From: a virus
Taxonomy: Duplodnaviria; Heunggongvirae; Uroviricota; Caudoviricetes
DNA: 64,000 bases
Strand: one strand, 5' to 3'
Virus record (IMG/VR): IMGVR_UViG_3300028571_000011
Shown: positions 1-64,000 of the stretch, piece by piece
How positions within the stretch are numbered: position 1 is the first letter of the stretch
Layout: each line of letters starts with the position of its first letter
Made by a program: the position numbers and the translations under genes
Notes under the pieces: generated by a model
Databases searched by the model: none
What the model was told of the DNA's origin: nothing
The model's input: only the letters and a program-made list of their open reading frames with translations

Positions 1-1320
1 TTGGGCAGTAACTTCGAAGAAGAAGTTCCGATGCTTCGCGACGTATGCACATCGACGATCCGGTTTGTCTCTGGGTGGAAAATTGATGTTAATTCGCTCC
101 TGAATGCAACCGACATGGCACCACTCAACCTTGCTGACTTCTTCAGGCTCTTCGACTTGCCAGTACCAACTGAGTACCAGAATGAGCGGATGTGTTACGT
201 CTTGGGAGTCGATGGGGCCATTGGTAGCCCAGACGTCATGGTTTCTTTCCAGACGGAGAGTGGCCCGATTCCTCGGTACGGAAAAGGTGCGCCTTCCTTC
301 CCCAAGGTGGGAGACCACGTCTCCTGCCATGAGCGACCTTTCATGGGGAAGACATTCACGATCAAGGCTATCGAGCGCGATGGTCACCGCCTTGTGTGCA
401 ACGACGGAGAGGATGACGAGGATGACGTCCTTGATGTCCTTGATTGCAGCCTGATCGGTCGAGCCATGGAGCAAGCCTCCCCAGTGAAGCCAGCTGAGTA
501 CGCCAGCACTTGGTCTGCTGATTGGAGCAAGACCCCTCAGGTAGGGGATAAGGTCACCGAAGATGGCAACGACGAACTCTTCCAAGTGTCCAGCATCATT
601 GGTCACATCCTTGTGTGCAAATCGAATCGGTTCATGGATGATGACACATACAGGCTTGAGCCTGCCAAGTGCCGCCTCATCACCCGGCTGGGCTTTGTTC
701 CTGTGCCCGAGAAGAAAGCAGAACCAGTGAATCCAGCTGAGTATGGGGCTGTACTGTCTGAAGAATGGAGCAGGGTTCCAAAGGTAGGTGATAGGGTCAT
801 CGAAAAGATCGTCAAGGACGGAGACCCAGAATCGTTCAAAGCGGAATCCTTCAAGGTTGACAGCATCGAGAACAATGGCCACAAACTCGTGTGCAAATCG
901 AATCGGTTCATGGATGAGAATCACTACTGGCTTGGTACTTCCAAATGCACGCTCATTGGTTGTGAACGTCCTTATGTCCCAGCCATGAAGAAGGTGTTCC
1001 TCGTTGTCAGCCAGAAGCGGCGTGACGTTGGAAGCCCAACTCCCGTTGACGATGAGACCATTGGTTTCTTCGACAACGAAGAAGAAGCCAAGACCACCTG
1101 CACGAGTTTCGTCAGGACGGATCGAAATCCGCGGTATCCGATTGCGTACCCCAAGTTCCTCGGCCCAGATGACCGGCTGTACGAGCTTTCTACTTGTCAG
1201 CTTCCGAAGGGTATGATCACGTTCGGGCCAATCGAGAACGAAGGCTCAATCCGCGCTGCGGCACTGGCCAAACTCACAGACAAAGAGAAGAAAGTCCTTG
1301 GACTGGTGGAGAAGAAATGA
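1..1320 (+). CDS. repeat-containing protein, 5' end truncated by window (three ~80-aa tandem repeats: PAEY..WS..VGD.V.E...F.V.SI..H.LVCKSNRFMD)
   Basis: 439-aa ORF running from the window edge; internal tandem repeats are visible in the translation. Confidence 0.55.
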   Translation: MGSNFEEEVPMLRDVCTSTIRFVSGWKIDVNSLLNATDMAPLNLADFFRLFDLPVPTEYQNERMCYVLGVDGAIGSPDVMVSFQTESGPIPRYGKGAPSFPKVGDHVSCHERPFMGKTFTIKAIERDGHRLVCNDGEDDEDDVLDVLDCSLIGRAMEQASPVKPAEYASTWSADWSKTPQVGDKVTEDGNDELFQVSSIIGHILVCKSNRFMDDDTYRLEPAKCRLITRLGFVPVPEKKAEPVNPAEYGAVLSEEWSRVPKVGDRVIEKIVKDGDPESFKAESFKVDSIENNGHKLVCKSNRFMDENHYWLGTSKCTLIGCERPYVPAMKKVFLVVSQKRRDVGSPTPVDDETIGFFDNEEEAKTTCTSFVRTDRNPRYPIAYPKFLGPDDRLYELSTCQLPKGMITFGPIENEGSIRAAALAKLTDKEKKVLGLVEKK

Positions 1321-1763
1321 CGACAGAGTTCCGTAGGAAGATTGCTGGTCGTGATGTCGAGTCGATGACTCGATCAGACTTGGCTGAATTCAAGTTGGAG
1401 TTGGAGGCACAGCTTTCCCACCGCAAGTCTCTGCTGCTGCTTGGTGCGACAGCTGACGAGAAGGACGAGTACGAGTCTTGGCGGAACTCTGTCGTCTGCA
1501 TCATCAAGAACATCGACAAGGAGATGGTCAGGCGTCGTGGCATTTCTGTAGCGCAGAAACTGGCCGACCCCACAGCTGTTGAGACAACCAAGTCTCGAAC
1601 AGCCATTGCTCATCTGGCAATGATGATCATGGCTCAAGACAACGAATTCATGGAAGACTTCACACCACGTGAGCTTGAAGCAGCAGCCAGTAGTGCTATC
1701 TTCACAGCTACGATCTGCCACACAGAAGTGTGGCAAGTCCTCGACAAGGAGAAGAAACAGTGA
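1317..1763 (+). CDS. hypothetical protein
   Basis: ATG at 1317 overlaps the upstream stop (ATGA); 148 aa. Confidence 0.5.
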   Translation: MTTEFRRKIAGRDVESMTRSDLAEFKLELEAQLSHRKSLLLLGATADEKDEYESWRNSVVCIIKNIDKEMVRRRGISVAQKLADPTAVETTKSRTAIAHLAMMIMAQDNEFMEDFTPRELEAAASSAIFTATICHTEVWQVLDKEKKQ

Positions 1764-1814
1764 GTATCATCGACACCATCAAAGGAGCGTTCATGTCCAG
1801 CGAACGGACAGCGA

Positions 1815-2174
1815 GTGGTGCGCCAATGCCACTCGCCTTGTGACAAGAAGATCTTCAAGAAGGGGGTCACGGTGGCTGCTGTCTATGGGGCCAGTGAAGA
1901 CATCGAAGCTTGGGTGGCCGAACTTCGGCTGAAGACTGGGCTGCCTACGGACTGGCATTACGCTGGTGGTCGCGGTCAAGTCCTGATGCTCCTCAAGAAG
2001 GAGAAGGACCTCGTCAAGGTGAGGGAGGCAATGCCACAGATGCCTCGTGACGAGCGTACCAACTCGGACAAGATTGACGCCATGATGTCTCGTGGTCAGA
2101 GCGCGAGCTACGATGGCTGCCGAGTCACCGTCATGCGTGACTACTCAGCGTCACTCACAATAGAGGCCCTGTAA
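1815..2174 (+). CDS. hypothetical protein; possible toxin partner of the downstream MqsA-like gene
   Basis: GTG-start ORF of 119 aa; its stop overlaps the next start (TAATG). Confidence 0.35.
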   Translation: MVRQCHSPCDKKIFKKGVTVAAVYGASEDIEAWVAELRLKTGLPTDWHYAGGRGQVLMLLKKEKDLVKVREAMPQMPRDERTNSDKIDAMMSRGQSASYDGCRVTVMRDYSASLTIEAL

Positions 2175-2572
2175 TGAATTGTCCAGTCTGTGCCAGTGCG
2201 AATCTCACTACAGTAGTACAAGAGATCGATGTCAGTTGCCAATGCGGACCATTGGTCTCGTACAAGGGTGAGTTCGTAACGTGCCACAACTGCGGTGAAG
2301 TTGGTGACTTCTTTGGCCGTAATGACGCCGACATTGACGAGGCAATCCACAAATCAGAGACCATGCTGGTGAAGATCATTCTCGATGACCTTAAGAGTCG
2401 AGGAATCCATCCTCCAAGCTTTGAGAGAGCGTTGAGGCTTCGTCAGCGCAGCACGCAGATGTGGCTTGCTGGCAATCACACGCCGTCAGACCTCGCCCTG
2501 CTGCGAATGATCTGGTTCCGGCCAGAGCTATTGATACTGTCCGACAACGACTACTACGAGGCGTCGACATGA
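2174..2572 (+). CDS. MqsA-like antitoxin / XRE-family regulator (N-terminal CxxC..CxxC zinc ribbon + C-terminal HTH)
   Basis: 132 aa; CPVC...CHNCGE followed by an HTH ending RMIWFRPELL, same layout as E. coli MqsA (131 aa). Confidence 0.6.
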   Translation: MNCPVCASANLTTVVQEIDVSCQCGPLVSYKGEFVTCHNCGEVGDFFGRNDADIDEAIHKSETMLVKIILDDLKSRGIHPPSFERALRLRQRSTQMWLAGNHTPSDLALLRMIWFRPELLILSDNDYYEAST

Positions 2573-2778
2573 CATTCATTATGAAAAGCTCGAAAGAGCT
2601 TGAAGCCGAACTTGAGAAGCAGCGGAAGGAGGACAAGGCTGAGACCTTGCGCCTCAAGGCCCTGTGGGACAAGGAGTTGCGATTGGCATTACGTACCTTC
2701 GGTCTTGAGTTGCTTCAACTGATCTTCTTGCCTCCACTGATGTGGACTCATGAAAACCGTAGACCCAGAAGCCATTGA
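2569..2778 (+). CDS. small coiled-coil protein
   Basis: ATGA overlap with the upstream stop; charged heptad-like sequence. Confidence 0.4.
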   Translation: MTFIMKSSKELEAELEKQRKEDKAETLRLKALWDKELRLALRTFGLELLQLIFLPPLMWTHENRRPRSH

Positions 2779-2977
2779 TAGACTGCTGCGCGAAGAACTC
2801 GCCAAGCCTGAATCATTGAGACGACTTGGCGAATTCATGTCTATGGAGATTTCTGAGAGAATGGGGCGAGTCCCGAATGGTACTGCTCAAAGACTTCTGG
2901 GCACCGACTGGGAAGAGATCGAAGAGGCTCGGGGGATCGCCAACTCGGCCCTTGCTGAACAACAGGACAAGTCATGA
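2750..2977 (+). CDS. hypothetical protein
   Basis: ORF of 75 aa, tightly packed. Confidence 0.35.
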   Translation: MKTVDPEAIDRLLREELAKPESLRRLGEFMSMEISERMGRVPNGTAQRLLGTDWEEIEEARGIANSALAEQQDKS

Positions 2978-3402
2978 CGGACGTTCACACGGAGCACTGC
3001 TGTGCTCGGCATGGTTGCAAATACTCGTCTGAGGACTGCACAGTCACAACCGGCAAGGCTGCTCAGTCGTACCCTTGCGAGTACTGCACGTCGTGGAACT
3101 CAGGTTGGCCCACCAAGGCGGGACTGTACTGGTTCCTTGGCAACCTTCGACCGCATGATGATTCGCCACGACTCGAAGTCGTGAAGGCGTTCGAGCTACT
3201 CGGTCAAATGAAATTCGTGCTTGGTACTCTGTTCCTCGACTCGTCGATGCCCTCGACTTGGCTGTGGCTGCCACTCGCGACGCCGGATATGCCCTACAAC
3301 CTCTCCGCTGACGACCTGAAACATATGCGTGGTGCGGGGGCCTTCCTTGACAACGAACACATGAGGGGCCATGACTGGCGCATGAAGGACGAAGACTGGT
3401 GA
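2974..3402 (+). CDS. hypothetical Cys/His-rich protein
   Basis: ORF of 142 aa; ATGA overlap. Confidence 0.5.
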   Translation: MTDVHTEHCCARHGCKYSSEDCTVTTGKAAQSYPCEYCTSWNSGWPTKAGLYWFLGNLRPHDDSPRLEVVKAFELLGQMKFVLGTLFLDSSMPSTWLWLPLATPDMPYNLSADDLKHMRGAGAFLDNEHMRGHDWRMKDEDW

Positions 3403-3469
3403 CTGACGTTTGACAAACGAGTCGCGTGCGTCATAGTTGACGCTTGAGTAACTATCAAGCGAGGCAACT

Positions 3470-3814
3470 TTGATTCGTCTTTGGAAGGCCCAGATCGGAA
3501 AAGAAGTAACATACGTTGCCACGGTACTCGTGGTAGCTGAGGATGAAGAGCAAGCGTTGAAGCTTGCCAAGGCACTGGACGCTGAGGACTACAACGACCC
3601 GGACGAAGACAGTTGGGCTAATGTACCTGTTGTCGTCGAGACAGAAGATGACATACCAGAAGAATACATATACGAAGGTAGCAACGAAGTCGACGCTGTA
3701 CCGGAAGGTTTCCGGGGTGACAAGCTCGTATCCTTCTACCTGAAGGACCCAGAACAGATTGCCATCGACCTACACAACGCAGAGATGATGAAGAGACAGG
3801 GCGTACTACTATGA
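3470..3814 (+). CDS. acidic hypothetical protein
   Basis: TTG start; 114 aa; very acidic. Confidence 0.45.
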   Translation: MIRLWKAQIGKEVTYVATVLVVAEDEEQALKLAKALDAEDYNDPDEDSWANVPVVVETEDDIPEEYIYEGSNEVDAVPEGFRGDKLVSFYLKDPEQIAIDLHNAEMMKRQGVLL

Positions 3815-4182
3815 CAATCAGCTACAACGCAGACCTCCTCCAGTGGAATGGTACAGGCTCCGAAGACAACGCGATCACGATGAAGCGGCGCTTCGGTGGT
3901 CACCACGATGATGCTGGCGAGTCTTCTCCCACCGAGTGGGAGATTTACGTCGAGAGCGACGACGACGCAGCATCGGCCATCAAAGATCTTCCACGCGACT
4001 TCAAACGCGTGTTGCACTCAGGTAACACCGGCAAGCACTGGGCACGTCAGTGGTTGTTCCTCCCAGTCGATACGACACAGAAGGAAGCTCTGCACATCCT
4101 TGCTCTCATTGAGGGCAAAGAGCCCCGGCGTCTCCTCTACGCGCTGAAGGCACTCGAAGTTGCCATCACGAAGGAAGATTGA
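3811..4182 (+). CDS. hypothetical protein
   Basis: ATGA overlap; 123 aa. Confidence 0.5.
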   Translation: MTISYNADLLQWNGTGSEDNAITMKRRFGGHHDDAGESSPTEWEIYVESDDDAASAIKDLPRDFKRVLHSGNTGKHWARQWLFLPVDTTQKEALHILALIEGKEPRRLLYALKALEVAITKED

Positions 4183-4186
4183 GAGC

Positions 4187-4408
4187 ATGAAGCGACGAGA
4201 CTTCCTTCGAGGGCTGGCAGTTGCTGTGGCTGCTGTTTCCATCGGAAGCAGCACAGCTGTGGCTGCGCCAAAGCCGTGGGCAGACTGCTCCAGCTTTGAA
4301 AGACAATGCGAGACGACCTGTGCCAACAAATCATGTTGTCTCAAAACAGGTATATCCTCAAAGGATATGGTTGAGGCGGTGAAAAGTATGAAAGGGTTGA
4401 CTGCATGA
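4187..4408 (+). CDS. small secreted Cys-rich protein with a twin-arginine (Tat) signal peptide
   Basis: MKRRDFLRGLAVAVAAVSIGSSTAVAAP signal, then 6 Cys within 25 aa. Confidence 0.5.
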   Translation: MKRRDFLRGLAVAVAAVSIGSSTAVAAPKPWADCSSFERQCETTCANKSCCLKTGISSKDMVEAVKSMKGLTA

Positions 4409-4878
4409 AAGAAGTAACTGGAGACCTGATTACCCTCGCCAAGTCTGGCGAGTTCGATGTGATCGCACATGGTTGTAACTGCTTCTGCACCATGGGTGCA
4501 GGCATTGCTCGTCAGATTGCAAGGGAGTTCCCAGCAGCCAAGGACGTCGATGGCCGAACAGCCATTGGTGCCAAAGAGAAGCTCGGAACCGTCAGCTACG
4601 CCGAGTGGCGTCAGCCAGCTGGCTTCGGCTCCTTCAGTGTGGTCATCGCAAACTGCTACACGCAGTTCCGGTACGGCGGTGATGGTGACCTCGTTGACTA
4701 CGGTGCCGTGGAACGCTGCATGGCCAATCTGGCGAGCTTCCACCGTGGGAGGCGCATTGGCCTTCCCCGAATCGGAGCGGGGCTGGCTGGGGGCGACTGG
4801 ACGCGAATCAAGGCCATCATCGAAGCCACCCTCGACCCCCACTGCAAAGTCACCATCGTGAACTGGGATAAGGCATGA
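4405..4878 (+). CDS. macro-domain protein, TARG1/OARD1-like ADP-ribose hydrolase
   Basis: DVIAHGCNCFCTMGAGIA and LPRIGAGLAGGDW motifs align with TARG1 SLAHCISEDCRMGAGIA / MPRIGCGLDRLQW. Confidence 0.8.
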   Translation: MKEVTGDLITLAKSGEFDVIAHGCNCFCTMGAGIARQIAREFPAAKDVDGRTAIGAKEKLGTVSYAEWRQPAGFGSFSVVIANCYTQFRYGGDGDLVDYGAVERCMANLASFHRGRRIGLPRIGAGLAGGDWTRIKAIIEATLDPHCKVTIVNWDKA

Positions 4879-5285
4879 CAGCTGCCATCCTAGTCAGTGA
4901 TGTAGAGCCGGGTTGCTTCACGTTCGTAGAGGACGATGAGGAAGTGTTTGCACTCGATGGTTGGGTTGCGAGCAGCAACTCTTCGGTGTTCCCGTTACTG
5001 CTCGGAGAGTGGAAGAAGCCTTTCCACAAGCATATAGGTGAAGAAAAGCATCTGTGGTCGGTGTACATGGACGGGGGCGACACCCAGCGAGTGCCGCTGG
5101 CCTCTGCTCACGACCTCTTGCTTGAGCAAGCCCGTGTCATCGGTGCCACACGAATCGCATACAGGCAGCGGTGGGAGGAATCTGTCATCGATCGTTATAC
5201 GCCGGAAGGCGTACATGAGACAGGCGTCTACATGGATACGATAGTTACGCTTGTGCGTAAGCGACAAGCAATAGTTTCTGGCTGA
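4875..5285 (+). CDS. hypothetical protein
   Basis: ORF of 136 aa; ATGA overlap. Confidence 0.5.
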   Translation: MTAAILVSDVEPGCFTFVEDDEEVFALDGWVASSNSSVFPLLLGEWKKPFHKHIGEEKHLWSVYMDGGDTQRVPLASAHDLLLEQARVIGATRIAYRQRWEESVIDRYTPEGVHETGVYMDTIVTLVRKRQAIVSG

Positions 5286-5307
5286 ACAATAACATATAGG
5301 ATATGAA

Positions 5308-5853
5308 ATGACACTGATCAAAACTGCCCCTCATCGCTACAGCAGGTACCCGGACTACGTCCAATTCGCAATCGTTGATGACCCAGAGAAGAAGGCTGGT
5401 TGGGACATCTTGGAGTTGTTCACTGGCGACATCATCGAGACATTGTCGTCTGAAGCCATTGGTGTGGCGCCAGCCTCGGCTTCGGCTGGCTACATTCAGA
5501 GTGCCCAAGTGATGTACGGTAACAGAAGCGTTGTAGTCAGGCGCACGCAGTTCCTGATGGGAAGGCTGGAGACTGACGTTGTCGCTGAGTATGCAGCGTT
5601 CAAAACCAGTGCTGGTGATACTCAGGCTGCTCTTAGAGGGGAGCTACGGTCCACACAAGCTCGTGCAACCACCATTGAAGAGAACCTCAAGTACAGGGAA
5701 GAAGACCTGAAGACTGTAAACGAACTGCTTAAGGAATCTCAGGCCAAGTCTGCAGACTTGGCAGAGCAGCTTCGTCGCATTCGAACAGTCCTCGGTGAAA
5801 AGGCTGTCAATGAGGCCATGCTCGCTTCATCGAAGATCGTAATCAGTGATTAA
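5308..5853 (+). CDS. hypothetical protein (C-terminal coiled coil)
   Basis: ORF of 181 aa. Confidence 0.5.
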   Translation: MTLIKTAPHRYSRYPDYVQFAIVDDPEKKAGWDILELFTGDIIETLSSEAIGVAPASASAGYIQSAQVMYGNRSVVVRRTQFLMGRLETDVVAEYAAFKTSAGDTQAALRGELRSTQARATTIEENLKYREEDLKTVNELLKESQAKSADLAEQLRRIRTVLGEKAVNEAMLASSKIVISD

Positions 5854-5868
5854 GGTACTGGGTTGACT

Positions 5869-6363
5869 ATGAAGATCATCAAGTTCGAAACTCGGCCCTA
5901 CTGTCTTGAGTGTATCAACAACAACTCAGACAACCCAGATAGCAACGAGAGGGAGGAGGACTGCACTCACGAGAAGCCAACCGTAAAGCACGTCATGCTG
6001 CTACCCGGTTGCTGTGCCCTTTCAACTCAGGCATTGTACCCACGAGCCAGCGTTCGAATTGGTTGGGATTCTGATGGGAATCCCGGCGGTACCAAGTACC
6101 CGTACTGGTCGTTGCCAATAGAAGAGATGCGCAACCCCATCTGGGGTCGTGGAAAGATCAGCTTCGGTGACTTCCTCAAAGAGGAAGAAGGGATCAAGCA
6201 CTGTCCGTTCTGTGGCACCAAGCTCCCAGCGATTGTGCTCGAAGATTCCCCACCCTCGCCAATCGGCGCGTACGACGACTGTGGCCACTGTGAATGCGGT
6301 TGGCCACGTTCCTATGGCAAGTGCCCTTGCTGGCCAACCATCGCCCTATACAAGACGGAGTGA
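5869..6363 (+). CDS. Cys-rich hypothetical protein (putative zinc-binding)
   Basis: ORF 5863..6363; first ATG at 5869; CPFCG...CGHCECGW. Confidence 0.5.
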   Translation: MKIIKFETRPYCLECINNNSDNPDSNEREEDCTHEKPTVKHVMLLPGCCALSTQALYPRASVRIGWDSDGNPGGTKYPYWSLPIEEMRNPIWGRGKISFGDFLKEEEGIKHCPFCGTKLPAIVLEDSPPSPIGAYDDCGHCECGWPRSYGKCPCWPTIALYKTE

Positions 6364-6365
6364 CC

Positions 6366-6602
6366 ATGACGACTGAGCTAACCGATTGCACATGTACTGA
6401 CCACGCGAAGGAATGCCTGAAGAAGGTCCAAAGCGGTGCCGTCACACAGAAAGGACGCTTCGGTTTTGACCTTGAAGGAAACCAACTTTGCACCGTTGAC
6501 TCGTTTGGGTTTCGCGGAAGCTTCGCAGGAGAATGCGAAGCTTGCTACAAGCGCCAAGTAGACGGTTACAACAAAGCAATGGCTGGTACCTTCGATGACT
6601 GA
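6366..6602 (+). CDS. hypothetical protein
   Basis: ATG at 6366 inside the listed ORF 6294..6602. Confidence 0.4.
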   Translation: MTTELTDCTCTDHAKECLKKVQSGAVTQKGRFGFDLEGNQLCTVDSFGFRGSFAGECEACYKRQVDGYNKAMAGTFDD

Positions 6603-6741
6603 AATCAGACCAACCTGTCCGACGTGCGGCAACGCTATCTGGCGAACAACTGGTTGTCGTCCATGCCAGCTTGCAGCTGGTCATGTCGACGTCGAGCCCC
6701 TCAGTCATCATGGCGACATCAGTACAATCGGTGTGAGGTAA
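6595..6741 (+). CDS. small zinc-ribbon protein (CPTCG...CRPC)
   Basis: 48-aa ORF below the track cutoff; ATGA overlap. Confidence 0.3.
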   Translation: MTEIRPTCPTCGNAIWRTTGCRPCQLAAGHVDVEPLSHHGDISTIGVR

Positions 6742-6749
6742 AGCAGTGC

Positions 6750-6778
6750 TTGACTTGTGCTGAGTGATCTGCTACAAG
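6750..6778 (+). promoter_or_regulatory. conserved promoter cassette: -35 TTGACT (6750-6755), -10 TACAAG
   Basis: member of a TTGACT-N16/17-TA..G.-10 family; AAAGCAGTGC upstream. Confidence 0.45.
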
Positions 6779-6784
6779 TTGCGT

Positions 6785-6997
6785 ATGCCGATCAAGCCAA
6801 AGAGTCACGCGCAGGACCAACGCAGCCTTACCCGAAAGGCTGGCAAGTTCACGGCCATGGACATCTGCCCATGCTGCAAGAAGCCTCGTGCTCTGGAGCC
6901 TGCCTACACCGTTTCTGACGGTGGTCGGGTCCGTGATGACTTCGAGTTCGCTGGTGGTTACGTCTGCCTCAAATGCATCGCCGCCAACGCCGCCTGA
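6785..6997 (+). CDS. hypothetical Cys-containing protein
   Basis: ATG 8 nt after the promoter -10; 70 aa. Confidence 0.45.
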   Translation: MPIKPKSHAQDQRSLTRKAGKFTAMDICPCCKKPRALEPAYTVSDGGRVRDDFEFAGGYVCLKCIAANAA

Positions 6998-7018
6998 ACA
7001 GAAACCCAAGGAGTCAAC

Positions 7019-7315
7019 GTGAAAGACCTTCAGCGTTTCAAGGCCCTGTGCAAGGACCCCCGGATCGATCAGGTCAGCGACGAGCGTGAGAGCGCCTCGT
7101 TCCGCAAGGAGGACAACGGAGATGGGATCTGGTTGTACCTGATGCCCGGATGGACTGATCCCACCACCGAGACGCACTGCGTGCACGAGAGCAAGCTCTC
7201 ACAGCTGATCTTCTCCATGAAGAACCTCGAAGTTTGCGAATGCAAGGAGTGCTTGCAGTCCATCGCAGACCGCGCAGCTGCGAAGGCACGAGCAGTCAAC
7301 AAGGCAGCCGCATGA
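7019..7315 (+). CDS. hypothetical protein
   Basis: GTG start with an AAGGAG RBS; 98 aa. Confidence 0.45.
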   Translation: MKDLQRFKALCKDPRIDQVSDERESASFRKEDNGDGIWLYLMPGWTDPTTETHCVHESKLSQLIFSMKNLEVCECKECLQSIADRAAAKARAVNKAAA

Positions 7316-7809
7316 AGAACATGCCGAAGCAAGGGCAGGTGGCCTACTCCTGCCCCGGCTGTGGCAGGAAGTGCACACGGCACGGGATGCAGATCCTTCC
7401 ACACGACTCCGATCCTACGATCGACGAGGAGTGCGCTTGGTCTAACCTGAGGATCCCCCATCCGCTGCAGTTCTCCGAATGGCACGTCGACATCCAGAGC
7501 AAGTTCACCCGCTGGAAAGCCCTGCAGAAAGAGGAAAGCCAGCTGAAGCGCCACTCGCCGAAGGCGAAGCACAGAGTGAACTACTGCTGTGGTAAGATCA
7601 CCTTCCACACCGAGAAGGCGGCACTCGAAGCTGCAGACGAAGCTGGTCGTGACTTCTACTGCCAGATGTTCACCTACCAGTGCAAGAACAAGAACTGGCA
7701 CATGACCAGCCAGTGGCAACACCCGATCACCCGGTCGCTGGTCACCACTTCTATCTCCAGCGGAAGCAAGATAAAGATGAAGCTGATGGGCAGCTTCACC
7801 AATCACTGA
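7312..7809 (+). CDS. hypothetical Cys-rich protein
   Basis: ATG at 7312 overlaps the upstream stop; part of ORF 7234..7809. Confidence 0.5.
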   Translation: MKNMPKQGQVAYSCPGCGRKCTRHGMQILPHDSDPTIDEECAWSNLRIPHPLQFSEWHVDIQSKFTRWKALQKEESQLKRHSPKAKHRVNYCCGKITFHTEKAALEAADEAGRDFYCQMFTYQCKNKNWHMTSQWQHPITRSLVTTSISSGSKIKMKLMGSFTNH

Positions 7810-7845
7810 GAGGAGACACGCAGGTCTACGAACCAAGATGCTGGA

Positions 7846-8157
7846 ATGATGGCGGTGGCGCCATCGATGGCTGTGCTAACTGCCACAGGAAGCACCACTG
7901 GGATGAGAAGCAGCGGACTAAGGAAGGATCACCTCCGTGAGAGATCAGTTGACAACACCTTACCAGCGCGCTATGTACTGGTTACCGAACGGAGGCTTGC
8001 TGTGCTAAACACCAATGACATTACAAACACGCCAACCACGTCGGGGTCCGCCCGGACCAATGAAACCGTGAGAATGAGCGAAGACGCCCGTATGCCAGCC
8101 AATGGCAAAGATACAGCCATCCGCGCAGCGAAGCGCGAGGTCCGTTCAGACAACTGA
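7846..8157 (+). CDS. hypothetical protein
   Basis: ORF of 103 aa, followed by a GC hairpin. Confidence 0.3.
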   Translation: MMAVAPSMAVLTATGSTTGMRSSGLRKDHLRERSVDNTLPARYVLVTERRLAVLNTNDITNTPTTSGSARTNETVRMSEDARMPANGKDTAIRAAKREVRSDN

Positions 8158-8170
8158 ATCATCTCTCGGA

Positions 8171-8222
8171 CCGGCTTCACATGAGCCCCCTCCACCGAGA
8201 ACAAAGGTGAGAGGGGGCTTAA
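8171..8222 (+). terminator. possible terminator hairpin (GCCCCCTC...GAGGGGGC + TTAAAGTTT)
   Basis: 9-bp GC stem after the last CDS and before the tRNA array. Confidence 0.35.
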
Positions 8223-8257
8223 AGTTTCGGTTGACAGATCAGTTCGTTTAGTGGTAT

Positions 8258-8333
8258 GGGTTGTAGGCCGAAGAGTGGAAGCGCTACCCTGTCGAGGTAG
8301 ACCAAGCGGGTTCAACTCCCGTGCAGCCCGCCA
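8258..8333 (+). tRNA. tRNA-Asp(GTC)
   Basis: acceptor GGGTTGT/GCAGCCC; anticodon stem CTACC/GGTAG; loop CTGTCGA; T-loop TTCAACT; CCA encoded. Confidence 0.6.
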
Positions 8334-8358
8334 GTTCTCTCGTTAGAAATCTGATTTT

Positions 8359-8434
8359 GGGGCCTTAGCTCATTTGGAAGAGCGCGACCTTTGCAAGGTT
8401 GAGGTGATGGGATCGTAGCCCATAGGCTCCACCA
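8359..8434 (+). tRNA. tRNA-Ala(TGC)
   Basis: GGGGCCT...AGGCTCC ACCA; anticodon loop TTTGCAA. Confidence 0.85.
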
Positions 8435-8612
8435 TGTCAGATTGTCCGTTTAGTTCTTTGAAAACCGAATAGAAAACACACTTTTCCGGAGTGAAACTCC
8501 TCCGGAGTGTAATTGAATGAATGTAGGCAATCCCCATCGCCTATGTCGTTCATAGCGAACGTGATATATTCATCACGGTATCGGTGGGGCCGTGTTCGCA
8601 ACCCACCACATT

Positions 8613-8689
8613 CGGAATGTGGCGCAGCTTGGTAGCGCACTAGACTGGGGGTCTAGGGGTCGCAGGTTCAAATCCTGTCATTCCGACCA
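8613..8689 (+). tRNA. tRNA-Pro(GGG)
   Basis: acceptor CGGAATG/CATTCCG; anticodon loop CTGGGGG; T-loop TTCAAAT; CCA. Confidence 0.7.
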
Positions 8690-8790
8690 TATGTGGCTGA
8701 GCTGTGGTACCGGTATTCCAACTACCGGGCAATAGTGGACGTTGTTTGTTCAGTCGGCTTCGCAGTGCCGTGTCCATACTGCTTTCTTTT

Positions 8791-8865
8791 CGGAGTGTGG
8801 GTCATAGGTTGACCACTTGTTTTGGGTACAAGATCAAGGGAGTTCGAGTCTCTCCACTCCGACCA
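8791..8865 (+). tRNA. tRNA-Pro(TGG)
   Basis: acceptor CGGAGTG/CACTCCG; anticodon stem CTTGT/ACAAG; loop TTTGGGT. Confidence 0.8.
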
Positions 8866-8959
8866 GTCTAGTCGAAGGTACCTGCCCCTATCACGGCAGG
8901 ATAAAGCAGCCCCACCACTCAACGGAGGGACAGTGTCATCTGCTGGCTCAGATGAATGT

Positions 8960-9036
8960 GCGCCCGTAGTCTAGTTGGATCAGGCACTTGATTACGAATC
9001 AAGATCACGCAAGTTCGAGTCTTGCCGGGCGCACCA
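8960..9036 (+). tRNA. tRNA-Arg(ACG)
   Basis: GCGCCCG/CGGGCGC; anticodon loop TTACGAA; T-loop TTCGAGT; CCA. Confidence 0.8.
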
Positions 9037-9053
9037 GTTAGGAAAGATTGAAT

Positions 9054-9116
9054 GAGCCGAACGCAACTGAGGGTTACCTTTTTTGGAAACAACCCCTCAA
9101 CCGCAATCCCTTGCTC
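9054..9116 (+). ncRNA. Y RNA-like element Y1 (Ro-binding-stem mimic: 5' GAGCCGAA / 3' CTTGCTC, internal hairpin)
   Basis: terminal helix GAGC/GCUC + bulged C + GA/UU as in Y RNAs; internal TGAGGG/CCCTCA stem; follows tRNA-Arg. Confidence 0.55.
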
Positions 9117-9127
9117 ATTTATATTGT

Positions 9128-9203
9128 GGATCGGTAGCTCAGTTGGTAGAGCACTCGCCTCTTAAGCGATAGGTCGAGGGTTCGAATCCCTCCCGGTCCA
9201 CCA
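9128..9203 (+). tRNA. tRNA-Lys(CTT)
   Basis: GGATCGG/CCGGTCC; anticodon loop CTCTTAA; T-loop TTCGAAT; CCA. Confidence 0.8.
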
Positions 9204-9328
9204 CAAGTGATTCTCATTTCAGGCAATGTCTAGAATGAGAATCACATCAGAGATAGAGAAACGACAACACGAAAGGAGAACGATATGATTTGGTACAAAC
9301 GCACCGACGCCAGAGGCTCTTCTCTCGC

Positions 9329-9401
9329 GGGTCGGTAGCTCAGCTGGTAGAGCATCGAGTTTTTACCTCGTAGGTCGAGGGTTCGAATCCCTCCCGGCCC
9401 C
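9329..9401 (+). tRNA. tRNA-Lys(TTT)
   Basis: GGGTCGG/CCGGCCC; anticodon loop TTTTTAC; no encoded CCA. Confidence 0.75.
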
Positions 9402-9418
9402 CTTCAAAGAGAAGACGA

Positions 9419-9697
9419 ATGACAGTGTACATCGTTGGCAGCGACGAATTCGAAGTGACAGAGTCTGAAGTGGAGGCCCTTGTGAAGGGCTTCGGCAACG
9501 GAGACGTCGCAGCCAACCACTGCTTCCTCCAAGAGAGGAACAGGAAGCTCACAGCACCAATGGTGACCAAAGGAGTGACCAAGGTGATTCTTCAGGCCGT
9601 AGCAGACGGCACAGCAGTCATTCTCGATACACAAGAGAAGTACCGAGATTGCTTGCTTGAGAAACAGAATGCGCTGAATGCGCCGTCATCGTCTTAG
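9419..9697 (+). CDS. hypothetical protein inside the tRNA array
   Basis: ORF of 92 aa; 3' end overlaps tRNA-Thr by about 16 nt. Confidence 0.4.
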   Translation: MTVYIVGSDEFEVTESEVEALVKGFGNGDVAANHCFLQERNRKLTAPMVTKGVTKVILQAVADGTAVILDTQEKYRDCLLEKQNALNAPSSS

Positions 9698-9756
9698 TGG
9701 AAGGACATCCCCTTGGTAAGGGGAAAACCCGAGTTCGATTCTCGGTGACGGCTCCA
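9682..9756 (+). tRNA. tRNA-Thr(GGT)
   Basis: GCCGTCA/TGACGGC; anticodon stem TCCCC/GGGGA; loop TTGGTAA; CCA. Confidence 0.75.
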
Positions 9757-9760
9757 CTCC

Positions 9761-9780
9761 GGTTCGTTCGTTCGTTCGTT
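9761..9780 (+). repeat. (GTTC)n microsatellite spacer
   Basis: GGTTCGTTCGTTCGTTCGTT between two tRNAs. Confidence 0.6.
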
Positions 9781-9783
9781 TGT

Positions 9784-9859
<76 letters not shown>

Positions 9860-9872
9860 TACAGTACCCCAA

Positions 9873-9948
9873 GTCGCTGTAGTTCAGTTGGTAGAATGGG
9901 TTCCTCATAAGGACACGGTCGGAAGTTCGAATCTTCCCAGCGGCACCA
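9873..9948 (+). tRNA. tRNA-Met(CAT) copy 1
   Basis: GTCGCTG/CAGCGGC; anticodon loop CTCATAA; T-loop TTCGAAT; CCA. Confidence 0.75.
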
Positions 9949-10010
9949 GAAAGAGATGGCAGCGGAAGTGAACCTACGTAAAATGTGAAACCGAACCCGC
10001 ACTCTGTCAT

Positions 10011-10703
10011 ATGAAGACAGAAGCACACCAAGAAGCTATTCGCCTGCGAAGAGACGAACGTAAGTCGTTCAATGAAATCACAGACCTACTGGGGGTCTCA
10101 AAAGGAACTTTGAGTGGTTGGTTGAAAGATTACCCTCTGTCTCCTGAAGAGTCAGCGGCTAGAAGGTCATCCGCAGGCCGGTTGCTAAATCAGCGACGCA
10201 GACAGAAGTTTGAAGAAGTGGGCTATCCATTCGATATTCCTCAAGTAACAAAAAATCCTCGTCAAACCATAAAGCGGGCACCGAAACAGGTTGGCGAGAT
10301 CAGTGAGGCGATTGTAGCCGCCCGTCTGATGAAACTTGGTTTCAACCTTCTCAAGCCGATAGGCGACAGCCTGCGATACGACTTGATGATTGATTTCGAA
10401 GACTCTTTCTACCGCGTTCAGGTTAAAACAGCTAGGGTCGAGAATGGTGTCATAGACTTCAGTACGGTATCTTCTCAGGCTCATCGTGGTAAGGGTAAGC
10501 AATCCTACAAAGGACAGATTGAATGGTTCGCAGCCTGTGTGCAAGAAACGGAAGAAGTGTACATGGTACACATTGACAACCCTATCGCTAAGGGGCAAGA
10601 AGTAACCCTCCGTATATCACGTTCCATGACGACACCAACGGCGGAAAATAGAATCGCTATTAAATACATCTTGAATGATGTATGGACTCCAATTAATCAT
10701 TGA
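10011..10703 (+). CDS. putative homing endonuclease: N-terminal HTH + C-terminal PD-(D/E)XK-like nuclease domain
   Basis: ITDLLGVSKGTLSGWL HTH; then GE.SE...YDLMID...RVQVKT motifs; sits in the tRNA array. Confidence 0.5.
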   Translation: MKTEAHQEAIRLRRDERKSFNEITDLLGVSKGTLSGWLKDYPLSPEESAARRSSAGRLLNQRRRQKFEEVGYPFDIPQVTKNPRQTIKRAPKQVGEISEAIVAARLMKLGFNLLKPIGDSLRYDLMIDFEDSFYRVQVKTARVENGVIDFSTVSSQAHRGKGKQSYKGQIEWFAACVQETEEVYMVHIDNPIAKGQEVTLRISRSMTTPTAENRIAIKYILNDVWTPINH

Positions 10704-10776
10704 CTGGTAGCTCAGCCGGTAGAGCAAATTCCTGTTAAGAATGAGGTCGTGGGATCGTAGCCCACCCAGTCAGCCA
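10701..10776 (+). tRNA. tRNA-Asn(GTT)
   Basis: TGACTGG/CCAGTCA; anticodon loop CTGTTAA; CCA. Confidence 0.8.
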
Positions 10777-10784
10777 CAACATAC

Positions 10785-10839
10785 GAGCCGAACGCGACTG
10801 AGGATTATTTTTGCACAAACCCTCAATCACAATCACTCG
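10785..10839 (+). ncRNA. Y RNA-like element Y2 (degenerate 3' strand)
   Basis: GAGCCGAACGCGACTGAGG...CCTCAATCACAATCACTCG; follows tRNA-Asn directly. Confidence 0.4.
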
Positions 10840-10851
10840 TTTGTTTACCTA

Positions 10852-10886
10852 AATGTCCTCAGCGCGTCTCCGTAGGGAGAAGGACA
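10852..10886 (+). repeat. hairpin element A: AATGTCCTCAGCGCGTC...GAAGGACAC (nested palindrome TCTCCGTAGGGAGA)
   Basis: second copy with the same flanks at 18358..18410. Confidence 0.5.
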
Positions 10887-10906
10887 CGTCCAGCAATGGA
10901 CCTCGC

Positions 10907-10982
10907 GGGCATGTACTCAACTGGTTAAGAGGTCACCCTGATAAGGTGATAGATGTAAGTTCGAATCTTGCCATGCCCACCA
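10907..10982 (+). tRNA. tRNA-Ile(GAT)
   Basis: GGGCATG/CATGCCC; anticodon stem TCACC/GGTGA; loop CTGATAA; CCA. Confidence 0.75.
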
Positions 10983-11083
10983 CTCCCTGCCCATTGGTTG
11001 CAGCAGAGTTAGTTCCTCTACGTGGTAGGGGGAAGTCTCTGGAAGGTTCTAAAAGACCGACAATGAATGTTACGGTAGCAAAC

Positions 11084-11164
11084 GTAGCTGAAGACCGGCG
11101 CCGGTCCAAACAGCTGAAGGATGTTATACGTCCCGTCAGGACTCTATACGTCCAGCTACCACCA
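11084..11164 (+). pseudogene. tRNA-like sequence with a non-canonical T-loop (possible tRNA pseudogene)
   Basis: acceptor GTAGCTG/CAGCTAC + CACCA; D-stem GACC/GGTC; no TTCGA T-loop. Confidence 0.3.
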
Positions 11165-11165
11165 T

Positions 11166-11248
11166 GCGGGCTTCGTCTAGCGGCCATGACACCTCTTTTA
11201 CACGGAGGCAAAAAAAGATCGGGGGTTCGAGTCCCTCAGCCCGTACCA
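11166..11248 (+). tRNA. tRNA-Val(TAC), unusual 12-nt variable loop
   Basis: GCGGGCT/AGCCCGT; anticodon stem CCTCT/GGAGG; loop TTTACAC; variable CAAAAAAAGATC; CCA. Confidence 0.5.
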
Positions 11249-11272
11249 TTCAGCTCAGAATGTCAGGTCCAC

Positions 11273-11349
11273 GCGCCAGTAGCTCAATTGGATGAGCAGC
11301 ACGCTTCGAACGTGCCGGTATGCAGGTTCGAGCCCTGTCTGGCGCACCA
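11273..11349 (+). tRNA. tRNA-Arg(TCG)
   Basis: GCGCCAG/CTGGCGC; anticodon stem GCACG/CGTGC; loop CTTCGAA; CCA. Confidence 0.8.
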
Positions 11350-11434
11350 CTCAACTCTTATCCTCGAAAGGAGGAAATGCCATGCAAGCAGAAGACGATG
11401 AAGAAATGACAACCGAATCAGCCGCTGATTGTAT

Positions 11435-11509
11435 GACCATATCCTCCAATGGTTAAGAGCAGCCCCTTTCAAGGGAAGAATCAGAGTTCGATCCTCTGTA
11501 TGGTCACCA
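11435..11509 (+). tRNA. tRNA-Glu(TTC)
   Basis: GACCATA/TATGGTC; loop CTTTCAA; T-arm CAGAG/CTCTG; weak anticodon stem. Confidence 0.55.
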
Positions 11510-11510
11510 C

Positions 11511-11585
11511 GTCCCTATCGTCTAGCGGTCAGGACACTTGCTTCTCAAGCAGGGAACGAGATTTCGATTATCTCTGGGGACACCA
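11511..11585 (+). tRNA. tRNA-Glu(CTC)
   Basis: GTCCCTA/TGGGGAC; anticodon stem CTTGC/GCAGG; loop TTCTCAA; CCA. Confidence 0.75.
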
Positions 11586-11600
11586 GCACAACATTTAAGT

Positions 11601-11726
11601 GAGCCGAAAAGATTGCGTTACCATTCCAAGGCGAAGGTCGTGAGGTTCAACTCCACACCAGCCGCTCCATCATGCGGCTGTAGCTCAGCGTAGAGCGTCG
11701 TAAACCCGCAATCTAGTTACTTGCTC
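11601..11726 (+). ncRNA. YrlA-like Y RNA candidate Y3: Ro-binding-stem flanks (GAGCCGAA...CTTGCTC) enclosing a circularly permuted tRNA-like domain
   Basis: T-loop-like GGTTCAACTCC + acceptor 3' CAGCCGC-TCCA come before acceptor 5' GCGGCTG + D-arm TAGCTCAGCGTAGAGC; about 260 nt upstream of rsr. Confidence 0.55.
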
Positions 11727-11747
11727 ACTTGCCTTTTTAGAGTTTCC

Positions 11748-11814
11748 GAGCCGAATCCCAATGGATTACCTTTCTGCCTATGGCTTAAAATCACCCATTG
11801 GGGATCACTTGCTC
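11748..11814 (+). ncRNA. Y RNA-like element Y4
   Basis: GAGCCGAATCCCAATGG...CCATTGGGGATCACTTGCTC; internal stem shows compensatory changes relative to Y1. Confidence 0.55.
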
Positions 11815-11826
11815 GGACCGTTCGTT

Positions 11827-11902
11827 GCCGACATAGCTCAGTTGGTAGAGCAATTGTTTCGTAAGCAGTAGGTCCTCGGTTCGAATCCGAGTGTCGGCTC
11901 CA
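11827..11902 (+). tRNA. tRNA-Thr(CGT)
   Basis: GCCGACA/TGTCGGC; anticodon loop TTCGTAA; CCA. Confidence 0.8.
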
Positions 11903-11950
11903 CAGTTTAAGCTTGCTACTTGTCTTTGTCCGTGGTAATAGGTCGGTTAA

Positions 11951-11975
11951 CTTGCTCACAGGTGTGAGCCGAAAG
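11951..11975 (+). promoter_or_regulatory. hairpin in the rsr 5' leader made of the two Ro-binding half-motifs in inverted order (CTTGCTCACA-GGTG-TGAGCCGAAAG)
   Basis: lies directly upstream of the rsr ATG; could fold into a Y-stem mimic. Confidence 0.4.
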
Positions 11976-11984
11976 AAGGAATAC

Positions 11985-13730
11985 ATGAACATGTCCAACT
12001 ACTCCAAGCACTTCAACTCCAACAAGACGCCGCAGAACGAGCCCATTCCGGGTCGTGACATGGTGCAGAACGCGGCGGGTGGCTTCAACTTCGCCGTTGA
12101 CGACTGGGCACGGCTCCGTCGTTTCCTGATCCTCGGTACCGAGGGTGGTTCCTTCCATCAGAAGGAACAGAAGCTGACGAAGGAGAACGCGCAGGCGGTC
12201 CTTCGCTGCATCAAGACCGATGGTCCACGTGCGGTCAAGGAGATCGTCACCATCTCGGTGGAGGGTCGTGCTCCGAAGAATGACCCTGCGATCTTCGCTC
12301 TGGCCATGGCGCTCAAGCTCGGTGACGAGGCAACTCGCCGCTTGGCTTCCGACGCTGTCCCTGACGTGTGCCGCATCGGCACCCATGTGTTCCAGCTTGC
12401 AGAGGCTGTGAAGGCGTTCGGTGGCTGGGGTCGTACGACCGCTCGTGCATTCGCCAACTGGTACAACAAGCAGACGCCGGACAAGCTGGCGCTCAACCTG
12501 CTGAAGTACCAGCAGCGTGACGGCTGGTCGCACAAGAACTTGCTGTCGAAGTCCCACGCAGGTGGTTCGGCTCCGACGAAGTCTCACGCTGCGATGTTCA
12601 GCTACGTCATGCGCAACGGTGACCTGTCTGCTCGCAAGGTGGAGCGCAAGGTCAAGGGTAAGGTTCTGTCGGTCGGTGACTACAGCGGTCACAGCCGTGC
12701 TGACCTCCCTCGCTTGATTGAGGGCTTCGAGAAGGTCCGTGAGGGCGGTCTCACGGAGAAGATGGTTGCGAAGCTCATTCGTGACTACGACCTTCCTCGT
12801 GAGGTGATCCCGACCCAGTTCTTGAACAGCAAGGACGTCTGGGATGCTCTGCTTCACGCTGGCAAGCTCGGCATGCCCATCGGTGCCCTTGTCCGCAACC
12901 TCAGCAAGATGACGACGATTGGTCTCATCGCTCCCTTGAGCGACGCCACGTCCTTCGTTGCCTCGAAGCTGGATAGCGAGGAAGCCATCAAGCATGGTCG
13001 CATGCATCCCCTGTCCATCCTGCTTGCGTCTCGTACGTATGCACAAGGACACGGCGAGAAGGGCTCGCTCCAGTGGAAGCCTGTTCCTCAGGTTCTCGAA
13101 GCTCTCGACAAGGCTTTCTACCATGGATTCAAGTCTGTGGAGCCCACTGGCCTGAAGCATCTGACCGCTGTGGACGTCTCGGGCTCGATGCACTCCAGCC
13201 GGGTAGCCGGTGGACTGGTAACGAGCGCTGAAGCAGCAGCAGCAGTGGCTCTGGTGACGGCGAACGTGGAAAAGAACCATCACATGGTTTGCTTCACGAA
13301 CGGCTCACAGGGTGCTGGCGAGTACAAGTTCGGCAATGGTGCTTCTCGCTGGAGCCAAGTGAACAGCGGCATCAGCCCCTTCGACATCAACCCGCGCATG
13401 CGGTTGTCGGAAGTGGCAGCGAAGACCCGGAACATGCCGTTCGGCGGCACGGACTGCGCTCTGCCGATGTTGTACGCCCTCAAGAACAAGATTGAGGTCG
13501 ACGTCTTCATGGTGCTGACCGACAACGAGACTTGGGCAAACCCAGAAGTCCACCCGTCACAGGCCCTCAAGCTGTACCGGCAGGAGATGCAGCGTCCCGC
13601 GAAGCTGGTTGTTTTGGCCTTCGAAGCTTCCAACAATACGATCGCTGACCCGAACGACAGCGGCATGATTGACATCGTCGGTCTGGATACGTCCACCCCC
13701 GATTTGATCTCTGCCTTCGTTCGTGCTTGA
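11985..13730 (+). CDS. rsr: Ro60/Rsr ortholog (TROVE domain + C-terminal vWA with DVSGSM MIDAS), Y RNA-binding protein
   Basis: PGRDMVQNAAGGFNF..RFLILGTEGGS.H at the N-terminus; vWA MIDAS at the C-terminus; ATG at 11985 within the listed ORF 11913..13730. Confidence 0.85.
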   Translation: MNMSNYSKHFNSNKTPQNEPIPGRDMVQNAAGGFNFAVDDWARLRRFLILGTEGGSFHQKEQKLTKENAQAVLRCIKTDGPRAVKEIVTISVEGRAPKNDPAIFALAMALKLGDEATRRLASDAVPDVCRIGTHVFQLAEAVKAFGGWGRTTARAFANWYNKQTPDKLALNLLKYQQRDGWSHKNLLSKSHAGGSAPTKSHAAMFSYVMRNGDLSARKVERKVKGKVLSVGDYSGHSRADLPRLIEGFEKVREGGLTEKMVAKLIRDYDLPREVIPTQFLNSKDVWDALLHAGKLGMPIGALVRNLSKMTTIGLIAPLSDATSFVASKLDSEEAIKHGRMHPLSILLASRTYAQGHGEKGSLQWKPVPQVLEALDKAFYHGFKSVEPTGLKHLTAVDVSGSMHSSRVAGGLVTSAEAAAAVALVTANVEKNHHMVCFTNGSQGAGEYKFGNGASRWSQVNSGISPFDINPRMRLSEVAAKTRNMPFGGTDCALPMLYALKNKIEVDVFMVLTDNETWANPEVHPSQALKLYRQEMQRPAKLVVLAFEASNNTIADPNDSGMIDIVGLDTSTPDLISAFVRA

Positions 13731-13735
13731 CTTCG

Positions 13736-13775
13736 CTGACAGGATCAGCTAAAACTGGTCCTGTCAGGTTTGCGT
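13736..13775 (+). terminator. hairpin after rsr (CTGACAGGA...TCCTGTCAG + GTTTGCG)
   Basis: 9-bp stem 6 nt after the stop; weak U tract. Confidence 0.4.
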
Positions 13776-13798
13776 GAAAACCGAATATGAAACACTTC

Positions 13799-13867
13799 GT
13801 GAGACGGTGCCGCCGTGCTTGTCACCAAGATTCGTCTTGGCAGACTGCTTGAATAACGGCACCGTCT
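13799..13867 (+). ncRNA. structured element: 12-bp perfect stem (GAGACGGTGCCG/CGGCACCGTCTC) with a nested hairpin
   Basis: perfect inverted repeat with an internal CCAAGA-TTCG-TCTTGG hairpin. Confidence 0.35.
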
Positions 13868-13879
13868 CCAGATTTTGGA

Positions 13880-14010
13880 GAGCCGAAGAAGAAACGTTAA
13901 CAAAACAGCATGTCCTTGGTTCGAACCCAAGCATTGTGAACGCAAGTTCCTTTGTAGCTCAGCTGGAAGAGCAGCCGTCCACAAAACACGTTTCCTCACA
14001 ACTTGTTCTC
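13880..14010 (+). ncRNA. Y RNA-like element Y5 with internal T-arm-like (CTTGG TTCGAAC CCAAG) and D-arm-like (TAGCTCAGCTGGAAGAGC) modules in permuted order
   Basis: flanks GAGCCGAAG ... CTTGTTCTC; T-arm comes before D-arm as in Y3. Confidence 0.45.
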
Positions 14011-14039
14011 CTTAGCTTTTGACGAACCGAAGATTTGTA

Positions 14040-14092
14040 GGTTATCTTTTTGGAAGGAGTGGTCGCTGGTTCGAGTCCAGCCCTCCCCACCA
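14040..14092 (+). ncRNA. orphan tRNA 3' half (T-arm GCTGG TTCGAGT CCAGC + acceptor CCTCCCC-A-CCA)
   Basis: no complementary 5' acceptor upstream; the GGGGAGG partner lies downstream of Y6. Confidence 0.45.
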
Positions 14093-14095
14093 TAC

Positions 14096-14159
14096 GAGCC
14101 GAACGCAACCGCTGGGTTACCCTTGAAATGTACCCCCCAGCATCCGCAATCCCTTGCTC
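14096..14159 (+). ncRNA. Y RNA-like element Y6 (between the permuted tRNA halves)
   Basis: GAGCCGAACGCAACCGCTGGG...CCCAGCATCCGCAATCCCTTGCTC; compensatory GCTGGG/CCCAGC stem. Confidence 0.55.
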
Positions 14160-14167
14160 GTTCCCTT

Positions 14168-14200
14168 GGGGAGGTAGCTCAGTTGGTAGAGCACTAAACG
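14168..14200 (+). ncRNA. orphan tRNA 5' half (acceptor GGGGAGG + D-arm TAGCTCAGTTGGTAGAGC)
   Basis: perfect 7/7 complement to the 3' half at 14082..14088; no downstream T-arm. Confidence 0.45.
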
Positions 14201-14235
14201 TCTACGGTCATACCTTGTTCGTCATTCTTTTCTGA

Positions 14236-14336
14236 ACGCCCTTAGCTCAGTGGTAGAGCGGCACCTCGACAAGGTGAAGGTCACTGGTTCAATCCCAGTA
14301 GGGCGGTCACTGGTTCAATCCCAGTAGGGCGTACCA
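14236..14336 (+). tRNA. tRNA-Val(GAC) carrying a 26-nt tandem duplication of the T-arm/acceptor 3' segment
   Basis: ACGCCCT...anticodon loop TCGACAA...; GTCACTGGTTCAATCCCAGTAGGGCG occurs twice; second copy ends ...AGGGCGT-A-CCA. Confidence 0.6.
14280..14331 (+). repeat. tandem duplication (2 x 26 nt) within tRNA-Val(GAC)
   Basis: exact direct repeat at 14280..14305 and 14306..14331. Confidence 0.8.
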
Positions 14337-14343
14337 GTTCGTT

Positions 14344-14415
14344 GCGCTCGTAGCTCAGCGGTAGAGCATTCGGCTCATAACCGACCGTGCGTGGGTTCAA
14401 ATCCCTCCGGGCGCC
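14344..14415 (+). tRNA. tRNA-Met(CAT) copy 2
   Basis: GCGCTCG/CGGGCGC; anticodon loop CTCATAA; T-loop TTCAAAT. Confidence 0.7.
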
Positions 14416-14437
14416 CATTTCAAGTTCTTCAGTTTGC

Positions 14438-14499
14438 GAGCCGAATACGACCGAGGGTTACTTACCATTCAAGACACCCCTCAACAGTGAAACTTGCTC
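14438..14499 (+). ncRNA. Y RNA-like element Y7, followed by a weak hairpin + T-run
   Basis: GAGCCGAATACGACCGAGGG...CCCCTCAACAGTGAAACTTGCTC; follows the tRNA directly. Confidence 0.55.
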
Positions 14500-14537
14500 G
14501 CATCTTTTCGTGCGGTTTTAACCTAGTGTAAATTCGT

Positions 14538-14611
14538 GCGGGTGTGGTATAGTGGCCGTGCCTTAGCCTTCCAAGCTAATGACACCAGTTCGAGTCTGGT
14601 CATCCGCTCCA
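14538..14611 (+). tRNA. tRNA-Gly(TCC)
   Basis: GCGGGTG/CATCCGC; anticodon stem TTAGC/GCTAA; loop CTTCCAA; CCA. Confidence 0.75.
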
Positions 14612-14846
14612 AAGATAGAGTTACAATGACAAAGTCAAACACAGACCGATACAAATGGTATCGGTCAAAGAAGAGGGTTCTGATAACCAGCTGGTTATTG
14701 GCAAATCCTTGTGTACCCACACGGGTATAGAACAAAGTACCAGCAAGGTTGCCGGTGCGGCCTCTGTAGAGAAGCCCAAAAACTTTACATGAGGAAAAGA
14801 AGAGAAGCAAAGGCTTCTGGGAATATCTAGTCAGTGTTCGTTGTAT

Positions 14847-15262
14847 GGGCTCAACCCGGTTTCGATTCGGGATGAAAAGCTAAGAAGTGCGTGTCGTGGT
14901 TGGCCGAAGGGCCACGTAAAAAATCGGTCAAAAACAATCAGCCAACGATAACATCGAAGGCGCTTCTTTCCGCATGGCTGCCTGAAAAGGTAGTCCTCGG
15001 TAAGAGGTGAGGGAACGGTTCTAGCGAACTTAGCTCCCCGTCGGGTCCAACAGAGAGCCTTCTGTAAAGGAACCCCGGCGTAAATCACTGAAGGCTAGGC
15101 GTTGATGGTGGTCGCGGCCATCAACGAGTAGAATCAAACAGCTGACCACCGAGTCTCGGACTCAACCTCATTGCCACGGTGGAGGTAAAAACTGCGGCTA
15201 CACACGTAGAGTTCTTCGTAATAGTCTTGAAGACGGGGGTTCGATTCCCCCTGAGTCCACCA
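14847..15262 (+). ncRNA. ssrA: tmRNA (SsrA); tag reading frame encodes (A)ANDNIEGASFRMAA
   Basis: 5' GGGCTCAACCCGGTTTCGATTCGGGAT tRNA-like end; 3' GACGGGGGTTCGATTCCCCCTGAGTCCACCA; tag ORF 14941..14985. Confidence 0.75.
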
Positions 15263-15466
15263 GAGCAGTTAGGCACCGCTGCAATCCACACGAAAGTGTG
15301 ATAGAGAGACCTACGATGCCCTGACAGGTGCAATGCTTGTCTGGTGGAGGTAACGATTCAGGTCGTTGCCCTGACCGTGATGGTAGTAGCGGGTTGCTTC
15401 AGGGTTATTGTCCAACCTTGGATTGACGCGGCGGGTAAAACTGCCCTACCAACCTTTCATTGCTCA

Positions 15467-15494
15467 TTGACTTCAGCGTAAGTTCTGGTATAAC
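15467..15494 (+). promoter_or_regulatory. sigma70-like promoter TTGACT-N16-TATAAC driving a near-leaderless ORF
   Basis: -10 ends 6 nt before the ATG at 15501. Confidence 0.5.
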
Positions 15495-15500
15495 TAGCAA

Positions 15501-15866
15501 ATGATCACTGCCACCATTCCTGCAGAAGCCATCCCGACCGACCGTCGGGTGTACCGTGCTCGCGGCCATGGTGCAGCAGGCATCGGCGATTACAACCGGC
15601 ACTACGCCAAGTACGTCTCAGAGCCGCTCTGGCTCAACAACTTCGACGAAGCCTTCGAGAAGCTTCGTGAGTCTCTGGCCAACTTCAGCATTGACCTGAC
15701 CAAAGAGTCCTTCAATGCAGAGATCAAGCGTGTCTTGAACTCGAAGAACCTCGATGCCTTCTGCAAGGTCGGTCGCGCTGGTTCTGGTTACAAGCTGGAG
15801 CGTCTTGGCAAGACTCGACTCTACACTTTTCTTTGTCCTCTTTTTGAGTACGATGAAGAACTGTGA
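15501..15866 (+). CDS. hypothetical protein
   Basis: ORF of 121 aa downstream of the promoter. Confidence 0.5.
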   Translation: MITATIPAEAIPTDRRVYRARGHGAAGIGDYNRHYAKYVSEPLWLNNFDEAFEKLRESLANFSIDLTKESFNAEIKRVLNSKNLDAFCKVGRAGSGYKLERLGKTRLYTFLCPLFEYDEEL

Positions 15867-15931
15867 ACATCTCATCGTCAGGCTCTGGTAGTCTGGCGCG
15901 ACCGGGCAGGCCCAGCGGTTCTGGGTTGTTT

Positions 15932-16006
15932 GCGGGTGTAGCTCAGTGGTAGAGCATCTCGTTGCCAACGAGAATGTCATGGGTTCGAATCCCATCATCC
16001 GCTCCA
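15932..16006 (+). tRNA. tRNA-Gly(GCC)
   Basis: GCGGGTG/CATCCGC; anticodon stem TCTCG/CGAGA; loop TTGCCAA; CCA. Confidence 0.85.
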
Positions 16007-16022
16007 TTTCAGATAGAAGACA

Positions 16023-16409
16023 ATGCCTCTTAAAGACCCAGTTGCGAGACGAGAGTACCAGCGAAACTACAGCAGAAATCGGCTGCATACCGACCCCATT
16101 GCAAAAGCAATGCACGCGCAACGAGTTAAGAAAAACAATAAGAAAGCAAGAGAAGCCATCCGGGCTTTGGTTGACGTCTTCAGAAAAGACGGTTGCCTGC
16201 TTTGCGGAGAAAGCGACGCGTGTTGTTTAGATGCCCACCACTTAGACCCGTCATCGAAAGATTTCAGTATAGGTGAGGCTGCGAGAAGGCTCCTTACCCT
16301 CAAAAAGGTAAGGGAGGAAATTACAAAGTGCGTCTGTGTCTGTAGAAATTGCCATGCTAAGATACATGCCGGTTCTCTAGTTATAGAAAGAAACCTTTGC
16401 GGGGTATAG
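16023..16409 (+). CDS. HNH homing endonuclease
   Basis: CLLCGE...CCLDAHHLDP...CRNCHAKIH HNH motifs. Confidence 0.75.
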   Translation: MPLKDPVARREYQRNYSRNRLHTDPIAKAMHAQRVKKNNKKAREAIRALVDVFRKDGCLLCGESDACCLDAHHLDPSSKDFSIGEAARRLLTLKKVREEITKCVCVCRNCHAKIHAGSLVIERNLCGV

Positions 16410-16471
16410 AAATGGTATCTTATGGGCCTCATAAGCCCAAGTTCTCCGTTCAAGTCGGAGTCCCGCATCCA
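16398..16471 (+). tRNA. tRNA-Met(CAT) copy 3 (initiator, elongator or tRNA-Ile2 cannot be told apart)
   Basis: TGCGGGG/TCCCGCA; anticodon stem TGGGC/GCCCA; loop CTCATAA; T-arm CTCCG TTCAAGT CGGAG; CCA. Confidence 0.65.
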
Positions 16472-16477
16472 TTCAAC

Positions 16478-16536
16478 GAGCCGAATACGACCGAGGGTTA
16501 CCTGCATAAACTACCCCTCAACTGTGAACCTTGCTC
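16478..16536 (+). ncRNA. Y RNA-like element Y8
   Basis: GAGCCGAATACGACCGAGGGTTACC...CCCCTCAACTGTGAACCTTGCTC; follows the tRNA. Confidence 0.55.
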
Positions 16537-16578
16537 GTTGTCCCTTTCTCAAATGACCAGTTTAAAGGTGAAGAAGTA

Positions 16579-16818
16579 ATGGCCACAAAGAAGGTCGCAC
16601 CAGACTTTGGCAAGTCAGTCACAGACGCCACAGCCCTCCTTCGCGCGAAGGGTTACAAAGCTGAAGCCATCGACCTCTCTGCTGCTGCAGACCTCCCACA
16701 GGAGGAACTGGTGCTTGGACTCATCGGCATCATGAACTCAATGGCAAGGCGAATCTCTGCCATCGAAGAGAATCAACTCGCAGTAGAGAGACTCGCCAGA
16801 CACGGCGGAAAGAAGTGA
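16579..16818 (+). CDS. hypothetical protein
   Basis: ATG with a GGTGAAGAAG RBS; part of ORF 16531..16818. Confidence 0.45.
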   Translation: MATKKVAPDFGKSVTDATALLRAKGYKAEAIDLSAAADLPQEELVLGLIGIMNSMARRISAIEENQLAVERLARHGGKK

Positions 16819-17237
16819 CGGTAGATTACTTCTCGAAGGCCGACTGGTCTGCGGTTAGCTCATGTGCTGGTTACCCAGCAGTCAAATGCCCTGAACACCC
16901 TAAGGCATGGTCTACAGGATGGATTCACGTGCATCGACTTGTGGCAGAGCACAAGCTGGGTCGCTTACTTACTGTAAGCGAAGTAGTTCACCATGTGAAT
17001 GGTATAAAGGATGACTACAGCTTCGACAACATTGAGGTAATGGAGGACAACAAAGCACACAGAAAGGAGCATGCTAAAAGCATGACAAGAGCCGCCGTAA
17101 TGGTTAAGTGTGCTTTTTGTTCTACTCTCTTTGAAAGAGAGAAAAGACAAACAGCCAAAGCTAAAGGTCAGAAAGCCGACTACTGCAACAGAACTTGTAG
17201 TGGAAGGGCAAACGGACCGAAAAGTAATCGGAAGTAG
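16815..17237 (+). CDS. HNH endonuclease
   Basis: HVHRLVAEHKLGR...VVHHVNGIKDD..N...H. Confidence 0.7.
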   Translation: MTVDYFSKADWSAVSSCAGYPAVKCPEHPKAWSTGWIHVHRLVAEHKLGRLLTVSEVVHHVNGIKDDYSFDNIEVMEDNKAHRKEHAKSMTRAAVMVKCAFCSTLFEREKRQTAKAKGQKADYCNRTCSGRANGPKSNRK

Positions 17238-17244
17238 ATAATGC

Positions 17245-17636
17245 GCCTCCGTATCGGCTCTGACTTCTAATCTGAGTACCGTAACTGGACTTATGCAGGT
17301 TCGAGTCCTGCCGGGGGCACCATCTACGACCACGACACTCATTGGGTGTAGAACGGCCAAATGGAACGAGTTCGACCCTCGTATAGTCCACCAGTGGGCT
17401 ATGGTAGCGGACCGAGCCGGGTTCGACTCCCGGTACATCCACCAATGTCAGTGCGCTCGTAGTTCAGCTGGACGATTAAACGCGATTGGGTCACTACGTC
17501 AACTCTTTCTGCACTCGCAGCTGCTCAGGTACACACCAGAAGACTACAGTTATCACGCGCCCGTATTCCCTCGGTTTCCTAAACCGTTGAAAGGATAGTT
17601 GGATACACACAAGTTCGAGTCTTGTCGGGCGCGCCA
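17245..17636 (+). pseudogene. cluster of about 4 degenerate tRNA-like units, each ending in a T-arm + acceptor + CCA (ends at 17322, 17393, 17444, 17636)
   Basis: canonical T-arms (GCAGG TTCGAGT CCTGC; ACGAG TTCGACC CTCGT; CCGGG TTCGACT CCCGG; ACAAG TTCGAGT CTTGT), but no canonical D/anticodon arms could be folded. Confidence 0.4.
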
Positions 17637-17771
17637 AGTTAGAGAAGCAATGTGGTGTGTTTTCTGTTCGGTTCGTAAACTATCTCTTGACTCTCAAGGA
17701 AGAATTCGTTAGAAGGGGTGTATGCAAGTTGACCTCGTCAAGGTGCATGCATTCTAAGGTAGAGGTACGTC

Positions 17772-18356
17772 ATGACCGCTCAAATTCTCGTCCTCAACAA
17801 GCAATGGGCTCCCGTCGGGATCGCTGACTTGGAGCGTGCAATGGGTCTGCTCTGCACTGGAGCAGCCAAGGCGTTGGACAAGGAACATCAGATGTACGAC
17901 TTCGCGTCGTGGTCTGAACTCCGTGCTGAGTATGGGGACGCCACCGTCTCGACGCCCAACAGGGTGATCAAGATTCCTACCATCTTGGTGCTTCAGGTCT
18001 ACGACCGTCTGCCGCACATGCGAGTTCGTTTCTCGCGCAATGCTGTCTACCTGCGTGACAACTTCACGTGTCAGTACTGCGCCAAGAAGTTCCCTCGTCA
18101 GTCACTGAACCTTGACCATGTCGAGCCTCGTTCTCGTGGCGGTCGCACCAGCTGGACCAACATCGTTTGTGCCTGCTACCCGTGCAACACCAAGAAGGGA
18201 GACAAGACGCCTGCTGAAGCCGGTATGCCTCTGCTCAAGAAGCCCGCCAAGCCTCGTGTCAGTGGTCTGAATCTCGGTCGTGCAACGCCAGCTGAGTGGC
18301 TGCCGTTCATCGACCCAGTGTCAGCTGCATACTGGAATTCGGAACTCGAAGAGTGA
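17772..18356 (+). CDS. HNH endonuclease (McrA-like)
   Basis: CQYC...LNLDHVEPRSRGG..N..CACYPCNTKK. Confidence 0.7.
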   Translation: MTAQILVLNKQWAPVGIADLERAMGLLCTGAAKALDKEHQMYDFASWSELRAEYGDATVSTPNRVIKIPTILVLQVYDRLPHMRVRFSRNAVYLRDNFTCQYCAKKFPRQSLNLDHVEPRSRGGRTSWTNIVCACYPCNTKKGDKTPAEAGMPLLKKPAKPRVSGLNLGRATPAEWLPFIDPVSAAYWNSELEE

Positions 18357-18357
18357 A

Positions 18358-18410
18358 TGTCCTCAGCGCGTCGATGTAGAAGCCGATAACGGCCAAGCAC
18401 GAAGGACACA
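18358..18410 (+). repeat. hairpin element B: AATGTCCTCAGCGCGTC...GAAGGACAC (second copy)
   Basis: same 17-nt 5' flank and 9-nt 3' flank as 10852..10886; different interior. Confidence 0.5.
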
Positions 18411-18435
18411 TCCGGTAACGGGTGACGTCGCCTTG

Positions 18436-18469
18436 GAACCCAGCCCACAAAGCTGGGTTCTGTCTTTTC
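18436..18469 (+). terminator. rho-independent terminator (GAACCCAGC-CCACAA-GCTGGGTTC + TGTCTTTTC)
   Basis: 9-bp stem + U-rich tail. Confidence 0.6.
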
Positions 18470-18483
18470 AGGAGTGAAAAGAA

Positions 18484-18514
18484 AGAGAGCCCCAACCGGG
18501 GCTCTCTTTCTTTA
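18484..18514. terminator. bidirectional rho-independent terminator (AGAGAGCCCC-AACC-GGGGCTCTCT, T-runs on both sides)
   Basis: perfect 10-bp stem; AAAAGAAA upstream and TTTCTTT downstream; separates + and - gene blocks. Confidence 0.75.
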
Positions 18515-18528
18515 GCTATCAGCTAAGT

Positions 18529-19089
18529 TCAGGCGTACACGAGCGTTAGCAACGAGGTTGCTCCGTTGTCGCCAACGACCTTCAGGAGTGCGGTCTCAGC
18601 GATGTCGTCAGCAATCGAAACCACGAAACCACCAGTTGCGTTGGTGGTCAACCAGCAGCGGGTGAAGTTGGTTGCGCCAGACGCAATGTTGAGCTTCTGC
18701 GTACCGGTGGACACGGTGACGGCACCCTTGCCAACGGTGGGGGTGATGACTTCGAGGTAGATCTCGGCAGCAGCCTCAACCGCAGCACCCGAGCCATTGA
18801 CAACCTGACCGGTGACAACGCGGGCGTTGGCGCCTTCAGCGGCAGCAGCCAGCGTGATGTCGCGAATCGAGGCCATGGGCATCGACTCGATGGTGTCAGG
18901 CACGCTGGGGTCGGCAGCGACGGTCAACGCAATGGCACGAGCCGTCACAGCCGCCAGAAGAGCAGGGTCCTGAGCCTGAGCATCGGTGAGGCTCAGGGTC
19001 ACAGAACGACCAGCGCGAAGCACACGAGAGACTGGAGCAGGAACAGCGAAGCTGCCCGAGGTGATGTTCTGAACGGTAACTAGGGGCAT
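18529..19089 (-). CDS. paralog C of a 3-member family with a shared N-terminal domain (MPLVTVQN.TS.SFAVP.PV.RVLRAG.S), beta-rich C-terminus
   Basis: 186 aa; N-terminal ~70 aa conserved with 19551..20627 and 21245..22135. Confidence 0.6.
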   Translation of the reverse strand: MPLVTVQNITSGSFAVPAPVSRVLRAGRSVTLSLTDAQAQDPALLAAVTARAIALTVAADPSVPDTIESMPMASIRDITLAAAAEGANARVVTGQVVNGSGAAVEAAAEIYLEVITPTVGKGAVTVSTGTQKLNIASGATNFTRCWLTTNATGGFVVSIADDIAETALLKVVGDNGATSLLTLVYA

Positions 19090-19119
19090 GACTACCTCCG
19101 AAGATGGGACGCTGACGGC

Positions 19120-19554
19120 TTACTCTCCAGTATGGTCGGTCTCGCTTGTTTTTTTGCTATCAATGCAGTCAAGAACCTTCTCAACGAGGTAGGGATCCCA
19201 ACCACATTCTTCTTCGTGCACTGGGCAAGTGTAGGAGTAGTCCTCAGCAATCATCTGCTTCCAGTGAGCCTGTTCATGGGCAATGGAGTTCCCAACTGGG
19301 ACTCGGTTGTGTGATGCCATTCGTCCGGGTGCGAGTGCTGAGCCGACGCCAAGTGTGCAGGAGTCAACATCTCGAAGACACATTCTGGTTGTGTCCTCAA
19401 CGCAGTACACAGTCATCCTGTTCACGACGTCTACCAGTTCAGGAGTCACCTGAACTGCACACGCCATGGCCAGCTTGATGTCATCCTTGTTGCAGTTGGG
19501 ATGCTTAGAGCAAGCAGATACCAACACTATAGCAATGACAGTAGCAAGCCTCAT
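19120..19554 (-). CDS. putative lipoprotein (signal MRLATVIAIVLVSAC)
   Basis: lipobox LVSAC; start overlaps the upstream stop (ATGA) on the minus strand. Confidence 0.55.
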   Translation of the reverse strand: MRLATVIAIVLVSACSKHPNCNKDDIKLAMACAVQVTPELVDVVNRMTVYCVEDTTRMCLRDVDSCTLGVGSALAPGRMASHNRVPVGNSIAHEQAHWKQMIAEDYSYTCPVHEEECGWDPYLVEKVLDCIDSKKTSETDHTGE

Positions 19555-20627
19555 GGCAGGAAGAACTTCCGAGCAGCCTGCTTCATATCAGTGACGGTGA
19601 TGATTGTTCCGTGCACAACGAACTTGACGGCTGCAATGAGACCAGTGGTAGTTGCGTCCCCGCCTGCCATGCCATCAACAGAGAACCCAGTGTTCGCCAC
19701 TGTTGACGTGATGGGAATGTTACCAGCAGCTGCGGCAGCAGTGACACTGTTCTGCAGTGCCACTGTATTGTTTGCTCCATCAAATACCTGATTAGCATAC
19801 ACAGAAAGCGTTGCAGATGCTGCCGCAACGGACGCTGCCAGTGCGGTGGCTACCTCTGCACTGGTGTCCAAGCTTGTGATGATGACACGTCGCGTTGTTC
19901 CAGTTTCAACAACTGACGCATTCTTGTCGAAGACAAAATCAACAGCGGGGTGAACGCTATCCTGAATGGTAATCTTTTCACCCTGACTGATAAGGCTACC
20001 AGCAACACAAGTGACGAGACCTACGGCGGGGATAACTACTTCTGTCCCTAGGTACTGACCTGACCCATTGACCGTGATCCCACCTCCTCCGTAAACAACA
20101 GTGGCAGAGATGTCTGCACCATTAATAGATGATTCTACAGTCGTAGTGCTCTCTGTCGCATTGCCGTCATTGTCCACTGAGATGACACCTCTGTACCTCA
20201 TGTAGGACGTGTCCGAGTCCGGATACTCGTTAATGAGCCCGGCCCTAGGTACTATGTTAAGATGCCCGGTCACTGTCAGGTCAACGATTGCCTGCGTATT
20301 GGGTTTCACAACCCTTTCGAAGATTACCTTCGTGTAGTCGAAGTCATTGATACCAGTACCGGGCACAAGAGACTCGATCTCTTCTGCTGGGATTGATGAC
20401 ACCACAAAGATGTCTTCTTTGGTCACACCGTCTTCAGTTGTAGAAAAATCGACAACATGTACCAGCGATATCAAACCAGAAGCCTCAGCACGCCTCAGGC
20501 TGGCATCTCCAAGCTGAGCCTCCGTCAACTCGACTTCACAAGAACCACCGGCACGAAGAACTCGTGCAACTGGAGGAGGTACAGCGAAGCTGGATGCTGT
20601 GAGGTTTTGGACTCGGATGAGTGACAT
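19551..20627 (-). CDS. paralog B of the shared-N-terminus family; Gly/Thr/Ala/Val-rich fibrous-looking C-terminus
   Basis: ORF 19551..20804; conserved MSLIRVQNLTASSFAVPPPVARVLRAG begins at the ATG at 20627. Confidence 0.55.
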   Translation of the reverse strand: MSLIRVQNLTASSFAVPPPVARVLRAGGSCEVELTEAQLGDASLRRAEASGLISLVHVVDFSTTEDGVTKEDIFVVSSIPAEEIESLVPGTGINDFDYTKVIFERVVKPNTQAIVDLTVTGHLNIVPRAGLINEYPDSDTSYMRYRGVISVDNDGNATESTTTVESSINGADISATVVYGGGGITVNGSGQYLGTEVVIPAVGLVTCVAGSLISQGEKITIQDSVHPAVDFVFDKNASVVETGTTRRVIITSLDTSAEVATALAASVAAASATLSVYANQVFDGANNTVALQNSVTAAAAAGNIPITSTVANTGFSVDGMAGGDATTTGLIAAVKFVVHGTIITVTDMKQAARKFFLP

Positions 20628-20641
20628 GGTGAACTCCGTGA

Positions 20642-21223
20642 CTACACAGTCAGTATGCCAACCGTGTTGTACGACCCGTAGGCGGACTCCACTTCCTGAG
20701 GCAAAGTACCGAGTGCTTTGAGAGGTATCAGCCTCGACGGGCAAAGTGTGTGCACAGCACTGTGCGGCCACCTCCCATACCTTCTGGCTCCTTCCCATGC
20801 CCACAGGTAGGCGTTCGCTTTCCTGATATAGTCAGGAAAGTCTAGGTCGACTTTGAACAGCTTGCACAGCTTGATGGCATGCTTCTCAGCATCGTGCTCA
20901 CAGCGCTGGATGTAGTTGATTGCGTTGTTGAGGATCTTCGTGTTGACGGCCTTGTTGTTCTCCAACCAACCATCAGCAATGGCCCAAGCATTACCGTCTG
21001 AGAATCGTCCATCGATCAGCTGCTCAACATGGCCAAGCTCATGAGCCAAGACACCACACCAGTCTGACCGGCCAATGGCAACTATCATTCGACGACTTTG
21101 CTCATCAAACTGACCAATGTTTCCATCGCCAGTCTCTGTAGTCGGAGTGAGTACAAGCTCACCACTGACAACAGCCAGCCGATCCATGGCATAGGTTACG
21201 AGTCGACTCTCAGCTGGTGTCAT
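20642..21223 (-). CDS. putative Zn metallopeptidase (HELGH motif, ImmA/IrrE-like)
   Basis: VLAHELGHVEQL HExxH motif; 193 aa. Confidence 0.5.
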   Translation of the reverse strand: MTPAESRLVTYAMDRLAVVSGELVLTPTTETGDGNIGQFDEQSRRMIVAIGRSDWCGVLAHELGHVEQLIDGRFSDGNAWAIADGWLENNKAVNTKILNNAINYIQRCEHDAEKHAIKLCKLFKVDLDFPDYIRKANAYLWAWEGARRYGRWPHSAVHTLCPSRLIPLKALGTLPQEVESAYGSYNTVGILTV

Positions 21224-21244
21224 GGTCGCCTTCGTTTCCGGACG

Positions 21245-22135
21245 TTATACTCGGTTGATCACCTTGGTCATTGAGATGTAGTCGATAAACAGATTCCTCT
21301 GAAGAGTGCCTGCGGTCTTGATGATTTGCCAGTACGGACCGAACCTGACCGTGGCTTCATCCTTAACGACGTCAGATAGGTCAACATCCCATACTGGTAC
21401 ATCGTCGAATAGGATTGTGCATCTATTGCCATCCTTATCGATGGCAAACCTGATTCGAATCCAAGCACCAGCAACAACTGGGATGGTTGTTATCTGTTGA
21501 ATGGTCGAGCCGCCGAAGGCGCGCTCAGCAACCCAGAACGAAGGTGAGATGCTTGTATCTAGCAGAAGGCCAACCCCGATGGTCGGTGCTCCGTTTGCAG
21601 CGGTCTGATTCCCCATACCAAGCTTGACTGTGAAGTTTTCATCAACAGTCGGTAGTGTGGTGGAGAGCCTCGTACGCATCTCCGTTGAGAGGGCACCGAA
21701 ACCCAATGAGACCGACGCCATCCCCTGCCTGTAGAGGGCAGCAGAGGCATTGGTGGTGACTGCCATACCGATGACACCAGCTGCACCAGCGAGCACCGTG
21801 CTTGCGGTGACTGCTGCTACCACTGCACCACCAAGGCCAGCTGCTGTCCAGTTAGATTGACCCGGAAAGGAATCACAGAGGAAGTCGTCCTCAAGCCTGA
21901 CCACATTCGTCAGTGAATCGAAGGTGGGGACCTCTAGTACGTCAGGCACGCCGGGGTCTGCAGCTACAGTCACCGAGATGATACCCTTCATCACTGCATC
22001 CGCGAATGCGTTGCTCTCCAGCTGAGAATACGTCAAACTCATCTGAATGGACCTCTTAGGTCCAAGGATCCGGTCAACTGGGCTTGGAACAGTTACCTTC
22101 GACGAGAGCAAGTTTTGGATTGTAACTAGTGGCAT
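21245..22135 (-). CDS. paralog A of the shared-N-terminus family
   Basis: MPLVTIQNLLSSKVTVPSPVDRILGPKRS conserved with paralogs B and C; 296 aa. Confidence 0.6.
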   Translation of the reverse strand: MPLVTIQNLLSSKVTVPSPVDRILGPKRSIQMSLTYSQLESNAFADAVMKGIISVTVAADPGVPDVLEVPTFDSLTNVVRLEDDFLCDSFPGQSNWTAAGLGGAVVAAVTASTVLAGAAGVIGMAVTTNASAALYRQGMASVSLGFGALSTEMRTRLSTTLPTVDENFTVKLGMGNQTAANGAPTIGVGLLLDTSISPSFWVAERAFGGSTIQQITTIPVVAGAWIRIRFAIDKDGNRCTILFDDVPVWDVDLSDVVKDEATVRFGPYWQIIKTAGTLQRNLFIDYISMTKVINRV

Positions 22136-23044
22136 TCAAGACTCCTCAGATTGACGCTTCGACTCATCCATCTCAACCAGCATCGGGTCTTTGCGCTTTC
22201 TCAGCTCAGCAATAATGTCCTTAGCAGTCGAGACAACTTTAGCGTATACTGGATACAGGCGAGCAGAGAGCTTCTTCTGGTTCTCTGGAGAAAGAACGTG
22301 CCAGAATTTGTAGTGACCTCTCCAATTACTGAGGAAGTTTTTGAATGACTGATCCTTAAGGTCCAGTAATTTCCAAACAGCCCAGTCATGCTTGTCAGAG
22401 CCAGCTTTATCTGGGCCTGTATCATGCTCGATGTCCGCGACGGTCTTGTCGAACTCGATCTTGTCTAGGTACTCGACAACGGCCTGATGGAAGTAAGCAT
22501 TAGTTTCGATGGGGTGATTGACGTAGGTCTTGATACCCTTCTCTTTCTTCTCATCATTTGTCGGGTAAGACTTGATGGCATCTTCCATACTGAATCGTTC
22601 GCTATCTAGGTAGTGAACAAGCTCATGGATGAATGAAGAGCGGACAGCTTTGTCCTTAAGAACGTCGAGAGCCTTCAGCTTAACATTGTATGTTTGCTCA
22701 AATATAGAGCTTACATCCGCCACCACGATGGATGTATCCTTGGGACGGAAGAAGGTTTCCTCACCCTCGTGAGCAACCAGAGTCAGCTTCTTCAGGACAG
22801 GGTCGTCGGTCAGTTTCATCAACGGTAGGCGAGCACCTTGGTCCACGGTCACCTGAACGTACTGTGCAACACCTGACTTCAATATGCGCTGAATCTCGTT
22901 GTAGAGCCTGACGGCCTCGCGGCGGAACTCTTCATCCTTCGCCCGAGCTTCAAGCTCAGCGGCGGCTGTGAGCAACGTGTGAGCCACGTGGATGTAGTCC
23001 AGACTGTCCATGGTACAGGATGCACCAAAAAGAGAAGCGGCCAC
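22136..23044 (-). CDS. hypothetical protein with a HExxH motif (IHELVHYLD), possible metallopeptidase
   Basis: 302 aa; GTG start with an AGGAGA RBS; alternative ATG at 23011. Confidence 0.45.
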   Translation of the reverse strand: MAASLFGASCTMDSLDYIHVAHTLLTAAAELEARAKDEEFRREAVRLYNEIQRILKSGVAQYVQVTVDQGARLPLMKLTDDPVLKKLTLVAHEGEETFFRPKDTSIVVADVSSIFEQTYNVKLKALDVLKDKAVRSSFIHELVHYLDSERFSMEDAIKSYPTNDEKKEKGIKTYVNHPIETNAYFHQAVVEYLDKIEFDKTVADIEHDTGPDKAGSDKHDWAVWKLLDLKDQSFKNFLSNWRGHYKFWHVLSPENQKKLSARLYPVYAKVVSTAKDIIAELRKRKDPMLVEMDESKRQSEES

Positions 23045-23085
23045 TAGGACCGCTTCTCCTCAACCACTTTTCAGTGAAAGCCAGA

Positions 23086-25473
23086 TCAAATCGTGACCTT
23101 CGCTTCCTTCATGTCGACCTTGCAGGAGAAAGACTGACCACCAAAGGTCAGGTCGAGGCTGTTGTCGTCGAGGCTGGGGAACTCTTTGAACCATGAGTTG
23201 CCAACTACGACAGCGAACAAGCTCTGCGCCTTCTGGAAGATCAAGTCACGGACCTTGTTCTTCTGTGCGGTAGCTTCCTTCTCAAGGATGACCAGAGCTT
23301 CCTCATCGGTCTTGCCGCTGATGAGGTTGTCCGTCTTCGTGACGAAGGGAGCCATGATACCAACACTGGCCGTCAGTGCCTTGCCTGCAGCCATCTTGGT
23401 CTTGACGTCCTTCAGCGTTGGGAGCGCCGACAAGCCCGACAGAGACACAGCCATCTCCTTGGACATGTAGAAGTCCGTGGCCTCGGCCTGAACAGACTTG
23501 GGAGCGAAGCCGCTGTACTCCGTGAAGCCAGCCGCCTTCAACCAAGCAGCACCGTCGTCACCATAGAGACTGGCGAAGCCCTCGCTCTTCTTGCCCTCAG
23601 GCTTCTTCTCCTTGATGTAGGAGTTGAAGACCTTCTGTGCCGCCTTCGCCTTCGTCAGGTCGTACTCAGCAGTGAACAACTCCTTTGCCGAGTTGCTCTT
23701 GACCATCAGAGCGTTGATGACAGGAAGCTTGCTCATGTTGATGAGCACTTCGTCAGGCTGGAATTTGCCAGCGACGAGCTTGCCCTTCGCAGTGAACACG
23801 CCAGCTTCAAGCTTGCCTTCCTTGACGAGGCTGGTCAGCTTGTCGATCGTTGCAGCCGACAGGATGGTTGGCAGCACTTCGACGTTGACGAGACCATCCT
23901 TCACAACTGCATAGTTGCGGAAGATGAAGGTATCCATCTCGGAAGGCACTGCTGCAGGCTTGTCCTTCCTGTCCGACAAGTCGACCTTGCCTTCTTTGCG
24001 GACAAGAATGGACACGTTGGGGCGCTCTTCATTGTACGTCAGGTTTGCTACAGGGTAACCAGCTGCAGCCTTGGCGGTGTCTTCGACGAAGGCCAAAGCT
24101 CCGGGCTTGTTGGCGATGGCGTCAATCTGAGCAGTGATCTTCTTGACCTCAGCAAGGTCACGAAGGCCAGCGAGCTTCTCGGTCAGAAGCTCAATCTGGT
24201 CCTGTTCATCGGACGTCAGGATCGTGTTGCTGTCGACACGGCTGCGGCCAATCTTGTTGTACTGGAACGCCTCGTGGTTCAGCAGCACACGGTTGTCGTC
24301 ATCCGAAGCCAGAAGCTTCAACATGTCAAGCACAGTGAACGCGTCGTCAGCAGGCACACGGCTGGAGTCCCAACCCTTGGCCCAACGACCCTGACCGAAG
24401 GCAGCCTTCTTCGTCGAGTCCATGAACTCGGAGTACGCCTGCTTGCCGAAGCAGTTTGTGAACTGCTCAATCATCGCAACGTCACCAGATGCCTTGAGCA
24501 GCGGCCTGACAATCTCAGGCTTCATACGCGTCACGAACAACGACGTAGCTGCGTAGACGGCAGCTACAAGCTCGTTGTTGAGCACGTGGCCACCGTTGGC
24601 AGCGGTACGAGTGCAGAACTCAGCGTAGCTCGCTTCACCATCCGCCAGCACCTCAAGACCAACCTTCGCTGGCGTGAGGAACCAAATGGTACCCGTGTCC
24701 TCTGGGACAGAGATCTTGCCCGCATCGATGGCGAATGTATTGATGCTTCCGTTGTCAACGGTGAACGCGATGCCACCGATGAAGTCAGCATTGGGGAGCT
24801 TCACTTCGAGCTTCTTCGACCCCATCGGACGACGAGCAAGAGCAGCCTCGATGTTCGCAGCATAGGACTGGAAGTCTTTGGAGTGAACAACGGAACCACC
24901 AGCCTTCTCAGCCATCTTCGTCAGAAGAGGACGGTTGGCGTAGTAGCCGTACTCGACGAAGACGACGCTGGAGACCACAGCACCGGCCTTGGCCGAAGCA
25001 GCGAGGATGTCAGCCTCGGACCAGCAGTTGTCACCACCGTCTGTCATGAACGCCAGATTCATTGCCATGTTGGCGTTGGCCTTCGACAAACGACCAACGA
25101 TGTTGGCAACTTCGTCAAGGGGCTCTTTGAAAGCCGTCATGCCGACAGGCCGCAACCAACGGTCGATCTTCTCGTTGACGGTCTTGAGGTCGGCGAGGGT
25201 TCCGATCTTCTCACCTTCCATCAAGGTACCGAACTGAGTGCGGCCAGAGAACCACACGATGGTGACTGTGTCGTTCTCCTTCACAGAGGACTTGAGCTTG
25301 CTCTTCAGGTGCTCACGTACCTTGACTAGCTCACCGGACATTGAACCAGAGACGTCAACCACCAAGATGTGGTTGCAGTCCTTCTCGGTCTGCACAATGG
25401 TGGCAGACACTCCTTTGTCGATTGTGTGGTTCGCGATGTATAGGTTGTTGTTGATTTTGTACGAGGTATTCAC
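23086..25473 (-). CDS. large vWA-domain protein (N-terminal von Willebrand A domain, ~550-aa C-terminal region of unknown function)
   Basis: MIDAS DVSGSMSG and FMTDGGDN; GTG start at 25473 with an AGGAGA RBS (ORF 23086..25683). Confidence 0.65.
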   Translation of the reverse strand: MNTSYKINNNLYIANHTIDKGVSATIVQTEKDCNHILVVDVSGSMSGELVKVREHLKSKLKSSVKENDTVTIVWFSGRTQFGTLMEGEKIGTLADLKTVNEKIDRWLRPVGMTAFKEPLDEVANIVGRLSKANANMAMNLAFMTDGGDNCWSEADILAASAKAGAVVSSVVFVEYGYYANRPLLTKMAEKAGGSVVHSKDFQSYAANIEAALARRPMGSKKLEVKLPNADFIGGIAFTVDNGSINTFAIDAGKISVPEDTGTIWFLTPAKVGLEVLADGEASYAEFCTRTAANGGHVLNNELVAAVYAATSLFVTRMKPEIVRPLLKASGDVAMIEQFTNCFGKQAYSEFMDSTKKAAFGQGRWAKGWDSSRVPADDAFTVLDMLKLLASDDDNRVLLNHEAFQYNKIGRSRVDSNTILTSDEQDQIELLTEKLAGLRDLAEVKKITAQIDAIANKPGALAFVEDTAKAAAGYPVANLTYNEERPNVSILVRKEGKVDLSDRKDKPAAVPSEMDTFIFRNYAVVKDGLVNVEVLPTILSAATIDKLTSLVKEGKLEAGVFTAKGKLVAGKFQPDEVLINMSKLPVINALMVKSNSAKELFTAEYDLTKAKAAQKVFNSYIKEKKPEGKKSEGFASLYGDDGAAWLKAAGFTEYSGFAPKSVQAEATDFYMSKEMAVSLSGLSALPTLKDVKTKMAAGKALTASVGIMAPFVTKTDNLISGKTDEEALVILEKEATAQKNKVRDLIFQKAQSLFAVVVGNSWFKEFPSLDDNSLDLTFGGQSFSCKVDMKEAKVTI

Positions 25474-25555
25474 GTTATCTCCTAGGTGCCGTTTTTGGCA
25501 TTCAGAGAATAACACAGCACGTTGCCGTCTGCCACCGTTGATTGCACCCTGAGCT

Positions 25556-27004
25556 ATGACCACCATCCGAGCCAATGCTAAGAAGCGTATTGATTTCTCT
25601 CTGCCGAAGATGGTGCAGAATGAAGACGCCTTCCTATGGATTGTGATTAACGCCTTGGGTCTTGAGCGCATTTGTAATTTCAATCTTGGTAGCTCTACAT
25701 GGACGCTAAAGGCGGGGGGTCAGGACAAAGCCGTCACGGTCGATAATCTCCTTGAAGGTCTTAAGAACGAGCTATCGGCCAACTCGATTATTGACCCATA
25801 CATCCCTTGGCTTGCAACCAGACTCAACAAAGGTAGTTACCTACCGAGGCTGCTGTTCGGTGACCTCGCAAGAAAGTTCAGGTCCATCTGCATTTGGGCT
25901 AAGGAAACCAAGACTGACTTGAACAAGCTGAGCTTGGAAGAGACTCTAGAGCAGTCGAAGGATTACACCACCAATGCAGCCCGTAAGGGCAAGGAAGACT
26001 CTGACGCCAATCCAGTGGTGTACACCTTTGCCAATGGTCATAAGGTAGTTGAACTCAAGACGGAAGAAGCCCTCAAACGTGAGGGCGATGTCATGAAGCA
26101 CTGCGTGGGCAACTACTGTGATGCAGTAAAAGTAGGTGAGTCAGTCATCTACTCACTAAGAACTCCTGATAACAAACCACTGGTCACGATAGAATACAAC
26201 ACTGAGGACGAAGCAATCAAGCAGGTATTTGGTCCTGCAAATGCAGACCCGGTACCTGAAGCAAAAGTTCTGACGTTGGAGTTTCTGAAGAAGAAGTTTC
26301 CAAAGGATATCGAGTTCATCTTTAAGATGGGTGGCACCGTTGGTGACACCGACATCGATGTGTCTAATGTGGAATCCTTGCCGAGAAAGACGAGGCAGGC
26401 ACTCGCGAGGTCGCGCCAGACACCGGCTCCGTTGCTGGAGAAACTGGCTAGCGACCAAGACATTGTAGTGAGGCTACGCGTAGCCTCCAACAGTGGGGCA
26501 CCACCTGCATTGCTTGAGAAGCTGTCTCTCAGCGACGACTACGACGCGGACACGAGAGAAGCAGTAGCAGACAACACAAGCTGCCCTGTGCCTGTGCTTG
26601 AAAGACTAGCGAAAGACCCGGACTACGAAGTCAGAAGAGCAGTCGCCAGAAACCACACCACGCCTGACTCCATTTTGGAAGACTTGACCGACGACGAGCA
26701 TAAGCTCGTGCGAGTCACGATTGCAAGGAACAACGCCAAGGCTCTTCCAGATTCTATACTGGAGAAGTTAGCGCGAGACGACAACTCATTTGTCCGTATC
26801 GGTGTAGCCGAGAGGCGTGGAACACCGAAGCATATCTTGACTATGCTGGAACAAGATACCGACACGATGGTCAGCTTCGCCGCCGACCGTGGCCTGCAGC
26901 GAATCTCCGACAACGAGAGTGAGAAGCTGACCGCCTCTCACCGGATGGAGATTGCATTGTCACTGCGGGCTGCAGCGAATGCCCTCAGTGCAGCCAAGCG
27001 GTGA
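25556..27004 (+). CDS. protein with an N-terminal HCVGNYC domain and C-terminal leucine-rich-repeat-variant (LRV/HEAT-like) repeats
   Basis: MKHCVGNYCDAVKVGESVIYSLRTPDNKPLV shared with 38354..40645; repeats ..LLEKLA.D.D..VR..VA.N. Confidence 0.6.
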   Translation: MTTIRANAKKRIDFSLPKMVQNEDAFLWIVINALGLERICNFNLGSSTWTLKAGGQDKAVTVDNLLEGLKNELSANSIIDPYIPWLATRLNKGSYLPRLLFGDLARKFRSICIWAKETKTDLNKLSLEETLEQSKDYTTNAARKGKEDSDANPVVYTFANGHKVVELKTEEALKREGDVMKHCVGNYCDAVKVGESVIYSLRTPDNKPLVTIEYNTEDEAIKQVFGPANADPVPEAKVLTLEFLKKKFPKDIEFIFKMGGTVGDTDIDVSNVESLPRKTRQALARSRQTPAPLLEKLASDQDIVVRLRVASNSGAPPALLEKLSLSDDYDADTREAVADNTSCPVPVLERLAKDPDYEVRRAVARNHTTPDSILEDLTDDEHKLVRVTIARNNAKALPDSILEKLARDDNSFVRIGVAERRGTPKHILTMLEQDTDTMVSFAADRGLQRISDNESEKLTASHRMEIALSLRAAANALSAAKR

Positions 27005-27238
27005 CTTACATAACAAGCAGCCTGATCTGGATCTGAAGATCAGACTTGCGTCTGAATGGGGGTCGGGCTACATACGTTCTGTAGCCAGCCACTCAGGCAG
27101 CACACAGGACTTCCCAATGACCACCACGACTCGTAACCAGTGCCAGCAGCAACGCCAATCTCAGGGCGTGACGCAGCACTTTACGTGCTCGTGGCGACTC
27201 TCCTTCGAGCATCAACAGCATTGTTGCTGAGATCTTGA

Positions 27239-27309
27239 AGGAGGGGTACAGGGTACGGATTGGTCTCCAAAACCGATCTTGAAGGGTTCGAGTCCCCTTC
27301 CTCCTGCCA
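27239..27309 (+). tRNA. tRNA-Trp(CCA), short D-arm
   Basis: AGGAGGG/TCCTCCT; anticodon stem TTGGT/ACCGA; loop CTCCAAA; T-loop TTCGAGT; CCA. Confidence 0.45.
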
Positions 27310-27378
27310 CAAAGCGTCACGCCCCAAACCAAAATGGGCGTTTAGCTTACCTCAAAACAAAGCTGACCGCCCCTTCGC

Positions 27379-27453
27379 TGGGGTGTCGTTTAACTGGTAG
27401 GACAATGGACTTTGATTCCATTTATCTGGGTTCAACCCCCAGCGCCCCGTCCA
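27379..27453 (+). tRNA. tRNA-Gln(TTG)
   Basis: TGGGGTG/CGCCCCG; anticodon stem ATGGA/TCCAT; loop CTTTGAT; CCA. Confidence 0.7.
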
Positions 27454-27493
27454 CTTGTTTTCAAAACCGAATAGATAGTTGTTTAGTGCACGG

Positions 27494-27569
27494 TGTGGTG
27501 TAGCTCAATTGGTAGAGCGTCAGATTCTGATTCTGAATGTCGTAGGTTCGATCCCTGCCACCACAACCA
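27494..27569 (+). tRNA. tRNA-Gln(CTG)
   Basis: TGTGGTG/CACCACA; anticodon stem TCAGA/TCTGA; loop TTCTGAT; CCA. Confidence 0.8.
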
Positions 27570-27594
27570 AAGCAAGCTAGGCGATATGGAATGT

Positions 27595-27670
27595 GGTAGC
27601 CGTGGCAGAGAGGTTATGCACTGGATTGTGGATCCGGGCTACGCCCGTTCGAATCGGGTCGGCTACACCA
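27595..27670 (+). tRNA. tRNA-His(GTG) with an encoded G-1
   Basis: G+GTAGCCG/CGGCTAC; anticodon stem CTGGA/TCCGG; loop TTGTGGA; CCA. Confidence 0.7.
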
Positions 27671-27727
27671 AACTCGTCGAGGCACTAAACATTGGTCAAT
27701 GTGCCTCTTCCTATGTCACCCTGATAC

Positions 27728-28486
27728 ATGAAGCCGAACATGCGCTCCGACAACCGATATACAAAAGAGATTCTTGAAGAATCAGTGAAGAGAAATGAGA
27801 CATGGGCAGGTGTCATTCGTGACCTGAAAGGAACCGGCAGCCACGGCGGTGGTCTACATGCGCATCTGAGGGGCAGAGCGGAGGCTATGGGTATTGACTA
27901 TAGTCACTTCAAGGGGCGTAGCTGGAGTAGGGGGACACCAAGTCCAAAGCGGGTCGGAGCAGAGGATATTCTTAAAAGGCAGCATGGCGAGCGCTTGAAG
28001 CCTCCCGCTACACACTACCTGAGAAAATCCTTACTGGAGATTGGTGTACCACATCGATGTTCACTTGAAGGCTGTCCAGTGGGAACAACGTGGAACAGTA
28101 AAGAGTTGGTGTTGCAGGTCGATCACATCAACGGTGATAAGTTTGATTGTCGGGCAGAAAATCTGCGGTTCATTTGCCCAAACTGCCACTCTCAAACCTC
28201 GAACTGGGGTATAAAGAATAGCAAAGGCTACAACATCGAACCGACTATCTGCCAAGGGTGCAGCCGAGAAACGAAAGAAAGAGGGTCGACACGATGTGCG
28301 TCGTGTGCTCAGAAGGAGGCCAGCAAGACAAGAGCAGCAAATCAAGAACGAATTAGCTGGCCTTCAATCGAACAGTTACAGAGTATGATGACTACCATGT
28401 CGATGGTGGCGATTTCAAAGCAACTCGGCTGTTCAGACAACGCTGTCAGGAAGTTTATGAAGAAGAAAGGCGCATGGGTAAAGTAA
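27728..28486 (+). CDS. HNH endonuclease
   Basis: LQVDHINGDKFDCRAENLRFICPNCHSQ. Confidence 0.65.
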   Translation: MKPNMRSDNRYTKEILEESVKRNETWAGVIRDLKGTGSHGGGLHAHLRGRAEAMGIDYSHFKGRSWSRGTPSPKRVGAEDILKRQHGERLKPPATHYLRKSLLEIGVPHRCSLEGCPVGTTWNSKELVLQVDHINGDKFDCRAENLRFICPNCHSQTSNWGIKNSKGYNIEPTICQGCSRETKERGSTRCASCAQKEASKTRAANQERISWPSIEQLQSMMTTMSMVAISKQLGCSDNAVRKFMKKKGAWVK

Positions 28487-28501
28487 GGTCATGGACTCGT
28501 A

Positions 28502-28576
28502 GACTCGGTAGCTGAGATGGATTAGCGCCATGCTGAAAACATGGTTAGGCAGGTTCGATACCTGTCCGAGTCACCA
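28502..28576 (+). tRNA. tRNA-Phe(GAA)
   Basis: GACTCGG/CCGAGTC; anticodon stem CCATG/CATGG; loop CTGAAAA; CCA. Confidence 0.85.
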
Positions 28577-28669
28577 CACCACGCTGAGATATCTCAGCAT
28601 AGTGCTTCCGTAGAAACTTTCTAATAGCATTGTCAGACACACCTTCGAAAGTTACGTAAGTTACCACTT

Positions 28670-28743
28670 GTCGTCGTACCAAAGAGGCTATGGAACGGTC
28701 TGCAAAACCGAATACGCTGGTTCAAATCCAGTCGACGACTCCA
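28670..28743 (+). tRNA. tRNA-Cys(GCA)
   Basis: GTCGTCG/CGACGAC; anticodon loop CTGCAAA; T-arm GCTGG TTCAAAT CCAGT; CCA. Confidence 0.7.
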
Positions 28744-28762
28744 CTCAAAGAGAAGCTCCCAT

Positions 28763-30130
28763 ATGGGAGCTTCTCGCTTTTGTGATGGCACTCTTACGGG
28801 CGAGGTCACAATGTCATCAAGACCAACAGTATCAGCCATCGATGGGAACGCACTTAAAGAATGGTGCGAATCCGAAGCAAGCTACTCTGTCCTGAATGAA
28901 ACAGAGTCAGCTGACGGAACGTGGATGGCAGGTGGCTGCTCCGTACTTGCTTTGGCCCTCAAGAAGCTGGTGCCAGCGGGCGACGTAGTAGGTATCAACA
29001 ACCAGAACGGTGACACGCAGCACGTCGGCCTCCAGATCGGTGGCGATGTCTTCGATGCTGAGGGTGCACATAGCATCCAATCATGGCTGACAGATTGGCT
29101 TGACTACGAGATGCTTGATCCGTCAGGTCATGAGGTTGTCCTCTGGAAAGACATTACCCTACCGGGTCCCGCCTCAAAAGCTGATGTGAGCTTGGTTGCT
29201 GACGCATTGAGAACAACCTTATCGTCATCAACAGTATCAGCTATGTCACAGAAGCACTTTGAAACTCCAGCGTTCAAGGCATGGTTCCGCAATTCCAAAG
29301 TAGTTGACGAGAAAGGGAAACCGCTCGTTGTGTTTCATGGAACCAACGATGGTGGCTTCACCATCTTCGACAAGCGGCAGATCAAGAAGGGGGAGTACGG
29401 CTTCTTCTTCACCGACGACGACCGCATGGCCTCCACATACAGCAAGTCCAGTGAAGACGCTCTCCCAGAGGACTACACCTCAGTTGAGGAGTTCATTGAG
29501 GAGGATGGTAAGAATGGTAGCTCTTACGATGTTGGTGTGAAGTACTACGCCGTCGCCGACAAGGAGGAGCAGGAAGGTAGTCATGACCACATCAGCTACT
29601 ACAAGTCGATCTATGACCTGAAGGATGACTGGGACATTGACCCCAACAACGAGGAGTTGGACACTGGCAAGGTCTACCTGCTTCAGACCCACGGCAAGAC
29701 TGTCGGCACATTCGACAGCGCCAACAAAGAGGACATGGGCAAGCTACTGGAGTTGCTGAACAAGGACCTGCGCAAGCGGCCTCTGAAGACGGAGGGCGGC
29801 ATGTACAGCGTGTACCTCCGAATGGAGAACCCCTACGAGGTGGACGCCGAGAACTCATCTTGGGATGAGATTCAGCTGATGGAAGAAGATGAAGACGGTA
29901 ACAAGGTTCGAGGGCCTTACGTGTCAACACGAGACATCGTCCGTGAAGCTCTGGACATGGATTGCGATGGTGCCATCATCCGCAACGTCTACGACAATGG
30001 CCCCCATGGGTCTGGGGGCCATCTAGCTGACGTGTATGTCGTGTTCGATGCGAAGCAGATCAAGTCCGTCAGGAACAAGGGATCCTACGACGACAAGCAC
30101 GAAGACATCCGGGCGTCACAACGTCAGTGA
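28763..30130 (+). CDS. hypothetical protein (455 aa; start uncertain, possible ATG at 28811)
   Basis: long ORF directly after tRNA-Cys. Confidence 0.5.
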   Translation: MGASRFCDGTLTGEVTMSSRPTVSAIDGNALKEWCESEASYSVLNETESADGTWMAGGCSVLALALKKLVPAGDVVGINNQNGDTQHVGLQIGGDVFDAEGAHSIQSWLTDWLDYEMLDPSGHEVVLWKDITLPGPASKADVSLVADALRTTLSSSTVSAMSQKHFETPAFKAWFRNSKVVDEKGKPLVVFHGTNDGGFTIFDKRQIKKGEYGFFFTDDDRMASTYSKSSEDALPEDYTSVEEFIEEDGKNGSSYDVGVKYYAVADKEEQEGSHDHISYYKSIYDLKDDWDIDPNNEELDTGKVYLLQTHGKTVGTFDSANKEDMGKLLELLNKDLRKRPLKTEGGMYSVYLRMENPYEVDAENSSWDEIQLMEEDEDGNKVRGPYVSTRDIVREALDMDCDGAIIRNVYDNGPHGSGGHLADVYVVFDAKQIKSVRNKGSYDDKHEDIRASQRQ

Positions 30131-30432
30131 AACCCGACGCGAAGCTCCCAACCACTGGGGAGGTCGATGATGTCGACTTCGTTGCATCCGAAGGCAGTAC
30201 AGCTCTCGGCCCAGAACGGGCAGCGGTAGTCTGGTGGGAAGATGGCAATCCACTCCATGTCATCCTGTGATGACAAGCTCCACGACTTCATGCAGGCAGG
30301 CACCTTCGAGGAGTGCCATACAGTAGCAGACTCAATCGAGTAGCCACCATTGCGGATGAACTCGTCCACTGCCTTCAACGCGTATTGCCGAAGCTCGGCT
30401 TCATGTGTCTCATCAGTTCCATCAGTCACAGC
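30124..30432 (-). CDS. hypothetical Cys-containing small protein (start uncertain)
   Basis: C-terminal part MKSWSL...CPFWAESCTAFGC with an AAGGTG RBS before the ATG at 30290. Confidence 0.3.
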   Translation of the reverse strand, partial: AVTDGTDETHEAELRQYALKAVDEFIRNGGYSIESATVWHSSKVPACMKSWSLSSQDDMEWIAIFPPDYRCPFWAESCTAFGCNEVDIIDLPSGWELRVGFH

Positions 30433-30859
30433 CACCACCTCCACCGCTGTCACAACTACCACCGCTGTCGCACGACGATGACGAACTTGAATCGCTGCTG
30501 GAGTCGCACGACGAGTTTGAGTTATACGACGGCGACGCGTCAGCAAACATCATCGCTGCCCAAGTAGTCGTATCAACTGACGTGTCCACAGTCGGCGATG
30601 ACGATGGGTACGACGTTGGACGCTCGTGATGAATGTCAGTGCTACGATGACCAGTGCTACGAGTTCCAGAGGAGCTAGCCATCAGGAGGCGCTTCCCGAT
30701 GTTCGCCTCGAACATCAACTTCGTTCGGTCTTTGGCACGCTCAAGCTCTCGCTTGGCTTGGTCTCGCTTGTCAAACCACTCGTAGACTGTCGGTCCAAAC
30801 AGGACCACAGCGAGGAAGGCAGCCACAAGCACGTAGAAGAGAATCTCACCAGCTGTCAT
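30422..30859 (-). CDS. membrane-anchored protein with a Ser/Cys/Gly/Asp-rich low-complexity C-terminal tail
   Basis: N-terminal TM helix ILFYVLVAAFLAVVLF; tail SSCDSSSDSSSSSSCDSGGSCDSGGGGGCD. Confidence 0.45.
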   Translation of the reverse strand: MTAGEILFYVLVAAFLAVVLFGPTVYEWFDKRDQAKRELERAKDRTKLMFEANIGKRLLMASSSGTRSTGHRSTDIHHERPTSYPSSSPTVDTSVDTTTWAAMMFADASPSYNSNSSCDSSSDSSSSSSCDSGGSCDSGGGGGCD

Positions 30860-31491
30860 TCTTTCACCTCAATAACCTTGAACTTCTTCGACTTGGCCTT
30901 TTTGACCATGTCGGCTGTACCAGCACCACCGGGAAAAGCAATCACAAAATCGCGCTCTGGATTCATCATGGCCAGCATCTGGCTGTTGCGGATGGGACCA
31001 GCGGCCTTGCCATCCTTGTTCCAGTCTGCGGGACAAGCGATCACCGTCAAGCCAACGTCGGTTGCCCACTCGTCAGCAAGCGAGTCAGCACCACGAGCAT
31101 TGCCGTGAATGATGACAGCGCCTTGAGGAACATGAGTGTCCAAGATGCGATCAGCTAGTGCACGGTCGTCGAAGTCTCTGCCGCCACATACTAGAACTCG
31201 GATGCTGCCAGCCTGAATTGGCGCTGGAAAGTACTTGTCGAGCACGTTGCTGATACGCTTCGCCACAAGGTCCAAGTCAGTCTGCTTGGAGTTGAGGGAT
31301 GACAGCGTCTTCATCATACAAGCGTATAGGTCAGGTGCAGCTGCAATCATCCGGGCGTTCGCGTTCCTCTCCACTGAATGGACGTCAGTGGACAAGGTGC
31401 AGATATCACCCGGCCTGCCAGCTGGCATCACCGATACAGCAATACCATTGTCTGAGAATACGGTCCAAGGACCAACTGTATGTTGACTCAT
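30856..31491 (-). CDS. SLOG/LOG-like Rossmann-fold protein (DUF2493/DprA-like C-terminal domain)
   Basis: VLVCGGRDF and FPGGAGTADMV motifs resemble the LOG/SLOG family GGGxG...PGGxGT. Confidence 0.5.
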   Translation of the reverse strand: MSQHTVGPWTVFSDNGIAVSVMPAGRPGDICTLSTDVHSVERNANARMIAAAPDLYACMMKTLSSLNSKQTDLDLVAKRISNVLDKYFPAPIQAGSIRVLVCGGRDFDDRALADRILDTHVPQGAVIIHGNARGADSLADEWATDVGLTVIACPADWNKDGKAAGPIRNSQMLAMMNPERDFVIAFPGGAGTADMVKKAKSKKFKVIEVKE

Positions 31492-32036
31492 TTCTTGACT
31501 CCCGCTTTTAGCAGTTCAGCGATGCCCAACATGCTTGCGGCATGGGCTCGCAAAGCGTGCTCATCTTGGTCGGCCTCCGACAGGTGCTGGCTGACTTGCT
31601 CCAAGCAGCGCAAAGCAGCCTTGGCAACTGCGTAGTATGAAGTATCATTTGCTTGGAATGGGGATGATGCCATCTCAACTGTTGAAGGCGCAATCAATGA
31701 GTTCACAGCCCTCACGAACATGACGTTAAAGATGTGGCTGCGGTCAGCTTCATTCATGCGCATGACGATGCGGTTGGCCTCAGTGAGGAGTGCACATGCC
31801 TCATTCAGACGTTGGAATGCCGTGTTCTCCATCTCTGCAGGAGTTGCACCACCAATCACTTTCACTGACGCAACTCCTGCGACTGGGTCTTTCTTGGGAG
31901 GCGGTGGCGGTGGTAGTCTCATTTGGATATCCTTCTGGAAGTCTTTCCTGAATCGTTCTCGAACGGCTTCACGGTGGAAGTCAGGCGTTTCTCGGGTTTC
32001 ACGAGCACTACGCTGGTGTTGGAATTCAAACGTCAT
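31488..32036 (-). CDS. hypothetical protein (poly-Pro linker)
   Basis: 182 aa; overlaps the next minus-strand gene by 4 nt. Confidence 0.45.
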   Translation of the reverse strand: MTFEFQHQRSARETRETPDFHREAVRERFRKDFQKDIQMRLPPPPPPKKDPVAGVASVKVIGGATPAEMENTAFQRLNEACALLTEANRIVMRMNEADRSHIFNVMFVRAVNSLIAPSTVEMASSPFQANDTSYYAVAKAALRCLEQVSQHLSEADQDEHALRAHAASMLGIAELLKAGVKK

Positions 32037-32094
32037 GGCTTCTCAATGCCACGGCGTGACCACACAGTCAATCAGGCTTGCAGTCAATCAGTGC

Positions 32095-32123
32095 TTGACT
32101 TGTTTTGATCTGTGTGCTAAGAG
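32095..32123 (+). promoter_or_regulatory. conserved promoter cassette: -35 TTGACT, -10 TAAGAG (TGC-extended)
   Basis: GTGCTTGACTTGTTTTGATCTGTGTGCTAAGAGT; ATG at 32131. Confidence 0.5.
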
Positions 32124-32130
32124 TAACTGC

Positions 32131-32391
32131 ATGAAGTGCGTGCACTGCGGTTCGCCAGAAGAGATCATCGTCGAGACTGTTCGACACAACGGTACGCCGT
32201 TCGACAACAGCAGCTTCTGTTGCCAGCAGGCTCAGGCTGATGCCGAGAAGGAAGATGAGGCTGACCCGTACGATGACCCGGCGTACCAGAACCGAATGAT
32301 CGCCTTCGCCAAGGCGCTTGGGATGATCGATAGTGATGACACCGGCCCCGGCGACCTGCCCAACAGCCTGAACCCTTTCGACGAAGGTTGA
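32131..32391 (+). CDS. small Cys-containing protein
   Basis: ATG 8 nt after the -10; 86 aa. Confidence 0.45.
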   Translation: MKCVHCGSPEEIIVETVRHNGTPFDNSSFCCQQAQADAEKEDEADPYDDPAYQNRMIAFAKALGMIDSDDTGPGDLPNSLNPFDEG

Positions 32392-32654
32392 CCATGACCA
32401 ACAAACTCTGCTATCTCTGTGGTAAAAGGCTGTCCACCACAAGTGACGGTGTATTACGAGCACACAAATTCAGGGCGGTACTTCCCAAAGCGCTCGGTGG
32501 GGTCTCCGTTCGACGCCCCGGTTCTGGCCAACCTTCAGGTTGGCAGGGCAAGGACGATGAGCCGCCGTTCTGCCCAGATTGCAACGGGACAGGCGAAGAC
32601 GATTTCGGACCCTGTTTGAGTTGCAGTCAACGAGCACAGAAAGCATCAACATGA
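32388..32654 (+). CDS. small zinc-ribbon-like protein
   Basis: CYLCGK...CPDCNGTGE...CLSC. Confidence 0.4.
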   Translation: MTMTNKLCYLCGKRLSTTSDGVLRAHKFRAVLPKALGGVSVRRPGSGQPSGWQGKDDEPPFCPDCNGTGEDDFGPCLSCSQRAQKAST

Positions 32655-32959
32655 CAACGACAACGACGATGGCGGACGAGACGTTGCGACAGCTTGGTGG
32701 TGCGAACCGCCTGCGTGCGATGATTGGCCTGTCTGCGTGCTACCACGACAACGGTGGCCGGACGCTGATCCTCAAGTTCCCAAACAAGCGTGGCGCCAAC
32801 AACGCACGCATCACAGTGGCGGCTGACGACACCTACACGGTCGAGTTGACCCGTGTGCGTGGCACGACCGTCAAGACGACACTGACCGAAGCTGGTGTCT
32901 ACAACGATCGCCTTCGCGGTGTCCTTGAACAAGGCACCGGCCTTGCTTGGGCTCTGTAG
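32651..32959 (+). CDS. hypothetical protein
   Basis: ATG at 32651 inside ORF 32579..32959. Confidence 0.45.
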   Translation: MTTTTTMADETLRQLGGANRLRAMIGLSACYHDNGGRTLILKFPNKRGANNARITVAADDTYTVELTRVRGTTVKTTLTEAGVYNDRLRGVLEQGTGLAWAL

Positions 32960-33149
32960 TTGGGAGGTGCTGAATGATGGACGACAAACTGGACAGACAT
33001 CCCCGACGGGATGTCTGAAGACCTGATGTGTGAGGTCTGCCACAAGCACGTGGGACTCGGTCGCACTGCGACTACCACATCTGCAGCAGCGAACACTGCT
33101 TCGATGTGGCAGTAGACAACGTCGCTTCGCGTCGTGAGTAAAGAGAAGC

Positions 33150-33177
33150 TTGACTTCTTCGTGTGATCTGATAATGT
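33150..33177 (+). promoter_or_regulatory. conserved promoter cassette: -35 TTGACT, -10 TAATGT
   Basis: AGCTTGACTTCTTCGTGTGATCTGATAATGT. Confidence 0.5.
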
Positions 33178-33196
33178 CTTTTCAAGGAGAAACCTC

Positions 33197-33430
33197 ATGA
33201 ATTCAACTCAATTCTTCCGAAGCCAAGTCGAACTCGCCACGGCTTCCGACAATGACCGTCTTGCACTGACGCTGGGCAAACCGACGACGGCAGAAGCCAT
33301 CAGGTCGATGCCGCAGCTTGCCCAGCGTCAGGATTCCCTGACTGATCAGTTGCGGACTCTCATCGATGCTGCCAACAAGCTCGGCTGCTACGACGCCGCT
33401 GACTTCATCTCGTCCCGCCTTCGCTCCTGA
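33197..33430 (+). CDS. hypothetical protein
   Basis: 77 aa; GGAGAAACC RBS. Confidence 0.45.
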   Translation: MNSTQFFRSQVELATASDNDRLALTLGKPTTAEAIRSMPQLAQRQDSLTDQLRTLIDAANKLGCYDAADFISSRLRS

Positions 33431-33437
33431 GGTCAAC

Positions 33438-33656
33438 ATGCCTGTCGAGTACCTCGATGGTGAGGCGAATGCCAAGCTGATCGCAGCTGCACCTGCCCTG
33501 TTCGAGTCCATCGACGTCCAAGCTCTCCAGTGGTTCTATGATCGTCTGGTCCACGTCCATAAGGAGAACGCGGGCTACGACTACATGCTCAAGTTCAAAG
33601 GGATCATCGACCGGCAGACTGCAGCGCTTGCAGCCGCCAGCGTAGACGATCCTTAA
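33438..33656 (+). CDS. hypothetical protein
   Basis: ATG at 33438 inside ORF 33366..33656. Confidence 0.4.
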   Translation: MPVEYLDGEANAKLIAAAPALFESIDVQALQWFYDRLVHVHKENAGYDYMLKFKGIIDRQTAALAAASVDDP

Positions 33657-33664
33657 AGCTACGC

Positions 33665-33692
33665 TTGACTTCTTCCAGTGTTCTGGTATAAG
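33665..33692 (+). promoter_or_regulatory. conserved promoter cassette: -35 TTGACT, extended -10 TGGTATAAG
   Basis: CGCTTGACTTCTTCCAGTGTTCTGGTATAAG. Confidence 0.5.
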
Positions 33693-33724
33693 AAGTTCAA
33701 CAACCCCCTGCTCTGGAGTAACGA

Positions 33725-33997
33725 ATGAAGACGACGAACAAGGCTCAGATCGAACAGAACAAGAAGCGCATCGTTGAGCTTGTGCAGACCATGGCCACGT
33801 CGATCGTGGAGAGCGAAGAGAAGCGCGTTGGTCACTTCGGGTCTGGTGGTCGTGGCATGTCTTTCTTCCTCAGCGTCTACACGGCTGACGCTGGCAAGTT
33901 CCGCATGTACGCCAACGGCGCCAACGAGACGGAGCTTGACGCTGCCTTCAAGGCCCGCCTGCCGGGGTACCTCTACATGGAATCCGCCCTCGACTGA
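33725..33997 (+). CDS. hypothetical protein
   Basis: 90 aa; GGAG RBS. Confidence 0.45.
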   Translation: MKTTNKAQIEQNKKRIVELVQTMATSIVESEEKRVGHFGSGGRGMSFFLSVYTADAGKFRMYANGANETELDAAFKARLPGYLYMESALD

Positions 33998-34009
33998 AAG
34001 GACTTCAAA

Positions 34010-34282
34010 GTGAAGATGACATTCAAAATGCACGGTCGGCGTAGTGGCGCTCTTGGCATCTGCTACACCATTGGCAACTTCGATGGTGAAGGAACCGACC
34101 TCAACACCTGCAGAGAATCTGCCATGCTCGAAGCCTACAAGGCTGGCTGGGAACACCTGACCACACAGTACGTCAGCACGGAAGGCGAGGACCGCCTTCC
34201 CCCGCCTCCAGTGAAGGTTCCAGTCGCACAACTTGGCATCCCCATTGTTGTGTTCGAAGCAGAGATGACGGTGAAGAAATGA
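34010..34282 (+). CDS. hypothetical protein
   Basis: 90 aa. Confidence 0.4.
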   Translation: MKMTFKMHGRRSGALGICYTIGNFDGEGTDLNTCRESAMLEAYKAGWEHLTTQYVSTEGEDRLPPPPVKVPVAQLGIPIVVFEAEMTVKK

Positions 34283-34839
34283 CCGCAGTTGATGTGTTCC
34301 TTTCTCTCGCCATGGCCTACTCTGCAGTCGTCACGATTGGGACAAGGGAAGTCCTCAAGCGGAACAAAGATCTGGTCGACAAGCTGGATGAACAAAGGCT
34401 GCACAGTAGTAGCCTTGAACTCAGGCTTGAGGGTTCGAAACAACTCGGCAACCGATTGCTTGCCGCCAACGACGAGCTTGCTACCTCTCTGGTGACAGAC
34501 GATGTCATCACCAAATACCTGCAGAAGAACCCGGACGCGATCAGCCAGCAGAAGATTGAGGAGGTACTCCGCACCAATGGGGTAGCTCACAACTGGCGGG
34601 AAGCTGGCAACCGGGTCATTCCAGTCATCTCCAAGGAGGCTGGTCGGAATGTGACTCGGAAGTACAAGCTCCGCACTGATGTGTGCCGCACGTGCCGAAC
34701 GGAGCGCCAGTACTTCATCGATGGTGGTCATGACAGCATCACGCACATGGAGGGTTTCTACCTCGCTGGTGCCAAACTGACGACTGGTCATTTGCCTCGC
34801 TGCTCTGTTCTTCCGAGCACTCTTCAATACGGACGGTGA
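34279..34839 (+). CDS. hypothetical protein
   Basis: 186 aa; ATGA overlap. Confidence 0.5.
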   Translation: MTAVDVFLSLAMAYSAVVTIGTREVLKRNKDLVDKLDEQRLHSSSLELRLEGSKQLGNRLLAANDELATSLVTDDVITKYLQKNPDAISQQKIEEVLRTNGVAHNWREAGNRVIPVISKEAGRNVTRKYKLRTDVCRTCRTERQYFIDGGHDSITHMEGFYLAGAKLTTGHLPRCSVLPSTLQYGR

Positions 34840-34840
34840 T

Positions 34841-35230
34841 ATGAGAGTGCTTGCTGTTGATGACGACCCTGACCTGCTGAAGCTCATCAGCATCCTGTTG
34901 AGTGCTCGTGGTCATGCCGTTGAGACCAGAACCAGCGGCTTTGGAGTCGTCAACATCTTGGCCGGTCGTGATGGTCCCCAGCCACAGGTCTGCATTCTCG
35001 ACAACTTCATGCCTGAAATCAGTGGACTGGCAATCCTGAGCTTGATAGTAGCTACGCCGTCAGCCTGCAACATTCCGATCATCTTCCACTCAGCACAAGC
35101 GTCCCTCCGAGAAGAAGTCCTGAACTCAGGACACAAGAACATCCTGTTCCTTCTCAAGAGCCGCATGTCCACGCTGGCCAGTATCGTGAGCTACTACAAC
35201 GAGACCGGCCACTTCCCCACCGAACAGTAA
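34841..35230 (+). CDS. stand-alone response-regulator receiver (REC/CheY-like) domain protein
   Basis: MRVLAVDDDPDLLKLI...VCILDNFMPEISGLAIL; no output domain. Confidence 0.6.
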   Translation: MRVLAVDDDPDLLKLISILLSARGHAVETRTSGFGVVNILAGRDGPQPQVCILDNFMPEISGLAILSLIVATPSACNIPIIFHSAQASLREEVLNSGHKNILFLLKSRMSTLASIVSYYNETGHFPTEQ

Positions 35231-35238
35231 AGCTATGC

Positions 35239-35266
35239 TTGACTTATCTGTGTGATCTGATAAGGT
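35239..35266 (+). promoter_or_regulatory. conserved promoter cassette: -35 TTGACT, -10 TAAGGT (TGA-extended)
   Basis: AAAGCTATGCTTGACTTATCTGTGTGATCTGATAAGGTA. Confidence 0.55.
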
Positions 35267-35272
35267 AGCCAT

Positions 35273-35428
35273 ATGAAAATGACGACCGAAGAGAAGGCAG
35301 CTGCGATGACTCTCTCGACGGCGCGGGACATCCTGTCGACCATCGACAAGGGTTGGAGTCCGTCGCAGATTGCTCGCGCAAAGACCGTCGCCAACATGTG
35401 GGCAAAGCGTCGATCGGCCAAGAAGTAA
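35273..35428 (+). CDS. small basic protein (51 aa)
   Basis: ATG 7 nt after the -10, near-leaderless; below the ORF-track cutoff. Confidence 0.4.
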   Translation: MKMTTEEKAAAMTLSTARDILSTIDKGWSPSQIARAKTVANMWAKRRSAKK

Positions 35429-35440
35429 CTGGAGGTCTCA

Positions 35441-35767
35441 ATGGTTACGGTGCAAGTTCTTCCTGAAAGTCTCGAAGGTCTCACGAGGTCCATTCTCGCG
35501 GCTGGGGTTGAGAACGTCTTGTTCATGGTCCCCATGCGTCCTCGGCGGTCAGCAGTGTTCGGTTTGTTCCGCTACACGTCGAGCGAAGACCCTGAGGTCA
35601 CGGTGCCTGCCCGCATCACCGAAGAGCGATACAAGATCGCCGACAACTACAAGATCCAAGTTGAGGCCACGTGGGAACTCTTCGGTCGAGAGAGCTTCTA
35701 CATCTCCGACCTCCAGTCGATGATTCGTGACGGTCGCATTCAGATGTTCATCAAAACCTCGGTCTGA
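35441..35767 (+). CDS. hypothetical protein
   Basis: 108 aa; GGAGG RBS. Confidence 0.5.
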   Translation: MVTVQVLPESLEGLTRSILAAGVENVLFMVPMRPRRSAVFGLFRYTSSEDPEVTVPARITEERYKIADNYKIQVEATWELFGRESFYISDLQSMIRDGRIQMFIKTSV

Positions 35768-35794
35768 AAACGTCAGCTACAGTACGGAGCTACC

Positions 35795-36103
35795 ATGCGT
35801 GAACGCAAGACCACCTCTCTTCAAAGCCTCGTCGACGAAGTCAACGAACGCAATCGGAACTCCACCTGTGCCCCCGCCACCCGCAATGGCTGGAGCGACG
35901 TTCTGGAGTGGACGCTGATGCGGGCCAACGCCTATAAAGGCTTTCGCTACCTGCGGAAGCACGAGGTCCCCGAAGGGGAGAAGCCCGGTATCAATGACCT
36001 TGAATATGGCATTGATTACCCCGGTCTCTTGGGCATCAGCGATGAGGACCACGAGAAGATGTTCGCCAACACCGACGAGTCCCGTCGCCACTACTTCATC
36101 TGA
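35795..36103 (+). CDS. hypothetical protein
   Basis: 102 aa. Confidence 0.5.
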   Translation: MRERKTTSLQSLVDEVNERNRNSTCAPATRNGWSDVLEWTLMRANAYKGFRYLRKHEVPEGEKPGINDLEYGIDYPGLLGISDEDHEKMFANTDESRRHYFI

Positions 36104-36114
36104 GAGATGACCAA

Positions 36115-36450
36115 ATGCAGTACCCAATCAAGATCGATACTCACAATGGAAACGTGACAGGGGACGCCAGCCTTCTGAACTGGGTTCACGTTGTCATTGG
36201 TTCAATCAACCAAGGTGGTGCACCCGGTATCATGGCAGCCAGAGCCATCAACGCCATGGTCATCGGTGGCTGGATTCCTCCTGCATTGCAGGATGATCAA
36301 ACGAGCAACGCCATCGACGACGCCGCTGTCGAAGTTGCAGACCTGATGCTGCGGTCCATGAGTTGCTCTGACGAGGAAATTGCTGGCATCCGTGCCATGA
36401 CGGTTGAAGCAATCCAACGCTACAAAGCGTTGAAAGAAGGTGAGCGATGA
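36115..36450 (+). CDS. hypothetical protein
   Basis: 111 aa. Confidence 0.5.
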   Translation: MQYPIKIDTHNGNVTGDASLLNWVHVVIGSINQGGAPGIMAARAINAMVIGGWIPPALQDDQTSNAIDDAAVEVADLMLRSMSCSDEEIAGIRAMTVEAIQRYKALKEGER

Positions 36451-36821
36451 GCACTCCCAACGACGTTGACAGCCTGTTCGTCATCTCAGTCACGCGAGAT
36501 GACGGACGTCAGTTCTTCATGTGCCAAGACGACAACGGTCCGTGGTTCTCCACCGGCCTGAGCAAAGCTGCCTTCTTCAAGTCGGAAGACGAAGCGAAGG
36601 AGGACTTCGCTACTGAGTTGAGGCGTGGAGTCATGCACAGTGCGGCTGGCTGCTGGAATGACCAACCAGTCCGGAAGACCAACGTCTCTCTTCACCGTGT
36701 GCAACTGACCACCGTGGAAAGCGTTGACACGACGGTCAGCATTGATGTAGGAACAGCGAGGAAAACTGTCACTGTGACCGACGACGGCGAGCCGTTCCGA
36801 GGCTTCAACTTCGATCACTGA
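36447..36821 (+). CDS. hypothetical protein
   Basis: 124 aa; ATGA overlap. Confidence 0.5.
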   Translation: MSTPNDVDSLFVISVTRDDGRQFFMCQDDNGPWFSTGLSKAAFFKSEDEAKEDFATELRRGVMHSAAGCWNDQPVRKTNVSLHRVQLTTVESVDTTVSIDVGTARKTVTVTDDGEPFRGFNFDH

Positions 36822-36833
36822 ACTGGGGATGGG

Positions 36834-37064
36834 ATGACCGACAACGACAGTCCGAAGTTGCACGATGCCGGTTACGGTGTGGGCTGGGTCATCTCGGGTG
36901 GCCTCGATACATACGAGGAAGAGGATCCGCACTACGGTCACAAAGTGATGAGGACATCCTGCTGGCAACGAGTACGATGTCACAGCTGCGGTGTTGACTT
37001 CTACAGACTTGAACCACACGACGCCGCGAACTGCACCAAGAAGCCAGTGGACGACACGGAGTAA
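36834..37064 (+). CDS. hypothetical protein
   Basis: 76 aa. Confidence 0.45.
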   Translation: MTDNDSPKLHDAGYGVGWVISGGLDTYEEEDPHYGHKVMRTSCWQRVRCHSCGVDFYRLEPHDAANCTKKPVDDTE

Positions 37065-37067
37065 GCA

Positions 37068-37334
37068 ATGATGAAGATCGTCAAGAAGAGCCACACAGAC
37101 CACGGACTCACCGTACGACAGATGGCTCACCTGATCTTCCGTTTCCAGAAGCGGGATGGCTTCTTCATCGAGACGTTCGAGTTGCCAGAGCACCTTGGAA
37201 CAGTCCCAGCTGAGTTGTACGGGCCGTCAGCTGGTGATCCTCCTGTGAGACAGACGTTGTCTACGTCCGCCGTGGTGGTCGCGACGTCCGTAGCCGCACC
37301 GTTGACCGTCCAGTCCGCCAAACGCGCACGGTGA
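37068..37334 (+). CDS. hypothetical protein
   Basis: 88 aa. Confidence 0.45.
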   Translation: MMKIVKKSHTDHGLTVRQMAHLIFRFQKRDGFFIETFELPEHLGTVPAELYGPSAGDPPVRQTLSTSAVVVATSVAAPLTVQSAKRAR

Positions 37335-37516
37335 CTGTCATCGCTGGCCCAATCGACGATGAACCCTGTGCCCTCTATACGGTCTACGGTGGTCTGCAGG
37401 CCCCACGTGAACCAGAGGACATCAGCATTGACGATGTCGGAGAACTCATGGCATCACGACTCTTCTGGAAGCAGCACGCCTTGTGCTCGAAACCAGACGA
37501 TAGGAAATCACGATGA
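37331..37516 (+). CDS. hypothetical protein
   Basis: 61 aa; overlapping stop/start. Confidence 0.35.
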   Translation: MTVIAGPIDDEPCALYTVYGGLQAPREPEDISIDDVGELMASRLFWKQHALCSKPDDRKSR

Positions 37517-37746
37517 CACAAGAACTCATTGCCAAAGCCGTCAATGACATTGACGAAGCATTCAAGTCCCTGAACGAACAGCGCGTCATCAGCCACAAGC
37601 TCCTCATTGCCTGCCTCACCGGCAACAGCGAGGCGTCGACCATCGCTTGGCAGGACTCGATGAACATCGAGATGAAGATAGAAACCATCTACGACATGTG
37701 TCTCGTCAACCTCCACAACTGCTGCTCGAAGCCTGAGGACGAATGA
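37513..37746 (+). CDS. hypothetical protein
   Basis: 77 aa. Confidence 0.45.
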   Translation: MTQELIAKAVNDIDEAFKSLNEQRVISHKLLIACLTGNSEASTIAWQDSMNIEMKIETIYDMCLVNLHNCCSKPEDE

Positions 37747-38030
37747 ACCAGCAGTGGCCCACTGCCCCGGTCAGCAAGGACACACGTGATTGTTTTGGTC
37801 ACGTGTGTCACGAGGTTAACTCAGCGCTTGCAATGCTAAAAAACGGTGTACCGGTGTCTTGGCACACCCTTGAAAAGAAGCTCGCTGTTGCGACCTCCGA
37901 TGAGGAGCGTCTGGCTGCATACAAGCAGTTCGCCCATAGTGTCACGAAACTGAACTTTGCTTCCATTGAACAGCTGAAAAGCCTATCAAATTGGTCAGCT
38001 GATATCTACTTGAACAGGGAACCAAAATGA
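37743..38030 (+). CDS. hypothetical protein
   Basis: 95 aa. Confidence 0.45.
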   Translation: MNQQWPTAPVSKDTRDCFGHVCHEVNSALAMLKNGVPVSWHTLEKKLAVATSDEERLAAYKQFAHSVTKLNFASIEQLKSLSNWSADIYLNREPK

Positions 38031-38329
38031 ACAAAGTATCTGCGAAGGAAGTGGCTGACTTCATCCGTGAGAATGGGCATGAGTTCATGCCCATCAAAAC
38101 CAACAACGACAAGATGCGGAAGTGCTGCGCTTCCAACTTGGCGAGAGCCATCGAGATGCACTTCGCATGGCCGCATGGTCGTCTGGTGTCACCACATCCG
38201 TCTATGGACTCGGCTGTGCTTCAGAACGCCCGAGACCAAGGCCATCCTGACTTCATGGACGCAGCCGGGAACGTAGTGACCACCAGCAGTGGAGGCTACT
38301 GCGTCGAAGTTGGGGTGAGAGCACTCTAG
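38027..38329 (+). CDS. hypothetical protein
   Basis: 100 aa. Confidence 0.45.
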   Translation: MNKVSAKEVADFIRENGHEFMPIKTNNDKMRKCCASNLARAIEMHFAWPHGRLVSPHPSMDSAVLQNARDQGHPDFMDAAGNVVTTSSGGYCVEVGVRAL

Positions 38330-38353
38330 TGGAGACTCCACAGAGGCCAGAAC

Positions 38354-40645
38354 ATGAAGCTCGAAGAAGCCACGTCGAAAGAACAAGTCGCTCAAGCCCT
38401 AGCTGACGGCGACGAAGAGCTTCGCGATAGCGTTGATACCTACTTGGAGGAGGTACGGAACTCCTTCATGAGATCCGATGCTCGGTATGGTGAAGAAGAA
38501 GAGCCATCAGAGGTTACGTACCTCTTTGACGACGACAAGTTCGTAGACAAGGTGATTGTCGAAAGCAAGAGCACGAGCTTCGACCTGTCTCGTGTTCCGC
38601 GCGACAACGTAGTCAGAGAACTGCAGACAGAGCTTTCCTCAAGTACCTCGGTCCATGAGCGGAGGACCTCCTTCAAAGGGTATGGTCCATTCGCCATTAG
38701 CTCAGGCGATCGAGATAGCCCGTCACTGGAATGGAACTACCCACTACCACGGAATAGGTCCTACTTCTTCAGCGACGACCACTTTGACGTTGATGGTTTG
38801 AGACTGAATCATCTGGTTCCAGATGACCTAGTCAAGAGTTTCTGGAAAGATATCGCGACAGACATTGACTCTAGCAATCAAATCGAATGGGGGGATGATA
38901 CTGCTCTGGACCAGAACACAGGCTACGGGCCTGATGAGCCTCACTACTTTGGTCCTTTCTCGGAAGAGAAATGGATTGAATTCTGCCGGGACATCATCAG
39001 GCAGCACATTAATACGCTGGTTGAGTCTGATCCCACGGGCGCTTACACCCTGTTCCTGAACTCGGCACGGTCGGAGACTGGCACTGATACTCCAAGCGGC
39101 GAGCTACTGGCGAAGGCAAAGAAGGTTGCAGAGGACGAAGGTGACGACTTTCCCACTGAGGATATCCTAGACTACGTAGTCAAGTACTTCGAAGCTGATG
39201 ACAGAGACGAGCGAGTTGCCGTCGTTGCTGAGCTTGACCGGAAGCTCATCACTACCTATGAACCAGAGAAGATCGTCACTCTGTACCTTGAAGCAGTTGA
39301 GGACCTTCTGAACCGACGTGACGCGACCGTTGAAGGTATCCTGCGTAAAGGTGAGCGAGGCCAAACTGAACTCCAAATATGGGAAGAGTTGATGGCTGCG
39401 AAGTTCCGTGACAGAGATGAACTCAGAGAGACAGCCGAAGGTTGGTTCGAAGACTGGGAGGGGAGAAGTATCCCAGACGTGAGTGGTCTCGGTCGTGACA
39501 TCGTCAACGTCATCGAACGGTACATCTTCTCGAAAGATCCAGAGAAGGCTATCAACACGTTCATTGATCAGGTGGCAGCAGTCATTCAGACCAACGTCCA
39601 GCTGGGCCAAGAAGGAGCAGACGTCGTCAGGAAGGCTCTTAGAGACGGCAAGTCTTTCAGCAAAGACGACGTGAACAGAATGGCATTCGACTGGGGCGGT
39701 GGCTTCAATAAGGGTTCCACTAAGGAAACCCTCGAAGACTTCGTCTACACGAATACAGCAGCTGGCGAACCTATCGTTGCGAAGTTCATTGAAGACATCA
39801 TCGCTGTCTTGAGCAGCAAGGATTCAGCTGGACCGGAGGGTGCTGCCATTGTCCGCAAGGCAATTGAGGAGAAGCACTTCAGCAAGAAGAACATCTTCAA
39901 GATGGCCCTACGCTGGAGGAGAGGGAAGGGCCAGCATGAGATCAAAGACGAGCTTGAGGACTACGCTCTCGCCATTCTCGACGGCGGTGATGGCATTAAA
40001 GAATCCAATGTGCTTGAGACAATCACAGTGGACGAGTTGAAGAAGCTCGGTATCACCAGTGGTCCTCTCTTCGAGGAAGCTCCTCTGACGCTCGTGAACC
40101 TACCAGCGAAGGACCTCGCTGAGGAAGGCCGACGCATGCGCCATTGCGTTGGCGATGCCCCCAGCTATGCTCGTGAGGTCAGGAACAAGACCAAAGAAAT
40201 CTGGTCACTCCGCACACGGAACAACAAACCAATCTTCACACTGGACATCGACACAAACCTCCACAAGAACAAGAAGCTACCAGCTGACGATACTCCAGAG
40301 CTTTCTGCCAAGAAGGAGCACAAGCGTGCCGAGTTCGTCAAGCAGCTGAAGGGCAAAGCCAATCGCACTCCGGGTCTGGACCGGGCCTACGACACGAAGG
40401 TTACCAAACCAGATGAAGTGGTGCTGTGGAAGTACTTGCTGAAGAAGCTCCACATTGCGCCTGACCAAGTGCATGACTTCACGGCCTGCAACCTGCCGAT
40501 GCCATCAGGTGCACCACAGGTTCAAGCTTCCTTGTCGCAGCAGGTGTCGTTGAGCTTGAGCTTCATTGCTGACCGGCTGAGTTCGTTCGCACCGCGTCAA
40601 CTTGTTGCCGCCCTCGATGAAGCTGCCGAGTTGCTAGCCGAGTAA
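38354..40645 (+). CDS. large protein (763 aa) with a C-terminal HCVGD...SLRT.NNKP domain shared with 25556..27004
   Basis: RRMRHCVGDAPSYAREVRNKTKEIWSLRTRNNKPIFTLDI near the C-terminus; acidic N-terminal region. Confidence 0.6.
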   Translation: MKLEEATSKEQVAQALADGDEELRDSVDTYLEEVRNSFMRSDARYGEEEEPSEVTYLFDDDKFVDKVIVESKSTSFDLSRVPRDNVVRELQTELSSSTSVHERRTSFKGYGPFAISSGDRDSPSLEWNYPLPRNRSYFFSDDHFDVDGLRLNHLVPDDLVKSFWKDIATDIDSSNQIEWGDDTALDQNTGYGPDEPHYFGPFSEEKWIEFCRDIIRQHINTLVESDPTGAYTLFLNSARSETGTDTPSGELLAKAKKVAEDEGDDFPTEDILDYVVKYFEADDRDERVAVVAELDRKLITTYEPEKIVTLYLEAVEDLLNRRDATVEGILRKGERGQTELQIWEELMAAKFRDRDELRETAEGWFEDWEGRSIPDVSGLGRDIVNVIERYIFSKDPEKAINTFIDQVAAVIQTNVQLGQEGADVVRKALRDGKSFSKDDVNRMAFDWGGGFNKGSTKETLEDFVYTNTAAGEPIVAKFIEDIIAVLSSKDSAGPEGAAIVRKAIEEKHFSKKNIFKMALRWRRGKGQHEIKDELEDYALAILDGGDGIKESNVLETITVDELKKLGITSGPLFEEAPLTLVNLPAKDLAEEGRRMRHCVGDAPSYAREVRNKTKEIWSLRTRNNKPIFTLDIDTNLHKNKKLPADDTPELSAKKEHKRAEFVKQLKGKANRTPGLDRAYDTKVTKPDEVVLWKYLLKKLHIAPDQVHDFTACNLPMPSGAPQVQASLSQQVSLSLSFIADRLSSFAPRQLVAALDEAAELLAE

Positions 40646-40653
40646 ACCAGCGC

Positions 40654-40682
40654 TTGACTTAAGCGACGGGACATGCTAGTGA
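40654..40682 (+). promoter_or_regulatory. conserved promoter cassette: -35 TTGACT, -10 TAGTGA
   Basis: CGCTTGACTTAAGCGACGGGACATGCTAGTGA. Confidence 0.4.
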
Positions 40683-40749
40683 TCTCTCATGAGCATGTTC
40701 AAATGTCGATTGCAACGAGGACATCAGCAAAACTCTGTGTGATCAGATC

Positions 40750-41037
40750 ATGAACGGCCAGCCGTGCAATGCGGAGTTCGTGTTCATGAACTCGGTCAAC
40801 GAGACCAACTGCGACGAGGTTGGAGAGATTCCACCGCACATCCTCAAGACGCTGGTGGTGGCTCCGCGCGAGTGGAGCAAGTGCGCTCACTGTGATTGCT
40901 CGAAGGTCATCAACGACACCCGCTACCGGATTCCAGAAGACCACGAGTTGGACAAGCTTCGGCACGTCTTCATCGACCCAGACTTGGTCTCGTATGCGGA
41001 CGTGAAGGAATACGTCGCGAAACGCTTCAAGAGGTAA
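40750..41037 (+). CDS. hypothetical Cys-containing protein
   Basis: 95 aa. Confidence 0.45.
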   Translation: MNGQPCNAEFVFMNSVNETNCDEVGEIPPHILKTLVVAPREWSKCAHCDCSKVINDTRYRIPEDHELDKLRHVFIDPDLVSYADVKEYVAKRFKR

Positions 41038-41177
41038 CGCAATGGCACGAGCAACGTCAGGCACCCCCATCCTCAGCTTCAGTGGTCCCGGATTTTGGAT
41101 TTCAATGTTGTTGTTGATTTTCCTGCCAGAATCTGCTATCAGGATGATCGCTGCTCTCATGAAGAAGGACGAACCAG

Positions 41178-41531
41178 ATGACGATCACCCGTAAGTTCTT
41201 CTGGGTACCTGTGCGTGACGGCTACAAGACCATCACGATTGACTTCCCCTTCTCGGAGCCAACGTCCGTTGCGACTGTCCTGAGCCACAACCAGTTCAAC
41301 ACCGATACTGGTGAACACATCCGTCATGTGAACACCTACGACAAGGACGTCGAGCCGATTCTGCATGACATGTTGATGCACCACGTGAACGTCTTTCTGG
41401 AAGACAGGGTCCACGACTGGTCCATCCATGGTCGTCGCCTGAGCTACGGCAGCCGGGTGTCCAACGGCGGTCACTGGATTGTGGCCATCTGGGACGACAA
41501 CGACAAGTTTCACCCTCGAACCTTCAAGTAG
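41178..41531 (+). CDS. hypothetical protein
   Basis: 117 aa. Confidence 0.5.
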   Translation: MTITRKFFWVPVRDGYKTITIDFPFSEPTSVATVLSHNQFNTDTGEHIRHVNTYDKDVEPILHDMLMHHVNVFLEDRVHDWSIHGRRLSYGSRVSNGGHWIVAIWDDNDKFHPRTFK

Positions 41532-41545
41532 AAAGTAGCACAACC

Positions 41546-42049
41546 ATGAACCAGACGCCTGTTCTTTACGCCTGCCCCCGCTGTACCTCAACCACGATTA
41601 CGGCAAGTCAGTGCCGTGGCTGTGGTCGAGAAGATGGCATCAATCGTGTGCCGCTGTTCGCCGCAGCATCTGATGTGAAGCCCACGCCGCCACCAGTTGC
41701 ACTGCCGAGTTGGTTCCGGCCAGTGACTGGGTTCTCATTCGCCGACAGTGCTGGTGACCACTACATCGTCGTTGGTGTTGGTCGGTTCATGACCACTGAA
41801 ACGATTGGGAACGTGCACTTCAATGGGGAGCTGGCTTCAATCACGAATCCCGCCACCGGTCCTCGTGGACTCGTTGCGGTCATGTGCTACCGTGGTGACT
41901 TCACGCTCATCGAACTTGGTGACAAGGATGCAGAGTTCTGGGCTGACTGCAGCCCAGTTGAAGACAAGGGCGGTTTGATCCTTGTCCTTGAGGACAACCC
42001 CAGCCGAGCGTCGAAGCAGACTTGGTCCATTGGTGTCAGCAACGGCTGA
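41546..42049 (+). CDS. hypothetical protein (N-terminal zinc ribbon CPRC..CRGC)
   Basis: 167 aa. Confidence 0.5.
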   Translation: MNQTPVLYACPRCTSTTITASQCRGCGREDGINRVPLFAAASDVKPTPPPVALPSWFRPVTGFSFADSAGDHYIVVGVGRFMTTETIGNVHFNGELASITNPATGPRGLVAVMCYRGDFTLIELGDKDAEFWADCSPVEDKGGLILVLEDNPSRASKQTWSIGVSNG

Positions 42050-42072
42050 CCGTAACTGAAAGTAGGAAACAA

Positions 42073-42279
42073 ATGGCAACTCCAAAGCAGCCCAAGCAGA
42101 AGCTCAAGAGCTTCCGAATCATCTTCTCGCACCCTCGTCCATACGACTGTGTGGAAGCTGCGATGTTCTCATGCTTGAATGACAATGTTACCTTCTTCGA
42201 TGAAGACTACCGGCCCATCAAAGCATACACTTCAAAGGCTGGCGTGTCTTCCGTTGAAGAAGAAGAAGTGAATACCTGA
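42073..42279 (+). CDS. hypothetical protein
   Basis: ATG at 42073 inside ORF 42022..42279. Confidence 0.45.
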   Translation: MATPKQPKQKLKSFRIIFSHPRPYDCVEAAMFSCLNDNVTFFDEDYRPIKAYTSKAGVSSVEEEEVNT

Positions 42280-42533
42280 TGTCTTGCACGAGATGCGGCA
42301 AGACCACCAGTCGAAGCATCAGTCTTGCTTTGGACACTGGTGAAGCCACGATTGCAGTGTGTGCTTCATGCAAGGCCGCATCCATTTGGGGCTTCAAGCA
42401 GGCTAAGCTGCAGTTCAAGGCAATGCTTGCTGACGGCATGTCTAGGGAAGAAGCCGACAAGAAAATGAGGGATATACTGTGGCAGTTTATCCCAAAGGAA
42501 TTGAAGAATGAAAGTACGACGCAACTGCCGTAA
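42279..42533 (+). CDS. hypothetical protein (CxxC..CxxC)
   Basis: 84 aa. Confidence 0.45.
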   Translation: MSCTRCGKTTSRSISLALDTGEATIAVCASCKAASIWGFKQAKLQFKAMLADGMSREEADKKMRDILWQFIPKELKNESTTQLP

Positions 42534-42747
42534 GATCGAAGTCAATGGCAAGACTTTCCAGTACCTCATTGGCCGGTCCGCTGTCGTCATCTACGATGAC
42601 ACCGACAAGCGACACTACGCTCGGGTGGACGAGGTCAAGGGTCTGAGTCCCGACATCATTGAACGGGGCCGGTACAAAAAGACCAGTGACGGAATGGTCA
42701 CACCCAAGAACGTGGCGCACTGGATTGGTAACTGTCTCACAAAGTAG
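42508..42747 (+). CDS. hypothetical protein
   Basis: 79 aa. Confidence 0.4.
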   Translation: MKVRRNCRKIEVNGKTFQYLIGRSAVVIYDDTDKRHYARVDEVKGLSPDIIERGRYKKTSDGMVTPKNVAHWIGNCLTK

Positions 42748-42758
42748 GGAGAATCAGT

Positions 42759-43025
42759 ATGGCTGAAACGATACGCGCTGGGACTCGCATCCGAGACTTC
42801 CAGCCTGACAACACCGACAAGGAACTCTACATCGACGTTGGCTTCATGGGAGGAAGAGGGGCTATCACGGTTTCTTCTCTCCTGAACAAGATTCGGGAGA
42901 AGTGGCCTGATGCCAACCTCGATGAAGTCACCATCACAGCTGAGCATATCCACACGAGATGCTTGACTTACGATCTCTACAGCCACAGCGACTACGACGA
43001 CTTTCTTCTCATCGAGCGGCCATGA
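42759..43025 (+). CDS. hypothetical protein
   Basis: 88 aa. Confidence 0.45.
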   Translation: MAETIRAGTRIRDFQPDNTDKELYIDVGFMGGRGAITVSSLLNKIREKWPDANLDEVTITAEHIHTRCLTYDLYSHSDYDDFLLIERP

Positions 43026-43498
43026 CACACAAGACCAGAACTGTGTTCTGTACCTGCTCGTACGAGGACAGCGAAGAAATGACGGTACACGCCGCCCTAT
43101 GCGCAATCAAAGTCACCAACAAAGAAGATGGCGACTTGTCATTCATCGAGCAGATGTGTCACGCCTTGGACCTGCCAATCAGTGCCACACCTGAAGACTG
43201 CATCAACCGTGCGTTGAAGCGTTCCGCTGCACTAGTCATGGCGAATGCCACGGCAAAACGTCGAGGCGATCACCTCGACCAGTGGATCAGTGCAGCGACG
43301 TCAAACGCCCAGTTCGGTCGGGTGTGCAACGAGGTAACACCAGACCGTCTTCGTGAGGACATTGACAAAGCCGTTGACGCCATTCAGAAACGTCAAGCTG
43401 AAACCTTTGAACTTGAGCATCAAGTTCGGATGCTGACGCTGGACCTGCAGAACCTCAAGTCACGCATTCGTGCGCTGAACGACCACGCGAAAGATTGA
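43023..43498 (+). CDS. hypothetical protein
   Basis: ATG at 43023 inside ORF 42959..43498. Confidence 0.5.
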
Positions 43499-43508
43499 AG
43501 GAGTCATT

Positions 43509-43730
43509 TTGACAAAGATCCTCGACCCGGAAACTCGAAAAGACCAGATGAAGAGTAGGAGCAACAAGCAGGAGAAGCTCCGTCGCATCAAGGAATGCCT
43601 CGATGCTGGCAAGTCCGACATGGCAACTGCCTTGGTCGTTGGCTGCTCGTGGATCGAAGTCAAGGCCATCCGGTCTGGTACTGACATCCACCGCCTCAAA
43701 GGCACGGACCAGTTCCGTGGGATTGGGTGA
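43509..43730 (+). CDS. hypothetical protein
   Basis: TTG start with an AAGGAG RBS. Confidence 0.4.
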   Translation: MTKILDPETRKDQMKSRSNKQEKLRRIKECLDAGKSDMATALVVGCSWIEVKAIRSGTDIHRLKGTDQFRGIG

Positions 43731-43990
43731 GTATGGCACTCATTGCTGTTGGTAGCACGGTCACTGTTTGGTTCGGCGATGATCCGTTGTCCAAGCTCCA
43801 CGGTGTGGTCATGCGTGTCATTGTTCCCGATGACGCACTACGCGTGAGGGTCACCTCACTCGGTACTCTCGATCCAGCCTACAGTTGGATCGTGGGTGAA
43901 GAGTTCGACATGTGGCGGCTCAAGCGATTGAGCGACGCCAAGTATGATGATTACTTCTGGTCACCGGTCGGTGAGGAATTGGAACCATGA
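43727..43990 (+). CDS. hypothetical protein
   Basis: 87 aa. Confidence 0.45.
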   Translation: MSMALIAVGSTVTVWFGDDPLSKLHGVVMRVIVPDDALRVRVTSLGTLDPAYSWIVGEEFDMWRLKRLSDAKYDDYFWSPVGEELEP

Positions 43991-44457
43991 TGTTCACAGC
44001 TGATCAATTCGTAGCTCATCTCGTCGGGGACTACGTACTTCAAAGCGATTGGCAAGCCAACGAGAAAACGAAGAAGAGTGTGGCAGCGCTAGCCCATGCG
44101 CTGACGTACACGCTCCCCTTCCTCTTCATCACGCAGAGCCCAGTTGCTCTAGCGGTCATCTGCTCCACGCACTTCGTCATCGACCGCTGGCGGCTGGCCC
44201 GGTTTGTCGTCTACGCAAAGAACTTCCTCAGCCCTCGTGTCACCAGCAACACGACATTGGTTGAGAAGCAGGGCGTCTACGAGAAGTACATGGACACTCA
44301 GGTGACGTCAGACAAGTGGTGGCACCCGTGGGCCGAATGTGTGGGCACCGGCTACCACAAAGATCGACCACCTTGGTTGGCTGTGTGGCTGCTCATTATC
44401 GCTGACAACACGCTTCATATCGTGATCAATGGCCTTGCGATCAAGTTCCTCAACTGA
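43987..44457 (+). CDS. hypothetical membrane protein
   Basis: 156 aa with hydrophobic segments. Confidence 0.5.
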   Translation: MMFTADQFVAHLVGDYVLQSDWQANEKTKKSVAALAHALTYTLPFLFITQSPVALAVICSTHFVIDRWRLARFVVYAKNFLSPRVTSNTTLVEKQGVYEKYMDTQVTSDKWWHPWAECVGTGYHKDRPPWLAVWLLIIADNTLHIVINGLAIKFLN

Positions 44458-44488
44458 CCTCAACTGATCGCTTGCAGTAAAGCAGTGC

Positions 44489-44516
44489 TTGACTTGTTTG
44501 TGTGATCTGATAAGGT
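44489..44516 (+). promoter_or_regulatory. conserved promoter cassette: -35 TTGACT, -10 TAAGGT (TGA-extended)
   Basis: TAAAGCAGTGCTTGACTTGTTTGTGTGATCTGATAAGGTA; ATG at 44523. Confidence 0.55.
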
Positions 44517-44522
44517 ACTCGT

Positions 44523-44846
44523 ATGACGAACTCACAAACCATGCTGCTGACGACGGTCGTTGACCAGCGCCTCATCGAACTGCGCCTGAGCCTCAGTGAC
44601 GCGAAGCGCTACCTCGAAGCCGCCAGTGAGGCTGCCCAGACGACCATCAAGGACAACGAGCGTCAGGCAGCCTTCGATCATCTCGAAGCGATGCGCTGGA
44701 AGTTCCATGACGCCAGAGTCAAGCTCGAACGGTACGAAGCCGAGAAGTGCCAGCGTCAAGTCCCACTCGTGAGGGTCACCGCCGATCAGGGCTGGGATGA
44801 CTCAATCCATGACTGGTGCTGCGGTGAGGTCAGCTGTGACTGGTAA
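44523..44846 (+). CDS. hypothetical protein
   Basis: 107 aa, 7 nt after the -10. Confidence 0.5.
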   Translation: MTNSQTMLLTTVVDQRLIELRLSLSDAKRYLEAASEAAQTTIKDNERQAAFDHLEAMRWKFHDARVKLERYEAEKCQRQVPLVRVTADQGWDDSIHDWCCGEVSCDW

Positions 44847-45186
44847 GATCGATCTTCAACCTTGTGCTGACTGTGGGCAGTTGTGTCGCGAGATCGACAG
44901 CCCACAATCCGAACACTCAGCTTCATGCCCCCACTGGAAGGAACACGACAAGATGACGAAGCGCCTGAACAAGCACACTGTGAGCTACAACATCCTCGAC
45001 AACGGTGACGTCGACATCTCCTTCGTGAATATCACGACTGGTGCGACGAAGAAGTACCGGCTGGAACCAGCCGACGACTCCTCCACCGTCTCACTCCTGA
45101 TCCGTGACGCCGAGGGCACTGGGCTCGCCAGCGCCCAAGACCTTGCCCCGATGGTTGACGACTCAGCATGGCAAGCAAAGCCATGA
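44809..45186 (+). CDS. hypothetical protein
   Basis: ORF 44797..45186; first ATG at 44809. Confidence 0.4.
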   Translation: MTGAAVRSAVTGKIDLQPCADCGQLCREIDSPQSEHSASCPHWKEHDKMTKRLNKHTVSYNILDNGDVDISFVNITTGATKKYRLEPADDSSTVSLLIRDAEGTGLASAQDLAPMVDDSAWQAKP

Positions 45187-45464
45187 GCGAAGCAGTCATC
45201 TGCGCAGGATGCAAGCGCTCATTTCGCACCCGTCAAGGACTTGGAGTTCACTGGGACCACGAGAGGCGCAAGCCAGACGGTGGCTGTGTGGGACCAATCG
45301 AGCCGACGTGTGTTCCTGCTGACGTTGACGCCATCACAGCAGCAGTTCGTGCTGCTGACCTCGCCTTCGAAAGCTCTGGTGGTTCCAGCCGCCACTACGT
45401 TCGTGAATGCCTGATCCCCCACCTTGAAGCGGCTGGACTTGTCATTGTCAAGTCGGGTAACTGA
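45168..45464 (+). CDS. hypothetical protein
   Basis: 98 aa. Confidence 0.45.
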   Translation: MASKAMSEAVICAGCKRSFRTRQGLGVHWDHERRKPDGGCVGPIEPTCVPADVDAITAAVRAADLAFESSGGSSRHYVRECLIPHLEAAGLVIVKSGN

Positions 45465-45475
45465 CGGAGAGATAC

Positions 45476-45943
45476 GTGATCGAAACGCTGATTCAGCATC
45501 TGGAGCGACAGACCATCGACAACATGCGCAAGTGTGGGCTTGAGGTGACAGCCATTACGAGGCTGATCGTGATGCCTCGCTCTCAGCAGGTGATGGGCCT
45601 CGACGAGGACCTGATGCGACTGGTGGCTGATGCTGTGGTCGTCGACCCGTCCAAGTCTGGGAAGATGACAAAGGAGGAGCGCAAGCTTCACGGGCGAACC
45701 TACTCCCTGAGAGAGGGTGAGGTTGTGTGGGCTGTGTGCTCTGGGAAGGGGCACACCACTGGTCGCGTGCATAAGAAAGGCTTCCAGCCATTCATCTCCA
45801 GAGAAGACGCTTGCGCTTACGCCGGGTTCAAAGCCGGGTCTGGAGTCCATCTGGCCACGAATTGGTATCAGCTGCCGACACGTGACCCATTGGTGTCGCT
45901 GCCCCTTCACTGGTCAGTCGTGCAGTATGATCTCGTGCAGTAA
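45476..45943 (+). CDS. hypothetical protein
   Basis: GTG start with a GGAGAG RBS. Confidence 0.45.
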   Translation: MIETLIQHLERQTIDNMRKCGLEVTAITRLIVMPRSQQVMGLDEDLMRLVADAVVVDPSKSGKMTKEERKLHGRTYSLREGEVVWAVCSGKGHTTGRVHKKGFQPFISREDACAYAGFKAGSGVHLATNWYQLPTRDPLVSLPLHWSVVQYDLVQ

Positions 45944-45951
45944 AGCATAGC

Positions 45952-45979
45952 TTGACTTATCTGTGTGATCTGATAAGCT
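45952..45979 (+). promoter_or_regulatory. conserved promoter cassette: -35 TTGACT, -10 TAAGCT
   Basis: TAAAGCATAGCTTGACTTATCTGTGTGATCTGATAAGCT. Confidence 0.5.
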
Positions 45980-46001
45980 GTCTTCAACACGGAGCCACCA
46001 A

Positions 46002-46100
46002 ATGCCCAAGATGAACGCCGAACAAGTCAACGCCGCCTTCGCCACTCTCCAGCGTGCTTGTGCCGCCCTCAGCACGGTGAAGTTCAACAAGGTACGCTGA
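46002..46100 (+). CDS. small protein (32 aa)
   Basis: ATG after the promoter; below the ORF-track cutoff. Confidence 0.3.
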   Translation: MPKMNAEQVNAAFATLQRACAALSTVKFNKVR

Positions 46101-46205
46101 GCCCGGTATGCGTGCGACGATCACGCATGTTGACTGGGACACCAAGGGCACGAAGACCTCAAGGAGGACTCAAAGCTCCGTGAGTTATGTGTCAGCCTTG
46201 GTCTC

Positions 46206-46448
46206 ATGACCACTGGTGTGTGCGTCGCACCTCTGCTTTGGATCGAAGGTCTCAGCGTCGAGAGCCTGCTCACACTGGCAGCAGCTGTTTCAGTCCTGTG
46301 TGGTTCGGGCTTCATCGGCCTCAGACGTGCTGTCGTTGCTATCGGGCCACCAGTCAAGGTCGACATGGTCAGCGTCCACTCGGAGTCTGGCGCTCCAGTC
46401 CGAGTTCCTCTTCTTGAGAAAGAAAACACCAATGCCACTGCTGGTTGA
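46206..46448 (+). CDS. small hydrophobic membrane protein
   Basis: 80 aa, mostly hydrophobic. Confidence 0.3.
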   Translation: MTTGVCVAPLLWIEGLSVESLLTLAAAVSVLCGSGFIGLRRAVVAIGPPVKVDMVSVHSESGAPVRVPLLEKENTNATAG

Positions 46449-46743
46449 GATCGATTCTGAGGCTGAACTGCGGCTGCTTGAGGCTGAGGGAGTGATCCAA
46501 TCACTTCAGGAACGTGTCAGCTTCGCAGAGAAGAAGCTGGATGAAGCGACAGCGAAGCTGGCTTTGGAGACGGCTGCCACTGCGGCAACCATCGCCAAGG
46601 TCAAGGAGAAGACGAAGCGGGCTGGTCAGATGCAGGGCGAGCTTCGTTTGCTCCTGAAGGATTCCCTCAAGGTCTTGACCGAAGACCGGCACCCAACAGT
46701 GATTGCGCTTCGCGAACGAATCCAGACCGCGCTTGACAAGTAA
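46430..46743 (+). CDS. coiled-coil protein
   Basis: ATG at 46430 inside ORF 46216..46743. Confidence 0.45.
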
Positions 46744-46765
46744 CCACATTCCAATAGGAGTTCAC

Positions 46766-47197
46766 ATGCCGAAGCGTAAGAACGAAGACGAAAACCAACT
46801 GTCGACGCCGAAGAAGGAGGACACGCTCAAAGCCAAAGTGGCCTACTTCATCCAGAGGTATGGTGACGACGTCATCAGCATCGAAGACGCTGTCCGTACG
46901 CCGATCCTTCTTGCCAACCAGATCGGTGGTGCAATCAGGACCAATGCTATCTCGTTGGGCATCGCGACTGCTGCCATGCATTCGCACTACCCTCCGAAGG
47001 AAGCAATGGAGGACTCCCATGAATTCAGGAATGAACTCAGCTTCCTTCAGGACCTCCTGAACCGCTGCGTCGGCTCGCACTTCGACAACATGGTCAGGGA
47101 TGCTGACCGAGCCAGCGCCAACGTCCTCAGTGCATTTCTGGCAGGCACGGACCACAATGTCGGAACGCACAATGCCGGAACCGGTCTCGACGAATAA
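46766..47197 (+). CDS. hypothetical protein
   Basis: CCAATAGGAG RBS, the same RBS block as at 47226 and 49327. Confidence 0.5.
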   Translation: MPKRKNEDENQLSTPKKEDTLKAKVAYFIQRYGDDVISIEDAVRTPILLANQIGGAIRTNAISLGIATAAMHSHYPPKEAMEDSHEFRNELSFLQDLLNRCVGSHFDNMVRDADRASANVLSAFLAGTDHNVGTHNAGTGLDE

Positions 47198-47238
47198 CAG
47201 CCAGCAGTAAGTAACAACCACAACAATAGGAGTACAAA

Positions 47239-48210
47239 ATGGCCAAAGCCAAGACGACCCAGACCGAACTCGACATCGAAGTCAGCAATGAGAAAATCAA
47301 GGCGAAGACAGTCAAGCAGCTGCAGAACGTCATCGCTGCGCTGAAGAAGGTCGGTATCCCAGCCTCCTTCCGGACGGTGCCAGTGTCTGGTGATAGCCAG
47401 ATCGAGCTTCAACTCGACAGTGCTCGGCACAAGGCCGAGTTGATTGCCCGCTTCCACGAAGTGGGCGAGTCGCTCAGTGGAAAGACTCCGAAGGTGGAGC
47501 CTCTGACGACAGAGGACATCCGTGTCGTGAGTTCGGACAATAAGTTCCGGCAGGTGATCATCCGTTTGGAAGGTGCAGCCCGTACCGTCGTTCGTGACGT
47601 GACGGAGGGTGTTGACTCTGTTGACCACAAGCCAAAACGAAACTCCCTGACCCGCAAGTTCCCTGTCACGCTCCCAGTCGGTACGAGCTACAACGTCAAG
47701 CTCCTGAAGACCGTTCCCAACGTTCCCGGCACCTACTACAAGCACACGCAGCACTACCGGGTCACCGCGTCTGTGCCTGCGGCGACGACGTACTTCCTCG
47801 TTGGCTACGACGAGAGGCATCTCTTCATCTCGATGCTGCCGAAGCCGGTGAAAACCGTGCAGCAGGCGCACCGCGCGCTCCTTCCGAAGGAACTCCAGAA
47901 CAAGAAGAAGGGCAGCTACTTCCGACAGGGTGAATTCTTCTTCATCCCCGTCACGAAGGCAGAGATCGAGATCATCATCAAGGAAAACAAGGAAGGTGGT
48001 AACGCTAACGCTGATGGTGCTCGTGGTCTGACTGGCTCTGACCCAGATGTCGCAGAAGGTGACCACTTCGCATCGGTGACGGTGGTTCACAAGAACATCG
48101 AGTACGTCTCAGGCTGCGTCAGCAATGATCGACACACGTTGTTCCTGAACGGCTGGTACCGCTGCATCCACAACATGGAGATCATCAGCGGAAACGACAG
48201 CTGGGACTGA
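47239..48210 (+). CDS. hypothetical protein (323 aa)
   Basis: ACAATAGGAG RBS. Confidence 0.55.
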   Translation: MAKAKTTQTELDIEVSNEKIKAKTVKQLQNVIAALKKVGIPASFRTVPVSGDSQIELQLDSARHKAELIARFHEVGESLSGKTPKVEPLTTEDIRVVSSDNKFRQVIIRLEGAARTVVRDVTEGVDSVDHKPKRNSLTRKFPVTLPVGTSYNVKLLKTVPNVPGTYYKHTQHYRVTASVPAATTYFLVGYDERHLFISMLPKPVKTVQQAHRALLPKELQNKKKGSYFRQGEFFFIPVTKAEIEIIIKENKEGGNANADGARGLTGSDPDVAEGDHFASVTVVHKNIEYVSGCVSNDRHTLFLNGWYRCIHNMEIISGNDSWD

Positions 48211-48224
48211 TCGTCAACAACAGC

Positions 48225-48252
48225 TTGACTTCTCGGCCAATAGTGCTAAGAG
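48225..48252 (+). promoter_or_regulatory. conserved promoter cassette: -35 TTGACT, -10 TAAGAG
   Basis: CAGCTTGACTTCTCGGCCAATAGTGCTAAGAGT; ATG at 48259. Confidence 0.5.
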
Positions 48253-48258
48253 TCTTGC

Positions 48259-48687
48259 ATGACGATTCATCTGCCCACCACGATCAAAGGCACGCTGAAG
48301 ACGTACTGCGGCTCTGCCGCTGATCAGGACCAGATCACGACAAGCCTCGAAGCTTACAACTGCGAGGCTTGTCGCAAGGAGAGTGACCTGATTGACTCCA
48401 TCCTTGACGACACCATGGCTCTTGTTGATGGCGTGTTCACCATGCACACCGACAAGGAAGTGGTCTTCATGCTGATGGATGTCATCTACATGAACCGACA
48501 ACCCGACCGCTTCAGTGGTGATGGCTTCAATCCGGGTCCGGGTCCGATGACAGGGACCTTTGCCATCTGGGACAACGCCATCGGCGACTGTTCGATCCAA
48601 GTGAGCTTCTCACCGCCTGACGAGGGAAGCATCCGTGTCACGAATGCTTTTCGCTACAAGCTCCCACCGAAGGCGTCGAGTGTCTAA
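48259..48687 (+). CDS. hypothetical protein
   Basis: 142 aa. Confidence 0.5.
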   Translation: MTIHLPTTIKGTLKTYCGSAADQDQITTSLEAYNCEACRKESDLIDSILDDTMALVDGVFTMHTDKEVVFMLMDVIYMNRQPDRFSGDGFNPGPGPMTGTFAIWDNAIGDCSIQVSFSPPDEGSIRVTNAFRYKLPPKASSV

Positions 48688-48819
48688 GTTCAACTTCTCC
48701 TTCTTCGTGCTGCTGGTCATCTGGTCTGTGGTCAATCTCTTTGTCCCTTTTCCGCCAGTAACCAACTTTGGGGTAGTGGTCTTGTTTGCACTCACCCTTG
48801 CTCTCGACGGGGATAAATA

Positions 48820-49314
48820 ATGCCGTACTTTGGACAGACCACCTTCGCTGAGATCGTTTCCTCCTACAAGGGAGGTACGCTTCTACGCGTCGAGATGTTC
48901 GATGGCCTGCGGTCAATCTCGCACGAAGTCGACGACTTGGCTGTTGAGATTGAATCGATCAGGGAAGAGATGACCATTCCCCGAACTGCTGAACACTCGG
49001 AAGAGCCACTGGTGCTGGCTCTTCTTCGAGATACCCTGCAAGTTGCATGGGCAGCGGTTGAAGGAGGTCATCCACTTGATACTCGCCACCACCGGATGAA
49101 TTTCATCAAGCTGCTGGCGAAGACTGCGCTACCAGTAATGAGTGTCTGGAAACACATCGGCACAGGTGGCATCTACGCCATTCAGGTACCATTCTCGTAC
49201 AACGAGGCTGACATGAAGCCAGTTGTCGTCTACCGTTCTCTTGCGGATTCCTTCGTCAGGCCGCTCATCGACTTCATCAGTGCCACACCTCGCTACACAC
49301 GTATCATCATCTGA
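48820..49314 (+). CDS. hypothetical protein
   Basis: 164 aa. Confidence 0.5.
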   Translation: MPYFGQTTFAEIVSSYKGGTLLRVEMFDGLRSISHEVDDLAVEIESIREEMTIPRTAEHSEEPLVLALLRDTLQVAWAAVEGGHPLDTRHHRMNFIKLLAKTALPVMSVWKHIGTGGIYAIQVPFSYNEADMKPVVVYRSLADSFVRPLIDFISATPRYTRIII

Positions 49315-49341
49315 ACCTGAATCCATCCAATAGGAGTTCCC

Positions 49342-49551
49342 ATGCCATTCACGTTGACCAAGACCGTCCGCCGACCAACACGCATCACCGACCTCTGCGA
49401 TATCAAGCAGACACGCTACTCGACTGAGTACGAAGCGCTATGCTTCGCTGAGTGTGAACGCGACGACGACTATGTCGTCACGCTCACCAATGACGAGAGC
49501 CGAGACTGCAGCCAGTCGTTGGGCAACGTACCTCTGAGATCGCGGGGCTGA
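49342..49551 (+). CDS. hypothetical protein
   Basis: CCAATAGGAG RBS; 69 aa. Confidence 0.45.
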   Translation: MPFTLTKTVRRPTRITDLCDIKQTRYSTEYEALCFAECERDDDYVVTLTNDESRDCSQSLGNVPLRSRG

Positions 49552-49580
49552 TCAACAGCGACAGCGATGGCTTCCGGAGT

Positions 49581-50279
49581 TTGTTCACTCGGTCAGCAGA
49601 GAAGATCGAAATTGAAGTCCCGGTCGCTGACCCGACCAGCCTCCCACCGGAGATGACTGTTGACCTGCTGCGGCGGCACGTCCCGATTGACATCGACGCA
49701 TTCATCCCGAGTTTCACGACCGACACCCAAAGGTCGAAGGAAGCAATGGCAGCTTCCTTCTTGGACGCCGTCAAGAGCTACTACAACTACGGCACGTACT
49801 GCTGTGGCATCCGGTCCATCGAGATCCTCGGAACGAATGAGGACTGGACATTCCTCGCCGAGGTGTCTGACTCCGTCAGGAAGGTTCTGACGTCGGTGCA
49901 CAACAAGCACGAGACTCGATTGGATGAGTGGTTGTCGAAGCTGTCAGAACGCGCCGTGCTTCTCCGTGAAGCCCGCAATGGTGGAGACTCCTCCTTCCTG
50001 AAGGACATCTTCTCGTCCAAGCGTTGCGGGAGCGGGAGTGACGAGACCATCACTGGCTGGTTCGTGAGTGAGTTCTTCTTCAAGACTCACGATGGAGAGA
50101 TGGGAAAGAACGTCCCAGCTTCCCTCGCGATTGTTCCATACAAGAATCTGGAGACCGGCAGGAATTTCACGGCTGTGCATGGTCTCTTCGACACGAGGGT
50201 CATTGGTGATGGCCTTGACAAGGTCATCGTTCCGCAGTTCAACAGCATGGTGTTCGAGCACAACAAGGTGAAAGCATGA
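49581..50279 (+). CDS. hypothetical protein
   Basis: TTG start with a GGAG RBS; 232 aa. Confidence 0.45.
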   Translation: MFTRSAEKIEIEVPVADPTSLPPEMTVDLLRRHVPIDIDAFIPSFTTDTQRSKEAMAASFLDAVKSYYNYGTYCCGIRSIEILGTNEDWTFLAEVSDSVRKVLTSVHNKHETRLDEWLSKLSERAVLLREARNGGDSSFLKDIFSSKRCGSGSDETITGWFVSEFFFKTHDGEMGKNVPASLAIVPYKNLETGRNFTAVHGLFDTRVIGDGLDKVIVPQFNSMVFEHNKVKA

Positions 50280-50611
50280 AAGTCAAAGGTACCGAGACCA
50301 CCTCCCGCCGTGTGGAAATCGACGTCGACATCATCGACGCTGCCAAGCTTGTAGCGAACGCTCTGCTGAGTAGCTACGGTGCAGACAAGGGAGAAGAGCT
50401 TTCTTTGAGTTGCTTCGTGTCATGCAACACTGATCACGTTGGAGCCATCGCATACGACGTGGAGCACAGTGCTGGTTCACACAGCTACACCACGGAAGTC
50501 GTGGCTGTTGCCCAGCCGACGAAGGAGCAGCTTGACGCTCTTGACCTTGCGAAGCTGTTTGTGTCGAGGGTTCGTGATGGGGTGTCCCGTTCGAATGGTG
50601 CACTGAAGTGA
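50276..50611 (+). CDS. hypothetical protein
   Basis: 111 aa. Confidence 0.45.
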   Translation: MKVKGTETTSRRVEIDVDIIDAAKLVANALLSSYGADKGEELSLSCFVSCNTDHVGAIAYDVEHSAGSHSYTTEVVAVAQPTKEQLDALDLAKLFVSRVRDGVSRSNGALK

Positions 50612-50853
50612 AGACACTGAAGAACAAACGCAAGGCAACTCGCGCCTTCAGGAAGGCAGACCGGGCGTCCTACATCTGGGGGTTGCCGCCGCCGTTTAGT
50701 ACTGACACCTCGTACATGCGAGAAGGTATCGACAGGGAGAAACCACGCTGCATCCAGCAGGAGCGTGCCCGACGGCATTGGACCCGACGTGCTATCAAAG
50801 GCGCAGTCAATGGCAGCAGCCATGGCTTCACTGTCACTCGGACTTCGAAATGA
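50608..50853 (+). CDS. hypothetical basic protein
   Basis: GTG start overlapping the upstream stop. Confidence 0.35.
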   Translation: MKTLKNKRKATRAFRKADRASYIWGLPPPFSTDTSYMREGIDREKPRCIQQERARRHWTRRAIKGAVNGSSHGFTVTRTSK

Positions 50854-51338
50854 ACACACTAAGTAAAGCACTTAGCGGAGCCATCATTGAAGGAGATTAC
50901 AGATATCTCCTGTGGCGCTACATTAATGAAGAGGCATCTGGGACGGCTCTTTTTGTCATGTTGAATCCGTCAACCGCTGATCAGAACGTCGACGACGCCA
51001 CCATCCGCCGCTGCATCTCCTTCACTCGAAGCTGGGGGCTGGCGCAGTTGGAGGTTGTCAATCTGTTTGGTCTCAGGTCGACAGACCCGAAGGCCCTACT
51101 GATCTCAGACGACCCAGTTGGACCACGCAATTTCGAGTACATCGAACACGCAGTGCAGAACGCAAGCAAGATTGTTCTTGCTTGGGGTACTCATGGTACA
51201 CTGCACAATCGTGACAAGGATTTCCTTCGGGAGTTCAACGAGTACAGCGACAAGTTCGAGTGCCTTGGCAAGACCATGAATGGCCACCCCAAACACCCGC
51301 TGTACATCGCAGCCGCTCAACCACTCATGAAGTTCTAG
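50853..51338 (+). CDS. DUF1643-family protein
   Basis: LFVMLNPSTAD..DDATIRRC..F...WG......VNLFGLRSTDP matches the DUF1643 signature. Confidence 0.5.
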   Translation, partial: NTLSKALSGAIIEGDYRYLLWRYINEEASGTALFVMLNPSTADQNVDDATIRRCISFTRSWGLAQLEVVNLFGLRSTDPKALLISDDPVGPRNFEYIEHAVQNASKIVLAWGTHGTLHNRDKDFLREFNEYSDKFECLGKTMNGHPKHPLYIAAAQPLMKF

Positions 51339-51356
51339 CTATGAGCCGGAGGCCGA

Positions 51357-51689
51357 ATGAACAGCGAGCAGCGCCAGAAGCAAGTCACGTTTTTCTACGA
51401 GAGGCTGATGAGCCTACACGGCGTTGTCGCGGTCGACAGCCCCGAATACCGTAAGGCTAGGCGGGACTTGGAGATTGCGTGTGCTGTTGTCGTGAACCCC
51501 CATGACGAGGAACGCATGCACACTGAGCGCCGAGAGGCCCATGCCGCTGAGCTACGTCGCCTACGCAGCATGGACGACGATGATAACTACTACTGGCCAC
51601 GTCGGGCGCATCCTCCACAGGCATCTGATTCCGGTAAGCATGAGCACGAGTCAGTGCGGCTAATCGCTAAGTGTCGGTACTTTCACTGA
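51357..51689 (+). CDS. hypothetical protein
   Basis: 110 aa. Confidence 0.45.
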   Translation: MNSEQRQKQVTFFYERLMSLHGVVAVDSPEYRKARRDLEIACAVVVNPHDEERMHTERREAHAAELRRLRSMDDDDNYYWPRRAHPPQASDSGKHEHESVRLIAKCRYFH

Positions 51690-51709
51690 AGGGGCACGTA
51701 AAGCAGAGC

Positions 51710-51738
51710 TTGACATGCGATGAGTGATCTGGTAAGAG
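51710..51738 (+). promoter_or_regulatory. conserved promoter cassette: -35 TTGACA (consensus), -10 TAAGAG
   Basis: TAAAGCAGAGCTTGACATGCGATGAGTGATCTGGTAAGAGT. Confidence 0.55.
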
Positions 51739-51744
51739 TAAGTG

Positions 51745-51978
51745 ATGAACACGAACACCAAGCTCGTCGCTGCCAAGTACCGCGCCCACATCAACAACGA
51801 TGGTTGGGGTGTCTACATGTTCTGCTTTGACTACGACACGAACAGCTTCGAGAAGTCGGGCAGCTGTGTCAGCCGCTTCAAGATGACGGCTGAGAAGGCA
51901 GCGGCTTCCGCTGCGGCTTTTCAGGCGAAGGAAGACAAGTCCGTGGCGAAGGAAAACAAGCGTCTCGGGTTCAACTGA
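51745..51978 (+). CDS. hypothetical protein
   Basis: 77 aa, 7 nt after the -10. Confidence 0.45.
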   Translation: MNTNTKLVAAKYRAHINNDGWGVYMFCFDYDTNSFEKSGSCVSRFKMTAEKAAASAAAFQAKEDKSVAKENKRLGFN

Positions 51979-51979
51979 A

Positions 51980-52228
51980 ATGAAGCACCTTCTTGCTTTC
52001 CGATCCAACTTCACGCAGAACTTCCCCAACCCGGCTCCTCCGGGTCATGGCCAGACGTACTGCCGGATCAACCTCCCGATTGGTGAACTCGTCAATGAGG
52101 ACGAATGCATCATGCGTGACTTGCCTGTCGAGTACGACTGCCCAGACTGCAAAAAGGCAGTCGACGAAGGTACGGCGCACGTCGAAGCCTGCTTCGCCCT
52201 CGATCGAGCCCGCTACCCAAGATCCTGA
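51980..52228 (+). CDS. hypothetical Cys-containing protein
   Basis: 82 aa. Confidence 0.4.
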   Translation: MKHLLAFRSNFTQNFPNPAPPGHGQTYCRINLPIGELVNEDECIMRDLPVEYDCPDCKKAVDEGTAHVEACFALDRARYPRS

Positions 52229-52477
52229 ATGGAGCTTCTCATGACCGCTAGCTACATCAATGTCAGAGTTGAACCCGGTGAGCTTGTGTGCGAGAGCGGC
52301 AAGACTTACCCCAGCCACACGTGCATCGGAACCATCCAGCTTGCACCACCCCACAAGATCAACCGCTGGACGCCCTGTGGCTACGTGCCGCGTGGTTACC
52401 CGAAGGCAGCAGACAAGATGTTGGTTGTTGCGCGTGAGAAGCTGATTGCCGACTTGTCCAAAGGAGTTTCACCATGA
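52229..52477 (+). CDS. hypothetical protein
   Basis: 82 aa. Confidence 0.45.
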   Translation: MELLMTASYINVRVEPGELVCESGKTYPSHTCIGTIQLAPPHKINRWTPCGYVPRGYPKAADKMLVVAREKLIADLSKGVSP

Positions 52478-52737
52478 GCATGGTTGACGGTATCAAAGTG
52501 AAGTCGCTGAACATGTTCGAGGCTGCAGAGGGCAACCGAGTTCGGTTGACCATGTACGTCGACTTCAAGCACACGGACAAGCTGAACTTCGAAAGCTCCG
52601 CGACCTTCACGAAGGTCATGCCAGCGAACATCTTCACCGACATGGTGAAGGAAGACCCGGACTGGAAACAGAGTCAGACCAAGTCTGGCGGCTGGACCAT
52701 GCTGACGAATGCATTCAACCGAGAAATCGGCAGCTGA
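52474..52737 (+). CDS. hypothetical protein
   Basis: 87 aa. Confidence 0.45.
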   Translation: MSMVDGIKVKSLNMFEAAEGNRVRLTMYVDFKHTDKLNFESSATFTKVMPANIFTDMVKEDPDWKQSQTKSGGWTMLTNAFNREIGS

Positions 52738-52985
52738 TGGAGATTCCCATGTCGGCTGTCCAGAAAAACCGTGACCCAATCTTGGATGTCATGATGATCC
52801 TCATGATCTTCTCCACCATGGTCTTCTTCATTGTTGCCGTGTCACTCGTGACAGCCACAGCAATCGTTGACCTCCAGCGGCAACACCAGCAGCAATCCTG
52901 CAAACCATGCTCTTGCACACCAGCTGAAGCTGTTGAAGCCACCGAAGTGGACCTCGTTCCTGTCGAAGTTGTTCCTTTTCCATAA
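52737..52985 (+). CDS. small membrane protein
   Basis: hydrophobic core ILDVMMILMIFSTMVFFIVAVSLV. Confidence 0.4.
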   Translation: MEIPMSAVQKNRDPILDVMMILMIFSTMVFFIVAVSLVTATAIVDLQRQHQQQSCKPCSCTPAEAVEATEVDLVPVEVVPFP

Positions 52986-52993
52986 AGCAGTGC

Positions 52994-53022
52994 TTGACTA
53001 CCGACGAACGATCTGATAGGAG
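52994..53022 (+). promoter_or_regulatory. conserved promoter cassette: -35 TTGACT, -10 TAGGAG-like
   Basis: TAAAGCAGTGCTTGACTACCGACGAACGATCTGATAGGAG; ATG at 53029. Confidence 0.45.
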
Positions 53023-53028
53023 TATCTG

Positions 53029-54489
53029 ATGACTTTTCCAATCTCTCCCACTCTTCGTGTCATGCTGGAAGCTATCGTCGCTTCTGGTGGTCGTCCTGCC
53101 ATCATCGGCGGCTCCGTTCGTGACTGGGTCTTGGGTCTGGAGCCCAAGGACATCGACGTCGAGGTCTACGGCTTGGACGTGGCTGACTTGGAACTCGCCC
53201 TGTCGAAGTTCAAGGTTGACGCTGTCGGTCGTGCCTTCGGTGTCTTCAAGGTGACCATCGAAGGTGAGACGTTTGACGTTTCGCTTCCTCGTCGCGAGTC
53301 CAAGGAAGGCCATGGCCACCGTGGCTTCATGGTGTCCTCTGACCCGACGATGACTCCCGAAGAGGCTGCTCTTCGACGTGACTTCACGGTCAACACTCTT
53401 GGCTGGGACTTCATCGACGGCAAGCTGATGGACTTCCACGGCGGCATGGCTGACATCAAGGCCAAGGTTCTGCGTCACACCAGCCCAGCTTTCGCTGAGG
53501 ATCCTCTTCGTGTGCTGCGTGGCTGTCAGTTCGCTGGTCGCTTCGGCTTCACCATGGACGGAGACACCATCGACATGTGCCTCAGCCTCACTGAGGAGCT
53601 TCGTACGCTCCCTGTAGAGCGGCTGTGGACTGAGTGGGTCAAGCTCCTGACGAAGAGCCCCAAGCCCTCTGTGGGCCTGACAGCGCTGGTTGAGACCGGT
53701 GCCATCGAGGTCTTCCCCGAAGTGAAGGCGCTGCTGTACGTTCCTCAGGAGCCTGAGTGGCATCCAGAAGGTCAGGACCACCCGTTGGGCAGTCTCTGGG
53801 TGCACAACTGCATGGTCACGGACATGGCTGTTCGTGTGCTGGACGATGATGGTGTCACTGACGCTGAGGAGCGTTTGATCATCATCCTCGGTGCCTTCTG
53901 TCACGACTTCGGCAAGCCTGCCACGACTGTGTTCGAGCGGGATCGCTGGCGGTCTTTGGCCCATGAGGAAGCCGGTGAAGCTCCGACTCGAAGCTTCCTG
54001 ACCCGGATTGGTGCGCCGCACCACATCATCGAGGCAGTTGTGCCTCTGGTGATGCAGCACCTCAAGCCTTTCCACTTGGCTCGTGACAAGGCTAGCAGTG
54101 GTTCTGTCCGTCGCTTGGCGCTGAAGGTTCCTCTGGAGCGTCTGTGTCGTGTGGGTCGTGCTGACTTCTTGGGTCGGACCACTCCTGACGCTCTGGCCAT
54201 CACGGACAGCCGTGAGGTTGAGGAGACGAAGTGGCTTCTGGAACGGGCAATCGAACTTGCGGTTCGTGACTCTGCTCCTCAGCCTCTCGTCATGGGTCGT
54301 CATCTGATCGATGCTGGCATGAAGCCGAGCCGAGAGTTCGGCGAGGTCCTCAAACGAGCGTTCGAGTACCAGCTGGACGGCTTCATCTTCGACGAGGAGT
54401 CGGCCCTTCGCTTCGTGAAGGAGAAGGTTGTGGTGACGGATGATGGCCATGGGCAGGTTGTGGATGGCTGGACCGGTACTTGCGGCTGA
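53029..54489 (+). CDS. cca: CCA-adding tRNA nucleotidyltransferase with a C-terminal HD domain
   Basis: IIGGSVRDWVLGLEPKDIDVEV polymerase-beta head; RRDFTVNTL; HD motif FCHDFGKP. Confidence 0.85.
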   Translation: MTFPISPTLRVMLEAIVASGGRPAIIGGSVRDWVLGLEPKDIDVEVYGLDVADLELALSKFKVDAVGRAFGVFKVTIEGETFDVSLPRRESKEGHGHRGFMVSSDPTMTPEEAALRRDFTVNTLGWDFIDGKLMDFHGGMADIKAKVLRHTSPAFAEDPLRVLRGCQFAGRFGFTMDGDTIDMCLSLTEELRTLPVERLWTEWVKLLTKSPKPSVGLTALVETGAIEVFPEVKALLYVPQEPEWHPEGQDHPLGSLWVHNCMVTDMAVRVLDDDGVTDAEERLIIILGAFCHDFGKPATTVFERDRWRSLAHEEAGEAPTRSFLTRIGAPHHIIEAVVPLVMQHLKPFHLARDKASSGSVRRLALKVPLERLCRVGRADFLGRTTPDALAITDSREVEETKWLLERAIELAVRDSAPQPLVMGRHLIDAGMKPSREFGEVLKRAFEYQLDGFIFDEESALRFVKEKVVVTDDGHGQVVDGWTGTCG

Positions 54490-54513
54490 GAGCAATGAGA
54501 GCGACGGTGACGA

Positions 54514-54882
54514 ATGACATGCGGAACACATTCAACTTGTTACAAGTGCCGTAAGCCGGATGACTCCTGCTCGTGCAATGACGTCAAGCCAGTGGTCAAA
54601 CCCACTGTGAAGTGGGTTGCCAGTGACGAAGGCATCGACACCGAGGATGGTGAGACTGTCCTCTGTCACCAGTACGACTGGACGACAGGTGAAACGACGA
54701 TGTTCTACAGCAAGCGGTTTAAGCCTGTCTTGCTCGCTGTTCCTGAGTTGCTGGAAGCTCTGCAGGGATGTGTCGCCGAGCTTGAGCAGCTGGACAAGTG
54801 CTACGCAACCCGCCTCGACGAAGAAGGCAGCGCCCGTCTTGCCAAAGCACAAGCCGCCATCGCAAAGGCCACCAAGCTGTGA
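54514..54882 (+). CDS. hypothetical protein
   Basis: 122 aa. Confidence 0.5.
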   Translation: MTCGTHSTCYKCRKPDDSCSCNDVKPVVKPTVKWVASDEGIDTEDGETVLCHQYDWTTGETTMFYSKRFKPVLLAVPELLEALQGCVAELEQLDKCYATRLDEEGSARLAKAQAAIAKATKL

Positions 54883-54936
54883 CGAGACCTCAGTACGAGA
54901 GTCAGGACGATAGGAAAGAGGAAAGCAAGATTGCGC

Positions 54937-55331
54937 GGGTGATTGCTGCTTCAGCAAACTGCTACGCCGTCAAACTGCCGATTTCCTATCGTCTTGACTA
55001 CGCTTTTCACGACAGCACAAACGACGCCCAGATACGGTTCTGGGCTGAAGTGAAGCGGCGGCACAACAACCACGATGCCTACCCGACCTACATGGTCTCG
55101 TTGGCGAAGTGGATGGCAGCTGCCGAGATGAATCGAATCACCAGCAAGCGAGTGCTGTTCGGCATCAAGTACGACGACGGCGTCTACCTGCTGAAGGTGA
55201 CAGAGAAGTCATTGCTCGACATGAGACCATTCCTGACCTATGCCATGGGTGGCAGAACCGACCGTGGTGACGCTGCCGACATCGAGCCTGTGGTCCACAT
55301 CCCGATGACCTATTTCGAGTATCTGGAGTAG
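54937..55331 (+). CDS. hypothetical protein (start uncertain, GTG)
   Basis: part of ORF 54798..55331; GGAAAGAGGAAAG upstream. Confidence 0.35.
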
Positions 55332-55332
55332 A

Positions 55333-55863
55333 ATGAACAACATCGACGACGAGGCCACCATTGCCATTGCGAAAGAAGTTCGCGGCCTGAGAGCACTGCT
55401 TGAGATCTGGAGTGACCGTGCTGCAGAGGTGGAGCAGATTTCCATTCCACACGTCAGGCGTGAAGAGACTCGCAAGTCCCTTGCTGAAGCAGTGGCGAAG
55501 AAGGTTGCGAATTGCAAGCACTTCGTGGTCAACGAAGAGTCTTGGGGTGGCGAGGACACACTCGGCAATTCGGCGCATGACCGAGAGACCACAGAGGTCA
55601 CCTGCCTTCTCTGCAAGCAGAAGCTTCTCACATCGAAGAGTGAGCGTGATGCCAAGTACCGCAAGAGGACGTGGCATATTCTGCCAGCGTATGCTGGCAC
55701 CGGTGAGGACTTCAATCCTTTCTACGGTCGACGAATGTATTTCCCCGGTTCTATCCGAAAAGATGAACGCGCCGCAATCGTCAGACGTATCAGGAACACC
55801 GACTGGGAAACGACAGAACAACTCGTATGGGCAATCAAAGAAGCTAAAGGCTCAGTCCTTTAG
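55333..55863 (+). CDS. hypothetical protein
   Basis: 176 aa. Confidence 0.5.
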   Translation: MNNIDDEATIAIAKEVRGLRALLEIWSDRAAEVEQISIPHVRREETRKSLAEAVAKKVANCKHFVVNEESWGGEDTLGNSAHDRETTEVTCLLCKQKLLTSKSERDAKYRKRTWHILPAYAGTGEDFNPFYGRRMYFPGSIRKDERAAIVRRIRNTDWETTEQLVWAIKEAKGSVL

Positions 55864-55915
55864 CTTAGGAGTAAGGTGTTCGGCGAAGGTTGGTCGAAGA
55901 AGGCAATCTGATCTG

Positions 55916-56194
55916 ATGGCGAAGAAGCGTGGCGATCTACTTTCTGACATCAAGCAATCCAAAGATGCACTCATCGCATCAGAACGGCGCGGCAGAAAAG
56001 CTGTTCAACGCCTGAGGGGCATCGAGAAGATCTTCGAGACGCTCATACCCAAGATGAGAAACTGGTCAGACCTCCCTGTGGCTGACGAGAGCATTGCTCG
56101 ATGTCTGACAACTGGTGAATGTCGAAGGATCATCAAGGCCCTTGAAGCACCAGAGTCAGACGCCGAGCCCACAGAAGATAAAGCTTCTGCTTGA
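55916..56194 (+). CDS. hypothetical protein
   Basis: ATG inside ORF 55400..56194, downstream of the previous CDS. Confidence 0.35.
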   Translation: MAKKRGDLLSDIKQSKDALIASERRGRKAVQRLRGIEKIFETLIPKMRNWSDLPVADESIARCLTTGECRRIIKALEAPESDAEPTEDKASA

Positions 56195-56224
56195 CCTGAA
56201 GGCAGTAGCCAGTAAAGGACAGCT

Positions 56225-56425
56225 ATGTCGCGTATTTATGTGATCGATGTTCCATGCTCGGAGTGCAGGGTCGGTACGGGTGAGCAATGTGTGAGGTCGA
56301 ATGGTCGACCGTTCTCCCGTGTGACGGGCATGACCGACCGACCGTACCAGTACCACCAGCCGCGCCGACTTCTCTACAACACCGTCAAAGCTCAAGTGCT
56401 CCTCGGCCTGACCGCTTCTGCATAG
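56225..56425 (+). CDS. small zinc-ribbon-like protein
   Basis: CSEC...GEQC. Confidence 0.4.
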   Translation: MSRIYVIDVPCSECRVGTGEQCVRSNGRPFSRVTGMTDRPYQYHQPRRLLYNTVKAQVLLGLTASA

Positions 56426-56431
56426 TATCAC

Positions 56432-56459
56432 TTGACTTGTAGGCCACAACTGATAAGGT
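56432..56459 (+). promoter_or_regulatory. conserved promoter cassette: -35 TTGACT, -10 TAAGGT (TGA-extended)
   Basis: CACTTGACTTGTAGGCCACAACTGATAAGGT; ATG at 56467. Confidence 0.55.
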
Positions 56460-56466
56460 TCAACGC

Positions 56467-56661
56467 ATGAGCACGGACCAAAAGATGAAGATTGCGGGAC
56501 TTCGGAAGCGCTGGCAGGAAGCTGAGAGGAAGGCTGATGAAGCTCAGCTTCGCGCTGACCAAGCTGTCGGTCTCGCAGAGAGCTTGTCTATCGAGGCAAC
56601 CACCCTGCTTGAAGAGTATGAAGAAGCCTGTGCCGAAGCCACGGAAGAGGAGGACGAATGA
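56467..56661 (+). CDS. small coiled-coil protein
   Basis: 64 aa. Confidence 0.45.
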   Translation: MSTDQKMKIAGLRKRWQEAERKADEAQLRADQAVGLAESLSIEATTLLEEYEEACAEATEEEDE

Positions 56662-56909
56662 ACAGCGCTGAGCAGACCTACGTCATCCCCATCGTTGATG
56701 CTTACGACCTCGGTGGCCCCATCGGCTACCTGAATGGCAACGTCGTTGCTGACGAGACCATCGTCGCGAAGGACGAAGCTGGCCAGTCCTACCGCATCAA
56801 GGTTCGGTTCTCTGGCGTTACGGAGAAGGCTGTCATCGAGCAGATCGACACCTACGTTCGTCAGATTCGACGAGTTGGTTCCATCGACCCCACTCGGTGG
56901 TCAGTCTGA
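56658..56909 (+). CDS. hypothetical protein
   Basis: 83 aa. Confidence 0.45.
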   Translation: MNSAEQTYVIPIVDAYDLGGPIGYLNGNVVADETIVAKDEAGQSYRIKVRFSGVTEKAVIEQIDTYVRQIRRVGSIDPTRWSV

Positions 56910-56912
56910 TGA

Positions 56913-57206
56913 ATGGCTGGTGAATTCAAAGTTGTGCCGTATGTGTTCACGTCAGTGCCTGTCATTGTACTGAACACGGCTACTGTCGAACAGATTGCTT
57001 TCCTCAAGAGGGCAATCCTCAGCTTTGATTCATCAGACATTTTCTACACGCAGAGGCAGATTTGTGACCCCGCCATCGCCGCCATCTCTGAAGATTATGT
57101 CCTGATCAACTTCTACTCAGACTTCCCTGAAGCTGAGTTGTATGTCGAGTGGCTGAACTCGGTCTACGACCAGACTCTCCTCGATCTTGGCTTCCACCCC
57201 GGTTGA
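56913..57206 (+). CDS. hypothetical protein
   Basis: 97 aa. Confidence 0.45.
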   Translation: MAGEFKVVPYVFTSVPVIVLNTATVEQIAFLKRAILSFDSSDIFYTQRQICDPAIAAISEDYVLINFYSDFPEAELYVEWLNSVYDQTLLDLGFHPG

Positions 57207-57261
57207 CCGATTCCAATCATACCCTGTTGCTTGGAATACCAAACGCAACTACAAGTAGGCC

Positions 57262-57669
57262 ATGAAACCGTTTCCATTCCATCTCACTCGCCGCCAGTCT
57301 CTCTGGTCTTTTGCTGCCATCGTCGCCATCGATCTGTTCTGGTTTCGTGCTGCGTTGCCGCTCCTGATGTCCAGTGCATCGAACGTCGGCGTCGTGTTTG
57401 GCGTACTGACCAGCGTGGCTCTCATTGTCCTGCACATCGACGTCATCTGGTCGTTCATCGACCCGGCTGCTGACAACGAGTACATCTACACGTGTCACTT
57501 CTGTGACTCGAACAAGTTCGCTCGGAGCGACAAGTACGACAACGGCGTCCCCGATGACTGGACCGTGTTCCAGCATGGTCGCAGCCGTCGCATCGTGGCC
57601 TGTGGCGAATCAGGCTGCCGTGTAGCCATCGCCAAATCCATGGCAGAAACCCTCACCTTTCACCCGTGA
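57262..57669 (+). CDS. membrane protein
   Basis: two predicted TM segments at the N-terminus. Confidence 0.5.
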   Translation: MKPFPFHLTRRQSLWSFAAIVAIDLFWFRAALPLLMSSASNVGVVFGVLTSVALIVLHIDVIWSFIDPAADNEYIYTCHFCDSNKFARSDKYDNGVPDDWTVFQHGRSRRIVACGESGCRVAIAKSMAETLTFHP

Positions 57670-57704
57670 CAGTAACGAAGCTTCGGCTTCAAAAGGAAAA
57701 GCAG

Positions 57705-58560
57705 ATGAACACAAAGTTTATTCTACCGTTCGTGTTGGCAGCGTTCGCGTTGTCTGGTTGTGATTGTCACAGACGTTCGTGCTGGCAACGTCGGTGTACT
57801 GGTCAACACCATGGGTGCTGGCAAGGGCGAGATCAAGAAGGTCGGCGTTGGTCGGTACTTCCTCGGCGTTGGCGAAGACATCTTCATCTTCCCCACGTTC
57901 AAGCAGACCGCAACGTGGACCAAGAGCCTCACTGAAGGCAATCCAGTCGATGAGTCTCTCTCGTTCCAGACCAAGGAGGGGATGCCAATCAATGTCGACG
58001 TCGGTATCACCTACCACTTGGAAGAGGACAAGGTGGTTGACCTGTTCCGCAGCTATCGTCGTGGTGCTGATGAGATCACCCACATCTTCCTGCGAAATCA
58101 CATCCGCGATGCCATGGTCCGCACTGCTGCTCCGCTGAGCATCGAGCAGGTCAGCACTGGTCGGTCAGCCTTCATGGATACCGTCAAGGAGCTTGTCACA
58201 GAGAAGGTGGCCCCGCTTGGTATCGTGATTGAGGATATCTATCTGGTGAATGACTTCCGCTACCCTGAACTGGTGCGCAAAGCCATCGACGATAAGAACG
58301 CTGCCATCCAGCGTGCACAGCAACGTGAGAACGAGCTTCGTGAGACGGAAGCTGAGAGCAAGAAGGTCGCTGCTCAGGCTCGTGGCAAGGCCGAAGCCAT
58401 CCTCGCTGAAGCTGAAGCACAGTCCAAGGCCAACGAACTCCTGAGCAAGAGCATCACCCAGCAGCTGATTGAGATCAAGAAGATCGAAAAATGGGACGGA
58501 AAACTCTCTCAAGTATCTGGTTCCTCAACTCCAATGATTGACATGCGCATCGAGAAGTGA
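57705..58560 (+). pseudogene. SPFH/band-7 (prohibitin/HflC-like) gene whose lipoprotein signal peptide (57705..57761, frame 0) is out of frame with the SPFH body (57760..58560, frame +1): a frameshift or sequencing indel
   Basis: MNTKFILPFVLAAFALSGC lipobox in one frame; VIVTDVRAGNVGVLVNTMGAGKGEIKK SPFH body starts 1 nt out of frame. Confidence 0.5.
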
Positions 58561-58757
58561 AAACGTCTTGGGATGCTGTGGCTCCTGAGTAAGAATCTTT
58601 ATAGAGAGAAGGGCTACGATGCCCTTCTCTCTTCAATTCAGCGGCTGGGAATCAAGTACCAAGTCGTCACGCCTGTGCCTTTCGCTGATGATATCTACGC
58701 CGCTGATGTTGGGAGGCTCGTAGCCTCGATTGCTGATTACCTTGAAGGAGAGCAGAG

Positions 58758-59084
58758 ATGACATTGAAGTACATGCCAGTTGAAGAGTTCTTGCGTCTTG
58801 GTTACCTGCAGGAGTTGAATCGTCAGTTCCTCCACCCACTTGGTCTGGCCATCATCGTCAACATCGACGACGACGGCACTCACACGTTGGGCGCAATCTG
58901 GGATTGCCGCGAAGACCCTGAGGGCATCTATTTCAATGAAGGAGTTCTCAACAAGGAGAAAGCTTCCTTCATCGAAAAGGAGTTTCTGGTCAGGTGGGGG
59001 ACTCGTGCTGCTGCACTTGGCTTTGCCATTCAGCCCGTACCAACCCCAGCCATCGAGCCTGAACCAGAGGTTGACAAGATCTGA
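58758..59084 (+). CDS. hypothetical protein
   Basis: 108 aa. Confidence 0.45.
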   Translation: MTLKYMPVEEFLRLGYLQELNRQFLHPLGLAIIVNIDDDGTHTLGAIWDCREDPEGIYFNEGVLNKEKASFIEKEFLVRWGTRAAALGFAIQPVPTPAIEPEPEVDKI

Positions 59085-59106
59085 CTATAAAGCGAGCTTA
59101 CGCGTT

Positions 59107-60135
59107 ATGACACCAGTAACACGTAAGCTCGCTTCAATCGTTTCCATCTTGTCTGTGGAGCCGGTCCCCAACGCTGACCGCTTGGAGAAGATCGGTAGTC
59201 TCGGCTACCAAGTCGTTTCAGAGAAGGGGCGATGGTCTGTCGGAGACATGGCTGTCTACTTCGAGGCCGACTCTGTGCTGCCGGACATCGACGCCCTTCG
59301 CTGGGTCTGGACCCCGAAGGACACGCCACCAGACGTCAAGGTGCCTCGTCCAGCGGACCAGCGTCTCCGTGCCGTCCGTCTTCGCGGTTGCCTCTCCATG
59401 GGCATCTTGCTGAAGTTGCCAGAGCTTGGACTTGATCCGAAGGACTTCAAGACTGGTGACGATGTCACGAGCTTGCTTGGAGTCACCCAATTTGAGGAAG
59501 ACTCCTCGGATGAAGCCTTCCGTGCGCCATTCCCGTCCTTCGTGTCGAGGACCAGCGAGATGCGCGCTCAGAGCCTCCCAGACGTCCTGAAGGAGTTGGC
59601 TGGCAAGGCTTGGGTGGCCACGCTCAAGATCGACGGGCAGAGCCTCACAGCTTATCTAGATGCTGGTGATCTTCACGTCACTGGTCGGAAGCATTCGATC
59701 CTTGAGTCCGATGTGCCGCACTGGCGAGTGGCCCGGAAGTACAAGCTGCAGGATGTCCTGAGAGAAAACCCTCACCTCGTGATCCAAGGTGAAGTCGCAG
59801 GCCCCGGCATCTTGGGCAACAAGCTCGAACTCAAGGAGCACGACTTCTTCGTGTACAACATCCACCACAAGCAGGAGGACCGACTGTTCCTTGATGCTGA
59901 GATGCGCGAGTTCTGTGCTGACCATGGGCTGAAGGCTGTACCGAAGGTTGCTGAAGGTGTCGAGTTCTCCAAGACGATGGATGAGCTTCAGGAGCTTTCA
60001 GCTGGCAAGTACGAAGGTACCAACCGGAATCGGGAAGGCATCGTTGTGCGGCCTCGTGATGAATTGATCCGATCAGACACCGTCGGCAAGTGGCTGTCCT
60101 TCAAGATGATCAACAACTCTTCCCTCGTGAAGTGA
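59107..60135 (+). CDS. ATP-dependent RNA ligase (covalent nucleotidyltransferase superfamily)
   Basis: motif I TLKIDGQS (KxDG); motif IV-like EGIVVRP; motif V-like KWLSFK; ATG at 59107 inside ORF 58840..60135. Confidence 0.65.
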   Translation: MTPVTRKLASIVSILSVEPVPNADRLEKIGSLGYQVVSEKGRWSVGDMAVYFEADSVLPDIDALRWVWTPKDTPPDVKVPRPADQRLRAVRLRGCLSMGILLKLPELGLDPKDFKTGDDVTSLLGVTQFEEDSSDEAFRAPFPSFVSRTSEMRAQSLPDVLKELAGKAWVATLKIDGQSLTAYLDAGDLHVTGRKHSILESDVPHWRVARKYKLQDVLRENPHLVIQGEVAGPGILGNKLELKEHDFFVYNIHHKQEDRLFLDAEMREFCADHGLKAVPKVAEGVEFSKTMDELQELSAGKYEGTNRNREGIVVRPRDELIRSDTVGKWLSFKMINNSSLVK

Positions 60136-60141
60136 GTAACT

Positions 60142-61170
60142 ATGACCAAAGAAATTGATGCTGAACAGATGGTTGCCGAGCTTCGACTTGCTGCTGAGCA
60201 GGTTATGACTCATTGTCTCCAAAACACGACATGGGCGTTTGAGGCTCGACAAGCAGTAAGTGGGCTGCAAGCAGCCCTAGACAAGTCTGCTCCCATCGCC
60301 GGTCGGTGGTGTCTGGCGAGCGAGCGGGATGAGGCGGTGCGCGAACGTGACGACGCCCAAGCGTGCTTCCAAAAGGCTTGGACGGTGGCGACCGAGGCCA
60401 ACACCCGCGCTGATGTGTCTGACGCCGCTGCACGCGCACTTGGTGTCGACTTCGATCGTGTGCTGCGCGAGTGCAGCGCCGCCACCGCCCGCGCTGAGAG
60501 GGCTGACGTGATCTGTGTCGATCAGTACAAAGAGTACAGCAACGCAAAGGAGCGCTGGCGAGTCGAGTTTGCGGCAATGTTTGAGCGGATGAGTAAGGCA
60601 TCAGACCGTGTTGCCATCTGGCGACAACACTGTACCTGCGGCACGAGCCACGGCCAGCCAAAAGCATACACGGTAGACCAGCTTCGTAGTGCTTTCGCTG
60701 AAGCCTGCTTGTCCCCTGAAACGCCGTTCTTCAAAGAGTGGCCTGCCATTGCCGCTGCCGTTGAACGTGCACTGGCGAGCGAAAACAAGCGAAAGGAGAT
60801 GGTCGCTGAGGTGTGGGGCGTTGAGATGCGCAACGGCGGATGGTTGGGCCTCGGTGCGGCACTGACCGGGTCAGGCTCGTCAGTCGACATCGTCAAGGCA
60901 CACCGCTTCTCGACAAAGGAGGAGGCTGAGAAGGTGGCGAGTGAATTCTCCTTTGCTGGCGGGATGGCAAAGCGTATCGACGGCGAAGCTGTTGTCAGAA
61001 TCGATGAACTCGCCAAAGAGCGCGATATCGCAAACGCAAACGCTGTTGCATGGGAGGCACGTGCTGAGAAAGCGGAGGCGGTTGTTGAGAGGTGGCGCGA
61101 CGAAGCCGTGATGCGCGAACGCAAGGTGGACGAGTTGACCATCCGCGCCGTCGCCGCCGAGCGCACATAA
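60142..61170 (+). CDS. Ala/Arg-rich hypothetical protein (compositional outlier, higher GC)
   Basis: 342 aa; GC visibly higher than its neighbours. Confidence 0.45.
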   Translation: MTKEIDAEQMVAELRLAAEQVMTHCLQNTTWAFEARQAVSGLQAALDKSAPIAGRWCLASERDEAVRERDDAQACFQKAWTVATEANTRADVSDAAARALGVDFDRVLRECSAATARAERADVICVDQYKEYSNAKERWRVEFAAMFERMSKASDRVAIWRQHCTCGTSHGQPKAYTVDQLRSAFAEACLSPETPFFKEWPAIAAAVERALASENKRKEMVAEVWGVEMRNGGWLGLGAALTGSGSSVDIVKAHRFSTKEEAEKVASEFSFAGGMAKRIDGEAVVRIDELAKERDIANANAVAWEARAEKAEAVVERWRDEAVMRERKVDELTIRAVAAERT

Positions 61171-61237
61171 AAGGCGATCCGTCGCCTCGCTGTGACCTTC
61201 ACTGTGACACATGTGCGGAGAAGGCTGAGGAGAAATC

Positions 61238-62104
61238 ATGAACACTGCCGTCGTCATCTACCACAAAGACTGCCCAGATGGGCTCACAGCCGCCGTTGCG
61301 GCATGGCTGAAGCTGAAGGACACCGCTGTCTATATCCCGAGGCACTACAACGAGCCACGCGACGACGACGCCTACAGGGGCAAGGACGTCTACGTCTTGG
61401 ACTTCTCATTCTCGTTGGAAGCGACACGACGGGTCGATGAAGTGGCCAAGAGCCTGACCATCCTCGACCACCACAAGACGGCTTTCGACAACCTGAATGG
61501 CACGAAGTACGCGGAGCGCCTTCGCATGGATCAGTCCGGCGCGCGTCTGGCGTGGGAGTTCTTCCATCCCGGCATCCCGTGCCCCAACATCGTCGACTAC
61601 GTCGAGGACAACGATTTGTGGCGGCACAAGCTCCCGCACTGGGAAGAGGTGAAGGTTGCTGGAGAGATGGTGTCCCTCAAAGACCCGGACGCAATCAACC
61701 GGTGGGCGGCTTTCGCTGACCGGTTGGCCAACGACTTCAACGGCGTTGTCGTGCAGGGCACAGCCATCGTCGAGTACCGCAACATCCTCATCCAGCGCAT
61801 GTGCAATGAACCCGGCTTCGCGCTCTTGGCAGGCCACAAGGTTCCCTGCGTCAACACCGGAAGCTGGCAGTCCGAGGTCGGCAACCTCCTGAGCAAGGAG
61901 CATCCGTTCGCGATCATCTGGCGCGCGGACAAGGAGGGGCGCTTCCTCTACTCCCTGCGCTCCGACAACACCCGGCACGAAGCCGTTGACGTCTCTGAGG
62001 TGGCCAAACTCTTCGGCGGCGGCGGGCACAAGAATGCAGCTGGCTTCACCAGCAATGCACCGCCCATGATGGTGAAACCAGACTCGGTCATGGTGCGTTC
62101 GTAA
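61238..62104 (+). CDS. DHH/DHHA1 phosphoesterase (NrnA-like nanoRNase / pAp phosphatase)
   Basis: DHH motif LDHHKT; Asp-rich N-terminal motifs; DHHA1 GGGGHKNAAGF. Confidence 0.8.
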   Translation: MNTAVVIYHKDCPDGLTAAVAAWLKLKDTAVYIPRHYNEPRDDDAYRGKDVYVLDFSFSLEATRRVDEVAKSLTILDHHKTAFDNLNGTKYAERLRMDQSGARLAWEFFHPGIPCPNIVDYVEDNDLWRHKLPHWEEVKVAGEMVSLKDPDAINRWAAFADRLANDFNGVVVQGTAIVEYRNILIQRMCNEPGFALLAGHKVPCVNTGSWQSEVGNLLSKEHPFAIIWRADKEGRFLYSLRSDNTRHEAVDVSEVAKLFGGGGHKNAAGFTSNAPPMMVKPDSVMVRS

Positions 62105-62112
62105 AGAATAGC

Positions 62113-62141
62113 TTGACTCTGGGCCGCATGCGTGCTAGCTA
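62113..62141 (+). promoter_or_regulatory. conserved promoter cassette: -35 TTGACT, -10 TAGCTA
   Basis: TAAAGAATAGCTTGACTCTGGGCCGCATGCGTGCTAGCTATGT. Confidence 0.45.
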
Positions 62142-62148
62142 TGTACTC

Positions 62149-62352
62149 ATGCGGCCCACTCAAGCTGATCTGGACAAACTGTTTGCAGAAAAGGAAGAGG
62201 CCGAACGTGCTGCCTTCTCTGCTGACCAAGCAGCGGGCACGGCCGAAGAAACAACAGCACGGTATGAAGTGAAGGCTAAGGCAGCACGGGAGGCTTACAA
62301 GAAAGCCTTCTCCTTCTTCCATAGGAAGGACTTCAAGCAGGACTCCAAATGA
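62149..62352 (+). CDS. hypothetical protein
   Basis: ATG 7 nt after the -10, inside ORF 62113..62352. Confidence 0.4.
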   Translation: MRPTQADLDKLFAEKEEAERAAFSADQAAGTAEETTARYEVKAKAAREAYKKAFSFFHRKDFKQDSK

Positions 62353-62813
62353 CGCCTTCCGCCTACATCCAACAGGTCAAAGACCACCGACGACGAATGT
62401 CGGCGCTTGGCCAAGCCTACGCCAACAAGTATTGGCTGTATGCAGCAGCTGCAACCAGAACCGCCTGCACTGTGCATGACATCGAGAAGTGGTTGTTCCT
62501 TCCACTGCTGTACGCTTTCCATGGTGGAAGAGGCAATCGGAAGACCGCTCGCTTCATTTACGACGTCATGAATGTAGCTGGTGCAGTCGTCTCTGCTGTC
62601 GTTCTCATCCGTTACCCAGCAGAGGACCGTGCTCAAGCTCGTAAGATGGAGCGGGTCTTCGACTGTCTTGATCGAAGTCTTGACCCAGTCGCCCGGACCG
62701 AACTAGGCGACAAAGAAGATCCGCCTCCTTTGTCGAAGTTCCTTTCAGAAATCGACCTTGTGATTGCACAGTCGTGGGTGGAACAATGGAAGCAGATGTT
62801 CGCAGCGAAATGA
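62349..62813 (+). CDS. hypothetical protein
   Basis: 154 aa. Confidence 0.45.
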   Translation: MTPSAYIQQVKDHRRRMSALGQAYANKYWLYAAAATRTACTVHDIEKWLFLPLLYAFHGGRGNRKTARFIYDVMNVAGAVVSAVVLIRYPAEDRAQARKMERVFDCLDRSLDPVARTELGDKEDPPPLSKFLSEIDLVIAQSWVEQWKQMFAAK

Positions 62814-63205
62814 GCTATGTAGCATATCAACGACACGCCTCTTTCGTCTGGTGGCGAAAGTGGACGCTGGCGGAATGGGCGGATCGCCCGAAGTCACCCG
62901 GTCAACGTAACCGCAGGGAATGCCGTCGGCGGCGGAAAGCCGATCACCACCGAACCCAAGAAAGGCAAGAAGAAATGACGTCGCCAACCTTCAGTACCGT
63001 GATCCTTCGGCAGCTTGTTGCTCAGGAGTTGAAGACTCATCCGAGTCTTCGTCGCGGGCAAGCCCACTGGAATGTCGCACACGGTTTGTGGCCACATCTG
63101 ACCGAGTCGTTCCGTGGAACGAACGTTGACCCGTTCTACAATGACAGCCGCGTTGGTGACTTCGTCGTTGCCTTGTACGAGAAAGCTTCAAGCGTCGAAA
63201 CCTGA
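62786..63205 (+). CDS. hypothetical basic protein
   Basis: ATG at 62786 inside ORF 62774..63205. Confidence 0.4.
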   Translation: MEADVRSEMSYVAYQRHASFVWWRKWTLAEWADRPKSPGQRNRRECRRRRKADHHRTQERQEEMTSPTFSTVILRQLVAQELKTHPSLRRGQAHWNVAHGLWPHLTESFRGTNVDPFYNDSRVGDFVVALYEKASSVET

Positions 63206-63215
63206 AACCTGATCT

Positions 63216-63530
63216 ATGACGGACACGTTCCGTGGTCGCTTTGCTGAGGCTGGTTTCTCACCCATTCGGATGGTGCAGATCCCAAACGAGTACTGGCCAG
63301 AACCCTACGTGCTTGAACGGCTCAGCACGCCGTGGTTCGAGGTCACCGCCGACATCGGTTGCAGCGGTGACCGCGTTCGCTCGGTGCAGGCGCTTCGCAC
63401 GTTGTTCCCCGGTACGACCGTGGCTCATGCTCTCAAGGTTGTCGATGGTCTGACTGCGTTCGTCTTACACGAGCTTGTTTGTCAAGCTCGGTTCCACCAC
63501 CCCTTTCTGGGCAGGGCGGCAACCGGGTGA
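63216..63530 (+). CDS. hypothetical protein
   Basis: 104 aa. Confidence 0.45.
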   Translation: MTDTFRGRFAEAGFSPIRMVQIPNEYWPEPYVLERLSTPWFEVTADIGCSGDRVRSVQALRTLFPGTTVAHALKVVDGLTAFVLHELVCQARFHHPFLGRAATG

Positions 63531-63600
63531 TGACTGGCTGATCAAACGCAACTGGTTGACCATGACTGCCGTCTGACCTCTTTTCTTCTTGGAGATATCA

Positions 63601-63875
63601 ATGACCCAGACCACTGCCGACATGACCATCACCATGGTCATCCGTGGAAACAGCCGTCTCTTCATGGTGGCGCGCAACATACGTTCAAGGTCGGTTGGCG
63701 CAAAAACGTCATCGAACTCGACTGGAGTAAGACAGACCTCACCCGCACTGCTGAGTCCTTGTTCCCTGACGAGAACGTCACCAAAAAGGACAGGATGATC
63801 CACTGCTGGTCTGTCGACGATCTGACCCGCTACCTCAAGGTCATCCGCAACGCCGCTGGTCTGTCGACAAAGTAA
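63601..63875 (+). pseudogene. gene with an apparent -1 frameshift: strong RBS + ATG at 63601 (frame A) continues as a protein-like reading frame (frame C) to the TAA at 63873..63875
   Basis: GGAGA RBS 6 nt before the ATG; frame C reads ...KVGWRKNVIELDWSKTDLTRTAESLFPDENVTKKDRMIHCWSVDDLTRYLKVIRNAAGLSTK without its own start. Confidence 0.3.
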
Positions 63876-64000
63876 AGGATTTGAACGCCGAGAAAGCAAC
63901 AAGCGTGCTGCAAGGCACGAAGAGTTGATGCGGACTCTGGCCGAAGACAGCGACTTGTACGCTGAAGAGTGCGAGATCCAACGTCGAGTCACTGGTCTGG

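What the first reader, a model, noticed from the sequence alone, without database searches (positions are those of the whole stretch)
11601..11726. YrlA-like chimeric RNA with a circularly permuted tRNA-like domain immediately upstream of rsr
Between the GAGCCGAA / CTTGCTC flanks, the sequence has a tRNA 3' half followed by a 5' half. The 3' half is a T-loop-like GGTTCAACTCC, then acceptor 3' strand CAGCCGC, then TCCA. After an 8-nt loop comes the perfectly complementary acceptor 5' strand GCGGCTG and a D-arm GCTC-AGCGTA-GAGC. A tRNA-like domain (acceptor/T/D) whose anticodon arm is replaced by the Ro-binding stem is what defines bacterial and phage YrlA Y RNAs. In linear sequence this gives the permuted order seen here.
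Basis: partly seen in the sequence, partly recalled or inferred. Interest (0 to 1): 0.85.

Follow-up and report, generated by a model that had tools for sequence, protein, structure and literature searches.

The report
Phage Y RNA with tRNA-like domain
This is a real but expected kind of small RNA: a phage copy of the bacterial "YrlA" Y RNA, a docking stem for the Ro60 protein fused to a tRNA look-alike, encoded 262 bases upstream of the phage's own Ro60 gene inside a large tRNA gene cluster.

Summary
Window 11599-11728 (+) folds as a YrlA-class Y RNA. It has a terminal Ro60-binding helix (GAGC-C-GA / UU-GCUC), a second stem, UUAC, a small hairpin, a T arm, a 7-bp acceptor-like stem-loop and a D arm.

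A covariance model built only from 20 YrlA-like RNAs of other loci scores it 86.3 bits (E about 7e-20, full length). The best tRNA-tRNA junction in the window scores 37.7 bits. Rfam's YrlA model gives only 20.3 bits (threshold 69). It also fails on the phages tested here, including ET08, in which YrlA was first reported (36-42 bits).

The Ro60 gene (rsr, 11991-13730) lies 262 nt downstream on the same strand.

Particular features are a genome-encoded UCCA opening the acceptor loop, a 6-bp T stem and a short D loop. With the Ro arm removed and the ends re-joined, the sequence reads as a complete tRNA-Gly(UCC).

It is a new member of a known kind. The surroundings are more notable. There are at least 8 further Ro-binding modules in the tRNA array, one nested inside another. 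A Y-RNA-like hairpin sits over the rsr ribosome-binding site. The phage also encodes a CCA-adding enzyme and an RNA ligase.

The parts
11599..11728 (+). Whole YrlA-like Y RNA (minimum extent; true transcript ends unknown)
   Evidence: Model R1 match 86.3 bits, E 6.9e-20, positions 1-128/128. Rfam YrlA aligns 11600-11730 full length, 20.3 bits.
11599..11608 (+). 5' strand of the Ro60-binding helix P1: GUGAGC, bulged C11605, G11606, A11607 (contains GAGCCGAA / GNCGAA motif)
   Evidence: Pairs with 11721-11728. GAGCCGAA occurs 12 times in the window against 2.6 expected, 0/100 shuffles. The helix covaries in the family.
11720..11728 (+). 3' strand of P1: C-UU-GCUCAC (CTTGCTC motif)
   Evidence: With the 5' strand it gives GAGC-C-GA/UU-GCUC, the same layout as the metazoan GGUC-C-GA/UU-GACU helix (own knowledge).
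11611..11617 (+). P2 stem, 5' strand GAUUGCG (pairs with 11707-11713 CGCAAUC)
   Evidence: All 7 P2 pairs show double changes in the family. The sister strain has A11711G, which keeps a U.G pair.
11707..11713 (+). P2 stem, 3' strand CGCAAUC
11618..11621 (+). Conserved YUAY (UUAC)
   Evidence: Invariant TTA in family alignments A2/A3. Defined in Chen 2014.
11621..11631 (+). 'V' hairpin = anticodon-like stem-loop: CC / AUUCCAA / GG (tRNA positions 30-40; loop has U33, UCC, A37, A38)
   Evidence: Register and loop signature across the family: Y32 66/84, U33 55/84, R37 73/84, A38 60/84. ARAGORN on the re-permuted sequence calls tRNA-Gly(tcc).
11632..11634 (+). CGA, tRNA positions 41-43, pairs with UCG 11698-11700 (positions 27-29): 3-bp stub of the anticodon stem
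   Evidence: These pairs were not in model R1 yet are 77.5% paired with many double changes in 135 family members. Not favoured by nearest-neighbour energy.
11635..11639 (+). Variable loop AGGUC (C11639 = C48, Levitt partner of G15 = G11688)
   Evidence: Read from the sequence. GGTC is conserved in A2/A3.
11640..11658 (+). T arm: GUGAGG / UUCAACU / CCACAC (6-layer stem with an A11643.A11655 mismatch)
   Evidence: one inserted base on each strand. The sister strain has A11643T, which makes a perfect 6-bp stem. Only about 5 of 120 family members have a 6-nt T-stem strand.
11659..11680 (+). Acceptor-like stem-loop: CAGCCGC (66-72), U73-CCA 11666-11669, UCAU, GCGGCUG (1-7)
   Evidence: 7 Watson-Crick pairs. 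The AS helix has double changes in 6 of its 7 pairs in seed alignment A3 and in all 7 in the larger family alignment A4. Encoded CCA at this place occurs in 38/120 family members.
11681..11696 (+). U8 A9 and D arm GCUC / AGCGUA / GAGC (6-nt D loop with a single G)
   Evidence: A 6-nt D loop occurs in only 3/120 family members.
11991..13730 (+). rsr (Ro60 ortholog), the presumed protein partner
   Evidence: Pfam TROVE 3.3e-38 and vWA_Ro60 5.2e-55. NCBIfam Rsr 3.4e-134. The start follows the gene call of the 99%-identical P0001.

Best explanation
Window 11599-11728 encodes a YrlA-class bacterial/phage Y RNA.

Shown by sequence and comparative analysis:
- Its 5' and 3' ends pair into a bulged helix (GAGC-C-GA / UU-GCUC) of the type that Ro60 proteins bind.
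- Its interior folds as a tRNA-like module with T arm, 7-bp acceptor-like stem-loop and D arm, and all the usual tertiary-contact bases except one D-loop G.
- A short anticodon-like hairpin is present.

Inferred from the family's biology:
- It is transcribed with the surrounding tRNA array and rsr as part of a long precursor and trimmed out.
- The phage Ro60 (11991-13730) binds the terminal helix.
- The tRNA-like end serves as a nuclease-resistant handle that recruits a host partner. PNPase was shown for D. radiodurans, Salmonella and Thermus phage phiLo. Another elbow-recognising tRNA-binding factor is also possible. Either would redirect Ro60 and an exonuclease during infection.

The acceptor stem has 7 bp and is followed by an encoded U-CCA. 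It therefore most resembles M. smegmatis YrlA. It is probably cut by RNase P between 11673 and 11674 and kept CCA-ended by the host or phage CCA-adding enzyme. That would give a two-piece RNA held together by its helices.
For: - Independent model R1 (seed: 20 elements from other phage and metagenome Ro60 loci, none from this phage): 86.3 bits, E 6.9e-20, full length. The best tRNA-junction false hit scores 37.7 bits.
- Seed structure: 90.9% of cells paired against 73.2% in shuffles, and 21/31 pairs with compensatory changes. On 135 family members the figure is 91.8% against 67.4%.
- Rfam YrlA aligns it end to end.
- The three differences in the sister strain all preserve or improve the structure or lie in a linker: A.A to U-A in the T stem, U-A to U.G in P2, and +A in a linker.
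- Ro60 gene 262 nt downstream on the same strand.
- Family members are found on the Ro60 strand in nearly every related locus.
- A CCA-adding-enzyme homolog (53029-54489) and an RNA ligase (58840-60135) are encoded in the window.
Against: - There is no expression, binding or processing data for this element.
- Rfam's curated threshold is not reached (20.3 against 69 bits).
- The GNCGAA motif is followed by AAG rather than N0-1G.
- The T stem has six layers (13-bp acceptor/T stack instead of 12) with an A.A mismatch in this strain, and the D loop lacks one of the two elbow guanines. RNase P and CCA-enzyme recognition could therefore be impaired.
- No promoter or terminator signal stands out nearby, so transcript ends are unknown.
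- The window holds two other YrlA-like RNAs, so this copy could be redundant.
Confidence: 0.85

Rival explanations
1. It is a decaying remnant of two tandem tRNA-Gly genes (3' half of one, 5' half of the next) with no Ro60-related function. The resemblance to YrlA only reflects that origin.
For: Tandem isoacceptor tRNAs in this window mimic the T-acceptor-D order and score up to 37.7 bits with R1 (9729-9811, 14277-14388). The element keeps an encoded UCCA and a 4-nt spacer like a tRNA-tRNA junction. Its best tRNA match is the window's tRNA-Gly(gcc), 59/76. A dimeric-tRNA origin of YrlA is proposed in the literature.
Against: The outer half is not tRNA-derived junk. It forms P1 and P2 with the Ro-binding motif pair that recurs 9 times on this strand. 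Its score is 49 bits above the junction background. No upstream D arm or downstream T arm remains, and ARAGORN and Rfam call no tRNA here. The sister-strain changes respect the helices.
Confidence: 0.05
2. It is a circularly permuted tRNA-Gly(UCC) gene. The Ro-binding arm is excised, the ends are ligated (for example by the phage RNA ligase) and the acceptor loop is opened, which yields a working tRNA.
For: After removing 11701-11620 (the arm) and re-permuting, ARAGORN at default settings calls a 76-nt tRNA-Gly(tcc) with CCA. The phage encodes an RNA ligase and a CCA enzyme. Wang et al. raise this possibility for YrlAs.
Against: No bacterial enzyme is known that would excise such an arm. The window already has an ordinary tRNA-Gly(tcc) at 14538-14611. 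The 'anticodon' triplet drifts freely among otherwise orthologous family members. ARAGORN still-49 of 120 constructs when positions 30-43 are shuffled, so the call is a weak test. The arm carries a conserved Ro-binding site, which a spacer to be discarded would not need.
Confidence: 0.04
3. It is a cis-acting part of the rsr leader (a processing or regulatory structure of the rsr mRNA) rather than a free small RNA.
For: Same strand and 262 nt upstream of rsr, with no terminator between them. A Ro-helix mimic does sit in the rsr leader at 11949-11975.
Against: A tRNA gene (11827-11902) lies between it and rsr and would be excised from any common transcript. Equivalent elements in relatives lie downstream of rsr or elsewhere in the array, so position relative to rsr is not conserved.
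Confidence: 0.03

Closest known systems
Mycobacterium smegmatis YrlA (Chen et al. 2014, PMC4201824)
   Same: Same module order (Ro motif, stem, YUAY, V, T, acceptor-like stem-loop, D). It has a 7-bp acceptor-like stem, the feature that makes the M. smegmatis RNA an RNase P substrate that then carries CCA. It is encoded upstream of rsr with a second shorter Y RNA between them and is processed from one precursor.
   Different: Here the full U-CCA is genome-encoded, whereas in M. smegmatis CA is added. Both strands of the Ro helix are recognisable, whereas only the 5' strand is in M. smegmatis. The T stem is 6 bp and the D loop is 6 nt. No experimental data exist for this element.
Mycobacteriophage ET08 / cluster C and other actinophage YrlAs
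   Same: Phage-encoded, next to a phage Ro60 gene, with the same architecture. The ET08, Cashline and Sparky elements score 87-97 bits with R1, similar to this one. They too fall below Rfam's threshold (36-42 bits).
   Different: The Ro60 proteins are only about 40-43% identical and there is no DNA similarity. Those elements have closed acceptor loops without CCA and 5'-motif variants (GGCCGAG, GGGCCGGAG, GAGCCGGA). This phage carries many more Y modules.
Salmonella Typhimurium YrlA (Rfam RF02553; crystal structure PDB 6CU1)
   Same: tRNA-like L-shape predicted from the same conserved bases: U8, A14, G15-C48, T54-A58, G53-C61.
   Different: The Salmonella RNA has a 6-bp closed acceptor stem, is not cut by RNase P, has no V hairpin, and is under RtcR control. 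The Rfam model built around it gives this element only 20.3 bits.
Thermus phage phiLo Yrl1/Yrl2 with phiRo60 (PMC12135203)
   Same: Phage Ro60 with Y-like RNAs encoded upstream, recognised through the CGAA motif in a 5'-3' stem. Shown to assemble with host PNPase. This is the best experimental precedent for the proposed mechanism.
   Different: As far as that paper describes them, those RNAs are stem-bulge-stem Y RNAs with no tRNA-like domain. They resemble the short modules here more than the element in question.
Metazoan Y RNAs (e.g. human Y1)
   Same: Terminal bulged helix with the same layout (GGUC-C-GA / UU-GACU against GAGC-C-GA / UU-GCUC), followed by a stem and a GUUAUC-like sequence (own knowledge; motif comparison).
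   Different: No tRNA-like domain. Pol III transcripts with La-binding U tails.
Circularly permuted tRNA genes of Cyanidioschyzon merolae and some archaea
   Same: The 3' half precedes the 5' half, the acceptor stem is initially closed by a loop, and the outer ends pair.
   Different: Those are matured into real tRNAs by the splicing endonuclease and a ligase. No such pathway is known in bacteria, and here the outer helix is a conserved protein-binding site.

Membership tests
YrlA Y RNA (Chen et al. 2014) | GNCGAAN0-1G motif near the 5' end | tested here: inconclusive
   GCCGAA at 11603-11608 matches GNCGAA, but it is followed by AAG, one base more than N0-1G. The identical GAGCCGAA core is shared by 9 modules on this strand.
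YrlA Y RNA (Chen et al. 2014) | Conserved T stem-loop (GGUUCRAnnCC) 5' of the D stem-loop | tested here: met
   GG-UUCAACU-CC at 11644-11654, aligned to the T arm by Rfam YrlA and R1. Deviation: 6-layer stem with an A.A mismatch.
YrlA Y RNA (Chen et al. 2014) | Conserved D stem-loop (UAGCUCA...GAGC) | tested here: met
   UA-GCUC-AGCGUA-GAGC at 11681-11696. The D loop is one G shorter than usual.
YrlA Y RNA (Chen et al. 2014) | [quoted passage not shown] | tested here: met
   7 bp 11659-11665/11674-11680, formed in the MFE fold. The corresponding helix covaries: double changes in 6 of 7 pairs in A3 and in all 7 in A4.
YrlA Y RNA (Chen et al. 2014) | YUAY followed by a V stem-loop upstream of the T arm | tested here: met
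   UUAC 11618-11621, then hairpin CC-AUUCCAA-GG 11621-11631.
YrlA Y RNA (Chen et al. 2014) | tRNA tertiary-contact bases, including the Levitt pair G15:C48 (or A15:U48) | tested here: met
   Read from the sequence: U8 11681, A14 11687, G15 11688 with C48 11639, A21 11692, U54/A58 11646/11650, G53-C61 11645/11653. Only one of G18/G19 is present.
YrlA Y RNA (Chen et al. 2014) | Encoded within 4 kb of a Ro60/TROVE gene on the same strand | tested here: met
   rsr 11991-13730 (+), 262 nt downstream.
YrlA Y RNA (Rfam RF02553) | Score at or above the curated gathering threshold (69 bits) | tested here: not met
   20.3 bits, E 0.085 on 451 nt. The test lacks power for phages: the ET08, Cashline and Sparky YrlAs reach only 37.4, 42.2 and 36.6 bits.
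YrlA Y RNA (family model built here) | Significant full-length match to a covariance model built without this sequence | tested here: met
   R1: 86.3 bits, E 6.9e-20, positions 1-128/128.
YrlA Y RNA (Chen et al. 2014) | Bound by Rsr in vivo; pseudouridine 55 by TruB and dihydrouridine by DusA | not testable with these tools
   Needs immunoprecipitation and modification mapping.
M. smegmatis-type YrlA | Cleaved by RNase P at the 5' side of the acceptor strand and carrying 3' CCA | not testable with these tools
   The prerequisites are present (7-bp stem, encoded UCCA 11666-11669), but the 13-bp acceptor/T stack may shift or weaken cleavage.
Canonical tRNA gene | Detected by tRNA finders in native order | tested here: not met
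   No ARAGORN or Rfam tRNA call at 11599-11728.
Circularly permuted tRNA gene | Re-permuted sequence forms a complete cloverleaf with an anticodon arm | tested here: inconclusive
   With the Ro arm removed, ARAGORN at default settings calls tRNA-Gly(tcc). With the arm kept, a call appears only at a relaxed threshold. The shuffling control shows ARAGORN is permissive. Maturation to a tRNA is untestable here.

The most novel reading that the evidence does not exclude
The element is a complete tRNA-Gly(UCC) in disguise. It has G1:C72, C2:G71, G3:C70, U73 and C35-C36 in a 7-nt U33/A37 loop, which is the E. coli-type GlyRS identity set as I recall it. It also has an encoded CCA. The Ro60-binding arm is grafted into the 5' strand of the anticodon stem. 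After RNase P opens the acceptor loop it would be a two-piece, CCA-ended RNA that might be charged with glycine. Such an RNA could couple the phage Ro60 to tRNA-handling machinery (aaRS, EF-Tu, ribosome, anticodon nucleases) and not only to PNPase. More generally, the 'V arm' of YrlAs would be a retained anticodon stem-loop, not a variable arm.
Probability: 0.1. Interest if true: 0.8.

Novelty: new member of a known kind. Interest (0 to 1): 0.38.

Why it matters
On its own this adds one more phage YrlA to a family described in 2014, so it is confirmatory.

It is useful as an entry point. This uncultured tRNA-rich phage packs a Ro60 gene, three tRNA-like Y RNAs, about six minimal Y modules, a tmRNA, 28 tRNAs, a CCA-adding enzyme and an RNA ligase into one region. 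That makes it a compact natural system for asking what Ro60/Y RNPs do during infection.

Three things seen on the way would interest specialists if confirmed:
- An encoded NCCA in many acceptor loops.
- An anticodon-like 'V' hairpin.
- A Y-RNA mimic over the rsr ribosome-binding site.

They bear on how Y RNAs arose from tRNAs and how Ro60 levels are set.

Tried and rejected
- Rfam at gathering thresholds found no YrlA anywhere in the window. Only the permissive search did.
- Megablast of 11400-12100 against 50,697 phage records found nothing.
- A viral-contig scan with the Ro60 protein found nothing. Relatives had to be reached through the protein database and metagenome contigs.
- ARAGORN on the native sequence, and on the re-permuted sequence with the Ro arm kept, finds no tRNA at default settings.
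- The promoter/terminator scan gave no excess over shuffles and nothing next to the element.
- RNAalifold on a plain MAFFT alignment recovered only the T arm, the D arm and part of the acceptor-like stem. The structure had to be annotated by hand.
- Nearest-neighbour energies do not favour the anticodon-like arm: -35.7 kcal/mol with it, -36.2 without, MFE -43.8. That arm rests on comparative evidence only.
- The idea that the loop triplet and the discriminator base follow tRNA identity rules across the family was rejected. Orthologous acceptor stems carry CAU, GAU, CCU, ACG and other triplets with U73.
- Two reviews that might state prior knowledge (PMC10870794, PMC6047535) are not held. The supplements of Chen 2014 are not held either.

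Full report
**What is there**

The window is a phage-like region. It has 28 tRNA genes and a tmRNA and homing endonucleases inside the tRNA array. It has no nucleotide match among 50,697 phage records.

The ORF 11991-13730 (+) is a Ro60 ortholog. Pfam gives TROVE 3.3e-38 and vWA_Ro60 5.2e-55. NCBIfam gives Rsr 3.4e-134. The best matches among known phages are actinophage Ro proteins at about 40-43% identity.

**Is it more than chance?**

The MFE fold of 11601-11726 forms the outer stems, a T hairpin, the 7-bp helix 11659-11665/11674-11680 and the D arm, with z = -2.4.

Rfam's YrlA model (RF02553) aligns 11600-11730 over its full length. It scores only 20.3 bits against a gathering score of 69. 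That threshold is not informative for phages. The YrlA of mycobacteriophage ET08, one of the founding examples, scores 37.4 bits. Those of Cashline and Sparky score 42.2 and 36.6.

I therefore built an independent test.
- Ro60 relatives at 44-99% identity were collected.
- Twenty YrlA-like elements from other loci were aligned. They came from three related phage contigs, Gordonia phage Cashline and metagenomic Ro loci. None came from this phage or its sister strain.
- A hand-annotated structure (P1, P2, T, acceptor-like stem, D) was 90.9% paired against 73.2% in shuffles. Compensatory changes occurred in 21 of 31 pairs.
- The resulting model R1 scores window 11599-11728 at 86.3 bits, E = 6.9e-20, matching positions 1-128 of 128.
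- Junctions between neighbouring tRNA genes share the T-acceptor-D order. They reach at most 37.7 bits.

**Anatomy** (coordinates)

| Feature | Coordinates and sequence |
|---|---|
| P1 | 11599-11604 with 11723-11728; bulged C11605; then G11606.U11722 and A11607-U11721 |
| P2 | GAUUGCG 11611-11617 with CGCAAUC 11707-11713 |
| YUAY | UUAC 11618-11621 |
| Hairpin | CC-AUUCCAA-GG 11621-11631 |
| Stub strand | CGA 11632-11634 |
| Variable loop | AGGUC 11635-11639 |
| T arm | GUGAGG-UUCAACU-CCACAC 11640-11658 |
| Acceptor 3' strand | CAGCCGC 11659-11665 |
| Acceptor loop | U-CCA 11666-11669, then UCAU |
| Acceptor 5' strand | GCGGCUG 11674-11680 |
| Positions 8-9 | UA 11681-11682 |
| D arm | GCUC-AGCGUA-GAGC 11683-11696 |
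| Position 26 | G 11697 |
| Stub partner | UCG 11698-11700 |

P1 has the same layout as the conserved Ro-binding helix of animal Y RNAs (GAGC-C-GA/UU-GCUC). Chen et al. state that only the 5' strand of this helix is recognisable in the Salmonella and M. smegmatis RNAs. Here both strands are.

The bases for the usual tRNA tertiary contacts are present: U8-A14, G15-C48, T54-A58 and G53-C61. Only one of G18/G19 is present.

**Close relatives**

Two contigs carry a 99%-identical Ro60 and the same element with three differences.
- A11643T turns the A.A mismatch of the T stem into U-A.
- A11711G turns a U-A pair of P2 into U.G.
- One A is inserted in a linker.

These are too few to prove selection, but none disrupts a helix.

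The most similar element in a different phage lineage is L011 3416-3543 (Ro60 63% identical). It has different P2, acceptor and stub sequences that pair all the same. It lies downstream of rsr, so position within the array is not conserved.

**Where it departs from the family norm**

- Only about 5 of 120 members have a six-nucleotide T-stem strand. Acceptor plus T then stack to 13 bp rather than 12.
- Only 3 of 120 have a six-nucleotide D loop.
- The encoded NCCA at the start of the acceptor loop is not unique. It is present in 38 of 120 members, and the loop-length distribution peaks at 7 nt, the length of an NCCA-plus-3-nt loop.
- The GNCGAA motif is followed by two bases rather than zero or one before the G.

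**The hairpin called 'V'**

In the higher-scoring family members, the hairpin's 3' strand plus the next bases make exactly five nucleotides before a five-nucleotide variable loop. The loop has seven nucleotides. It carries Y32 (66/84), U33 (55/84), R37 (73/84) and A38 (60/84).

The three bases after position 26 pair with the three bases before the variable loop. These pairs were not in model R1. They are nevertheless 77.5% paired and show many double changes.

Together these give a 5-bp anticodon-like stem whose 5' strand is interrupted by the Ro-binding arm.

For this element, deleting the arm and re-joining at the acceptor loop yields a 76-nt sequence. ARAGORN calls it tRNA-Gly(tcc) at default settings. 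The most similar tRNA in the window is tRNA-Gly(gcc), 59/76 identical.

Caveats:
- ARAGORN is permissive. It of 120 real constructs with a standard anticodon, against 39-49 when positions 30-43 are shuffled.
- The triplet varies among orthologous elements.
- Nearest-neighbour energy does not favour the arm.

I treat this as a moderately supported refinement. It is compatible with the published idea that YrlAs descend from dimeric tRNA transcripts.

**How it most likely works**

Shown here: the structure, the family membership and the linkage to rsr.

Inferred from characterised relatives:
- The RNA is cut out of a long tRNA/Y RNA/rsr precursor. No promoter or terminator stands out nearby. M. 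smegmatis YrlA and YrlB come from one precursor.
- The phage Ro60 binds P1.
- The tRNA-like module stabilises the RNA and recruits a partner. PNPase was shown for D. radiodurans and Salmonella and for a Thermus phage Ro60 with its Y-like RNAs.
- With a 7-bp acceptor stem, the element is the M. smegmatis type. That type is cleaved by RNase P and carries CCA.
- The window encodes a CCA-adding-enzyme homolog and an RNA ligase. Both fit a tRNA-maintenance setting.

**Rivals**

- A dead tandem-tRNA remnant is unlikely. The outer helices, the motif pair and the 49-bit margin over the junction background all argue against it.
- Maturation into a real tRNA-Gly is unlikely. There is no known excision pathway, an ordinary tRNA-Gly(tcc) lies at 14538-14611, and the arm carries a conserved protein site.
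- A purely cis-acting leader role is unlikely, because a tRNA gene separates the element from rsr.

**Verdict**

Phage YrlAs, their resemblance to permuted tRNAs and the RNase P/CCA variant are all published. This is therefore a new member of a known kind, of moderate interest. The context is richer than the element itself (see the items noticed in passing).

Noticed in passing
window 14022-14222 (nested module 14094-14161): This is a third YrlA-like RNA and the best R1 hit in the window (94.3 bits). Its acceptor-like stem is CCUCCCC-ACCA ... GGGGAGG, and a complete short Y module (GAGCCGAA...CUUGCUC) sits inside its loop as a 75-nt insertion. The same nested arrangement (hits of about 200 nt) recurs in L004, L007, L009, L010, L014, L016 and others. 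Family acceptor-loop lengths cluster at 76-83 nt in 9 members. RNase P and CCA-end processing of the outer RNA would release the inner one.
   Followed up: partly
window 13878-14010: A second YrlA-like RNA lies just downstream of rsr (R1 65.7 bits; T arm CUUGG-UUCGAAC-CCAAG, D arm GCUC-AGCUGGAA-GAGC). Its acceptor-like stem pairs poorly. Rfam YrlA gives 20.8 bits.
   Followed up: partly
window 9052-9118, 10783-10843, 11746-11816, 14094-14161, 14436-14501, 16476-16538: Six short (about 60-70 nt) Y-RNA-like modules are interspersed among the tRNA genes. Each has the GAGC-C-GAA / CUU-GCUC helix, an inner stem and a GGGUUAY loop start, and no tRNA-like domain (YrlB-like). The outer two base pairs covary among 11 copies from 6 loci. 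GAGCCGAA occurs 12 times in the window against 2.6 expected.
   Followed up: partly
window 11949-11975 (rsr leader); also L004, L007, L008, L010, L011, L014, L017, L018, L021, L042, L049, L064: A hairpin presents the Ro-binding helix in inverted order (CUUGCUCAC-aggu-GUGAGCCGAAAG) directly before the rsr Shine-Dalgarno sequence and start codon. The same design was found upstream of Ro60 genes in 18 of 87 loci. The stems covary (CUCAC/GUGAG, UCCGG/CCGGA, CCCAC/GUGGG, CCCGCA/UGCGGG and others) while CUUG and CCGAA stay fixed. It looks like a Y-RNA mimic through which Ro60 could repress its own translation. I found no report of this.
   Followed up: partly
family alignment A4 (135 elements from window and L001-L096): The 'V' stem-loop of YrlAs has the register and loop signature of an anticodon stem-loop (7 nt, Y32 U33 R37 A38). 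A covarying 3-bp stub joins positions 27-29 to 41-43. This suggests the Ro arm is inserted into the anticodon stem rather than replacing it. The published structure paper says YrlA lacks an anticodon loop.
   Followed up: partly
family alignment A4: 38 of 120 YrlA-like elements have a genome-encoded NCCA right after the acceptor 3' strand, typically in a 7-nt loop (NCCANNN). This fits an origin of the acceptor-like stem from the acceptor strands of two tandem tRNA copies rather than from the spacer between them.
   Followed up: partly
window 53029-54489 (+), 58840-60135 (+), 61238-62104 (+): Three RNA-maintenance genes are present. One is a CCA-adding/repair enzyme homolog (PolyA_pol head, RNA-binding and HD domains; NCBIfam CCA addition/repair 1.1e-55). 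One is an ATP-dependent RNA ligase of the DRB0094 type (2.5e-36). One is a DHHA1-domain protein.
   Followed up: partly
window 10011-10703, 17772-18356, 27728-28486: PD-(D/E)XK and HNH endonuclease genes sit between tRNA genes and are probably homing endonucleases. HNH genes also flank the arrays in L009, L014 and L016.
   Followed up: no
window 8258-8330, 17245-17319, 17344-17444: Rfam finds two weak tRNA matches (33.4 and 31.9 bits) that ARAGORN does not call. It also finds a partial tmRNA/mascRNA-like tRNA-like match at 17344-17444. These may be degenerate tRNAs or further tRNA-like RNAs.
   Followed up: no
window 14847-15262: A phage-encoded tmRNA (137 bits) with the unusual tag GQKQSANDNIEGASFRMAA. 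The sister contig L004 has it too.
   Followed up: no
L097, L098 (genome contigs): In the species-representative genome collection (GTDB) searched, the closest Ro60 relatives (57-60% identity) lie on contigs binned as Myxococcota and Bacteriovoracaceae MAGs. This is a weak hint about the host range of this phage group. Ro60 genes at 44-50% identity are spread over many phyla.
   Followed up: no

What the first reader, a model, noticed from the sequence alone, without database searches (positions are those of the whole stretch)
11985..62104. Phage-borne RNA repair and quality-control suite: Rsr/Ro60, tmRNA, CCA-adding enzyme with HD domain, RNA ligase, NrnA-like DHH phosphoesterase
Rsr (11985..13730), tmRNA (14847..15262), Cca with an HD phosphohydrolase domain (53029..54489), an Rnl-type RNA ligase (59107..60135) and a DHH/DHHA1 nanoRNase-like enzyme (61238..62104) sit together with about 30 tRNAs. 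Many of those tRNAs do not encode the full CCA. Cca-HD healing plus Rnl sealing is the logic T4 uses (Pnkp + Rnl1) to reverse host anticodon-nuclease attack. Rsr with Y RNAs suggests an added RNA-decay or QC layer. The DHH enzyme could also degrade pAp, nanoRNA or linear/cyclic oligonucleotide signals.
Basis: partly seen in the sequence, partly recalled or inferred. Interest (0 to 1): 0.7.

Follow-up and report, generated by a model that had tools for sequence, protein, structure and literature searches.

The report
Phage RNA-maintenance genes with Y-RNA array
A large uncultivated phage carries about 30 tRNAs, a tmRNA, an Ro60/Rsr protein with eight previously unlisted Y-RNA-like elements, a CCA-adding enzyme, an RNA ligase and a DHH nuclease; this gene kit is already known from big phages, and the way small Y RNAs are threaded between the tRNAs is the new part.

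Summary
All five proteins, the tmRNA and about 30 tRNAs are real and lie at the stated coordinates. Three details of the finding are wrong or too loose.
- 27 of 30 tRNAs, and the tmRNA, do encode CCA.
- The ligase is a nick-sealing Rnl5 type (Naegleria/Deinococcus), not Rnl1.
- The DHH enzyme is not NrnA. Homologues about 40% identical are annotated NrnB/COG2404.

No polynucleotide kinase or RNA 3'-phosphatase was found in the window, so a T4-style heal-and-seal pathway is incomplete here. Relatives do carry a Pnk-like kinase and a metallophosphoesterase. The genes span 50 kb in this window. In three relatives, Rsr and Cca-HD lie 4-5 kb apart, which supports a real link between them.

The added result is that rsr sits inside a co-directional RNA island holding three YrlA-type Y RNAs and five free mini-Y hairpins wedged between tRNAs. 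One YrlA has an internal NCCA and a sixth mini-Y copy nested in it. All carry the published Rsr-binding motif, and covariation supports the folds. A sequence-only scan of IMG/VR found the mini-Y signature next to rsr.

Verdict: this is a known kind of suite (Iyer 2021; Chen 2014) in a divergent lineage, with a new Y-RNA arrangement. Interest is moderate.

The parts
8258..11902 (+). tRNA block 1: 16 ARAGORN tRNAs plus one weak tRNA-like element (8258-8330)
   Evidence: ARAGORN; Rfam tRNA hits; encoded CCA checked
9054..9116 (+). Mini-Y hairpin (YrlB-like) between tRNA-Arg(ACG) and tRNA-Lys(CUU)
   Evidence: nhmmer E 7e-15; alignment A4; covariation test
10011..10703 (+). HTH + PD-(D/E)XK endonuclease, likely a homing endonuclease inside the tRNA array
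   Evidence: Pfam PDDEXK_5 2.2e-26
10783..10835 (+). Mini-Y hairpin directly after tRNA-Asn; the most degenerate copy
   Evidence: nhmmer E 4.8e-8; A4
11596..11731 (+). YrlA-like Y RNA #1: terminal stem with GAGCCGAA, T-arm, 7-bp acceptor-like hairpin, D-arm
   Evidence: nhmmer E 8e-11; fold z = -4.0; weak Rfam YrlA hit
11747..11815 (+). Mini-Y hairpin between YrlA #1 and tRNA-Thr(CGU)
11953..11978 (+). rsr leader hairpin: the Rsr-binding helix in permuted order (CTTGCTCAC-agg-TGTGAGCCGAAAG), 7 nt before the ribosome-binding site
   Evidence: The same layout, with compensatory changes, is present in L003.
11985..13730 (+). Rsr / Ro60 orthologue (TROVE ring + vWA)
   Evidence: relatives at 50-71% identity
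13877..14012 (+). YrlA-like Y RNA #2 (compact 'type A')
   Evidence: Rfam YrlA, full-length model, 20.8 bits; motif order; alignment A1; nhmmer E 4.5e-24. Its own fold is not significant (z = -1.4).
14021..14224 (+). YrlA-like Y RNA #3 ('type B'): tRNA-like module with an internal ACCA, followed by a nested mini-Y (14094-14160)
   Evidence: Rfam YrlA 35 bits, E 6e-6; A2; 17 compensatory pairs, 86% paired against 38-52% in slid controls
14236..14611 (+). tRNA-Val(GAC), tRNA-Met and tRNA-Gly(UCC), with a mini-Y hairpin at 14436-14500. Val and Met lack an encoded CCA.
14847..15262 (+). One-piece tmRNA: G3.U pair, tag ending ...ANDNIEGASFRMAA, encoded ACCA
15932..16537 (+). tRNA-Gly(GCC), tRNA-Met, and a mini-Y hairpin (16476-16537) 4 nt after the tRNA-Met
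16815..18462 (+). End of the island: HNH_3 endonuclease (16815-17237), odd tRNA-like element (17245-17319), tRNA-Ser(CGA) (17344-17444), HNH endonuclease (17772-18356), terminator-like hairpin (18434-18462)
   Evidence: The HNH gene is conserved in relatives.
27239..28743 (+). tRNA block 2 (Trp, Gln x2, His, Phe, Cys), with an HNH_3 endonuclease gene at 27728-28486
53029..54489 (+). Class II tRNA nucleotidyltransferase (Cca-like) with a C-terminal HD phosphohydrolase domain
   Evidence: Catalytic motifs are invariant across five lineage members.
59107..60135 (+). Rnl5-family ATP-dependent nick-sealing RNA ligase (N-terminal OB fold + nucleotidyltransferase)
   Evidence: PDB NgrRnl 1.1e-36 over the full length; TIGR02306; phrog_968
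61238..62104 (+). Stand-alone DHH-DHHA1 phosphoesterase; homologues about 40% identical are annotated NrnB/COG2404

Best explanation
WHAT IT IS
The window is part of the accessory, non-structural arm of a large uncultivated phage. It holds genes for supplying and maintaining RNA.

The core is a co-directional RNA island of about 10 kb (8.2-18.5 kb). I infer that it is transcribed as long precursors and cut up by the host's tRNA-processing enzymes. The predicted products are:
- about 24 tRNAs, with 6 more in a second block at 27 kb;
- one tmRNA;
- three YrlA-type Y RNAs;
- five free YrlB-like mini-Y hairpins, each wedged between tRNAs or tRNA-like modules, plus a sixth copy nested inside the third YrlA.

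HOW IT MOST LIKELY WORKS (all steps inferred)
- Rsr is encoded in the middle of the island. It binds the shared GAGCCGAA / CUUGCUC bulged helix of these RNAs to form Ro-Y RNPs. As in Deinococcus and Salmonella, these would direct a 3'-5' exonuclease at misfolded or structured RNA.
- Cca-HD adds CCA to the three tRNAs that lack it and repairs trimmed CCA ends. By analogy with M. smegmatis YrlA, it also maintains CCA on Y RNAs cleaved by RNase P. This would explain why rsr and cca are neighbours in the relatives.
- The Rnl5 ligase reseals 3'-OH/5'-PO4 nicks in base-paired RNA.
- The DHH enzyme clears short RNA or nucleotide products.
- The tmRNA frees stalled ribosomes.
- Net effect: translation keeps running in an infected cell whose RNA is under attack or in turnover.

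SHOWN VERSUS INFERRED
- Shown: gene and RNA identities, motifs, covariation, and linkage.
- Inferred: every activity, the processing of the precursor, Rsr binding, and the physiological purpose.
For: PROTEIN AND RNA IDENTITIES
-.
- Active-site motifs of Cca are intact and invariant down to 38% identity: GGxVRD, DxD, RRD, EDPLR for the transferase, and the H...HD...H...H...D set for the HD domain.
- Rnl5 carries the KIDG motif aligned to NgrRnl KLDG. DHH carries DxD, DHH and GGGGH.

Y RNAs
- YrlA-model hits lie just after rsr, both here and in relatives.
- The motif order GCCGAAG -> T-arm -> D-arm recurs in all five syntenic intervals.
- Mini-Y family: 90.9% of cells paired against 37-43% in slid controls; covariation 0.339 against 0.116 in shuffles, 0 of 500 shuffles as high.
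- Type B: 17 compensatory pairs, 0 of 500 shuffles as high.
- All 26 mini-Y hits in the window plus 84 loci are on the rsr strand.
- GAGCCGAA occurs 12 times against 2.6 expected. All nine + strand copies fall on a Y element or the rsr leader helix.
- A pattern-only scan of IMG/VR gave 8 loci. Four have rsr 80-500 nt downstream on the same strand.

LINKAGE
- Rsr and Cca-HD are 4-5 kb apart in L002, L004 and L006, and 5.4 kb apart in L016. DHH is near the island in L004 and L016.

PRECEDENT
- M. smegmatis YrlA is cleaved by RNase P and receives CCA in vivo. Every species studied also has a short hairpin Y RNA. The Rsr-binding motif is GNCGAA(N0-1)G (PMC4201824).
- Jumbo-phage RNA-repair kits including TROVE, CCA-adding enzyme and ligases are described in PMC7824862.

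TRANSCRIPTION
- The only strong + strand terminator-like site in the island is at its end, 18434-18462.
Against: - No expression, processing or binding data exist. Everything functional is inferred.
- In this window Cca, Rnl5 and DHH lie 39-48 kb from rsr, among about 60 unrelated or unknown genes. No operon links them here.
- Among 80 more distant viral Rsr loci, only one has Cca within 8 kb and few have tRNA arrays. The linkage is therefore lineage-specific, and within that lineage it may simply be inherited synteny.
- The relatives' ligase is not an orthologue of the window's Rnl5.
- In L016 the DHH gene sits beside ThyX and a family-A DNA polymerase. That fits nucleotide metabolism as well as it fits RNA work.
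- The fold of type A is not significant on its own (z = -1.4).
- Covariation rests on 5-14 related sequences, and the structures were derived from these same sequences.
- No SmpB was found in the window.
- Attribution to a phage is indirect, because no structural gene lies in the window.
Confidence: 0.55

Rival explanations
1. The kit is a T4-style counter-defence against anticodon nucleases. The Cca HD domain heals 2',3'-cyclic phosphate ends, the ligase reseals the broken tRNA, and the phage tRNAs replace what cannot be repaired.
For: - The HD domain is homologous to that of E. coli 'multifunctional CCA addition/repair protein' (PRK10885, 189 bits), and its metal-ligand residues are invariant.
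- A ligase is present.
- Relatives carry a CthPnkp-like kinase (L004) and Metallophos genes (L002, L006). The lineage as a whole therefore has all the heal-and-seal parts.
- Published view that jumbo phages counter tRNA cleavage this way (PMC7824862).
Against: - No 5'-kinase was found in the window: there is no credible Walker A motif, no homologue of the L004 kinase, and no kinase domain in any ORF scanned.
- The ligase is Rnl5, characterised as a sealer of nicks in duplexes. It is not the Rnl1 type that acts on anticodon loops.
- The supporting premise about missing CCA is false.
- Cca and the ligase are 4.6 kb apart with unrelated genes between them (SPFH, PD-(D/E)XK).
Confidence: 0.2
2. 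A machine for demolishing host RNA and salvaging nucleotides. Rsr-Y RNPs tether a host 3'-5' exonuclease (PNPase) so that it degrades structured host RNA such as rRNA. The DHH enzyme converts the resulting nanoRNAs to mononucleotides for phage replication. The tRNAs, Cca and tmRNA simply keep phage translation independent of the host.
For: - Rsr, Y RNA and PNPase form a degradation machine for structured RNA (summarised in PMC4201824).
- NrnB-family enzymes are 3'-5' exoribonucleases on short RNAs, and in some clades on long ones (PMC12709177). Homologues of the DHH protein are annotated NrnB/COG2404.
- In L016 the DHH gene is adjacent to ThyX and DNA polymerase A.
- There are eight Rsr-binding-type helices on seven predicted RNAs, which would allow a high RNP dose.
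Against: - There is no evidence of a phage-encoded exonuclease partner. The DHH subfamily cannot be assigned by profile or fold.
- This model does not explain the ligase or the Rsr-Cca linkage.
- In the window DHH is 47 kb from rsr.
Confidence: 0.2
3. There is no shared pathway. The five genes are independent accessory 'morons' gathered in the hypervariable arm of a big phage genome. Their co-residence reflects genome architecture. DHH may instead destroy cyclic oligonucleotide or c-di-NMP defence signals.
For: - The genes spread over 50 kb with about 60 unrelated or unknown ORFs between them.
- Each gene occurs alone in hundreds of unrelated phages: Rsr in 355, the ligase in 340, Cca in 485, DHH in 116.
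- Only 1 of 80 distant Rsr loci has Cca nearby.
- The same region also holds NAD/ADP-ribose conflict genes: Macro, ART-PolyVal and YAcAr.
- DHH enzymes in jumbo phages have been proposed as counter-signal phosphodiesterases (PMC7824862).
Against: - Rsr-Cca-HD adjacency recurs in L002, L004 and L006 and independently in L016.
- A ligase of a different family occupies the slot after Cca in L002. That suggests selection for the function, not inheritance of the gene.
- rsr is physically embedded among the tRNAs and Y RNAs on one strand.
- M. smegmatis YrlA is a Cca substrate in vivo.
Confidence: 0.25

Closest known systems
Jumbo-phage RNA-repair and translation-support gene sets (Iyer, Anantharaman, Krishnan, Burroughs & Aravind 2021, PMC7824862). 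Catalogued example: Sinorhizobium phage phiM12.
   Same: - tRNA arrays with RNA ligases, a CCA-adding enzyme, a TROVE/Ro protein with a tRNA-like partner, Macro/NADAR/Nudix enzymes and DHH phosphodiesterases, all read as counter-measures to attacks on the translation apparatus.
- phiM12 has a homologue of this Rnl5 ligase (30.6% identity), a Cca (31% identity), a Macro domain, a metallophosphoesterase and an HNH gene within 30 kb.
   Different: - phiM12 lacks Rsr and tmRNA in that region. It has an Rnl1 ligase and peptidyl-tRNA hydrolases that this window lacks.
- This window shows no kinase and no RNA 3'-phosphatase.
- Protein identities to any catalogued phage are only 30-43%, and there is no DNA-level match.
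Rsr-YrlA/YrlB ribonucleoproteins of bacteria and mycobacteriophages (Chen et al. 2014, PMC4201824; Rfam RF02553)
   Same: - Y RNAs lie on the same strand within 4 kb of rsr.
- They have the GNCGAA(N0-1)G motif at the 5' side of the terminal helix and a tRNA-like module ordered T-arm, acceptor-like hairpin, D-arm.
- A long Y RNA is accompanied by a short hairpin Y RNA.
[quoted passage not shown]
   Different: - All hits fall below Rfam's gathering score: 20-35 bits here and up to 48.5 in relatives, against a cutoff of 69.
- There are eight Rsr-binding-type helices on seven predicted RNAs, instead of two.
- The short ones are placed between genuine tRNAs.
- One YrlA has a genome-encoded NCCA followed by a complete nested mini-Y in place of the acceptor loop.
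- rsr itself sits inside the tRNA array. In mycobacteriophage ET08 it does not.
Rnl5 nick-sealing RNA ligases (Deinococcus DraRnl, Naegleria NgrRnl)
   Same: - N-terminal OB domain plus C-terminal nucleotidyltransferase.
- Full-length match to NgrRnl at E 1.1e-36.
- The motif I lysine lies in KIDG.
   Different: - The TIGR02306 score of 126.5 is below the equivalog cutoff of 151.
- The gene is phage-borne.
- The substrate is unknown. The family's physiological role is itself uncharted.
T4 Pnkp + Rnl1 tRNA restoration pathway
   Same: A phage-encoded ligase together with a candidate 3'-end-healing phosphohydrolase (the HD domain of Cca), in a genome rich in tRNAs.
   Different: - No polynucleotide 5'-kinase was found.
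- The ligase belongs to a different family with a different substrate preference.
- The genes are not adjacent.
E. coli-type multifunctional Cca (class II nucleotidyltransferase + HD)
   Same: The same domain order. The best NCBIfam match is PRK10885. The HD residues are conserved.
   Different: - It scores 189 bits against an equivalog cutoff of 451.
- The best full-length PDB match is 3wfo, deposited as 'Poly A polymerase' (525 aa). From my own recollection this may be the Aquifex CC-adding enzyme.
- CCA-adding, CC-adding and A-adding specificity cannot be told apart from sequence here.

Membership tests
Ro60/Rsr | TROVE (HEAT-repeat ring) followed by a vWA domain | tested here: met
   Pfam TROVE 3.3e-38 and vWA_Ro60 5.2e-55. 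PDB Ro60 1.9e-113 and Rsr 2e-98. The NCBIfam Rsr equivalog scores 448 bits, below its cutoff of 900, so this is a family-level assignment.
Ro60/Rsr | A Y RNA encoded nearby on the same strand | tested here: met
   Three YrlA-like elements within 400 nt upstream and 500 nt downstream of rsr
YrlA (Rfam RF02553) | Reaches Rfam's gathering score of 69 bits | tested here: not met
   35, 20.8 and 20.3 bits in the window; 43.6 and 48.5 bits in L006
YrlA (Rfam RF02553) | tRNA-like module in the order T-arm, acceptor-like hairpin, D-arm, closed by a terminal helix, and not overlapping tandem tRNAs | tested here: met
   None of the three overlaps an ARAGORN tRNA.
YrlA (Rfam RF02553) | GNCGAA(N0-1)G Rsr-binding motif on the 5' strand of the terminal helix (Chen 2014) | tested here: met
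   GCCGAAAAG at 11603 is only a near-match, because the G follows two bases later. GCCGAAG at 13882 is an exact match. In type B the terminal helix carries the near-match ACCGAAG (14025-14031), while the exact match GCCGAACG at 14098 lies in the nested hairpin.
YrlA (Rfam RF02553) | Bound by Rsr; modified by or cleaved by tRNA enzymes | not testable with these tools
   Needs RIP, EMSA or an RNase P assay
tmRNA | Covariance-model match, tRNA-like domain with a G3.U pair, tag ORF ending in AA-stop, 3' ACCA | tested here: met
   Rfam 137 bits; ARAGORN tag; sequence inspected directly
tmRNA | SmpB partner | tested here: not met
   No SmpB domain in any ORF scanned. The host SmpB is presumably used. 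Small ORFs were not scanned exhaustively.
Class II CCA-adding enzyme with HD domain | Head-domain motifs (GGxVRD, DxD, RRD, EDxxR) and an HD metal-binding motif | tested here: met
   The Pfam HD score of 22.8 bits is just above the cutoff of 22.
Class II CCA-adding enzyme with HD domain | Equivalog-level score, and CCA (as opposed to CC, A or poly(A)) specificity | tested here: inconclusive
   PRK10885 at 189 bits against a cutoff of 451; PcnB subfamily at 114 bits. Specificity needs an assay.
Rnl5 RNA ligase | N-terminal OB domain plus C-terminal adenylyltransferase with a KxDG lysine | tested here: met
   Pfam PHA02142 and RNA_ligase; NgrRnl match across residues 5-318 at E 1.1e-36; KIDG
Rnl1 (T4 tRNA ligase) | Rnl1-type nucleotidyltransferase with the C-terminal tRNA-specificity domain (Pfam RNA_lig_T4_1) | tested here: not met
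   No RNA_lig_T4_1 hit. The only PDB hits are Rnl5, plus a marginal Rnl2 hit at E 0.008.
T4-type heal-and-seal pathway | Polynucleotide 5'-kinase and a 2',3'-cyclic or 3'-phosphatase encoded with the ligase | tested here: not met
   No kinase in the window. The only candidate phosphoesterase is the Cca HD domain. The Macro domain at 4405-4878 is not an RNA end phosphatase. The rest of the genome was not seen.
NrnA (NanoRNase A) | Profile match to NrnA | tested here: not met
   NCBIfam NrnA at 15 bits against a cutoff of 350. PDB sequence matches cover only the GGGH region.
DHH/DHHA1 superfamily | The DxD, D, DHH and D motifs and GGGH; a two-domain fold | tested here: met
   AF2 model with pLDDT 95.9. 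Foldseek matches to pAp phosphatase, NrnA, Pde2, DhhP, PggH and GdpP at 10-17% identity.
NrnB / COG2404 | Assignment to COG2404; 3'-5' exonuclease polarity | tested here: inconclusive
   Homologues about 40% identical are named NrnB/COG2404 by JGI. No NrnB profile or solved structure was available here, and no phage member is discussed in PMC12709177.

The most novel reading that the evidence does not exclude
The tRNA array doubles as a production line for Y RNAs.
- Mini-Y hairpins are placed between tRNAs, and one is nested behind an encoded NCCA inside a YrlA. RNase P and tRNA 3'-end processing would therefore release a whole set of Rsr ligands from a single transcript.
- The nested type-B RNA would become a two-piece, CCA-tailed, tRNA-like Y RNA, comparable to permuted tmRNAs. 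The phage Cca-HD would maintain that CCA tail. This would explain why rsr and cca travel together.
- Rsr would also feed back on its own synthesis through a permuted copy of its binding helix that abuts the rsr ribosome-binding site.
Probability: 0.3. Interest if true: 0.65.

Novelty: new variant of a known kind. Interest (0 to 1): 0.45.

Why it matters
The gene kit itself is not news. Large phages are already known to carry tRNAs, ligases, CCA-adding enzymes, Ro/TROVE proteins and DHH enzymes.

Three points add value.
- The finding's mechanistic claims are corrected. The tRNAs mostly encode CCA, the ligase is an Rnl5 nick sealer, and no end-healing kinase is present. Anyone planning assays would therefore choose different substrates.
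- There is evidence from relatives that rsr and cca-HD are a linked pair in one phage lineage. Together with the M. smegmatis precedent, this gives a concrete and testable idea of what Cca does for Ro-Y RNPs.
- This is a compact natural system of one protein and seven predicted small RNAs in a phage. The rules of Rsr-Y RNA recognition, tRNA-enzyme-driven Y RNA processing and possible autoregulation could be tested in it. The biological role of bacterial and phage Ro60 remains poorly understood.

Tried and rejected
DEAD ENDS
- DNA-level relatives in catalogued phages: none beyond single tRNAs.
- Single-protein Rsr scan of IMG/VR: no confirmed relative. The alignment-based scan worked.
- Search for a Pnkp-like kinase or phosphatase in the window: only chance Walker A matches. 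phrog_335 'phosphatase' is a Macro domain. The relatives' AAA_33, Metallophos, NUDIX and NADAR genes have no counterpart here.
- Search for SmpB and other RNA enzymes among about 70 ORFs: none found.
- Assigning DHH to a subfamily by profile, PDB sequence or fold: only superfamily-level matches.
- ORF 60142-61170 (342 aa), between the ligase and DHH: no Pfam, PHROG or NCBIfam hit. It is Ala/Glu-rich and looks like a coiled coil, so it was not pursued.
- Large ORFs at 1-1320 and 19551-20804: no phage homologue.
- Sequence match of the L002 288-aa ligase to solved structures: none.

CORRECTIONS ALONG THE WAY
- The RNAalifold consensus for type B mis-registered the terminal stem. I replaced it with a hand-derived structure.
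- My first helix-3 register for the mini-Y was off by one column and was corrected.
- Rfam YrlA hits that straddle two adjacent genuine tRNAs (for example L004 7910-8000 and L002 8408-8522) were discarded as tandem-tRNA artefacts, following Chen et al.

IDEA REJECTED
- That type B is the chance junction of two decayed tRNAs. The two acceptor strands are mutually complementary and covary across five copies.

Full report
OBSERVATION

- Rsr (11985-13730) has TROVE and Ro60-type vWA domains. It matches solved Ro60 and Rsr structures at E 1e-113 and 2e-98.
- The tmRNA (14847-15262) is called by ARAGORN and by Rfam at 137 bits. It has the G3.U alanine identity pair, a tag ending ...ANDNIEGASFRMAA, and an encoded ACCA.
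- Cca (53029-54489) has the class II nucleotidyltransferase head, the RNA-binding domain and an HD domain.
- The ligase (59107-60135) has an N-terminal OB domain and an RNA_ligase domain.
- The DHH protein (61238-62104) has DHH and DHHA1 domains with intact DxD, DHH and GGGGH motifs.
- All five fall in existing PHROG families.
- ARAGORN finds 27 tRNAs and Rfam adds two weak ones. I identified a class-II tRNA-Ser(CGA) at 17344-17444 by hand. That makes about 30.

CORRECTIONS TO THE OBSERVATION

- The statement that many tRNAs lack CCA is wrong. 26 of the 29 tRNA elements checked carry CCA after the discriminator, as does the tmRNA, and tRNA-Ser does too. Only Lys-UUU (9329), Val-GAC (14236) and Met (14344) lack it.
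- The ligase belongs to the Rnl5 family.
  - It gives a full-length match to Naegleria NgrRnl at E 1.1e-36, and only a marginal Rnl2 hit.
  - Its best NCBIfam model is the Deinococcus DRB0094 ligase.
  - Rnl5 enzymes seal 3'-OH/5'-PO4 nicks in duplexes whose 3'-OH strand is RNA. Their physiological role is described as uncharted (PMC7261155, PMC5397189).
- The DHH protein is not NrnA. It scores 15 bits against a cutoff of 350.
  - Its homologues about 40% identical are annotated NrnB/COG2404 by JGI.
  - NrnB enzymes are 3'-5' exoribonucleases (PMC12709177).
  - A confident AF2 model (pLDDT 95.9) matches the stand-alone DHH-DHHA1 enzymes only generically, at 10-17% identity.
- The genes do not truly 'sit together'. 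Rsr and the tmRNA lie in the tRNA island. Cca, Rnl5 and DHH lie 39-48 kb further on.

ORIGIN

- The window has no DNA-level relative among 50,697 catalogued phages.
- Its proteins are 30-43% identical to the best phage hits.
- An identical 14.7 kb contig exists in an ENA metagenome.
- Attribution to a phage is indirect. It rests on:
  - the PHROG hits;
  - an 865-aa vWA protein (phrog_2426) found in 504 phage records against one weak plasmid hit;
  - four homing-endonuclease genes inside the tRNA arrays;
  - Rsr relatives on IMG/VR viral contigs.
- No structural gene lies in the window. Several large ORFs have no homologue at all.

LINKAGE

Rsr homologues at 57-67% identity lie on metagenomic contigs from 6 kb (L003) up to 180-380 kb.
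- In L002, L004 and L006 the order is: tRNA array, rsr, 1-2 kb of RNA genes, more tRNAs, an HNH gene, then Cca-HD. Rsr and Cca are 4-5 kb apart.
- The window shares Rsr, the HNH gene, Cca, DHH and the vWA gene with these relatives at 52-67% identity. About 35 kb, including the inverted vWA block, lies between the HNH gene and Cca.
- L004 has the DHH orthologue about 1.6 kb upstream of the tRNA array, and also an AAA_33 kinase. That kinase matches PDB 4gp6, 4jst and 4mde. From my own knowledge these are the kinase domain of Clostridium thermocellum Pnkp.
- L002 and L006 have NUDIX, NADAR and Metallophos genes after Cca. L002 has a 288-aa PF09414 ligase that is not an orthologue of the window's Rnl5.
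- A more distant viral contig, L016, again has Cca-HD, Rsr and DHH on one strand within 11 kb. There DHH sits next to ThyX and DNA polymerase A.
- Among 80 other IMG/VR Rsr loci, none besides L016 has Cca within 8 kb, and only five have five or more tRNAs.
- In summary, the Rsr-Cca link is real but specific to this lineage. Links to the ligase and to DHH are weaker.
- Cca's transferase and HD motifs are invariant across all five sequences, down to 38% identity.

END HEALING

- No credible Walker A kinase exists in any frame.
- About 70 ORFs scanned against Pfam, PHROGs or NCBIfam gave no kinase, Metallophos, 2H or RtcB domain.
- The phrog_335 'phosphatase' at 4405-4878 is a Macro domain.
- A T4-style pathway is therefore incomplete within the window. 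The lineage does own the missing parts, so they may lie elsewhere in this genome.

Y RNAs: THE MAIN ADDITION

YrlA-type RNAs
- A permissive Rfam scan gave sub-threshold YrlA hits directly after rsr: 14058-14195 at 35 bits and 13891-13997 at 20.8 bits.
- Relatives gave stronger hits in the same place: L006 at 43.6 and 48.5 bits, L003 at 34-35 bits.
- In all five syntenic intervals between rsr and tRNA-Val(GAC), the same ordered pattern recurs. The published Rsr-binding motif GNCGAA(N0-1)G (PMC4201824) is followed by a T-arm and then a D-arm.
- The window has three YrlA-type RNAs:
  - 11596-11731: its fold has z = -4.0, with a 7-bp acceptor-like hairpin;
  - 13877-14012: the compact type A. Its own fold is not significant;
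  - 14021-14224: type B.
- Type B places several elements after the acceptor 3' strand, in this order: a conserved NCCA, a complete extra hairpin, the acceptor 5' strand, then the D-arm.
  - The NCCA is present in 5 of 5 close copies and in 7 of 9 copies when distant loci are included.
  - My full structure has 86% of cells paired against 38-52% in slid registers.
  - It has 17 pairs with compensatory changes against 7.4 +/- 1.8 in shuffles, with 0 of 500 shuffles as high.
  - The caveats are that only five sequences were used and that the structure was derived from one of them.

Mini-Y hairpins
- The extra hairpin is a free-standing module. Its consensus is CGAGCCGAA-N-GCAAC-NG-AGGGTTATC-loop-CCCCTCA-ACCGC-NATCC-CTTGCTCG.
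- It has six copies in the window, all on the + strand: 9054, 10783, 11747, 14094 (the nested one), 14436 and 16476. Each lies 4-20 nt after the end of a tRNA or tRNA-like module.
- On 14 copies from five loci, 90.9% of cells pair against 37-43% in slid controls. Eight pairs show compensatory changes. The covariation score is 0.339 against 0.116, with 0 of 500 shuffles as high.
- All 26 profile hits in the window plus 84 loci are on the rsr strand.
- GAGCCGAA occurs 12 times in the window against 2.6 +/- 1.7 expected. All nine + strand copies fall on a Y element or the rsr leader helix.
- As an independent test, I scanned IMG/VR for the RNA signature alone. It returned eight loci:
  - four have rsr 80-500 nt downstream on the same strand;
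  - two more are short stretches with tRNA arrays and YrlA-like RNAs, one of them from a contig already known to encode Rsr;
  - two were not confirmed by the profile.
- The alignment-based scan confirmed 438 Rsr-encoding stretches among IMG/VR's 2.9 million contigs. The association therefore cannot be chance.

Precedent
- Chen et al. showed that M. smegmatis YrlA, which has a 7-bp acceptor stem, is cleaved by RNase P and receives CCA in vivo, with both halves still bound to Rsr.
- They also showed that every species examined has a short hairpin Y RNA as well.
- The window's RNAs are therefore a variant of a known system. They are more numerous, they are interleaved with tRNAs, and one is nested.

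MECHANISM

I commit to the following, at confidence 0.55.
- The island is a co-directional transcription unit. The only strong + strand terminator-like site is at 18434-18462.
- Host tRNA-processing enzymes cut it into tRNAs, the tmRNA and Y RNAs.
- Rsr binds the shared bulged helix.
- Cca-HD completes the three tRNAs that lack CCA, repairs CCA ends, and maintains CCA on cleaved YrlA.
- Rnl5 reseals 3'-OH/5'-PO4 nicks in paired RNA.
- DHH clears small RNA or nucleotide products.
- The tmRNA rescues stalled ribosomes with host SmpB.
- Identities, motifs, covariation and linkage are shown. All activities and the purpose are inferred.

Rivals
- Host-RNA demolition and nucleotide salvage, at 0.2.
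- No shared pathway, with DHH possibly an anti-signalling phosphodiesterase, at 0.25.

COMPARISON WITH WHAT IS KNOWN

- Iyer et al. 2021 already describe jumbo-phage kits with tRNAs, RtcB, Rnl1 and Rnl2 ligases, kinases and phosphoesterases, RlaP, CCA-adding enzyme, TROVE with a tRNA-like partner, and DHH phosphodiesterases.
- phiM12 shows a catalogued example, but without Rsr or tmRNA.
- Bxz1-like mycobacteriophages carry Rsr, but in ET08 it is not embedded in a tRNA array.
- The suite is a new member of a known kind. The Y-RNA arrangement is a new variant. Overall interest is moderate.

Noticed in passing
window 11953-11978; L003 about 2385-2420: Seven nucleotides before the rsr ribosome-binding site, the Rsr-binding helix appears in permuted order (CTTGCTCAC-agg-TGTGAGCCGAAAG). 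L003 has the same layout with compensatory changes (CATGCTCCAC-attcc-GTGGAGCCGAGG). L002, L004 and L006 instead have a normal mini-Y 14-80 nt upstream of the rsr ATG. This may be an Rsr autoregulation site.
   Followed up: partly
window 13731-13875: The 145 nt directly after the rsr stop codon are very strongly structured (z = -5.85 for 13731-13890). They contain a perfect 13-bp hairpin and a second long hairpin (GAGACGGTGCCG...CGGCACCGTCTC). These could be processing sites or a further ncRNA. Conservation in relatives was not checked.
   Followed up: no
window 17245-17319 and 17344-17444: 17344-17444 is a class-II tRNA-Ser(CGA) with a long variable arm. ARAGORN missed it, and Rfam reported it only as a weak 'tmRNA' hit. 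17245-17319 is a tRNA-like element with good acceptor and T arms and an encoded CCA, but almost no D-arm; its anticodon may be UCU.
   Followed up: partly
window 10011-10703, 16815-17237, 17772-18356, 27728-28486: Four endonuclease genes (one HTH + PD-(D/E)XK, two HNH_3, one HNH/HNH_5) are inserted among the tRNA genes. The 17772-18356 HNH gene is conserved at the same position in L002, L004 and L006.
   Followed up: partly
window 4405-4878, 28763-30130, 30856-31491 (-), 34841-35230: The window also holds conflict genes related to NAD and ADP-ribose: a Macro domain (labelled 'phosphatase' in PHROGs), an ART-PolyVal ADP-ribosyltransferase with a YunG-like N-terminus, a YAcAr/SLOG protein, and a stand-alone receiver domain.
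   Followed up: no
window 18500-53000, compared with L004 16681-21344: In L004 the vWA gene directly follows Cca on the same strand. In the window the vWA block (19.5-25.7 kb) is inverted, and about 35 kb of mostly unknown genes separates the HNH gene from Cca. This is a large rearrangement or insertion within the lineage.
   Followed up: partly
L002 17802-18668: A 288-aa PF09414 RNA ligase occupies the slot after Cca in L002. It has no detectable similarity to the window's Rnl5 and no sequence match in the PDB. This may be a non-orthologous replacement of the ligase function.
   Followed up: partly
window 60142-61170: A 342-aa Ala/Glu-rich protein that looks like a coiled coil lies between the ligase and DHH. 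It has no hit in Pfam, PHROGs or NCBIfam. It was also called as a gene on the independent contig L001.
   Followed up: no
window 25556-27004 and 38354-40645: Two PcfJ-like proteins are present. The first is fused to LRV/HEAT repeats. Their function is unknown.
   Followed up: no
window 63216-63887, compared with L001 11979-12650: The otherwise matching metagenome contig L001 has a 223-aa gene here. The same frame in the window contains four stop codons, and only a 104-aa ORF is listed. This indicates a frameshift, a pseudogene or an assembly difference.
   Followed up: no
L062 10385-10830, L054 7545-7785, L024 1705-1925: More distant viral Rsr loci also carry type-B-like Y RNAs, with a tRNA-like module and a long insertion after the acceptor 3' strand. 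L054 and L024 keep GCCA at that position and L062 does not. The nested architecture is therefore broader than this lineage.
   Followed up: partly
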